A stretch of DNA of 27,674 bases, taken from positions 1-27,674 of the forward strand of contig JALHMH010000032.1 of assembly GCA_022844165.1 (NCBI GenBank), given 5' to 3'. Each line of letters starts with the position of its first letter. The first letter of the stretch is position 1. The translations under genes were made by a program, and so were the position numbers. The stretch comes from Lysobacterales bacterium (GTDB lineage: Bacteria > Pseudomonadota > Gammaproteobacteria > Xanthomonadales > SZUA-5). Under the pieces are notes generated by a model. The model saw nothing but the letters and a program-made list of their open reading frames with translations. It was not told the DNA's origin and ran no database searches. Of this stretch, positions 1 through 27,674 are shown piece by piece.

Positions 1-683
1 GCGAGGCCGAGCAGAACGCGGTGAAAATCGCAGCGCTGTGCGCGGACAAAGCCGCACTTGAGGCTCGCCGCGATCGGCTCGCGGATCTGTCCTGGTTCAT
101 GCGCTGTCTCGACGAGTACATCGCGCGCAAGGCGAATGCCGAAGACGATGTCACAGGGCGATTTTGGGAAGGCCGATTCAAATCTCAGTTGCTTGACGAC
201 GAAGCCGCGCTCGCCGCGGCGATGGCGTACGTCGACCTCAATCCGGTTCGAGCAGGGATCGCCGATAGCATCGAGAGCAGCGATCACACCAGCGTGCAGG
301 TGCGTGCCGAGGAACTGCGCAAAGATCCCGGCAAAGCGGATGAACCAATCCAACCCATTGCCGGCGTCCGGCTCGGATTGGATATGTTGAAAGACGAATC
401 CTTTGCCAGATTGGCGATGAGCAATCGCCAGTACATAGAATTAGTCGATTTCACTGGCCGCCAACTCAGGCCAGGCAAACGCGGCAAGATCGATGAGCGC
501 GAGCCGACGGCACTGAGCAAGCTTGGACTCGATGCCAATTACTGGACCGCGCACGTCAAAGGCGTCGGCTCTGGTTATTGGCGCTTCGTTGCGAGTGTGG
601 AAGCACTCGAAGCCAAAGCGGCTGAGTGGAAGCGACAGTGGCTCAAGGGCATCGGATATGCCCGGCGTCTTGTGACCGGCTGA
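1..683 (+). CDS. Y1 HUH transposase (IS200/IS605 superfamily, RAYT-like long subgroup), 5'-partial
   Basis: Frame is open from base 3. Contains LSWFMRCLDEYIARKANAEDDVTGRFWEGRFKSQ and MAYVDLNPVRAG (YxxxNPxxAG catalytic Tyr motif). The HUH motif would lie upstream of the window. Confidence 0.85.
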   Translation, partial: EAEQNAVKIAALCADKAALEARRDRLADLSWFMRCLDEYIARKANAEDDVTGRFWEGRFKSQLLDDEAALAAAMAYVDLNPVRAGIADSIESSDHTSVQVRAEELRKDPGKADEPIQPIAGVRLGLDMLKDESFARLAMSNRQYIELVDFTGRQLRPGKRGKIDEREPTALSKLGLDANYWTAHVKGVGSGYWRFVASVEALEAKAAEWKRQWLKGIGYARRLVTG

Positions 684-845
684 GAAACGCACATGTGACT
701 TTTGGCGCCGCTGGCGTCTGGGGGCGTTGGCCGCGCGCCGAAAATCGCCACCATGGGAACCACCATTTCGTACGCCTAGCCGTTTACGCGGCAAAAATCC
801 TAAAGGACTGGAACGGAAAGTGGGTGTCCGCGGATCGATGATCGA

Positions 846-1217
846 TGGGCCGCTTTGAGCCCAGGCAACAATGAGAGCGCCGGCAAACGCAAATCCGGAC
901 GTACCCGACAAGGCAACCACGTCATCCGCTACATCCTGTGCGAATGCGCGAATGCTGCGCGCAGAACCAAGAGCACGTTAGCGGCCAAATATCGGAGCCT
1001 GATGGTACGCAAGTCGCACAAGAAAACCATCGTCGCCATTGCGCACAAAATGATCCGGCTGATCTATCTGCTGCTATCGCGTCGCACGCCTTACATCGAT
1101 CCGGCCATCGACTACGACGCCATGAGTGCGAAGAAAAACGCGCCGCGCTGGATCAAACAACTGCGGGCCATCGGCAAGTGGCCCGCAACGCGCGCACCGA
1201 CGACGCACGCTGCCTAG
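846..1217 (+). pseudogene. IS110-family transposase, C-terminal fragment only
   Basis: WAALSPGNNESAGKRKSGRTRQGN...AIAHKMIRLIYLLL matches the IS110 C-terminal (Transposase_20) region with the catalytic-Ser ESAG motif. The N-terminal DEDD domain is absent and recognisable homology begins at about 846. Confidence 0.85.
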
Positions 1218-1319
1218 CTTACCGCTGACGTTCGGGGTCGAGCCCAGCGGTGTACAACATGCTGCATCCGAATGCGGCAGGCTCCAACTCGTCTCCGATT
1301 CCGGGGGCTTTCACGGTAA
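846..1319 (+). mobile_element. Remnant IS110 element: 3' part of tnp plus ~100 bp right end
   Basis: The non-coding tail 1218-1316 has hairpins (accgctg...cagcggt; gctgcat..atgcggc) and ends ...tttcacgg directly against the TAAC of the attC core. The exact end is inferred. Confidence 0.6.
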
Positions 1320-1377
1320 CGTTTGAGCTCAGGCCGCGGCCCGTCAGGGCCGTCGCGCCTGCAGCGAAGTGTTAGCC
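1314..1377 (-). other. Integron attC site (cassette 1)
   Basis: Minus strand reads R'' GGCTAAC, 5 nt, L'' GCTGCAGG, central palindrome, L' CCTGAGC, 6 nt, R' GTTACCG. Spacing is canonical with an extra base in L''. The cassette gene's TAA stop lies inside R''. Confidence 0.92.
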
Positions 1378-2022
1378 GCCAACACTGATACGGGGATCAA
1401 TGATTCTTCTGAACTCACTGAGCACCGCCAGCCTTGCCGGCTCGTACTTCTCCTGGTACTCGGCCTCCAACTTTGTTCTGGCATCTTCGATTCTGGCCAA
1501 GTGATCTACCGGGTTCACAGGAGGGTTCTCGTAGATTGCCTGGTTGAATGCAATGGACATCAAGCTGGCAGACAGCCCGCACGTTGCAACCAGCGTGTAT
1601 GTTTCCTCGCTCAGATCGATAGCCGTGAGCACGGCTAGCTTTTCAAGATTCTCGGAGCGCGCCCTTAACTCATTACCCCAGATCCGATATGTCTCTATTG
1701 CTTCGGCAGGCAGCGTGTGGAGCTTGTTCGGGGCACGGACCTGAATAGCAGCCTCATTCCAAGAAATTAGCGCCCCATAGAGATGCTTAATTGCTGTTAC
1801 GCGCTGCGCGTCAATTCGGGTTACAGCAACATTGTGCTCGTGGATTCTCTTATCGAGGTCGCTCTTGAGGCGAGCAAACTCGGCTTGGTACTTCGCCTTC
1901 TCGCCTTCCAGTATTCGGTTTGCCCATACCTTGCCAAGCCACGAAGACATGCCGAAAACGATTGCAGCACCCCCGCCAAGAGAGACGAGGACTGCAAATG
2001 CAACGCTCCATATCTGTTCCAT
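1372..2022 (-). CDS. Cassette-encoded hypothetical protein, N-terminal TM helix plus helical/coiled-coil region (216 aa)
   Basis: ORF fills the cassette, has an AAGGA RBS just after the GTTAGCC core, a hydrophobic N-terminus, and a stop in R''. Confidence 0.85.
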   Translation of the reverse strand: MEQIWSVAFAVLVSLGGGAAIVFGMSSWLGKVWANRILEGEKAKYQAEFARLKSDLDKRIHEHNVAVTRIDAQRVTAIKHLYGALISWNEAAIQVRAPNKLHTLPAEAIETYRIWGNELRARSENLEKLAVLTAIDLSEETYTLVATCGLSASLMSIAFNQAIYENPPVNPVDHLARIEDARTKLEAEYQEKYEPARLAVLSEFRRIIDPRISVGG

Positions 2023-2041
2023 AGCACCACTTTTCCTTGGC

Positions 2042-2099
2042 GGCTAACGTGGGAATTCAGCGGCCGCCGAAGGCGGTCCGCTGGAATGAAAAGTTAGAC
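2042..2099 (-). other. Integron attC site (cassette 2)
   Basis: Minus strand reads GTCTAAC-ttttc-ATTCCAGC-ggaccgccttcggcggcc-GCTGAAT-tcccac-GTTAGCC, a canonical ~58 bp attC. Confidence 0.95.
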
Positions 2100-2407
2100 A
2101 GCGCATCCTGGTCATAGCCTAGTGAATAAGAACCCGAGAAACTAAAATTTCCCGACCAAAAATCCAAGGCCAAAGCCATGGCGCAAAAGACGAAGTACCC
2201 TGCCAGCGATTCCTTGGAGAACACGCCGGTCTGTTGGGCGACAAACAGGTTCCATGCGTGTATGACGATGACCCCAATTATCACAAGCAAAAGAGCCGCC
2301 GCAACTTCTAACAATTTAAAACCCGAACTGTGATAGCCGACCAATGGTGGCCACACAAACCCAACAAAAAATGTGAAAAAAACCGGTGGTTTCTTACTGT
2401 CGCTCAT
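2057..2407 (-). CDS. Cassette-encoded small membrane protein (~3 TM, 116 aa)
   Basis: ATG preceded by AAGGA, three hydrophobic segments, AT-richer than the flanks. The ORF reads through R'' and stops inside the attC. Confidence 0.7.
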   Translation of the reverse strand: MSDSKKPPVFFTFFVGFVWPPLVGYHSSGFKLLEVAAALLLVIIGVIVIHAWNLFVAQQTGVFSKESLAGYFVFCAMALALDFWSGNFSFSGSYSLGYDQDALSNFSFQRTAFGGR

Positions 2408-2483
2408 ATCCTTAAAGCCTCAATCTGTGTTGACTGCAGACTACCCTTGCAGCTCGTTTCTCCAAGCTGGTGGGTCTCAAGAC

Positions 2484-2505
2484 GCCTAACTAAAACTAGA
2501 CGACA
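2484..2505 (-). other. Cassette-array boundary: lone GTTAGGC core, possible attI or secondary site
   Basis: G|TTAGGC (2490-2484) is nearly complementary to cassette 2's R'' GTCTAAC. The upstream sequence GTCGTCTAGTTTTA has no matching attC arm. Confidence 0.5.
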
Positions 2506-2977
2506 CCAAGCCCACGCTGGGAGGTCGCCCATTTTGAAGAGACTGCGCTTACCCTTTCCATCGCCACTTCCCTCGTCAATAGTCAAACCTAAAATTTCCC
2601 GGATCAAGAGGGAACGGAGCCTCTGGATGAGAGCGCCGTGCAATCCATCGCGACGACGACAGTTTGCACTTTGAGACGGCGTGTGTCGATCTTGACGGAC
2701 ACTGAATGATCCGGTGTCACGACCGCCAGAGGCACGCCGTCGGAACGCGAAGCGCTACCTTGAGCGGCTGAGGTCCGTCGCTGGATGCTGATCGTTCGAG
2801 CACGAGACGACGGCGTTCGGCGGCGAGCCAGTTTGTTCAGCGTCATGTGATCAACCACCGTGCGCGAATGCGCCGCGTTCGGCGTCGAGCCAGATTGTTC
2901 GGCGCCGAAGACGGAGCAAACGATGGCGTCGTAGCAGCGACATCCGAACGGTTCGACGATGTGGACCATCCGCATCG

Positions 2978-3212
2978 CTAGTGTGGTGTCCCAAAAGTAA
3001 GGTGAACAATTTCCGCGCCTTTCGGCCCGAATGCTGCGTTGCTTTTAGCCCGTCGGCGCAGCCGCCGGGCGTTCGGTCGATCGCGCGGCATGCCGCGCAA
3101 GCTGATCGCCCTCACGGTCGCCATAGCGCTGCTATGACTCCTCCTCTCGTCTTGCCTCGGGCCGAAATCCATCGAAAATTTAGTTCACCTTACTTTTTGG
3201 ACACCACACTAG
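2978..3212. mobile_element. Non-autonomous MITE, ~235 bp, CTAG at both ends
   Basis: 26-bp terminal IRs (2982-3007 TGTGGTGTCCCAAAAGTAAGGTGAAC / 3183-3208) with one mismatch. CTAG at 2978-2981 and 3209-3212. Inner 11-bp IR at 3020-3030/3157-3167. Confidence 0.88.
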
Positions 3213-3373
3213 CCTTCGGATTTTGGCGCCGATGCTATCGTCAGGGGTCGACGAACTCGCACGGTTCCCGCTCCGCGGGCGTGCACAGTGCCATGGGGCT
3301 CGCTGCGGTCGGCCGTTGGCCGGAATCGAGCCAGCGCGGCGAGCGCGGCCAACAGGGTGGCATCGCGCAGACG

Positions 3374-3496
3374 CCCGTCAACGCTTGACGTTACGCCTCA
3401 CGACGCAGCGCGCATGACTCGGGGACAACGTGGATCGCTACTCCTTTGTTGGCGCGGACTTTCACCCCTGGCACTCCGCCGGTTTCGCCGGCGCAG
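3374..3496 (-). mobile_element. Group II intron 5'-end (domain I) fragment, class E-like
   Basis: Minus strand cTGCGCCGGCGAAACCGGCGGAG..GGTGAAAGTCC..AAGGAGTAGCGATCCAC..CCCCGAGTCATGCG..GTGAGG..AAGCGTTGACGGG follows the recalled order of conserved domain I blocks. No RT ORF or domain V/VI seen. Confidence 0.72.
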
Positions 3497-3497
3497 C

Positions 3498-5405
3498 TCA
3501 CTCAAAGCCGTTGGCGAAGACCGTGTTTCGGCAGGAATGAAAACGGACGCCGTTGGCGCCCTCGGCGGCAATCAGCGCGCCGTTGGCGAGATCGATATCC
3601 AAGACGCTGTCTGGTGTCGCCAGGTTGCCGATTCGAACCGGGGCTGTTGGTGTGGCGATGCTGGCGATCACGGTGCCCCAGAATGGGCCGGCTGCGACGT
3701 ACAAACGTGTGCCATCGATCGCCAGACCACCGGCCAGGCCAGGGAAGATATCGAGCGTTCCTGCCGCGACGATGGCCGCTGGATTGGCGATGTTGAGCAC
3801 GCGCACTTCGGCATTGCCATCGGCCACATAGAGAAAGTTGCCTTGCTGCGCCAGGTCGCGAACCGGCTGTCCGGTGATGAACTGGCCGAGCAAGCTGGGT
3901 GTCGGCGTTGCCGCATCCAACACCTCAATGCGATCGCCCTTCCCCACGTAGAGTCGATTGCCAACCGGTAGCACCGCCAACGCGCCGACGCTGTCGTTCG
4001 ACAACAAGCTCGGCGCGCTGGGTGTCGCAATGTCGTATGTGCGCAGACCACCCGGCGTGGCGATGTACAGGCGATTGCCCTGCACCGCCAGTTGATGCGC
4101 TGCGGTCGGCAGCGCCAGACTCGCAAGTTGCGACACCGCAGCCGGATTGGCGACATTCAAGACGCGCAGCGTCGATTCGTCGTTGAGCGAGCTGACGGCA
4201 TAGGCGATGTTGCCGCTGCTGGTGACGGCGTAGATGTTGGCGGAATCGTAGCGCCCGAGTAACGCCCCGCGCGGCTCACTGCTGTTGTCGAAAATGGCCA
4301 GGCCACGCGGAAACTGCGGCACATAGACACGCCCGTCGGCAGCATGCACCCTTTCGGAGGCGCCGCCAACGAGCAGATTCGACTGCACCGTCGGCGCCGC
4401 TGGTGTGCCCAGCCCATAAGCGCGAATGCCATTGCTGGTCGCCAGACGCGTCGGAACAAAGGCCGTGTTACCGAGGCCCGCGACGCCATCGACACTCGCC
4501 TGGTCGGAGACCGTCGATACCAGCATCGGACTCGCTGGATTGGCAATGTTGAAAGTGCGCAGACCGCCTGCGCCCGCGGCCGTCACCAGGTGCCCGTTGA
4601 CCAGCGCGCCGTGCGAATAACTGCCAACAACGCCGATCGAGCCCAGCAAGGTGGGCGTAGGACTGCCGATATTCAAAATGCTGTAACCCTGGTCGCGCCG
4701 TGCCACGTAGGCGCGAAAACCGTCGAGCAACAGATGCGACGCACCCGTCGCCGGATAGCTGGCGACTTGCTGCATATTGCCCATGCCGAGCAGTTCCCAC
4801 ACGGTGACGCCCTCGGCGTCGTCCGCCACATAAAGGTAAGGCGCGGTTGGCGAGACCTTGACGTCGAACACAAAATCCGTGCCCGGCGTAACCACCTGCT
4901 GCAACAACACTGGTGCCGAAGGGTTAGCGATATTGATCGACGCGGGGCCTGCCGGGGTGATTGCGGCGTACAGCACGTTGCCGCTGATCGACAGCCCGCG
5001 GGGTATGCGGCCTTCCGGCACGGCATAACGGCTGAGCAAGGTGGGCTGCGTGCGATTGGCGATACTGACGATCGAGATCGTATTGCGTCGGTCGCTGACC
5101 GCCGCCAGCGCGCCGTCGGCGCGGATCGCAATGTGCGCAGCCGGGCCGGAGAGGCCGATCGCACCCAGGCGCACCGGCGCACTGGGATTGGCGATGTTGT
5201 AGAGCACAAGGTCAGCGCCTTCGCCCGAGAGCAGCAGCGACTGACCGCTGCCACTCCAGGTCTCCAGTGTGCGCACCGGCCCGTGGCCTTGGTGCACGAC
5301 CTCAAGTGGGCAGTTATCCAATGCCAGCAGTGGCGAGCTGGCGATCAGTGCGCTGATCAGGGTGATGAACTGCGAGCGCTGGCGGTAGCCGATTGAGCGT
5401 GGCAC
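3498..5405 (-). CDS. Secreted LVIVD-repeat beta-propeller protein with C-terminal TVFANGFE tail
   Basis: Many repeats of the type LYVAD..G(L/V)R(V/T)(L/F/Y)NIANPAAP. Likely GTG start at 5405 with a CAGGAG RBS, followed by a signal peptide (FITLISALIASSPLLA). Confidence 0.88.
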   Translation of the reverse strand: MPRSIGYRQRSQFITLISALIASSPLLALDNCPLEVVHQGHGPVRTLETWSGSGQSLLLSGEGADLVLYNIANPSAPVRLGAIGLSGPAAHIAIRADGALAAVSDRRNTISIVSIANRTQPTLLSRYAVPEGRIPRGLSISGNVLYAAITPAGPASINIANPSAPVLLQQVVTPGTDFVFDVKVSPTAPYLYVADDAEGVTVWELLGMGNMQQVASYPATGASHLLLDGFRAYVARRDQGYSILNIGSPTPTLLGSIGVVGSYSHGALVNGHLVTAAGAGGLRTFNIANPASPMLVSTVSDQASVDGVAGLGNTAFVPTRLATSNGIRAYGLGTPAAPTVQSNLLVGGASERVHAADGRVYVPQFPRGLAIFDNSSEPRGALLGRYDSANIYAVTSSGNIAYAVSSLNDESTLRVLNVANPAAVSQLASLALPTAAHQLAVQGNRLYIATPGGLRTYDIATPSAPSLLSNDSVGALAVLPVGNRLYVGKGDRIEVLDAATPTPSLLGQFITGQPVRDLAQQGNFLYVADGNAEVRVLNIANPAAIVAAGTLDIFPGLAGGLAIDGTRLYVAAGPFWGTVIASIATPTAPVRIGNLATPDSVLDIDLANGALIAAEGANGVRFHSCRNTVFANGFE

Positions 5406-5437
5406 GACGAACTCCTGATTGCGGGGATTAATCGCAA

Positions 5438-5497
5438 ATACGAAAAACGTGGCGGCGAACCCATCACGTGATGGGATGGGCCACCGTTTCTCCGTAT
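5438..5497. promoter_or_regulatory. Candidate bidirectional ECF-type promoter
   Basis: Perfect palindrome CCCATCACGTGATGGG at 5460-5475. GTGATGGG-N17-CGTAT occurs on both + (CGTAT 5493-5497) and - (CGTAT 5442-5438). Confidence 0.65.
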
Positions 5498-5529
5498 GTC
5501 CGGTGAGCACATCCGGAAAGGACAGTCCC

Positions 5530-8421
5530 ATGACCGGTTTCTTGTGGCGCCACGCACGCGCGCTCTTGGCCGCACTGTTGGCAGCAGGCCTGGCCTGCCC
5601 AGCCGCATCTCAGTCGGTCGACGATCAATTCGCGCCGGCTGCCAATGGCGTCGTTTCCGTGGTTCGCGTCGATAGCAAAGGGCGTTTGCTGATTGGCGGG
5701 CTGTTCACGCAGATCGACGGCCAAAGCGCGCTGCGGATTGCGCGGCTGCATGCCTCAGGACGCCGTGACGAAAGTTTCCTCGCCAGCACGAACGATGACG
5801 TCGACGCGATCTTGCCGATCGGCGATCGCGTCTTGATCTCGGGCCAGTTCACCAACGCCAGCGGGCTGTCGCGCTCCCGTCTGGCGCTGCTCGACGACAA
5901 CGGCAATGCGGTGACCGCGGTCGCGCCGCAAGCCGATGACGACGTGACTTCATTGGCGCAAGGACTCGTCGCCGATAGCTATTTTGTGGGTGGCAGGTTC
6001 ACCACGATCAATGGCCAGCCGCGTCGGCGCATTGCGCGTCTGGTGGGCGGCAATCTTAATCTCGATCCCACTTTCGTCCCGCCAGCCCTCAGCGGTTTTG
6101 TGGACACACTCGCCGTGCAGCGCGATGGCAAGTTATTGGTTGGCGGCAGCTCGCTGCGGGTCACTGGCAACGAGGCTCCGGTGCTGCGACTCAACGCGGA
6201 CGGCAGTTTGGACACCAGCTTCGCCTTCGAAGGTGCTGGAAACAACGACTCTGTGAACAGCATCGCTGTCCTGAGTAACGGCAAAATCCTGGTCGGCGGC
6301 TTCATGGCGCTTGGCCATGTAGCGCGCTTGCATCCAGACGGCAGTCGCGATACCAGTTTCGTCCCGCCCGCCTTAAACCAAAGCGTCAGAGAGATCGCCG
6401 TACAGCCAGACGGACGCGTGCTGGTGGTCGGTAACTTCAGCAGCGTGGCCTTACGTGACCGTGTGATTCGCCTCAACGAAGACGGCTCACTCGATGCCGG
6501 ATTTGCGTCGCTGCTGAGCCCCTTTGGCACGGTCACGACGGTGGCGGTGCAGGCCAACGGCGGCGTGGTCATTGGTGGAGCGTTTACCGATGTCACTGGC
6601 TTGCCGCGCCTGCGTCTGGCACGGATCAGCTATCGCGGCCAGCTGGATGATCGACTCAACGCCTCTTTCACTGGCGGGCCGGTTGAAGTGGTTGCGGCAC
6701 AGCCCGATGGCAAGCTCCTGGTCGGCGGCGGGTTCAGCCATGTCAACGGCCAACTGAGGCCGTATCTGGCGCGCATCAACGTCAGCGGCAGCCTCGACGC
6801 CTCGTTCGCTGCGGCACCGAACAACGATGTGCGCGCGATCGCCGTTCTCGGAGATCGCAGCGTACTCATTGCTGGTGCGTTCAATCAGGTCAACAGCAGC
6901 GCGAGGCTGCGTATCGCCAAACTCACGTCCAGCGGAGTGCTGGACCCGAACTTCCAGGTCGATGTCGGCAACGGCACGCTGCACACGCTGGCGCTGCAGG
7001 ACGACGGCCGCATTTTGATCGGCGGCGGCTTCACCAGCATCGACGGCTCGGCACGCCAGGGCATTGCGCGCTTGAATGCAGACAGCTCTTTAGACACCAG
7101 TTTCGTGCCATTGCCGCTATCGAATTTCACTCGCGTGCGCGCCATTTCCGTGCGTGCAGACGATGTTTTTCAAGCGCCAGCGGGAACGATTTATCTGGGC
7201 GGCGAAACCGATGGCACCAACCGACTGGAGCGCCTGACCGCAAACGGCGGCCTTGATGGCAGTTTTTTCAGGATCAACACCAGCACTGTTTTCTCCATCG
7301 TCAGCAGTGGCTTCGGCCAGGTCAATTACGGTGCTATATCGGGGGCGAACACCTGCGGTCGCTTTCTGAGCACGACCACCGGCACCGGACCCAATTGCCT
7401 CGCGAGCCCGGATCTGCCTGTGTTGTCGTTCGTGAGATCGGTGGGTTTTGACTACTTTGCCGGCGGCGCGTTCACCACTTTGAGCGGCATTGCCCATCCG
7501 GGCCTGGTCCAAATCGTCACTGCGGGGGCTCCCGCCCAACTGAGCGACGATTTCGACTTTCCCATCACCGGTGGCACGGCCACGGTGAACAGCCTGCAAT
7601 TGCAGGCCGATGGCAAGCTCATCGTTGCTGGAGACTTCACCGCAGTGGGCGGGCAGGCGCGTACCAGCATCGCGCGGATCAGCGAAACGATTGGAACGGA
7701 TAACAACCCTGCGCCGTTGCTGCGCACGTCCGGTGTGGGCATCCAATGGGACCGTCTGGCCGGTACCGTGCGCTTCGTGCCTGGTGCCCTGACACCGGAG
7801 TTAGAGCGCGCGCCGATTCTCTTGATCAGCGAGACGTGCTGCAGCGATACCATGTTTACGCCAACGGCCGGCGCCCGCGCGACTCGCATCAACTTGGCCA
7901 CAGGTGAGTGGCAGAAGTCCGGCTTCGCGCCATCGCTAGACAAGTTCTATCTACGCTGGCGTTACCAGGTGAGTGATGGAAGGGGCGGGCTGAGTTTGTA
8001 CGAAACCCCGATCCACCGCTTTGCGCCACGCAGCCCGCAGCTTCAGTTCAACCCGATTCCCAACGCTGCGTCTAACACCGTCGTCTTCCCATCGGGGCCC
8101 ACGGGCACGACATCGGCACAGATTACGGTCACTCCATCGGATGGCGACGGCGGAACCTCGGCGCTCAGTTGTTCCATACAAAACGTCGCCGGGCCCGGCA
8201 GCTTCTCCAATCTGCGCTCGAACCCGAGCGGCTTTGCGTGGCAAAACAACGCCGGAAGCGTGAGGCTCGATTGCACGCGTTCAGCGCAAGCGACGGTGGG
8301 AACATTGGTCTGTGTACAAAGCTTCAGCGACGAAAGTCTATCCGTCGAGCATCGCTGGGGCCTGACGTGCCCGGCTGCGAGTAGCATCGTCGATTCCATC
8401 TTTACTTCTGGCTTTGAGTGA
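5530..8421 (+). CDS. Secreted delta-60-repeat (DUF5122-like) beta-propeller protein with C-terminal DSIFTSGFE tail
   Basis: Repeated AVQPDGKLLVGGxF...RIARLNADGSLDTSF units. ATG at 5530 with a GGAAAGGA RBS and a signal peptide. A Cys-containing beta-rich domain precedes the tail. Confidence 0.92.
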   Translation: MTGFLWRHARALLAALLAAGLACPAASQSVDDQFAPAANGVVSVVRVDSKGRLLIGGLFTQIDGQSALRIARLHASGRRDESFLASTNDDVDAILPIGDRVLISGQFTNASGLSRSRLALLDDNGNAVTAVAPQADDDVTSLAQGLVADSYFVGGRFTTINGQPRRRIARLVGGNLNLDPTFVPPALSGFVDTLAVQRDGKLLVGGSSLRVTGNEAPVLRLNADGSLDTSFAFEGAGNNDSVNSIAVLSNGKILVGGFMALGHVARLHPDGSRDTSFVPPALNQSVREIAVQPDGRVLVVGNFSSVALRDRVIRLNEDGSLDAGFASLLSPFGTVTTVAVQANGGVVIGGAFTDVTGLPRLRLARISYRGQLDDRLNASFTGGPVEVVAAQPDGKLLVGGGFSHVNGQLRPYLARINVSGSLDASFAAAPNNDVRAIAVLGDRSVLIAGAFNQVNSSARLRIAKLTSSGVLDPNFQVDVGNGTLHTLALQDDGRILIGGGFTSIDGSARQGIARLNADSSLDTSFVPLPLSNFTRVRAISVRADDVFQAPAGTIYLGGETDGTNRLERLTANGGLDGSFFRINTSTVFSIVSSGFGQVNYGAISGANTCGRFLSTTTGTGPNCLASPDLPVLSFVRSVGFDYFAGGAFTTLSGIAHPGLVQIVTAGAPAQLSDDFDFPITGGTATVNSLQLQADGKLIVAGDFTAVGGQARTSIARISETIGTDNNPAPLLRTSGVGIQWDRLAGTVRFVPGALTPELERAPILLISETCCSDTMFTPTAGARATRINLATGEWQKSGFAPSLDKFYLRWRYQVSDGRGGLSLYETPIHRFAPRSPQLQFNPIPNAASNTVVFPSGPTGTTSAQITVTPSDGDGGTSALSCSIQNVAGPGSFSNLRSNPSGFAWQNNAGSVRLDCTRSAQATVGTLVCVQSFSDESLSVEHRWGLTCPAASSIVDSIFTSGFE

Positions 8422-9005
8422 GCATGACCGTAACGCCTGCGCCAGACGAGTCCAGAGTGCCGATTACGATGCTGCTGCAAGAGATCGCGCGCGGCGACAG
8501 CCCGTCGGACGAGCGCATCGTGGGCGTCGTGGTGCAGGCCTTGGAGCGTTTGGCGCAGAAAGAAATGGCACAGCGCGGCGGCTGGCATGGACTGACTTTG
8601 GAGCCCACGGTGTTTGCGCACGACGCACTGCTCAAGATCGTCGACCAGCGCCATGCTTTTGCCAATCGCGGCCATTTTTTTGCCTACGCCACACAAATCA
8701 TGGTGCGCGCCATGATCGATTATCACCGCGCCCGTCACGCGCAAAAGCGCGGCGGCGAGGCAGCCCGGGTCAGTTTGTCTGAAGCTTTGCCGCTCGACGA
8801 TGTGGATCTGGACCACATGCCGCCGGCACTGGAAGCGCTTCAGGTGCTCGATGCGCGCAAAGCCGATGTGGTGCGCTTGCGCGTTTTTTGGGGCGCCACA
8901 ACCGAGGAGATCGCTGAGATCCTGGGCCTGTCGACAGCCAGCGTAGAGCGCGACTGGCGCTTCGCGAAGCGTTGGTTGGCGGTGCAACTGCGGCCAGCGC
9001 CATGA
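8418..9005 (+). CDS. ECF sigma factor, kinase-associated type (TIGR02999/ECF43-like)
   Basis: TLEPTVFAHDALLKI, FANRGHFFAYATQIM, AQKRGG, EEIAEILGLSTASVERDWRFAKRWL. The GTG start overlaps the upstream stop (GTGA); alternative ATG at 8424. Confidence 0.92.
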   Translation: MSMTVTPAPDESRVPITMLLQEIARGDSPSDERIVGVVVQALERLAQKEMAQRGGWHGLTLEPTVFAHDALLKIVDQRHAFANRGHFFAYATQIMVRAMIDYHRARHAQKRGGEAARVSLSEALPLDDVDLDHMPPALEALQVLDARKADVVRLRVFWGATTEEIAEILGLSTASVERDWRFAKRWLAVQLRPAP

Positions 9006-11794
9006 CCGACAAAGAACGCCATCTGCGCCTCGATTCGCTGTTTCACCAGCTCGTCGACTTGCCGCGCGAAGAAAGCGCCGCGCGCATCGTGCAGCTGCAA
9101 CAAGACGATCCCGTTCTGGCCGCAGCGCTGGCCGCCATGCTGACCGGTTCGCATGCGGCGGGCGAGCGCGCGCTCGACGATTTGGCGCGGCATGCCAAGG
9201 TGCTGGCCTTGTCGCCCGGCATGCCCGAGCAGATTGGTCCGTATCGCGTGCTGCGGGTGCTCGGCGAGGGTGGCATGGGCCGCGTTTACGAGGCCGAACA
9301 AACCTCGCCCGTGCAACGCCGCGTTGCGGTGAAGTTGACGCATGCGGGACTCGATAACGCTCGGGTGGTTGCGCGCTTTCACGGCGAACGCCAGGCGCTG
9401 GCGGTGCTCGATCACCCGAACATCGCGCGGATTTTTGAGGCCGGATCGCACAGCGATGGGCGGCCCTGGTTTGCCATGGAATTGATCGACGGAATCACGA
9501 TCACGCAGTGGGCGAAGGACCGCGATCTAGGCTTACGCGCACGGCTCGAACTATTGCTTCCCGTGTGCGATGCGATTGGCCACGCGCACCGCAAGGGTGT
9601 CATCCACCGCGACTTGAAGCCGAGCAACGTCCTGATCAGCGAGATCGACGGCAAGGCCGTTCCGAAGATCATCGACTTTGGCATCGCCAAAGCGCTGCAT
9701 GGCGACGCCCTCGATGCCACGCACGCCGGAGAACTGATCGGCACCCCCGAATACATGAGCCCGGAACAGGCCAGCTTAGGCGCGATCGATATCGACACGC
9801 GTTCGGATGTGTATGCGCTGGGGTTGTTGTTGTTCGAACTTCTGGTCGGTCAATTGCCGCTGACGCTGGCCGACTTGCGGCGGTTCGCGTTCGACGAAAT
9901 GTGCCGCCGCGTGCGCGAAGAAGAGCCGCCACGACCTAGCGCCGTGCTTAGCGCCAGTCGCCGCAGCGTGGGATCGATGTCCAGTGCCGAATGGGCACGC
10001 CGCGTACAAGGCGATCTGGACGCTGTCGTACTCAAGGCTCTGGCCAAAGATCGCGAACAACGCTACGACAGCGTTGCCGGATTGGCCGAGGATTTGCGGC
10101 GCTACTTGAGCGATCAGCCGGTGTACGCCACGCCGCCGAACTGGCGCTATCGCTTGCGCAAATTCGTCAGGCGCCACCGCGCTGCCAGCATCGCTGCCGC
10201 GGCGATTGCGCTGGCAGCGGTGATCACCTTGGCGATGGCAGTGCGCAGTTATTTCGCCGTACGCGAGGCGATGGCGCAAGCCACGCAAGCACAGCAGCAA
10301 TCCGAGGCCAGCAATCGATTTTTGCTGAGCCTGTTCCGTGCGGCCGACCCACGTGCCGAACCTGGTGCTGATCCAACGGCCCGTGACTTGTTGGCACGTG
10401 GCTTCGATCAGCTCAAGGCCGACACTGAACTATCGCCGGAAACCCGGCTGCGCATGCTGGAGCGTCTGGCTGAAGCCGCCTATGCACTTGGCGACTACGC
10501 GCAGGCGCAGCGCTCGTTCGAAGAGGCTCTTGCACTACACGAAGACCTGGCGACCACAGATGCCTTTCGCCGCGCCAGCGTTTTCGATCGCCTGGGCGTC
10601 ATCGCGCGCGATCGTGGCGATATGCCCGGCGCCATCGCGCGCCATCGCGAGGCCTTGGCGCTGATGCAGCGCGCCGGGTTGACCGACAGCCCAGACAGCT
10701 CACGACTGCACAGCAACCTCGGGATCGCCCTGCGGCTCAGCGGCGATCTGAGGGGTGCGTCTGCGCAGTACGACATCGCCATTGCCCTGCTCAGCGGCGA
10801 GCCCCAACCGAGCCAGAAGCTCGCCAGCGCCTTGCTCAATCGCGCAGCAGTGCTGCAGGACCAGGGAAATCTGGACGCGTCGATAGCCACATTGAATGAG
10901 GCAATGGTGCAGTTCCAGAGCCTGTTGCCACCCGAACATCCCAATTTTGCGGTGCTCTACAACAACATGAGCATGGTGCAGCGCAATGCCGGCAACTTGC
11001 ACGAGGCGCTCGCGCTGATTGAACAGTCGCGCGCCAACGAAGCGCTGAATCTGCCGGAGTCGCACCCCGACCGCGCTGACAGTTTGCACAACAAAGCCGC
11101 TGTCTTGATCCGATTGGGTCAGATCGAGGCCGCAAGGGAGAGTCTCAATGCGGCGCTGGCGCTGCTGGCGCAAACCCTGCCGCCAGACAATCCGCGCACC
11201 GCTGTGCATCGCGACTCGCTCGCGGAAATCGATCTGTTGGGCGGCAACTACGCCGCAGCCAGCAGCCGCTTACGAGCGCTCATCGACGAGTTGGAAGACA
11301 CACCGGCAACTTTGCGGCAACGCATCGTTTCGCTGCGCAAACTGGCCATGGCCGAGCGCGGCGCCAACCGTTGGCACGAGGCGACCACGGCCGCGCAACA
11401 AGCGATCGATCTGGCAATCCGCAACGAACTTCCTGCTGAGCAGGCGCTTGCTTTGTTGCTGCAAGCGCTGATCGAACTTGATCGGCAACAGCCCGACCGC
11501 GCTGCGGAGCGTTTCAACGCCGCGTTGAACCTGCTGCCCGAATGCGCTCGCGGCCCTTGCACACTCGACCAGGGCAGCTCGCATCTGCTCCGGGCGCAAT
11601 ACCTCGCGCGCAGCGGCGCAACAGCGGCTGCTCTGACCACGCTGCAATACGCTATCGAGCACCGCCGTTGGTCGGCATCGATACTGTCTCACCCAGACCT
11701 CAATTCCCTGCGCGCGCATCCGCGGTGGTCCGAGTTGGAAAGCGCGCTGAAAGGGCGGACGGCGCCTGAAAGCAAAACCGACGAACGTTCATGA
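9002..11794 (+). CDS. Hanks-type Ser/Thr protein kinase with TM helix and C-terminal TPR repeats
   Basis: GEGGMG, VAVK, HRDLKPSN, DFG and GTPEYMSPE motifs; TM segment ASIAAAAIALAAVITLAMAV; TPR-like repeats. ATG at 9002 overlaps the sigma-factor stop (ATGA). Confidence 0.95.
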   Translation: MTDKERHLRLDSLFHQLVDLPREESAARIVQLQQDDPVLAAALAAMLTGSHAAGERALDDLARHAKVLALSPGMPEQIGPYRVLRVLGEGGMGRVYEAEQTSPVQRRVAVKLTHAGLDNARVVARFHGERQALAVLDHPNIARIFEAGSHSDGRPWFAMELIDGITITQWAKDRDLGLRARLELLLPVCDAIGHAHRKGVIHRDLKPSNVLISEIDGKAVPKIIDFGIAKALHGDALDATHAGELIGTPEYMSPEQASLGAIDIDTRSDVYALGLLLFELLVGQLPLTLADLRRFAFDEMCRRVREEEPPRPSAVLSASRRSVGSMSSAEWARRVQGDLDAVVLKALAKDREQRYDSVAGLAEDLRRYLSDQPVYATPPNWRYRLRKFVRRHRAASIAAAAIALAAVITLAMAVRSYFAVREAMAQATQAQQQSEASNRFLLSLFRAADPRAEPGADPTARDLLARGFDQLKADTELSPETRLRMLERLAEAAYALGDYAQAQRSFEEALALHEDLATTDAFRRASVFDRLGVIARDRGDMPGAIARHREALALMQRAGLTDSPDSSRLHSNLGIALRLSGDLRGASAQYDIAIALLSGEPQPSQKLASALLNRAAVLQDQGNLDASIATLNEAMVQFQSLLPPEHPNFAVLYNNMSMVQRNAGNLHEALALIEQSRANEALNLPESHPDRADSLHNKAAVLIRLGQIEAARESLNAALALLAQTLPPDNPRTAVHRDSLAEIDLLGGNYAAASSRLRALIDELEDTPATLRQRIVSLRKLAMAERGANRWHEATTAAQQAIDLAIRNELPAEQALALLLQALIELDRQQPDRAAERFNAALNLLPECARGPCTLDQGSSHLLRAQYLARSGATAAALTTLQYAIEHRRWSASILSHPDLNSLRAHPRWSELESALKGRTAPESKTDERS

Positions 11795-11992
11795 TGGCGC
11801 GGATTCTCGACAATCAAGGGAAATCTGCTACGAAACGGCCTTGACTTTTGCAGCCCATGAAGTTCCGAAGTCTGTCTTTGGCCCTGTCACGCCATCCCGC
11901 GCGTAGCGAACCGAATGCCGTCGGGCCCGGAATGCTCCGAGCGCCTTTGGCTCCCAAGGCAGCAACATCCGTCGCTCACGGCGTTCTCAGGC

Positions 11993-13873
11993 TCAGGCGT
12001 CCAGCGCGGCCCATCGAGCGTACGCTTGATCGAGTGCCGATTGCGCATCGCTGAGGGCTTGCTGATCGGCGACGATCGCGGCGCCAGGGCGCTGGAAGAA
12101 CGATGGCTGGTTCATCGCTGCCGTACGGGACGCGATATCGGCTTCGAGCGATTCGATCCTGGCCGGCAGAAGTTCGAGTTCGCGCTGCTCTTTGAAGCTG
12201 AGTTTGCGCCGCGTAGCGGCCGACACCGCATTCTGCGGCACCTCGGCAGACTGCCCGGAAGACAGCGATGGAGGCGTGCTCAAAGCGACCGGCTTCGATG
12301 CGCTCGCTTCGCGGCGCTGACGCTCCCAATCACTGTAGCCACCGACGTACTCGCCGACCCGACCATCGCCCTCCAGCACCAGCGTACTGGTGACGACTGC
12401 GTCCAGAAAAGCGCGATCGTGGCTGACCAATAGCACGGTGCCCTGATACTCGCTCAGCTGTTCCTCCAGCAACTCCAGGGTCTCAACATCGAGGTCGTTT
12501 GTGGGCTCATCAAGCACCAGCAGGTTCGAAGGCCGGGCGAACAAGCGGGCCAGCAGCAACCGATTGCGTTCGCCACCGGACATGCGCGTAATCGGGGCGC
12601 GAGCCCGTTCCGGCGAAAACAGAAAATCCTGCAGGTAACCGAGTACGTGCACCCGCCTGCCGCCGATGTCGATGAACTCCTGGCCCTCGGCCACGTTATC
12701 GAGCGCACTCCAGTCTTCGCGCAGTGTGGCTCGGTATTGGTCGAAATAGGCGATTTCCAATGCCGTGCCCGGTTGAACTTCGCCGCTCGTCGGCATGAGT
12801 TCGCCAAGTAAGGTGCGCAGCAGGGTCGTCTTGCCGCTGCCGTTCGGCCCAACGATGCCGACACGATCACCGCGCAGGATGTTGGTCGAAAACGCGCGGA
12901 TCAGTGTGCGACCGCCGAGGGTCACGGACACGTCTTTGGCACGTAACACGCGCTTGCCGGACTTTTCGCCCTCAGCGATTTCGATTTTCGCTGTACCCTG
13001 GACATTGCGCCGCTCAGCGTACTGCCGGCGCATCGCTTTGAGCGCGCGGACACGGCCCTCGTTACGGGTGCGCCGCGCCTCAATGCCCTGGCGGATCCAG
13101 ACTTCCTCTTGTGCCAGCTTCTTGTCGAACAATGCGCGCTCTTGCGCCTGTGCGTGTGCCCGTTCGGCTTTGCGTCGCAGATAGTTCTGCCAATCGCCGG
13201 GCCAACTCGTCACCTGTCCACGATCGATCTCGACGATGCGCGTCGCAAGCGTCTGCAGAAAAGCGCGGTCATGGGTCACGAACACCAGTGCACCACGGTA
13301 ATCGCTGAGCATTCCTTCAAGGGCTGCGATCGCGTCGATATCCAGGTGATTGGTGGGCTCATCCAAGAGCAATACATCTGGCTGCAGCAGCAGCGACTGC
13401 GCCAACAGAACGCGGCGCTTCATGCCGCCGGAAAGGGCACCGAAGTCCTGCTCGGGCAGAAGCCCCAGACGCTCGACGGCCTGCAAGGCCCGAGCGTCGA
13501 GCGTCCACGCACCCGCCATGTCGATGGCTTCGTGCAGCGCGCTCATTGCCGCTTCGTCACCGCGTTCGGTGGCGTGGTGATAGTCCGCCAGAAGCTGCCC
13601 GGCATCGCCCGCGCCACCGGCGATCACATCAAACACAGAGCCTTCAAGATCGCGCGGAACCTCCTGGCGCATGAGTGCGACGCGCGCTTCGCCGCGCACG
13701 ATGCGCCCGTCGTCCGGTTGAATCTCGCCGGCGATCAACTTGAGCAGGGTAGATTTACCTTCCCCATTGCGACCAACCAACGCGATTCGCTCGCCGCGCT
13801 CGATCGTCAGTGTCGCATTATCGATCAGCGGCGGACCGCCGACGCTGTGGGTCAGGGATTGCAGGGTTAACAT
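11993..13873 (-). CDS. uup: ABC-F family ATPase Uup
   Basis: Two ABC domains (GRNGEGKST, GPNGSGKTT; LLDEPTNHLD, VLDEPTNDLD), linker EEVWIRQGIEARRTRNEGRVRAL, and a C-terminal KLSFKEQREL coiled coil. Confidence 0.93.
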   Translation of the reverse strand: MLTLQSLTHSVGGPPLIDNATLTIERGERIALVGRNGEGKSTLLKLIAGEIQPDDGRIVRGEARVALMRQEVPRDLEGSVFDVIAGGAGDAGQLLADYHHATERGDEAAMSALHEAIDMAGAWTLDARALQAVERLGLLPEQDFGALSGGMKRRVLLAQSLLLQPDVLLLDEPTNHLDIDAIAALEGMLSDYRGALVFVTHDRAFLQTLATRIVEIDRGQVTSWPGDWQNYLRRKAERAHAQAQERALFDKKLAQEEVWIRQGIEARRTRNEGRVRALKAMRRQYAERRNVQGTAKIEIAEGEKSGKRVLRAKDVSVTLGGRTLIRAFSTNILRGDRVGIVGPNGSGKTTLLRTLLGELMPTSGEVQPGTALEIAYFDQYRATLREDWSALDNVAEGQEFIDIGGRRVHVLGYLQDFLFSPERARAPITRMSGGERNRLLLARLFARPSNLLVLDEPTNDLDVETLELLEEQLSEYQGTVLLVSHDRAFLDAVVTSTLVLEGDGRVGEYVGGYSDWERQRREASASKPVALSTPPSLSSGQSAEVPQNAVSAATRRKLSFKEQRELELLPARIESLEADIASRTAAMNQPSFFQRPGAAIVADQQALSDAQSALDQAYARWAALDA

Positions 13874-14007
13874 TGTTTGCGGAACGAAGCGATCAAGGGC
13901 CTAGAGTATGAGGCAGTGGTTCAACGCAAACGGTTACGTCGCGGCGCGCCCCGCTCTTTCATTCACGAAGCGCCACTCAACTTGTCAGCAAAACGCGAGC
14001 CCAGGCA

Positions 14008-14943
14008 ATGACCGAGACGCAACACCTCTTTGGCGGCATCTTCGCGGTTCTAGTGATCGCAACGCTGGTTTCGCAAGCGCTACGGCGACTGGTCGCCAAA
14101 GGTCAGCCGCACGCAGTAATCGACAACTTGACCGCACGGATCAATGCCTGGTGGGCGATGGTGTTATTGATCGCGCTGGCGTTTTTTGTCGGCAAGGGCG
14201 GCGTGATCGTACTTTTTGCGCTGCTTTCCTTCCTCGCGCTGCGCGAGTTCGTGACACTGAGCTATACGCGCCGCTCCGACCATCTGGCCCTGGCAATGGC
14301 TTTTTACGTGGCATTGCCGGTTCAGTACGCCTTCGTCTGGATCGAGTGGTACGGCATGTACTCGATCTTCATTCCGGTGTACGGTTTCTTGTTCCTGCCC
14401 ATCATCGCAGCGCTGCGCAGCGACACCAATCAGTTCCTGGTGCGCATCGCGGAGGTGCAATGGGCGCTGATGCTGGCAGTGTTCTGCTTGTCGCACGTGC
14501 CGGCGCTGGTGACCCTGTCCATTCCTGGATATGGCGGTCGCGAGCTGCTGCTGATCGCTTTTCTGGTGATCGTCGTGCAGTCGAGCGACGTGCTTCAGTA
14601 CGTATGGGGCAAACTGCTGGGCAAGCACAAGGTGGCGCCTGAATTGAGCCCATCGAAAACCTGGGAGGGACTGATCGGCGGTGTCGCCAGCGCCACGGCG
14701 CTTGGCGCGGGGCTCTACTGGATTACGCCGTTCACGCCGATGGAAGCGGCAGGCATTGCGCTGGCCATCAACATCATGGGGTTTTTGGGCGGCTTGGTGA
14801 TGAGTGCCATCAAGCGCGACTTGGGTGTCAAGGACTGGGGCCATTTGATCCCTGGGCACGGCGGCGTGCTCGATCGGCTCGACTCAGTCCTGTTTTCGGC
14901 GCCGGTATTTTTCCACATCGTGCGTTATGGGTACACGCCGTGA
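14008..14943 (+). CDS. Phosphatidate cytidylyltransferase (YnbB/CdsA family)
   Basis: Polytopic membrane protein with SPSKTWEG and KRDLGVKDWGHLIPGHGGVLDRLDS signature motifs. Confidence 0.93.
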   Translation: MTETQHLFGGIFAVLVIATLVSQALRRLVAKGQPHAVIDNLTARINAWWAMVLLIALAFFVGKGGVIVLFALLSFLALREFVTLSYTRRSDHLALAMAFYVALPVQYAFVWIEWYGMYSIFIPVYGFLFLPIIAALRSDTNQFLVRIAEVQWALMLAVFCLSHVPALVTLSIPGYGGRELLLIAFLVIVVQSSDVLQYVWGKLLGKHKVAPELSPSKTWEGLIGGVASATALGAGLYWITPFTPMEAAGIALAINIMGFLGGLVMSAIKRDLGVKDWGHLIPGHGGVLDRLDSVLFSAPVFFHIVRYGYTP

Positions 14944-16310
14944 AGAACAAGGGCGCAATGAAATCGAGTTACGTCTGCCAGGAATGCGGGGCGGTGTCGC
15001 CGAAATGGGCCGGCCAATGCGCCGAATGCGGCGCCTGGAATTCGCTCGTCGAAGAGAGCGCCTCGACGCCGCGCAGAGGCAGCTACGCGGGTGGCGCAAG
15101 CGCCGCGGATGTGGCCGATCTGGCCAACGTCGCGTTCAGCGAAGAAGCTCGACTCGACACGGGTTTGGGCGAGCTCAATCGTGTGCTGGGCGGTGGACTG
15201 GTCAAGGGCTCGGTGGTGTTGGTCGGCGGCGATCCTGGCATCGGCAAGTCGACGCTACTGCTGCAGGTCCACGCGAGCCTCGCGGCAGCCAGCCGCGTGT
15301 TGTATGTCAGCGGCGAAGAATCGCTCGGGCAGATCGCGCAGCGCGCACGGCGTCTTGCGGTGAATGCCCGCGGCCTGAAGTGCCTGGCGGAAACTGCGGT
15401 AGATCGGATTCTCGCCACCGCAACCGTCGAAAAGCCCGAAGTGATGATCATCGACTCGATCCAGACGCTGTGGCTCGCCGAGTTGCAAAGCGCGCCCGGA
15501 TCGGTTTCGCAAGTGCGCGAGTGCGCTGCGCGCCTGGTGCGCTATGCGAAGGAGCAAGGCGTCAGTGTGTTCCTGATCGGACATGTCACCAAAGAAGGCG
15601 GGATCGCCGGTCCGCGCGTGCTCGAACATATGGTCGATGCGGTGTTGTACTTCGAAGGCGAATCCGGTTCGCGCTTTCGAATTCTGCGCGCGCTGAAAAA
15701 CCGCTTCGGTGCGGTCAACGAACTCGGTGTGTTTGCGATGACCGATAAGGGTCTCAAAGAGGTGCCGAATCCGTCGGCGATTTTCCTGTCGAATCAGAGC
15801 GAACGTGGCCCTGGAAGCACGGTCATGGTGACGCGCGAAGGTACGCGTCCACTCCTGGTTGAGGTGCAGGCACTGGTCGATCAGAGTCCGCTCGCGAATC
15901 CGCGCCGGGTTGCAGTCGGTTATGAGCCCAATCGACTGGCGCTGCTGCTCGCGGTCGCCCATCGCCATGCGGGTGTGGCGATCTACGATCAAGATGTGTT
16001 CGTGAACATCGTGGGTGGCATACGCGTCAGCGAAACGGCAGCGGATTTGCCGGTATTACTCGCGGTTCACTCGAGTTTTCGCAACCGCGCCATCGGCACA
16101 CACACGCTGGCATTCGGCGAAGTCGGTTTGTCGGGCGAGATTCGCCCGATTCCCAATGGCGAAGAGCGTCTGCGCGAGGCCGCACAGCACGGATTCAAAC
16201 TCGCCATCGTCCCTGCCGCAAACAAACCTAAGCGCGAACGGTTCGGAGAGCTTGAGGTGATCGGCGCGCAAACCTTGGCGCAGGCTCTGGACGCGCTGGC
16301 GAATCGTTAG
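14940..16310 (+). CDS. radA: DNA repair protein RadA/Sms
   Basis: C4 zinc finger (CQECG...CAECG), Walker A GDPGIGKST, KNRFG motif and Lon-like C-terminus. Start is GTG 14940 or ATG 14958. Confidence 0.97.
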   Translation: MKNKGAMKSSYVCQECGAVSPKWAGQCAECGAWNSLVEESASTPRRGSYAGGASAADVADLANVAFSEEARLDTGLGELNRVLGGGLVKGSVVLVGGDPGIGKSTLLLQVHASLAAASRVLYVSGEESLGQIAQRARRLAVNARGLKCLAETAVDRILATATVEKPEVMIIDSIQTLWLAELQSAPGSVSQVRECAARLVRYAKEQGVSVFLIGHVTKEGGIAGPRVLEHMVDAVLYFEGESGSRFRILRALKNRFGAVNELGVFAMTDKGLKEVPNPSAIFLSNQSERGPGSTVMVTREGTRPLLVEVQALVDQSPLANPRRVAVGYEPNRLALLLAVAHRHAGVAIYDQDVFVNIVGGIRVSETAADLPVLLAVHSSFRNRAIGTHTLAFGEVGLSGEIRPIPNGEERLREAAQHGFKLAIVPAANKPKRERFGELEVIGAQTLAQALDALANR

Positions 16311-16807
16311 CCGCCGCCCGCGCACTTCACGCCCACACCCTCGGCATTGGGCGGCAGACAAAAGATCTGATGCTGCATACCGTGAGCCTCTCGTTGGGCT
16401 TTGCGCGCACGCTCTTCGCGCTGTCCGATGGTCATGCACTCTTGTTTTCCAATGCGGGTGCCCAGCGGCGTGCGCTTGACGCAGACGATGCGATTCTTGT
16501 TGCGCAGGCGCAGCACGGTATCGAGCCGTTCGCGCGCGGCGGTCAGCGCTTCGCGGTCATCTATCGAGAGTTCGTCGATCGATGCTTTTCCCGCCGTCAG
16601 CTCCTCAATACGCTTGAGCGATGCATTGGCCAGTTTGATGTCGCGCGTCGACAGCCGACCGTAATCGCCGCGTCGCGCCAAGTCGACGGCCAACTGCGAG
16701 TTGACGACAACTTCGGAGAGCGTGTCGTTCGGCGTCATTTTGGTGTACGCGACACAGTCAGCTGCACAAACCGCGGCGACGGCAAAACAGAGCACCTTGA
16801 AGTTCAT
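16307..16807 (-). CDS. Hypothetical exported protein with C-terminal C-x(n)-GTRI-x3-C motif
   Basis: ATG at 16807 with a GAGGAAGGG RBS, a signal-peptide-like N-terminus, and IVCVKRTPLGTRIGKQECMT. Its 3' end overlaps the convergent radA stop. Confidence 0.8.
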   Translation of the reverse strand: MNFKVLCFAVAAVCAADCVAYTKMTPNDTLSEVVVNSQLAVDLARRGDYGRLSTRDIKLANASLKRIEELTAGKASIDELSIDDREALTAARERLDTVLRLRNKNRIVCVKRTPLGTRIGKQECMTIGQREERARKAQREAHGMQHQIFCLPPNAEGVGVKCAGGG

Positions 16808-16840
16808 AACCCTTCCTCGGTTCGGCGAAAGCTGAATGTC

Positions 16841-16932
16841 TATCACGTTGTTGAGAAACGCACTTACGTGCTCGACCCATGTGCGAACCATCCATGGTTC
16901 GCGCCCGCAGGCTGTTGCTCAACAGCCTGCTA
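16841..16932. repeat. Small MITE/REP-like element, copy A (internally deleted)
   Basis: Ends TATCACGTTGTTGAGAAA / TTGCTCAACAGCCTGCTA form degenerate IRs. Internal palindrome GCGAACCATCCATGGTTCGC. Colinear with 18030-18140. Confidence 0.75.
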
Positions 16933-17067
16933 TTGCAGGTGATGAACGCGTCAGGCCGCTTTATGAAGACGCCTTCGTCCACGGTGCAAAGCCCGGTTGC
17001 CGAAGACAAGCACTACGGCAACTGGGGACCATGCTACTGCCGAGGTTGATTGCGCCGTGGTGCGAAA

Positions 17068-17256
17068 TCAGTTGCGTGGACAAGAATTAATTCCCAGCAA
17101 AGAATACGCCGGGCAGTATCGGAACAAGCCGGTGGCCAGCGGTACCAGGCCGACAAGGCCCCACAGGGTCTGCGGGCCGACAAAAATCAGGCTCAGCAAT
17201 ACCAGCCCGACTGCAATTCGCAAGATTCGGTCGATGTTCCCTACATTGGCTTTCAT
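17068..17256 (-). CDS. DUF2892 (YgaP-like) small membrane protein
   Basis: MKANVGNIDRILRI...GLVPLATGLFRYCPAYSLLGINSC; CAGGAG RBS. Confidence 0.92.
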   Translation of the reverse strand: MKANVGNIDRILRIAVGLVLLSLIFVGPQTLWGLVGLVPLATGLFRYCPAYSLLGINSCPRN

Positions 17257-17280
17257 GGCGTGCTCCTGGTGGGTTGAATC

Positions 17281-17323
17281 AGTCTGACGGATACGCCCGG
17301 GCCTGTCGGTGACTTGCGTTACA
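17281..17323 (-). promoter_or_regulatory. CRP/FNR-type box with class II promoter geometry upstream of the DUF2892 gene
   Basis: Minus strand TGTAA-N6-TCACC at 17323-17308. A -10-like CAGACT at 17286-17281 starts 29.5 bp from the box centre, equivalent to a -41.5 position. Confidence 0.6.
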
Positions 17324-17975
17324 CAGCCCTCGTGGCCAATCGGGTCAGATCGAGCAGGCGAATTGACTCGCGCCCCAATTCGATGAGCTGTTCGTCGGCG
17401 AATTGGTTTAACAGGCGGGTAATCATTTCGCGCACGGTGCCGAGATCATCGGCGAGCGCCTGATGGGTTGTGTGCAGATGCGGGCCGCGCTCCAGGAGCA
17501 GGCGCGCCAGACGTTGATCGAGGCGTTGAAACGCCACCTCCTCAACCAGCATCATGAGCTCGGCCATGCGTTCGGCGAAGAGTGCGAACACGTAGCGGCG
17601 AAACGGCGAATGTTCGGCGACGAGCTGCTCAAACAATGCGCTGTCGACAGGCAGCAGACGTACATCGGTAAAGGCGATTCCGCGGGCGTTGTAATGCCGC
17701 CGACCGAGCAGGCAGCCCTGCGTGATGATGCACGATTCGCCCGGCAGCACACGATAAAGATGCAGCAAGCGACCGTGCCTTGCCATTTTGCTGACACGCA
17801 CTTCGCCGGCCAAAACCAGTGGAAACGCTGCGCATGCGGCGCCATCCTCGAAAAGCACAGTTCCCGCTGCGAAATCCAGCGGCTTGAGTGTCAGGAGCCT
17901 GGCGGCGAGTCCGTCCGGCAGATCGCGAAGCGCCGGATAAAGTCGCCGGGCGTGGTCGAGCGCATGCATGCTCAT
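17319..17975 (-). CDS. Crp/Fnr family transcriptional regulator
   Basis: cNMP-binding-like domain (LYRVLPGESCI) and HTH (THQALADDLGTVREMITRLL). Confidence 0.93.
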   Translation of the reverse strand: MSMHALDHARRLYPALRDLPDGLAARLLTLKPLDFAAGTVLFEDGAACAAFPLVLAGEVRVSKMARHGRLLHLYRVLPGESCIITQGCLLGRRHYNARGIAFTDVRLLPVDSALFEQLVAEHSPFRRYVFALFAERMAELMMLVEEVAFQRLDQRLARLLLERGPHLHTTHQALADDLGTVREMITRLLNQFADEQLIELGRESIRLLDLTRLATRAV

Positions 17976-18029
17976 GTCTCATCGTTGTGCGCCTTGCACC
18001 AACGCCATTCGCGACGCCAGGGCCGGCTC

Positions 18030-18140
18030 TAACATGTTGTTGAGAAGCGCACTTCCTGTGCGTTTCTCATGTCGCGAGCTCGATCCATGAGCGAACCATT
18101 CCTGGTTCGCACCAGCAGGCATTTTCTCAACCGCCTGCTA
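18030..18140. repeat. Small MITE/REP-like element, copy B
   Basis: Ends TAACATGTTGTTGAGAA / TTCTCAACCGCCTGCTA. Internal hairpins GAGAAGCGCAC-ttcct-GTGCGTTTCTC and GCGAACCA-ttcc-TGGTTCGC. Confidence 0.75.
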
Positions 18141-18608
18141 AGCGCCCGGCTGCAGCATGACGCTGGTTGCGGTGATCCGATACTCGACCTGCGGTCCGGT
18201 GACGTTGTTGGGATCCTGGCCAGCGTCTTCCGCAAAGTGCTTAGCCATTTTTTCATCGATATCTTTCACCGTCAGCTCGCCATAAACAACGGCATTGCCG
18301 GTGGTGTCCTTGGGAATGTAAAAATCGTGTTTGCCGAACATCACACGCGCGTGGGTTTCGCCGTTCGCCAGCACCAGCCAACAGCCCTTGGTCTGACAGA
18401 CCTTGGCGATGCGCCCACTGAACTTGTTCGACTTGTCGGCGTAGGTATCGACGTTCGACAGGGCGGCTTTGATATCGATGGCGTCGCCTGCAGGCATGGC
18501 AACCCCGTAGACGGGATTGCCATCGACGACGGCCACGGGTTTGCTCGGCATCTCCGAGGCGAACGCAGGGGCCATCACCAGCAGCACAGAGAGTAAGGAC
18601 AGACGCAT
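18138..18608 (-). CDS. DUF4920-like exported OB-fold protein
   Basis: Signal peptide from ATG 18608 (GGAG RBS); G.I.KVCQTKGCW, FYIPKD and AKHFAEDAG motifs. Confidence 0.85.
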   Translation of the reverse strand: MRLSLLSVLLVMAPAFASEMPSKPVAVVDGNPVYGVAMPAGDAIDIKAALSNVDTYADKSNKFSGRIAKVCQTKGCWLVLANGETHARVMFGKHDFYIPKDTTGNAVVYGELTVKDIDEKMAKHFAEDAGQDPNNVTGPQVEYRITATSVMLQPGA

Positions 18609-18810
18609 TTCTAGAACTCCAGATCGTGAGTAGACGGACAATTTCCGCGAGTGGACCCAAGTCTAAACCGAGCGTGGTGCCGTGCAGCGATCTCGCGCGA
18701 CGAACGCACCGAAACAGACGCCGTTGGGTGCACGACGATGGTTTTGCTGGGAGTACAGGCCGAAGAGACGGTATCGGGCGAAGGACCGGGACATTTGAAT
18801 CCGCCTGCGC

Positions 18811-19707
18811 TCAAATGGTAACTCCATCGAGACGCTGCCTTTCGTTCACGGTGGAAAACCTGCCGTTGCCATCTCGCGCGATGCTCGCCAATGCGACCTC
18901 GGGATCGTGGGTAAAGAACAACCGAACACCACGCGCGAAACGATCTTCAAGAAAATGGCGCTTCTCGTCAATCAGGCATTCTGGAAAGCGATCGTAGCCC
19001 ATCGTGACGGGCACATGCACCCAGGGCCGACCCGGAATCAGATCGGCGCAAAACACGATGTTTTGCGCGCCGCGCAATTCGCTTAGCATCAAACCCGGTG
19101 TATGACCATTGGACAGGTAAAACGCTACGCTTTCGCCGAGACATTCGGTGTGCACCGGCACCGGCGTTCCGATCAGCGACTGCGCTGGCCCCAGCTCAAC
19201 GAATTCTAAACGTCCACTGGCGCGCAACAAATCGTTCAAGCCTGGTATGAACGAAGCGCGATCTCGGGCATGCGGTTTTTCGGCGCGCTCGAAGTGCTCT
19301 CGCGCCACCACAAAACGCGCCTTGGGAAACAGCAGGCGCATCGCTTCGCCCTGGACCCACGGCGCCAGCAGTCCGCCAGCGTGATCGAAATGCAAGTGAC
19401 TTAGAACAACCACGTCGATGTCAGCATCGGTCAAACCGATTTCCGCCAATGACAGCAGCAAGCGATGTTCGGACTCCACGACCCCAAAACGCTCGCGCAT
19501 CGCAGGATCGAAAAACGCGCCGATGCCGGTCTCGAACAACACATAACGACCATCGTCGAGGCGCACCAACAACGCGCGACACGCCAGCGGCACACGATGC
19601 TGTTCGTCGGGCGGCAACCACTTCTGCCACAACGCTCGCGGCACGTTGCCGAACATCGCGCCGCCATCCAGGCGCTGCGTATTGCCATCGATCGACCACG
19701 CTTGCAT
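18811..19707 (-). CDS. MBL-fold metallo-hydrolase (YtnP-like)
   Basis: [33 protein letters not shown] and FTHDP motifs. ATG 19707 has a GGAGGG RBS (alternative GTG 19722). Confidence 0.92.
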
Positions 19708-19809
19708 CTTACCCTCCGTCACTGCGACTCACGTTTGCCTCGCCATCATAGGACGACGCGCCAGCGTCTCCTATTGCGATCTTCGCGTCAGGCGGTCTTT
19801 TCGACTAAC

Positions 19810-19830
19810 CTGTACAGTACGTACATGTAC
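19810..19830. promoter_or_regulatory. Probable toxin-antitoxin operator (overlapping GTAC palindromes)
   Basis: CTGTACAG, GTACGTAC and GTACATGTAC overlap 13 nt upstream of the antitoxin ATG. TGTACA is the known YefM operator core. Confidence 0.65.
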
Positions 19831-19843
19831 CGGGCATACTCAT

Positions 19844-20134
19844 ATGGATGCGCTCTCGCTCACGGAACTGAGGCAAAACCTGTTCCAGATTGCAGATGGT
19901 GTGATCGACACCGGCGAGGCTGTGGTGATCGAGCGCCGGGGTGTACGGCTGAGGTTGGTGAGGGAAGATGCGGCCATTGGCGGCAGATTGGCGCGACTGA
20001 AGGCGCAACAGCTTGTGATCGGCCCGCCACTGAAACCCGACGAATCACCCGCGCTGTGGTCGGAACCGCCGTTGTCTGCGGTGGCCGAAACGGTTCCTAC
20101 CTTCGGCGCTCCGGCGAAGAGGCCAAAACGGTGA
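19844..20134 (+). CDS. Phd/YefM-family antitoxin
   Basis: MDALSLTELRQNLFQIADGVIDTGEAVVIERRG is a Phd-type N-terminus; the gene overlaps the toxin start. Confidence 0.85.
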   Translation: MDALSLTELRQNLFQIADGVIDTGEAVVIERRGVRLRLVREDAAIGGRLARLKAQQLVIGPPLKPDESPALWSEPPLSAVAETVPTFGAPAKRPKR

Positions 20135-20505
20135 TCATGCTCGACACGCATATCGCGGTGGGTTTGTTTCAGGGCTCAACGGCTGGCCTCAGTCGAAAGG
20201 CCTTGGCATTGATCGATCGTGAACCCGCTTACCTATCGCCAGCCGTTTCGCTGGAACTGCAATTGCTCAAAGAAATCGGGCGATTGCGCTTGGGCGCCCA
20301 CGAGGTCCTCGGTTATCTCGCACGTACATTGGCCGTGCATCAGGCGAACGACCGCTTCTCCGACATCGTGCAGCATGCTATGGCACTCAGTTTCACACGA
20401 GATCCCTTCGATCGGCTGATTACTGCGCACGCGGCAATGCTCAAAGCAACGCTGATCACGCACGATGCGCTCATCCATCGACACTATCGGCAGGCCATGC
20501 AATGA
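20131..20505 (+). CDS. PIN-domain toxin (VapC family)
   Basis: MLDTH, SLELQLL, TRDPFDRLITAHA and LITHD retain the conserved acidic residues. GTGA overlap with the antitoxin (alternative ATG 20137). Confidence 0.9.
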   Translation: MIMLDTHIAVGLFQGSTAGLSRKALALIDREPAYLSPAVSLELQLLKEIGRLRLGAHEVLGYLARTLAVHQANDRFSDIVQHAMALSFTRDPFDRLITAHAAMLKATLITHDALIHRHYRQAMQ

Positions 20506-22211
20506 GCGCAGCGGAGGATTTTGCCGGCGAACTGGTGCGCGCGTTCGCTGACTACAACGCACGATTTCGCGAGATTACGCAACGCGCGAAGCGGCGCTTC
20601 GAGCGCCAGGAATGGACCGCCGCCCGGCTTGACGCCATCGAACGCATCGAGTTGTACGATGTCTGCGTTGCCGAAACCTCGCGCCGACTGGAGGCCGAAC
20701 TCGAAAGCGACGTCGCCGACCGCGTCCTCTGGGCGCAAGTGAAGACGCGATACGCCGAATCGATTGCACCGCTGCTCGATCAGGAGCTCAACAAGACCTT
20801 CTTCAACACGCTGACGCGGCGTTTCTTCAAGACTCGCGGCGTCGATGCTGCCATCGAGTTCGTGGCGCTTGAAATCGAGCCCACCGACAGCCTGACACAT
20901 CCGGTACCACGGTTGTCCTTCAGCGCCACACGTTCGCCGGCGGAGTTGTTCCGACGCGTACTCGATGGTTATCGCTTCGAGGTGCCATACGCCGATATCG
21001 AGCGTTGCGCAGCAGCCGTCGCCGCGTCGGTCAAGGCGCAACTCGCGACCTGGGAAGGCGGCGGCGCGATCCGTGCCGTGGAGATGTTGGAAACCGTGTT
21101 TTATCGCGAACGCCGAGCTTATCTGGTTGGGCGCGTTTTCGGCGAACGCGAATACGCACCACTGGTCATCGCACTGCTGCATGGCCGTGGTGGTCTGCGT
21201 GCCGATGCTGTGATGGTCAAACGCGACGACGTGGCGGTGCTGTTCGGCTTTACTCGAAGCTACTTCCAGGCCGATCTGGAAACCGTCGGCGATGCTGTCG
21301 TGTTTCTGCGCACGCTGCTGCCGAAGAAACCGGTCAATGAGTTGTACACCGTTCTCGGTCGCGCCAAACAAGGCAAGACCGAACGCTATCGCCACTTCTT
21401 TGGGCATTTCGAAAATGTCGATGAGCCACTGGTTCACGCCGAGGGCGAGCGTGGTCTGGTCATGGCCGTGTTCACGCTCCCGAGTTACCCGCTGGTGTTC
21501 AAAATCATCCGAGATCGTTTCGCGCCGTCGAAACTCATGGCTCGCCAGGATGTCATCGACAAATACCAACTGGTGTTCAAACACGATCGCGCCGGGCGCC
21601 TGATCGATGCACAGGAGTTTCGCTTTCTGCGTTTTCCGCGAAATCGGTTCGCGCCGGCGCTGCTCGATGAACTGTTCGAATCATGCCGCTCCAGTGTGAT
21701 CGAAGACGGCGACCACCTGATCATTACGCACATGTATGTCGAGCGGCGATTGCGGCCGCTGAACTTGTTCTTGAAGGAATCGCCACCGGATCTCGTCGAG
21801 CGCGCGGTACTCGACTATGGCCTGGCGATTAAAGATCTCGCCGCGAGCAATGTTTTCCCAGGCGATTTGTTGTTGAAGAATTTTGGCGTCACGCGCCACG
21901 GCCGAGTCATCTTTTACGATTACGACGAGCTCTGTCTGGTCACCGAGTGCAAGTTCCGCGAGCTGCCGGCACCACGCGACGACGACGAAGAAATGCACCA
22001 TGGCGCCTGGTACTACGTGGGCGACGCGGATGTATTTCCGGAGCAGTTCACCGAGTTCCTTGGCTTGCCGCGGCGCCTTCGGGAAACGCTGATCGCGAAG
22101 CACGGTGAGATCTTTACTGTGCGCTGGTGGCACGAGATGCAGCTGCGGCTGTCGGCGGGTCAGTTTTTCGATATCCCGCCCTATCGCGACGATGTGAGAC
22201 TTGCGCCATGA
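20502..22211 (+). CDS. aceK: Isocitrate dehydrogenase kinase/phosphatase
   Basis: TFFNTLTRR, FGFTRSYF, KQGKTERYR, VFKIIRDRF, HDRAGRLIDAQEF and FPGDLLLKNFGVTRHGRVIFYDYDE motifs. Confidence 0.96.
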   Translation: MSAAEDFAGELVRAFADYNARFREITQRAKRRFERQEWTAARLDAIERIELYDVCVAETSRRLEAELESDVADRVLWAQVKTRYAESIAPLLDQELNKTFFNTLTRRFFKTRGVDAAIEFVALEIEPTDSLTHPVPRLSFSATRSPAELFRRVLDGYRFEVPYADIERCAAAVAASVKAQLATWEGGGAIRAVEMLETVFYRERRAYLVGRVFGEREYAPLVIALLHGRGGLRADAVMVKRDDVAVLFGFTRSYFQADLETVGDAVVFLRTLLPKKPVNELYTVLGRAKQGKTERYRHFFGHFENVDEPLVHAEGERGLVMAVFTLPSYPLVFKIIRDRFAPSKLMARQDVIDKYQLVFKHDRAGRLIDAQEFRFLRFPRNRFAPALLDELFESCRSSVIEDGDHLIITHMYVERRLRPLNLFLKESPPDLVERAVLDYGLAIKDLAASNVFPGDLLLKNFGVTRHGRVIFYDYDELCLVTECKFRELPAPRDDDEEMHHGAWYYVGDADVFPEQFTEFLGLPRRLRETLIAKHGEIFTVRWWHEMQLRLSAGQFFDIPPYRDDVRLAP

Positions 22212-23080
22212 GTTTAGACAAGCGACGTCTCGCTGCATCTTTCGGCGCGGCAGCGGCGCACTATGATCAGGCGGCGGTGTTGCAAGCAACGGTGGGCGAC
22301 GAGTTACTCGAACGTGCCGCTGCGTTGGCGCAAAAACCGGCACGTATTCTCGACGTGGGTGCCGGCACGGGCCGACTGACCGCGCGTTTGCGTAAACGCT
22401 TTGCCGGCAGCGAGGTCATCGCACTGGACCTGAGCAACGGCATGTTGCGCGCCGCCAGGCGCCACGCTGGCTGGTTCAAGCCCCTGCCACGGGTGCAGGC
22501 CGATGCCGCCGCGTTGCCGTTAGCCGACGCCAGTATCGACCTGTTGTTCTCGAATCTGTGCGTTCAATGGTGCGACGATTTGCCCGCCACGCTCATGTCG
22601 TTTCGTCGTGTGCTGAAGCCCGGTGCGTGGCTGGTCTTCACGACCTTCGGGCCAGACACGCTCAAGGAGTTGCGTGGCGCCTTTGCGACCGTCGACGACC
22701 ATGCGCATGTCCATCGTTTTCTCGATATGCACGATGTCGGCGACGCCGTGCTCGCTCAAGGATTCGCCGACCCGATGCTCGATGTCGAGCGCTACACGCT
22801 AACGTATCCAGACACTATTGCGTTGATGCGCGACTTGAAAGCGATCGGCGCGCGCAACGCGCATCAGGATCGCCCACGTGGGCTCATGTCGCGGCGCGCG
22901 CTGCAGTTGTTAGAAGCAGCCTACGAGCCGCACCGCACCAACGGCTCTCTGCCGGCCAGCTACGAGGTCGTTTTCGCGCAAGCTCAAGCGCCGCAGCCGG
23001 GTGCACCGCTCAAAACTGCCGGCGGCGATCTGGCGAGTTTCAGCATTGACGAGATGCGCGCTCGCATGCGCAAGCGTTAG
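22208..23080 (+). CDS. bioC: Malonyl-ACP O-methyltransferase BioC
   Basis: FGAAAAHYDQAAVLQ, LDVGAGTG, FSNLCVQW, TFGPDTLKELR and FLDMHDVGD motifs; ATGA overlap with aceK. Confidence 0.92.
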   Translation: MSLDKRRLAASFGAAAAHYDQAAVLQATVGDELLERAAALAQKPARILDVGAGTGRLTARLRKRFAGSEVIALDLSNGMLRAARRHAGWFKPLPRVQADAAALPLADASIDLLFSNLCVQWCDDLPATLMSFRRVLKPGAWLVFTTFGPDTLKELRGAFATVDDHAHVHRFLDMHDVGDAVLAQGFADPMLDVERYTLTYPDTIALMRDLKAIGARNAHQDRPRGLMSRRALQLLEAAYEPHRTNGSLPASYEVVFAQAQAPQPGAPLKTAGGDLASFSIDEMRARMRKR

Positions 23081-23088
23081 TCCGGAGA

Positions 23089-23742
23089 TCAATCGCCAAC
23101 CGGCTCACGAGCGACCAGCAGCGCTGCCTGGGTGCGTTGGGTCAGGTCCAGTTTGCGCAGTAAGTTGCTGACGTAACCTTTGACCGTACCCTCGGTCAGG
23201 ACCAGTTCGGCGGCGATCTGGCGGTTGCTCAGGCCCCGGCCCAGCAGTTTCAGAACGGATCGCTCTCTTTGACTGAGCACCGCATAACGATCGACGACCG
23301 GTTTGCGGCGCAACAGCGCCACGACCTGTGCGTGCATTCCCTGGTGCAACCACGGTTGGCCGCTGGCAACGGCACGAATGGCCGCCAGCAAATCGTGGCG
23401 CTGCACGTCCTTGAGCAGATAGCCAATGGCACCGGCCTGCGTCACCTCGACCAAAGCCTGATCTTCGGCATAGCTGGTAAAAATGATGATGTTGCACAAC
23501 GGCGCCACGTGGCGCATCTGGGTCACCAGTTGCGCCGCCGACATGCCGGGCATTTTCAGATCGACGATGGCCACATCGATCGCGTGCCGCCGGAGGATGG
23601 CCAGCGCCTCGGTCCCGTCGCCAGCCTCTGCAACCACTTCCATGCCCGGTTCGTCTTCGCACAAGGCGCGAACGCCTTCGCGAACGATGGCGTGATCGTC
23701 GACCAGGAGAATGCGAATTGGCGTCGCGTCGAATGTGGTCAT
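23089..23742 (-). CDS. NarL/LuxR-family response regulator
   Basis: LLVDDH, phospho-Asp in IVDLKMPG, GYLLK, and a LuxR HTH (LSNRQIAAELVLTEGTVKGYVS). Confidence 0.95.
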   Translation of the reverse strand: MTTFDATPIRILLVDDHAIVREGVRALCEDEPGMEVVAEAGDGTEALAILRRHAIDVAIVDLKMPGMSAAQLVTQMRHVAPLCNIIIFTSYAEDQALVEVTQAGAIGYLLKDVQRHDLLAAIRAVASGQPWLHQGMHAQVVALLRRKPVVDRYAVLSQRERSVLKLLGRGLSNRQIAAELVLTEGTVKGYVSNLLRKLDLTQRTQAALLVAREPVGD

Positions 23743-25394
23743 ATCGGCAGTTTGCGGTCGTGTCGCTTCAATGTGGCCAGTACCTCGAAACCATGGGGCT
23801 GGAGGACGCGCAGGCTCAGCGCGCCACCCAGTCGCTCCAAACGTTGGCGCATGCTGCGAAAACCATAACCGTCGGGCTTGTCGCTGCTCGTTCCGCGGCC
23901 ATTGTCGCGCATGCTGACCTTGACCAGCACCGCATCGACCCTGGCCACCAGTGCCATTTGAGTTGCGCCAGAGTGGCGGACGAGGTTAGACGCCGCCTCC
24001 TGGAAAACACGATACAGTGCCTGCTCGTGGTCCAACGATTGAGGCACATACGCCGTGAAGTCGCTTTCGACCCGGATGTGCGGCGGCACCAGGACGCCCA
24101 ACAACTTCGGCAACGCGGCACCCAGCCCACCATCTTTGAGTCGGTCCAGGCCAACCGGCGCAATCGCGCGCCGCGATCGTGTGCTCTGATTCTGGCGCCC
24201 CGACGCCGATAGCTCATGCAACAGGGTACGCATTTCCGCCACAGCCAGTTGCGCAAGTTCAGCCACTCGCGCAGAAGCGCGCAGACCTTCCGCCTGGCCT
24301 TTTTGCCAGGCCGAAGGTAGCGCCTGAGCCAGCAGGCTGATACCCGACAATGCCTGCGTGACCGAATCGTGCAGCTCATACGCCAATCGCTGACGCTCTT
24401 CGAGGATGGCGTTGTTCTGCTGCTCGCTGACGAGACGGGCATTCTCGATGGCCAATGCCAAATGCCGGCCGATCGCTTCGAGCGTCAGTTGATCCAACTC
24501 ATCGAACGGGCCATCACCCTCGACATTCAGCACGCCTAACAACTGATCGCCCGCCAACAAGGGCACTGCCAGTTCGGCGCGACTCGGATCGGGAACGGGT
24601 GGTGCGATGTAGCGCGGGTCGCGCTTGACATCGTTGGCCAAAATGGTCGTCCGCGTGCGCGCTGCGGCGCCCATGATCCCTTGATCGAGGCGAATCCGAT
24701 CCTCGTGATGGATGCGCTTGTAACCGCCACCGCGTGCGACAATCACCAGGACGTTTGGGTCCTCCGCATCGATCAACGGAATGTCGACATTCGGATACTC
24801 CAGGACCTCGTGGATTGCATCCGCTGCCAGTTGCAACGTCATCATCAGTGGATTGCCGCCACGGTTGATGAGCTGACCGACGTTGACGACCAACTGCAAT
24901 CGCGCCAGACGGCGACGCTCGCGGGTCATTCGTGTCGCATTGCGGATCGCCAGCCCGGCGTGTCCGCAAGCGACTTGAAGAATATGGAGCACCTCCGGGG
25001 CAAGCGGTTCGGCGCTCTCGACGGCCGGCACGATGGCCAAAACGCCCAACTGCAACTCGCCTGCGATGATCGGTAAGGCCAGCACGAGCTTTCCAAACAG
25101 CCGGCAATGGCAGGGCAGCGATTGACCGCGCAGGCCAGCGAGAAGCTTCTCAGCACTCATGCTCGAATGCTCTGAATGGGCGGATTCGAACTGCAACACA
25201 TCCGACCACCCAGATGTCTGATCGCCACGACCAACACCGATGGTGACCTGGCGCGCATCAATAAGATCGGCCACGCATTTCGCGACGCAGCTCAACGTTT
25301 CGTGCAAGCCAAGTTCGTTCGCGAGGCTCGTTGCTAAACTCGCCAGCACAACGTCGGAGCGTCGGCGCGTGATATTCGATACTGAGGCTGGCAT
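23739..25394 (-). CDS. Soluble two-GAF sensor histidine kinase (HisKA_3)
   Basis: Two GAF-like regions, EERQRLAYELHDSVTQ H-box, QEAASNLVRHSGA N-box and DNGRG. No obvious TM helix. Overlaps the response-regulator start. Confidence 0.92.
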   Translation of the reverse strand: MPASVSNITRRRSDVVLASLATSLANELGLHETLSCVAKCVADLIDARQVTIGVGRGDQTSGWSDVLQFESAHSEHSSMSAEKLLAGLRGQSLPCHCRLFGKLVLALPIIAGELQLGVLAIVPAVESAEPLAPEVLHILQVACGHAGLAIRNATRMTRERRRLARLQLVVNVGQLINRGGNPLMMTLQLAADAIHEVLEYPNVDIPLIDAEDPNVLVIVARGGGYKRIHHEDRIRLDQGIMGAAARTRTTILANDVKRDPRYIAPPVPDPSRAELAVPLLAGDQLLGVLNVEGDGPFDELDQLTLEAIGRHLALAIENARLVSEQQNNAILEERQRLAYELHDSVTQALSGISLLAQALPSAWQKGQAEGLRASARVAELAQLAVAEMRTLLHELSASGRQNQSTRSRRAIAPVGLDRLKDGGLGAALPKLLGVLVPPHIRVESDFTAYVPQSLDHEQALYRVFQEAASNLVRHSGATQMALVARVDAVLVKVSMRDNGRGTSSDKPDGYGFRSMRQRLERLGGALSLRVLQPHGFEVLATLKRHDRKLPI

Positions 25395-25417
25395 TGGGCT
25401 CCCGTGTGCTGATCCGC

Positions 25418-25447
25418 TACCCGCCTGCCGATACCGGCAGGCGGGTA
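25418..25447. repeat. Perfect 13-bp GC-rich hairpin
   Basis: TACCCGCCTGCCG-atac-CGGCAGGCGGGTA between the CHRD-protein stop and the kinase start; no U-tract. Confidence 0.7.
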
Positions 25448-25467
25448 CGGCGATGCGCGTCTTTCAA

Positions 25468-27674
25468 TTATTCGAAGTTGTCGAAGAACATCGCGTCCGT
25501 GATCTGACCACGGATCTCGCCCTCGGGGAACTCCGCGGAGGCCACTTGCGCGTACCACAGGCCATCGATCAATTGTTGCGCCTGTGCCGGGGTGATGGCA
25601 AACGGTCCAGCCACGATCTGGTCGGTGGCCTGCCCCGATACCGGCAGCGTAATCGTTGCGATTCGGGCGCCAGCAACGCCACGTTGCGCGGGCCCAAAAA
25701 TCCCCACGTCTACACTTGCGCCCGGCACGCCTTCTCCCGTCAGGCCAGCGTAGATCAACGTGATGAATACCTGATCCCGCGCGCCATCCAATCGGACCGT
25801 GACATAACCGCCAGCCAGTGTTTCAGCGCGCGGCACCACTTGACGCCCGGACATTGGTCCGTCGAATACACGGTCCAACCGAATCTGCCCGCGAATTTCG
25901 CCCGCCGGATGATTCTGCGAATGGATGTTGAAGTACCAAAGGCCCGCTTTCAGATCGCTGACCTGCTGCGGCGTCACGGCAAACACGAATGGACCTAACT
26001 GCGCCGCTGTGCCGCCCAATCCGGTCAGGTTGAATATCGGTGGCGCATTGCTGCCCGCGGGCGCCGGTCCGTGGATATGCCCAACGGTACTTGGACTGCC
26101 AAGACCGGTGAAATTCAACTGCACGGTAATTTCAGTTTCGTCCGCATTGAGCTGCACCGTTCCGCGGCCAGAGGCGCTCGTTACAACCGGAGGAACTTCC
26201 TGCGCACCATCGAGACGAGCGCTGAAACTGCCGCCGCTGCGCGTGCTCTCCGTGAACTCGAAATTGCTGTGCGCAATCGCGCCAAAGCCAGGCGTCAAGA
26301 TGGGCGAATTGGGTGTTGCTGCCGACGTGCCGCTCACGCGCAGTCGGTCGCCCAGTGGTGTGGATTGTGGGCCACCATCCAGTTGCTGCTGTACACTCGT
26401 CAGCGGCTGTGTCTCGACCAGGTCGTCGCCGCCCGTCGCATTGAGTTGCAGCCGCTCGATTCCCGCGCTCTCGAGCATGAATACCGTCGGCTGCAAACGC
26501 ACGAACATGAAACGCGCACCGATCTCGCTGATCCGGAAGTGTTCGCTGGCGCCTGCTGCATTGACTAACAGCGTGTCGTTACCCAACCCACCCTCGTTGA
26601 AGTCGTCGCCATCACCCGGATTCCAGATCAGCTGATCGTCGCCTGGGCCGCCGTCCATACGCTCAATGGTGCCGACAGGATTGCTGCCGGCACGCAACGA
26701 ATCGTTGCCTTGACCACCATTCAACACATCAAGACCAAACGAACCAATGAGGGTGTCGTTGCCCTCGTCACCGTTCAGTTCCAGTGCAATCAGACCCGCA
26801 GGCAGGCTGACCGCGGAAATATTGTCGTCGCCGCCCAGACCATTGACCTCCAGGGTCTCAACCGTGGTCAGGTCGATACCAAATGGGACCAGATTGCTAC
26901 GATCGAAGCGCACGGCCACGGGCGCCGTGCCCGCCGCGATCGTGAAGATATCGCCCGCGCCGGCGCCGTTGACAATCTGCCGATCATTGCCATCGCCGCC
27001 CAGCACCACATCGGTGTTGTCGCCGTTGTTCCAGACATTGACGTCATCGCCCGTGCCAAGATCGATGGTGTCGTTGCCGGGGTTCGCATCGACAGAGTCG
27101 TTTCCGATACCGCCGGTGATGACATCAATGCCGGAGGAGCCGACGATGGTGTCGTCGCCATCGCCACCGTTGAGTTCCAAGGTGATCAAACCCGTGCGCA
27201 GCGTGTTGGCATCGACGCTGTCGTTACCGCCATTGGCATTCAGGCGCAGCAGCTCGGTTTCGGTGATATCGACAAAAAACGGCGCGGGATTGCCGTTCAA
27301 CGTGGTGCGCTCGAAACGCACGGTGCCGGAACTTACCGGTTGTTCGCGAATGAAGAACACTTCGCCGCCACCGCCGCCGACGATCAGCGCCGTGTCGTTG
27401 CCGGTGCCGCCGATGTTGATGTCATCGTCCTTGCCCGGATTCCAGATCATCACGTCGTCACCGTCACCACCCATCACGGTATCGACTGTGCCGACCGGAT
27501 TGTCGTGGCCATCGAGTGTGTCGTTACCGATGCCGCCATCGATGAAATCCGCGCCCTGGCTGCCGACGATCGTATCGTCGCCATCGCCACCGTTGAGTTC
27601 CAAGGTGATCAAACCCGTGCGCAGCGTGTTGGCATCGACGCTGTCGTTACCGCCATTGGCATTCAGGCGCAGCA
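25468..27674 (-). CDS. Large RTX-type Ca-binding repeat protein with two C-terminal CHRD domains and a DAMFFDNFE tail, 5'-partial
   Basis: GGxGxDx(I/L) nonapeptides; CHRD motifs LDGAQEVPPV..HIHGPA..GLWYFNIHSQNHPAGEIRGQI plus a second GEIRGQI. The frame stays open to the window edge. Confidence 0.92.
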   Translation of the reverse strand, partial: LRLNANGGNDSVDANTLRTGLITLELNGGDGDDTIVGSQGADFIDGGIGNDTLDGHDNPVGTVDTVMGGDGDDVMIWNPGKDDDINIGGTGNDTALIVGGGGGEVFFIREQPVSSGTVRFERTTLNGNPAPFFVDITETELLRLNANGGNDSVDANTLRTGLITLELNGGDGDDTIVGSSGIDVITGGIGNDSVDANPGNDTIDLGTGDDVNVWNNGDNTDVVLGGDGNDRQIVNGAGAGDIFTIAAGTAPVAVRFDRSNLVPFGIDLTTVETLEVNGLGGDDNISAVSLPAGLIALELNGDEGNDTLIGSFGLDVLNGGQGNDSLRAGSNPVGTIERMDGGPGDDQLIWNPGDGDDFNEGGLGNDTLLVNAAGASEHFRISEIGARFMFVRLQPTVFMLESAGIERLQLNATGGDDLVETQPLTSVQQQLDGGPQSTPLGDRLRVSGTSAATPNSPILTPGFGAIAHSNFEFTESTRSGGSFSARLDGAQEVPPVVTSASGRGTVQLNADETEITVQLNFTGLGSPSTVGHIHGPAPAGSNAPPIFNLTGLGGTAAQLGPFVFAVTPQQVSDLKAGLWYFNIHSQNHPAGEIRGQIRLDRVFDGPMSGRQVVPRAETLAGGYVTVRLDGARDQVFITLIYAGLTGEGVPGASVDVGIFGPAQRGVAGARIATITLPVSGQATDQIVAGPFAITPAQAQQLIDGLWYAQVASAEFPEGEIRGQITDAMFFDNFE
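27152..27674. repeat. Identical 100-bp intragenic direct repeat, period 423 bp
   Basis: 27152-27251 equals 27575-27674; the second copy is cut by the window edge. Confidence 0.9.

Follow-up and report, generated by a model that had tools for sequence, protein, structure and literature searches.

A short C-terminal tail that looks like an address label for secreted or surface proteins in Lysobacterales bacterium and related genomes

Proteins that end in one nine-residue tail, with the consensus D-x-[LVIM]-F-[AR]-[NDS]-G-F-E-stop, make up about 1-2% of the ORFs in the genome of a Lysobacterales bacterium, and this tail has the look of a so far undescribed label that would address proteins to secretion or the cell surface, with about fifty unrelated exported carriers here and tens in each of many related genomes. 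The analysis started from a window, meaning the whole stretch of 27,674 nt (GCA_022844165.1, contig JALHMH010000032.1, positions 1 to 27,674), in which three carriers are encoded. On balance, we lean toward reading the tail as a short linear peptide tag on Sec-exported, mostly extracellular-type proteins that serves as a sorting or retention signal. We infer this role as well as the route and a dedicated reader: the tag would be read after inner-membrane export by a putative reader protein, which would pass the cargo to an outer-membrane step (in this order, most obviously the Xps type II secretion system) or might instead retain the cargo at the cell surface. A larger claim, which we put forward tentatively and rate below even, is that these tails belong to a new Gram-negative sorting pathway, in which an anchor-less tag of 9 residues (14-20 residues for a long form in a distant clade) would direct 50-200 proteins per genome to outer-membrane translocation or surface retention.

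The three window proteins end exactly as the original prediction had written them. The first is an LVIVD beta-propeller exoprotein with a signal peptide (3498..5407, minus strand; LVIVD, PF08309, E 1e-22), whose tail NTVFANGFE lies at 3501..3527, followed by the stop at 3498-3500. By translation, its longest ORF is 3498-5531(-), and start analysis indicates that the gene probably begins at GTG 5405, which has AGGAG ahead of it, with ATG 5531 disfavoured. The second, a delta-60/DUF5122 beta-propeller exoprotein with a signal peptide (5530..8421, plus strand; DUF5122, PF17164, E 2e-92 in Pfam and delta_60_rpt, TIGR02608, E 5e-62 in NCBIfam), has 5419-8421(+) as its longest ORF and probably starts at ATG 5530; its tail DSIFTSGFE (8392..8418, plus strand, stop 8419-8421) has Ser at -4, as in 7/51 genome tails. 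The third is an RTX-repeat protein with two CHRD domains (25468..27674, minus strand; CHRD, PF07452, E 9e-45; HemolysinCabind, PF00353, E 2e-18), which ends in the rare D-N-F-E variant DAMFFDNFE (25471..25497, minus strand, stop 25468-25470), with Asn for Gly at -3 as in 2/51 genome tails. Its ORF within the window is 25468-27672(-), the 5' end lies beyond the window, and on the genome contig the gene extends to C32:28434 with a signal-peptide-like N-terminus, MYIRRFAAIGVLLALSSPAYAA. Thus, signal peptides originally claimed for the two complete proteins are found on all three, and the claim of a shared, fold-independent terminal motif without a membrane anchor holds as well, with no hydrophobic stretch behind the motif. 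One further stop-to-stop ORF of at least 60 aa in the window ends in FE (71 aa), without the motif. A type I (RTX) secretion signal for the RTX/CHRD protein was rejected, given its signal-peptide-like N-terminus and the absence of an adjoining transporter; the nearby ABC-F protein (11993-13873) is, by sequence, of the soluble double-ATPase type. As stated at the outset of this work, nothing encoded in the window resembles a machine for the tail, the remaining genes being CdsA-like, RadA-like, Crp, MBL, AceK, a methyltransferase and a two-component pair.

A regex check across the proteome and relatives, as the original prediction had proposed, showed that the motif is strongly enriched. Of the 3761 de-overlapped ORFs genome-wide, 46 have F-x-x-[GN]-F-[ED] as their exact C-terminus, where chance predicts 0.05 (by composition) or 0.16 (by how often the motif occurs internally), a 300- to 800-fold excess. 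Among stop-to-stop ORFs of at least 100 aa, 52 of 21280 have the terminal motif, and the DNA pattern plus stop gives 43 matches (one ending in TGG, which is not a stop) versus 0 for the reversed control. In a logo of 51 genome tails, F(-6), F(-2), E(-1) and N/D/S(-4) are each present in 51/51, G(-3) in 49/51 and D(-9) in 27/51, with no information upstream of -9. Codon usage within these tails is free (TTC 33, TTT 18; GAG 31, GAA 20), all three stops are used (TGA 22, TAG 15, TAA 14), and nucleotide conservation is absent downstream, patterns that show selection on the protein and not on the DNA. An origin by chance, by faulty annotation, or from an element working as DNA or RNA (for instance a terminator or repeat whose translation gives the peptide by coincidence) is therefore refuted for practical purposes: nothing was found in its favor, and it is opposed by the excess, by the codon and stop usage, and by the 12-118 motif hits per genome compared with 0-5 for reversed-pattern controls. 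Not all copies are exactly terminal. Beside 50 exact termini, 13 ORFs have 1-4 additional residues, about 8 proteins have internal copies between domains, at domain boundaries and followed by P/G/T linkers, and two proteins of genome G000 and one of G550 have the motif just after the signal peptide. These extended, N-terminal and internal copies, and the 7-14 residues that come after the motif in a longer form, complicate a strict free-C-terminus reading.

Mapping the tail across genomes, we found it abundant in most families of one gammaproteobacterial order, where genomes of families f1, f3, f4, f5, f9 and f10 have tens of copies each, and no higher than background in some 215 further families of Gammaproteobacteria. 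This concentration bears out the statement, made with the original prediction, that the tail occurs in Xanthomonadales proteins. It is at background in 9/10 sampled genomes of family f2 and in several genera of family f12. A longer form, hF.DGFESGDTS.W(S..P)-stop, with 7-14 residues after the motif, fills a second, distant clade, and whole lineages have Arg or Asn in place of Gly(-3), as DRFE/DRLE in one genus (f7 g14) and DNFE in the present genome. No Pfam or NCBIfam model matches the tail region, either at the window C-termini (E up to 1) or at eight 70-residue long-form C-termini (E up to 10), negatives that must be read knowing that HMMER's filters may not pass a motif of only 9 residues. 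Motif and keyword searches of the literature found no paper describing the tail.

The carriers are mostly proteins with signal peptides and many different folds. A signal-peptide-like N-terminus is present in 51/57 carriers (at least 200 aa) versus 1202/2793 other ORFs, an odds ratio of 11 based on a crude in-house heuristic, by which 43% of all ORFs are positive; a lack of enrichment at the C-termini of secreted proteins, named originally as the result that would count against a sorting signal, is thus not what was found. Pfam matches among the 57 carriers are to M14, M28, S8 (two), reprolysin-like (three), endonuclease I, esterase, CotH, GSDH, FG-GAP, sortilin/BNR, Ig/cadherin/Calx-beta and beta-helix domains, with 22/57 carriers lacking any match. 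The tail behaves as a module: it or a variant ends 14/30 endonuclease I loci, in 3 of which extra Ig/cadherin domains intervene and the tail is still last, and 3 endonuclease I loci from tail-free genomes end without it. Moreover, the tail or a close variant is retained in 15 LVIVD orthologues at 30-81% identity, F672, G675 and F676 are invariant over 16 LVIVD orthologues, and the preceding linker varies by 0-6 residues. In the AF2 model of the LVIVD protein (mean pLDDT 85), residues 670-677 fall below a pLDDT of 50 and lack secondary structure, so the tail is predicted to be an exposed, unstructured appendage off the last folded domain.

Such an appendage could also act without any reader, as a passive physicochemical element: a small turn at N-G or D-G, with a pair of aromatic and a pair of acidic residues, might keep tail-specific proteases off the C-terminus or adhere to LPS and divalent cations at the surface. 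The acidic last residue in all 51 tails, the N-G or D-G center in 42/51, the tolerated N-terminal placement and the failure to find a reader are consistent with this. However, conservation of nine positions over hundreds of genomes and dozens of folds exceeds what protection would need, orthologous proteins in relatives manage without the tail, and its all-or-none distribution among lineages suggests a partner that can be lost; we regard a passive role as quite unlikely.

The extended and internal copies suggest another explanation, unlikely in our view, in which the motif is where proteins are processed or ligated. A peptidase or transpeptidase of the envelope would cut within it, e.g., after N/D/S at -4, with GFE (or GFESGDTS.W.. 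in the long form) as the leaving group, and the new C-terminus might be joined to a surface acceptor, as by PorU of the T9SS or by sortases. Consistent with this, the portion after G-F-E is dispensable and variable (0-4 residues in the order, 7-14 in the long form) and the portion before it is constant, and internal copies lie at domain boundaries ahead of P/G/T linkers. On the other hand, Ser occupies -4 in 7/51 tails, whole lineages have exchanged Gly(-3) for Arg or Asn, leaving-group logic does not explain the N-terminal copies, and Peptidase_C13, the single clan-CD candidate examined, occurs in a tail-free genome but could not be found in three genomes rich in tails.

Directly 3' of the delta-60 gene, and part of its regulatory context rather than of the tail, are genes for an ECF sigma factor (8418..9005, plus strand; PF07638, E 7e-37) and its partner, a Ser/Thr kinase with one TM helix and a TPR domain predicted to be periplasmic (8972..11794, plus strand; Pkinase E 9e-36, TPR_12 E 2e-35). 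The two genes overlap by 34 bases, and by their domains, 8418-11794 qualifies as an ECF43-like sigma/transmembrane Hanks-type kinase pair. Orthologues of the kinase lie on contigs equal in size to those holding LVIVD orthologues. TPR domains are peptide binders, and the tail might be a regulatory ligand sensed in the periplasm by such pairs, coupling exoprotein load to transcription, much as YxF C-termini of unassembled porins activate DegS and sigma-E. The kinase has 44 paralogues in the genome, of which 16 lie less than 6 kb from a tail gene, 13 of these less than 1.5 kb. In the distant genome G547, an LVIVD-tail gene again forms a cassette with an ECF sigma at 52% identity and a kinase at 39% identity, and PF07638 matches number 16-48 in tail-rich genomes versus 1-10 in the f2 negatives. 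However, sigma counts also follow genome size and phylogeny (13 in G077, which has no tails, and 4 in G004, which has 23 motif hits), about 50/65 carriers have no adjoining kinase, one common ligand would not account for 44 separate kinases, and adjacency may simply reflect pairs that control neighboring exoprotein genes. We consider a regulatory ligand distinctly unlikely. PknS/EcfK of Xanthomonas citri (PMC13147305) is likewise reported to be an ECF43-type sigma factor with a Hanks-type kinase, the window pair having a PF07638 sigma and a transmembrane kinase of the same kind; this likeness concerns the neighboring regulators and not the tail, to whose genes the link is adjacency alone.

Against a sorting or retention signal stands the fact that no reader protein was found. 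One lead emerged, a lectin-like surface protein of 558 aa together with a lipoprotein, whose genes directly follow xpsD. Phylogenetic profiling for co-occurring envelope genes, also proposed with the original prediction, did not single it out: the lead and an unrelated control, the XrtH-associated protein NF041730, are both absent from 9/9 f2 negatives and 4/5 f12 negatives. Some genomes that have few tails or none (G029, G047, G073 and G077) also encode the 558-aa protein, and a search for it in G547, a genome with the long form, did not find it. The Xps system itself is present in 51/54 genomes, tail-free relatives included, and thus the tail is no general requirement of Xps.

How folded proteins are selected for outer-membrane transport or display in Gram-negative bacteria is a long-standing open question, and we know of no linear signal for type II secretion. 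If the reader feeds Xps, the tail would be the first linear targeting signal for that system, a tiny tag marking a whole exoproteome in hundreds of environmental genomes. Orthologues and sister lineages with and without the tag are natural controls, and together with a transplantable tag they make the question directly testable. With the tag, secreted or surface proteins of these lineages would be predictable by a one-line rule, and a portable tag could be a handle for secretion or display. Even as a regulatory ligand or processing site, it would be a feature of the whole proteome that is missing from Pfam and NCBIfam.

Among known systems, the T9SS CTD of Bacteroidota (Por_Secre_tail, PF18962/TIGR04183) likewise occupies the extreme C-terminus of tens to hundreds of Sec-exported proteins, enzymes and adhesins with unrelated folds. 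However, that CTD is a folded domain of 70-100 residues that is read by PorU/PorV and removed, whereas the tail has only 9 conserved residues and is predicted to be disordered; with no PF18962, TIGR04183 or type B match in the three window proteins or 57 other carriers, and no conservation upstream of -9, membership was rejected. The analogy in logic drawn originally does stand, in that distant LVIVD homologues have T9SS CTDs (PF18962), FlgD_ig, dockerin or hydrophobic-plus-basic tails at the position of the tail, as if anchors were interchangeable. PEP-CTERM, IPTL-CTERM, GlyGly-CTERM and LPXTG are also lineage-restricted C-terminal tags on many surface proteins, but signals of the exosortase, rhombosortase and sortase type need a motif, a transmembrane helix and a basic cluster, and this tripartite class was rejected because the three window proteins and 51 genome tails stop at G-F-E and 13 more after 1-4 residues, with no hydrophobic run. 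About 6-8 IPTL-CTERM-like tails, convincing by eye in two overlapping heuristic scans, also occur in this genome; an XrtH-associated gene adjoins its Xps cluster, and one IPTL-type protein and a tail protein have an N-terminal domain in common. The YxF C-terminus of outer-membrane proteins (BAM beta-signal; DegS PDZ ligand) is likewise a short, aromatic-containing peptide read in the periplasm; membership was rejected, since the last residue is Glu in 51/51 and the carriers are soluble propellers, proteases and nucleases, not beta-barrels. By the free-carboxylate criterion of PDZ and TPR domains, 50 exact termini stand beside 13 copies extended by 1-4 residues, 2 at the N-terminus, about 8 in internal positions, and a long form with 7-14 extra. 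Eukaryotic PTS1 -SKL and ER -KDEL consist of a few terminal residues, without an anchor, on unrelated proteins and are read by a soluble receptor. They belong to another kingdom and other compartments, have no homology to the tail, and differ from it in that the tail motif tolerates short extensions and rare N-terminal placement, but they come closest to it in logic.

The three C-termini named in the original prediction are exactly those found when the window genes are translated. An LVIVD beta-propeller protein (3498-5531, minus strand) ends in ...NTVFANGFE, a delta-60/DUF5122 propeller protein (5419-8421, plus strand) in ...DSIFTSGFE, and an RTX-repeat protein with two CHRD domains (25468-27672, minus strand) in ...DAMFFDNFE. 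Taken at its longest (ATG 5531), the LVIVD frame would overlap head to head with the probable start of the delta-60 gene (ATG 5530); its probable start is GTG 5405, preceded by AGGAG, from which the signal peptide is normal and the divergent genes lie ~120 bp apart. The RTX/CHRD gene runs past the window to C32:28434, and since its start there is signal-peptide-like, all three proteins are exported, which extends to the third the signal peptides predicted for the two complete ones. The other window genes are ordinary, encoding an ECF sigma factor, a Ser/Thr kinase, an ATPase of the ABC-F type, CdsA-like and RadA-like proteins, Crp, MBL, AceK, a methyltransferase and a response regulator paired with a GAF histidine kinase; a RAYT-like repeat gene is also present. 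The repeat gene, a 5'-truncated copy at 3-683 (plus strand) with no Pfam hit, looks like a putative transposase-like or RAYT-like mobile gene; seven copies lie near tail genes, the full-length ones visibly near-identical and that on contig C42 more divergent. Separately, the last 177 residues of the LVIVD protein, with the tail, are encoded almost identically a second time at C53:24612-25145 (plus strand), perhaps reflecting a recent duplication or a repeat in the assembly.

Across the 4.68-Mb genome holding the window (59 contigs), F-x-x-[GN]-F-[ED] is C-terminal in 52 of the 21280 stop-to-stop ORFs that reach 100 aa. It ends 46 of 3761 non-overlapping ORFs, where 0.05 would be expected from composition and 0.16 from the internal motif rate, so that a proteome-wide pattern search confirms the original observation and greatly extends it. 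The back-translated pattern with a stop codon matches 43 sites, against 0 for the reversed control; that the tail is an artefact seems to us a negligible prospect. The logo of 51 exact tails reads D(27) x [L22 V16 I6 M5] F(51) [A34 R8] [N33 D11 S7] G(49) F(51) E(51) stop, with no conserved position upstream of -9. Synonymous codon choices are free, all three stop codons are in use, and no conservation of the DNA downstream of tails was found in this genome; hence the constraint is on the peptide, and these data point to selection at the protein level.

The motif also occurs slightly short of the terminus. Thirteen more ORFs carry it 1-10 residues before the end, nearly all 1-4 (GFES*, GFEG*, GFESP*, GFEEPR* and similar). 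The stricter [LIVM]F.[NDS]GFE has 19 non-terminal copies, of which nine are near-terminal, two directly follow a signal peptide, and some eight fall between domains, with P/G/T-rich linkers after them. Because copies occur, if rarely, at N-terminal or internal positions and extensions are tolerated, a free carboxylate seems not to be essential. A strict C-terminal clamp is thus less favored than a cleaving enzyme or a peptide-binding reader, meaning a hypothetical envelope protein recognizing the tail. That the tail is a processing or ligation site is a reading we consider unlikely.

Proteins ending in the tail (carriers) are enriched for predicted export, the opposite of the outcome that would have spoken against the original prediction. 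A signal-peptide heuristic, which is crude and over-calls, is positive for 51 of the 57 carriers that reach 200 aa versus 1202 of 2793 other ORFs (odds ratio 11), and median carrier length is 723 residues versus 324 over all ORFs. The Pfam content of the 57 carriers is that of a typical exoproteome: enzymes (M14 and M28 peptidases, two S8 subtilases, three reprolysin-like metalloproteases, endonuclease I, esterase, CotH, PQQ sugar dehydrogenase) together with repeat or adhesin-type domains (FG-GAP, sortilin/BNR, DUF5650, DUF4394, Ig-like, cadherin-like, Calx-beta, beta-helix), while 22 of the 57 have no match at E 1e-5. That the tail is a passive protective or adhesive element is an explanation we regard as distinctly unlikely.

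Comparison of orthologues shows the tail acting as a module. All sixteen LVIVD orthologues (30-81% identical) keep the motif F, G and F, while the linker before the tail differs by 0-6 residues and some proteins have 1-3 residues past GFE. AlphaFold2 models the window's LVIVD protein with a mean pLDDT of 85.3; its final strand stops at residue 667, and tail residues 670-677 have pLDDT <50 and no secondary structure. Distant LVIVD homologues fill the tail position with T9SS C-terminal domains, FlgD_ig, dockerins or hydrophobic-plus-basic tails. For endonuclease I, a carrier's nuclease domain together with its tail served as query against 51 genomes, 25 of which had a match, and 30 loci were read (two unreadable). 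The tail or a variant ends 14 loci; in three of these an Ig/cadherin-like insert of 194-329 residues is present and the tail is still last (...IFADGFED*, ...IFGNGFE*, ...LFVDGFEG*). Six of the 30 have a different C-terminal domain and no tail, five are a short tail-less paralogue alongside a tailed one, and three, from the tail-free genomes G118, G102 and G024, end in ...CQLAN* or ...CHLAN*. Such patterns suggest that exported proteins bear an exposed, linear tag that can be gained, lost or swapped for known anchors.

Within the window's order, the pattern with stop, run on 249 genomes, finds tens of sites per genome in families f1 (24/24 genomes), f3, f4, f5, f6, f9 and f10, almost none in f2 (2/33 genomes) and few in f7, f8 and f12. 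The stop-less pattern, run on 129 genomes at least 90% complete, finds 12-118 per genome in the former group (f1, f3, f4, f5, f6, f9, f10) versus 0-5 for controls, adds slightly extended tails in genera g29 and g23 of f7, g15, g24 and g45 of f8, and g19, g31 and g41 of f12, and gives 68 sites in one f2 genome, G134. Genus g14 of f7 (loci L060, L134, L135) has a variant tail, hF.DRFE or hF.DRLE (e.g., FSDRFE/FSDRLE), followed by 2-3 residues, the last being P or D, and has Arg where Gly is otherwise near-invariant; because the DNA patterns miss this variant, the genus wrongly looks tail-poor. At background level are f2 genera g9, g20, g35, g37, g42, g50 and g53, f12 genera g27, g34, g55, g57 and g60 with genome G077, and f8 g54 and others. 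Among 301 genomes (~215 families) from the rest of the class, none rises above background (maximum 2 with stop and 13 without, controls similar); four of these background rows are the unpublished genomes G284, G506, G362 and G516.

A scan for the LVIVD protein over named genome records returned four loci. Two Wenzhouxiangellaceae MAGs have ends ...IFEDGFETQP* and ...IFFDRFEAED*, a MAG labelled Alcanivoracaceae (L061, G550) has ...FMFENGFE*, and an 8.8-Mb MAG labelled Acidobacteriota (G547) has ...LFADGFESGDTSSWSATVQP*. By identical contig coordinates and scores, the Alcanivoracaceae-labelled MAG is the same as G009, placed in family f10 of the window's order, so that label and placement conflict. 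G547 has 200 motif sites versus 0 for the control, and F.DGFE[ST]G occurs at 15-162 sites in 32 of 41 "relatives" of G547 (1 control hit altogether). This long form, with consensus hF.DGFESGDTS.W and then an optional S..P, is C-terminal in 7/8 and 26/30 occurrences (8 and 30 loci), with 7-15 residues following GFE. The Acidobacteriota label of its clade comes from one record only, and the clade is not among the 301-genome class sample. G547 (L058) mirrors the window layout, with its LVIVD-tail gene divergent from an ECF sigma factor (52% identical) and a kinase (39%).

The genes beside the tails raise another explanation, that the tail is a ligand of kinase/sigma sensors. The window's genome has 44 Ser/Thr kinase-TM-TPR paralogues; a tail gene lies at most 6 kb from 16 of them and at most 1.5 kb from 13, and PF07638 ECF sigma factors often accompany those near tail genes (window 8418-11794, plus strand; C8:112202-115147, C55:16816-19446, C3:141610-144330, C9:51303-54260 and others). 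Such pairs are a known regulatory type in the order, as with PknS/EcfK of Xanthomonas citri (PMC13147305). The pairs are more numerous in tail-rich genomes, and their counts follow genome size and phylogeny too. Other recurrent neighbors are histidine kinases, response regulators and the RAYT-like repeat gene, and at 33 tail loci of other genomes the kinase is the sole recurring neighbor family, in only 2. A predicted complex of the window kinase TPR domain with a 36-residue tail fragment (score 0.01, mark 0.32) counts neither way. On balance, we rate the ligand explanation as improbable, slightly below the passive one.

We lean instead toward a tail that is read in the envelope as a signal for sorting or retention, with type II secretion or surface display as its most plausible connection, and the original export or attachment interpretation is plausible. 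The window's genome encodes PilQ, an orphan GspD and a complete Xps-type cluster, the type II secretion system (T2SS) of the order, at C3:210351-221733 (with flanks, C3:209514-229366; L111, L112). In tail-bearing genomes, the upstream flank holds a gene for an XrtH-associated (exosortase-H) membrane protein (NF041730, E 1.5e-46 in the window's genome), and the downstream flank holds a lipoprotein, a 558-aa exported lectin-like protein, a PpiC-type isomerase and a Wzm/Wzt-like glycan-export block; four tail-free genomes have the T2SS core without these flanks. An XpsL-like component is present in 51/54 genomes, tail-free ones included. The 558-aa "cell surface protein" family has >4000 homologues, one of them in a record named Ahniella affigens, and no Pfam match. 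Its model (pLDDT 82) has an N-terminal lectin-like beta-sandwich, best matched by TM1070 (Z 9.0, rmsd 2.5, 105 residues aligned) and less well by galectins (Z 4-5), with nothing below E 0.016 in Foldseek. Encoded after xpsD, it occurs in 39/54 genomes, agrees with tail presence in f2 and f12, and its synteny with T2SS is confined to tail-bearing genomes together with G006 (low-tail) and G077 (tail-free). However, the control NF041730 has the same profile (41/55 genomes), and the 558-aa protein was detected in low-tail genomes too and not in G547, so its profile does not discriminate. The shared profile is most simply shared ancestry, the f2 and f12 core having lost several surface-protein systems together. 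Phylogenetic profiling of this candidate, of the kind proposed with the original prediction, names no reader. Among other candidates, a clan-CD transpeptidase, Peptidase_C13 (PF01650), was rejected: it is present in the window's genome and in tail-free G013 and was not found in G547, G550 or G548.

That the tail may be the first strand of a ConA/MAM-like jelly roll, for strand complementation, is suggested by resemblance only: the starts of such domains presumably look like the tail, and internal "...SENFDSG..GW" domains were seen. No model in Pfam-A or NCBIfam 20.0 touches the tails, short or long, and full-text literature, searched by motif strings and sorting-signal keywords, gave nothing relevant. 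About a dozen proteins of the window's genome have IPTL-CTERM-like tails (an IP.. motif, a hydrophobic helix and RR; e.g., C4:123445-125772, C18:74909-78229, C18:78393-80966, C25:50126-54157 and C56:17700-18656), so a second, classical sorting signal coexists there with the GFE tail. Unlike exosortase/sortase-type signals, the T9SS C-terminal domain, the OMP beta-signal and type I secretion signals, whose defining features it lacks, the GFE tail stands outside every known family and is directly testable.

Follow-up and report, generated by a model that had tools for sequence, protein, structure and literature searches.

Two abutting ECF-type promoters probably account for a palindrome between propeller genes in a Lysobacterales bacterium

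The short region between two divergent propeller genes of a Lysobacterales bacterium most probably contains two ECF-type promoters that are read by a local ECF43-like sigma factor. Judging from the DNA sequence, one promoter would serve a LVIVD-repeat gene and the other an operon for a DUF5122 protein, the sigma factor itself and a kinase, so that the sigma factor would be positively autoregulated. We identified this arrangement in a stretch of 27,674 nt (GCA_022844165.1 JALHMH010000032.1:1-27674; hereafter the window), which lies within contig C32 of the genome labeled G000. In the proposed mechanism, the -35 elements of the back-to-back promoters abut and would thereby create a palindrome, and the sigma factor encoded 2.9 kb downstream (8418-9005) would read both promoters. 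Transcription of the LVIVD propeller gene would start from the leftward promoter, and that of the operon for the DUF5122 propeller, the sigma factor and a membrane Ser/Thr kinase from the rightward one. Once activated by the kinase, the sigma factor would amplify its own production together with that of two secreted propeller proteins. RNA polymerase carrying this sigma factor is predicted to bind here and to start transcription near 5503 (+) and 5432 (-), about 70 bp apart; these positions assume the spacing that usually separates an ECF -10 element from the start site. Activation of the sigma factor would occur by phosphorylation, by analogy with the EcfP/PknT and EcfK/PknS pairs.

The initial annotation described a perfect 16-bp palindrome, flanked in both directions by 17 nt and then CGTAT, with each CGTAT ending 32 nt before a start codon. 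We confirmed the palindrome CCCATCACGTGATGGG at 5460-5475, as well as both 17-nt intervals and both distances to the start codons (ATG at 5530 on the + strand and GTG at 5405 on the - strand). The elements of the two promoters are as follows.

5438-5442, - strand: -10 element CGTAT of the leftward promoter (ATACG on the + strand), invariant in 12 of 12 aligned sites
5443-5459, - strand: 17-nt spacer of the leftward promoter (TTCGCCGCCACGTTTTT on the - strand), with the first two bases, TT, as an extension of the -35 element
5460-5466, - strand: -35 heptamer TGATGGG of the leftward promoter
5460-5475, no strand: perfect 16-bp palindrome, consisting of the two back-to-back -35 heptamers with 2 bp (CG) between them
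5469-5475, + strand: -35 heptamer TGATGGG of the rightward promoter
5476-5492, + strand: 17-nt spacer of the rightward promoter, ATGGGCCACCGTTTCTC
5493-5497, + strand: -10 element CGTAT of the rightward promoter, ending 32 nt before the ATG at 5530

The layout of the 124-nt intergenic region (5406-5529) is symmetric around a dyad between 5467 and 5468, which is 62 nt from each of the two start codons, and the two -10 elements are 50 bp apart. Shine-Dalgarno-like sequences are found upstream of the ATG at 5530 (AAGGA) and of the GTG at 5405 (AGGAG). The palindrome had been called a shared -35 region, and two -35 heptamers do abut in it, but the palindrome itself is not conserved in orthologous loci. 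Each -35 element extends 2 nt beyond the palindrome, reading TGAnGGG followed by T/A and then T (T in 9 of 12 aligned sites at the first of these bases and in 11 of 12 at the second). Both spacers contain the GCCAC and the T-rich end that had been pointed out, with GCCAC offset by 2 nt between the two arms. However, GCCAC is not conserved in related sites, where the only recurring spacer feature is an A/T-rich stretch before CGTAT. We also observed a 5-bp inverted repeat with a 9-nt loop immediately after each CGTAT (TTGCG...CGCAA at 5419-5437 on the - strand and TCCGG...CCGGA at 5499-5517 on the + strand). These repeats, which may be fortuitous, would straddle the predicted start sites and were not seen in the orthologous leaders. 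Independent contigs from two public DNA runs, X1 (spanning 5158-5825) and X2 (spanning 5304-5692), showed 0 differences from the window, although one of these runs might itself be the source sample. Four DNA runs yielded no diverged version of the palindrome; positions 5433-5514 were covered in X1 and X2 and uncovered in X5 and X6.

The four genes of the module are listed below.

3498-5405, - strand: gene for a 635-aa LVIVD-repeat protein (Pfam PF08309, E 4.9e-23)
5530-8421, + strand: gene for a 963-aa DUF5122 / delta-60-repeat beta-propeller protein (PF17164, E 1.4e-92; TIGR02608, E 3e-62)
8418-9005, + strand: gene for a 195-aa ECF sigma factor of the kinase-linked Sigma70_ECF / TIGR02999 type (PF07638, E 7.1e-37, residues 16-192)
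9002-11794, + strand: gene for a Hanks-type Ser/Thr kinase (Pfam Pkinase and TPR families)

Both propeller proteins have a signal-peptide-like N-terminus and end in F-x-(N/S)-GFE, the LVIVD protein in FANGFE and the DUF5122 protein, encoded by the first gene of the rightward operon, in FTSGFE. There is a 4-nt overlap between the end of the DUF5122 gene and the start of the sigma gene. The kinase likely starts at ATG 9002, again with a 4-nt overlap with the sigma stop; its longest ORF starts at TTG 8972, and alignments with orthologues begin at residues 8-11. Since the genes for the DUF5122 protein, the sigma factor and the kinase overlap by 4 nt at both junctions, they form one operon. In the 940-aa kinase ORF, the Pkinase domain covers residues 91-364, hydropathy places a single transmembrane helix at ~403-425, and TPR families match from about residue 490. 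The best solved relative, matching the cytoplasmic part of the kinase, is PDB 9EED (E 2.1e-58), which the text available from PMC13147305 gives as PknS(1-364) of Xanthomonas citri. After the LVIVD and kinase genes, scans for terminators yielded no signal stronger than in shuffled sequences.

The left flank of the module contains a fragment of an IS110-family transposase (PF02371) at 855-1217 and a dip in G+C content at 1000-3000 (0.54-0.57 vs about 0.62), and a genome of the same genus (G001) lacks both the LVIVD gene and this sigma factor at the thresholds applied; the module may have been acquired horizontally. The last 121 LVIVD codons and the sequence downstream of them are duplicated at 96-97% identity on another contig (C53:24788-25338), apparently as a fragment, which matches positions 3377-3855 and 2797-2867 of the window. 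A dispersed repeat family seems to be represented by two other 16-bp palindromes, GCGCGGCATGCCGCGC and TCGCGGCATGCCGCGA, with dozens of occurrences in the genome, many of them close to contig ends; one copy of this type is located at 3083-3098, about 400 nt downstream of the LVIVD gene.

To compare the promoter region across relatives, we drew sigma relatives from a species-representative genome collection, metagenome contigs and 299 genomes of the same order; the orthologous loci are largely metagenome-assembled sequences. Loci with 64-67% identical sigma factors fell into five non-redundant groups (L014=L016=L028=L034; L013, L024 and L025; L015=L035 with L027; L026 and L030; and L029). TGAnGGG-N16/17-CGTAT was found directly upstream of the sigma gene, which comes first in its unit there, in all five groups; in the window, the motif instead precedes the DUF5122-sigma-kinase operon. 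A second, divergent copy precedes the LVIVD gene in four of the five groups, and the LVIVD orthologues behind this motif are 55-56% identical. L014 has a third copy, located before a short DUF5122 gene.

We aligned 12 sites from six non-redundant loci (the window, L014, L024, L026, L027 and L029), about nine of which are independent, since three site pairs are orthologous near-duplicates. Their consensus is cATGAnGGGTTt, a gap of 16 nt (4 of 12 sites) or 17 nt (8 of 12) that includes an A/T-rich stretch, and then CGTAT(G/A). CGTAT was invariant, and the G, GG and G of the -35 block were present in 12, 12, 12 and 11 of the 12 sites. The final counts rest on plain patterns, as a first position-weight matrix built from 10 sites had too many flanking columns. 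All 12 sites thus consist of two blocks at 16-17 nt with CGT in the downstream block, and all 12 face the start of a gene, at a distance of 32-108 nt. LVIVD and DUF5122 genes begin 32-38 nt after the motif and four sigma genes 50-51 nt after it; for the fifth sigma gene the value is 39 or 108 nt. The motif stands before the sigma factor's own unit in each of the six loci and is co-inherited with the sigma factor. Such a spacing and a CGT-containing -10 element fit ECF promoters, for example CGTC for ECF42 in an excerpt of the PMC7826278 supplement, and ECF sigma factors usually autoregulate, which allows promoter prediction, according to passages of PMC7826278. The parts of the cognate-promoter proposal that sequence can address are therefore borne out: a directional unit of fixed spacing precedes orthologous sigma, LVIVD or DUF5122 genes.

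The closest sigma locus, L023 (70% identity), showed no motif in the 888 nt available upstream. It resembles the window in that the sigma gene follows another gene, and the contig ends there. On inspection by eye of L023 positions 620-640, the gene upstream of the sigma gene ends in PIFAN followed by an out-of-frame FE-stop, a GFE-like tail with a 1-nt gap; if this tail is real, the order of GFE-tailed gene, sigma gene and kinase gene looks common to L023 and the window. In another locus, L013 (G018:C229, positions 1-1300), both promoters are kept, but the leftward one leads into residues 610-932 of the kinase, its C-terminal third, with the sigma gene and the first 600 kinase residues missing. 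The near-identical promoter regions of L024 and L025 do have these parts, and the loss in L013 is either a deletion or a misassembly.

The spacing between the divergent -35 heptamers differs widely between loci, at 2 bp in the window and, in L014, L029, L026 and L024, at 35, 52, 53 and 78 bp, respectively. This variation from 2 to 78 bp indicates that the half-units are independent and that the palindrome is the tightest case of two directional promoters; the half-unit is conserved, and the palindrome is not. These data bear on whether the palindrome is instead the operator of an unrelated dimeric regulator acting on both genes, with CGTAT being incidental or serving another sigma factor. A perfect dyad centered between two start codons has the look of a classic operator, and a gene for a CRP-family regulator is present 12 kb away (17319-17975). 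However, the four orthologous loci with separated half-sites have no palindrome, and each of their half-units is tied at 16-17 nt to its own CGTAT, in opposite orientations. Moreover, the 16-mer occurs nowhere else in the genome at up to 2 mismatches, so no regulon is visible, and the sigma factor and the kinase are the only regulator genes conserved in the module. The CRP-type consensus is TGTGA-N6-TCACA, while the half-sites here are TCAC then GTGA with no gap, the reverse of the CRP-type order. We therefore regard an operator as highly improbable, although a regulator could conceivably bind the palindrome in addition in this one genome.

We determined how unusual the palindrome is within the 4.68-Mb genome. 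The exact 16-mer is unique, also when up to 2 mismatches are allowed; at 3 mismatches there are 14 other matches, whose flanks are unrelated. Its single copy at up to 2 mismatches rules out a dispersed repeat or MITE. Perfect 16-bp palindromes as a class number 257 in the genome, about 2.5 times the approximately 101 expected from composition, and three of them lie in the window's part of contig C32. With 257 such sequences, the palindrome alone is not remarkable, and its significance is carried by the flanks and their conservation elsewhere. This excess would also be compatible with a chance palindrome or with a by-product of an old inverted duplication that is non-regulatory, the true promoters being elsewhere, and small shifts indeed bring the GCCAC and GTTT of the two spacers into alignment. 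Yet the two-block unit is conserved where the flanking sequence has diverged, the 124-nt intergenic region has no room for other promoters, and a scan of 5300-5650 for sigma-70-like promoters found 0. Such a non-regulatory origin is thus barely credible, and a pair of ECF-type promoters remains the preferred explanation of the symmetry.

Next, we assessed the specificity of the motif. The strict pattern TGA.GGG-N16/17-CGTAT has three matches on both strands of the whole 4.68-Mb genome: the two promoters described here and one inside a 612-aa ORF on contig C1, with no intergenic match elsewhere. In 53,392 bp from six related loci (L014, L024, L026, L027, L029 and L023, counted separately from the window), there were seven strict matches, all in these promoter regions and 0 in L023. 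Seventeen more distant loci (118,499 bp) contained two strict matches, each located shortly after a sigma gene of 53-57% identity and ahead of a gene for a secreted protein of ~400 aa with weak Reg_prop propeller matches. The order in these loci, L038:1201 (G063:C219) and L040:2207 / L046 (G035:C23), is sigma gene, motif and secreted propeller-like gene, followed in L046 by a TPR kinase gene. Going by this gene order, the sigma factor would there drive the propeller protein and the kinase, and not itself. The motif was absent from the stretch fetched in 10 of the 12 scored loci with 52-63% identical sigma factors (L017-L021, L036, L037, L039 and L041-L044). Several loci in this identity range instead show a sigma-70-like TTGACG-N17-GATACT upstream of the sigma gene.

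A looser pattern, GNNGGG-N16/17-CGTATR, occurred at control frequency in four genomes. Five candidates for additional regulon members (C1:20127, C5:49604, C26:24533, G018:C137 and G018:C166) all lie within long ORFs and were rejected as chance matches; the extra loose matches in genome G018 are intragenic. We also searched the 450 nt preceding each of the 24 sigma genes for a general motif of kinase-linked sigma factors, taking in 22-23 nt upstream of each CGTA(T/A/C), and rejected this idea because no shared -35 block was present near these matches.

GFE is by far the commonest C-terminal tripeptide in the genome, ending 63 of 6283 stop-to-stop ORFs of at least 200 aa, with the next one at 22. 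The initial annotation suggested scanning upstream of other ECF/STK-linked GFE-tail genes. Over all GFE-tailed ORFs, GGG-N16-18-CGTAT was located near 3 of the 63 GFE-tailed ORFs, vs 39 of the 6220 others. Since two of these three are the genes described here, the motif is not a regulon-wide signal of GFE-tailed genes. Several GFE-tailed genes adjoin sigma/kinase pairs.

The genome contains 31 matches to PF07638, of which 24 are strong (E <= 6e-27), and examples of such sigma genes are found at the following positions.

C4:156463-157005: PF07638 sigma gene
C2:213306-213845: PF07638 sigma gene
C9:47231-47773: PF07638 sigma gene

When coordinates were compared by eye with those of kinase matches from tblastn, at least 19 of the 24 strong sigma genes had a Hanks kinase match within about 1 kb. 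Sigma/kinase pairs are thus very largely expanded in this genome. With 24 strong paralogues, proximity alone is no proof of which sigma factor reads the motif, and the promoter pair could be real but be read by one or several of the 23 other kinase-linked sigma factors, and not by the adjacent one alone. Related sequences were observed in two places, TGGCGGGAT-N-CGTAT at C47:29374 (+) and GCGGGTT-N-CGTA at C45:5519 (+), each after an A-rich run and ~80-120 nt before a GFE-tailed gene that neighbors other sigma/kinase genes. They may be promoters of paralogous sigma factors with related specificity, which suggests partly overlapping specificities. On the other hand, the paralogues are only 24-40% identical to the window sigma factor, and the motif travels with the orthologous sigma factor (64-67%) across genomes and metagenome contigs. 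In addition, a genome of the same genus (G001) has neither this sigma factor (E <= 1e-45) nor the LVIVD gene. We consider it quite improbable that paralogues read these promoters, and the adjacent sigma factor is the likely reader.

The sigma factor resembles ECF43 members, such as EcfK (with PknS) of Xanthomonas citri and EcfP (with PknT) of Vibrio parahaemolyticus, in being of the PF07638 / TIGR02999 type; it scored 148.3 bits against TIGR02999, for which the cut-off is 126.15. As stated for ECF43 in the relevant entry of the PMC7826278 supplement, it matches Pfam Sigma70_ECF and not separate sigma2 and sigma4 models. The same entry gives as ECF43 context a protein kinase gene at +1, whose product has extracytoplasmic TPR repeats and a single transmembrane helix, and this is also what we found here. 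The taxonomic origin agrees as well: the sigma relatives come from Lysobacterales, Xanthomonas or Aquimonas, and Xanthomonadales supply 343 of the 1032 ECF43 sequences analyzed, as given in a section of PMC13147305. In contrast, the promoter predicted for the ECF43 group in the supplement excerpt of PMC7826278 has GTC in the -35 and CAG in the -10 element, where the window has TGAnGGGTT and CGTAT. That prediction rests on 69 non-redundant proteins, in the excerpt's own figures, and may not cover this subclade. The targets also differ, with T6SS or polymyxin-resistance genes named for EcfK/EcfP in the portions of PMC8999054 and PMC7777525 at hand, and two secreted propeller proteins as the predicted targets here.

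The promoters resemble classical autoregulated ECF promoters, such as that of Bacillus subtilis SigW (TGAAAC-N16-CGTA), in having a two-block structure with a 16-17-nt gap, a -10 element that contains CGT, a short leader and the sigma factor's own operon as a target. Unlike in classical ECF promoters, the -35 element lacks the usual AAC and is G-rich (GGGTT). The locus furthermore has no anti-sigma gene and carries a kinase gene instead. A parallel exists with Pseudomonas syringae hrpL (PMC5263251), where an ECF-dependent promoter is divergent beside the sigma factor's own gene and its occupancy can influence the neighboring promoter, or the reverse. There, however, hrpL is sigma-54 dependent and the effect is negative autoregulation. 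In contrast to the P. syringae hrp-box, the window has a common ECF-type motif in both promoters, with abutting -35 elements. The bidirectional promoters that Warman et al. reportedly described in 2021 arise from symmetric -10 elements, with a shared -10 and start sites said to be about 18 bp apart. In both cases, the symmetry of the DNA would yield divergent transcription from one compact site. Here, in contrast, it is the -35 regions that abut, and the -10 elements and the predicted starts are 50 bp and ~70 bp apart, respectively. An autoregulated ECF promoter is a known kind of element, and the architecture in the window is unusually compact.

We then inspected the positions at which such sigma factors are phosphorylated. 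A threonine in region sigma2.2 is phosphorylated in EcfP and EcfK, as described in excerpts of PMC8999054 and PMC13147305; in ECF43, S/T residues stand in place of the DAED motif of sigma2.2, and a conserved threonine there is phosphorylated. The position that appears to correspond in the window sigma factor is T64, within E-P-T-V in the segment of residues 60-66, matched to DAED by eye through its LV/F-x-(H/N)-(D/E)-A context in an alignment of relatives other than EcfP and EcfK. Its counterpart in orthologues is R (L014, L015, L026, L029 and others), S (L024), Q (L023) or A (L020), and nearly all paralogues of the genome that aligned at this position keep T. The linker motif KRGG-x3-R-(V/I)-(S/T)-x-(S/T), which includes S119 and S121 of the window sigma factor (residues 110-122), is conserved in nearly all relatives, with a single G exception at the first serine across 25 of them. 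EcfK has linker phosphosites at T104-S110, of which T106 is critical, in the results available from PMC13147305. S119 and S121 are possibly the counterpart of these sites, a match based on the linker motif and not on an alignment with EcfK. Both the variability of the sigma2.2 threonine and the conservation of the linker serines are relevant to the current debate over which phosphosite matters, as presented in that portion of PMC13147305.

The -35 centers are 9 bp apart, which would place two sigma4 domains on almost one face of the helix, in the manner of a dimeric repressor's two halves. Two holoenzymes on the abutting -35 elements might therefore touch or exclude each other, and the palindrome could serve as a coupling device at the level of the sigma factor. 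Such coupling would fix a ratio, or an alternation, between LVIVD output and self-amplification (propeller, sigma factor and kinase), and, if it is true, relatives with 35-78 bp between the promoters would be without it. A second strand of this idea starts from the lack of the canonical sigma2.2 phospho-threonine in most orthologues: the clade may be switched only through the conserved linker serines. Taken jointly, the two strands are unlikely to hold.

To our knowledge, only two members of the kinase-activated ECF sigma factors have been studied. In the literature searched, which did not include Iyer et al. 2020 (Nat Microbiol), a study that may define EcfP-dependent promoters, we did not find the subgroup-specific motif described here. 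Kinase-activated ECF sigma factors are abundant in Xanthomonadales, and the sole promoter prediction in this literature is a coarse one at group level, which the sites here do not match. In conclusion, the locus provides a sharply defined, conserved promoter (12 sites) with what would be a small and closed regulon of two secreted propellers, a sigma factor and a kinase. It would therefore be a compact system for learning how phosphorylation turns such a sigma factor on, and the natural series of 2-78 bp spacings would lend itself to asking whether ECF promoters placed back to back hinder or assist one another.
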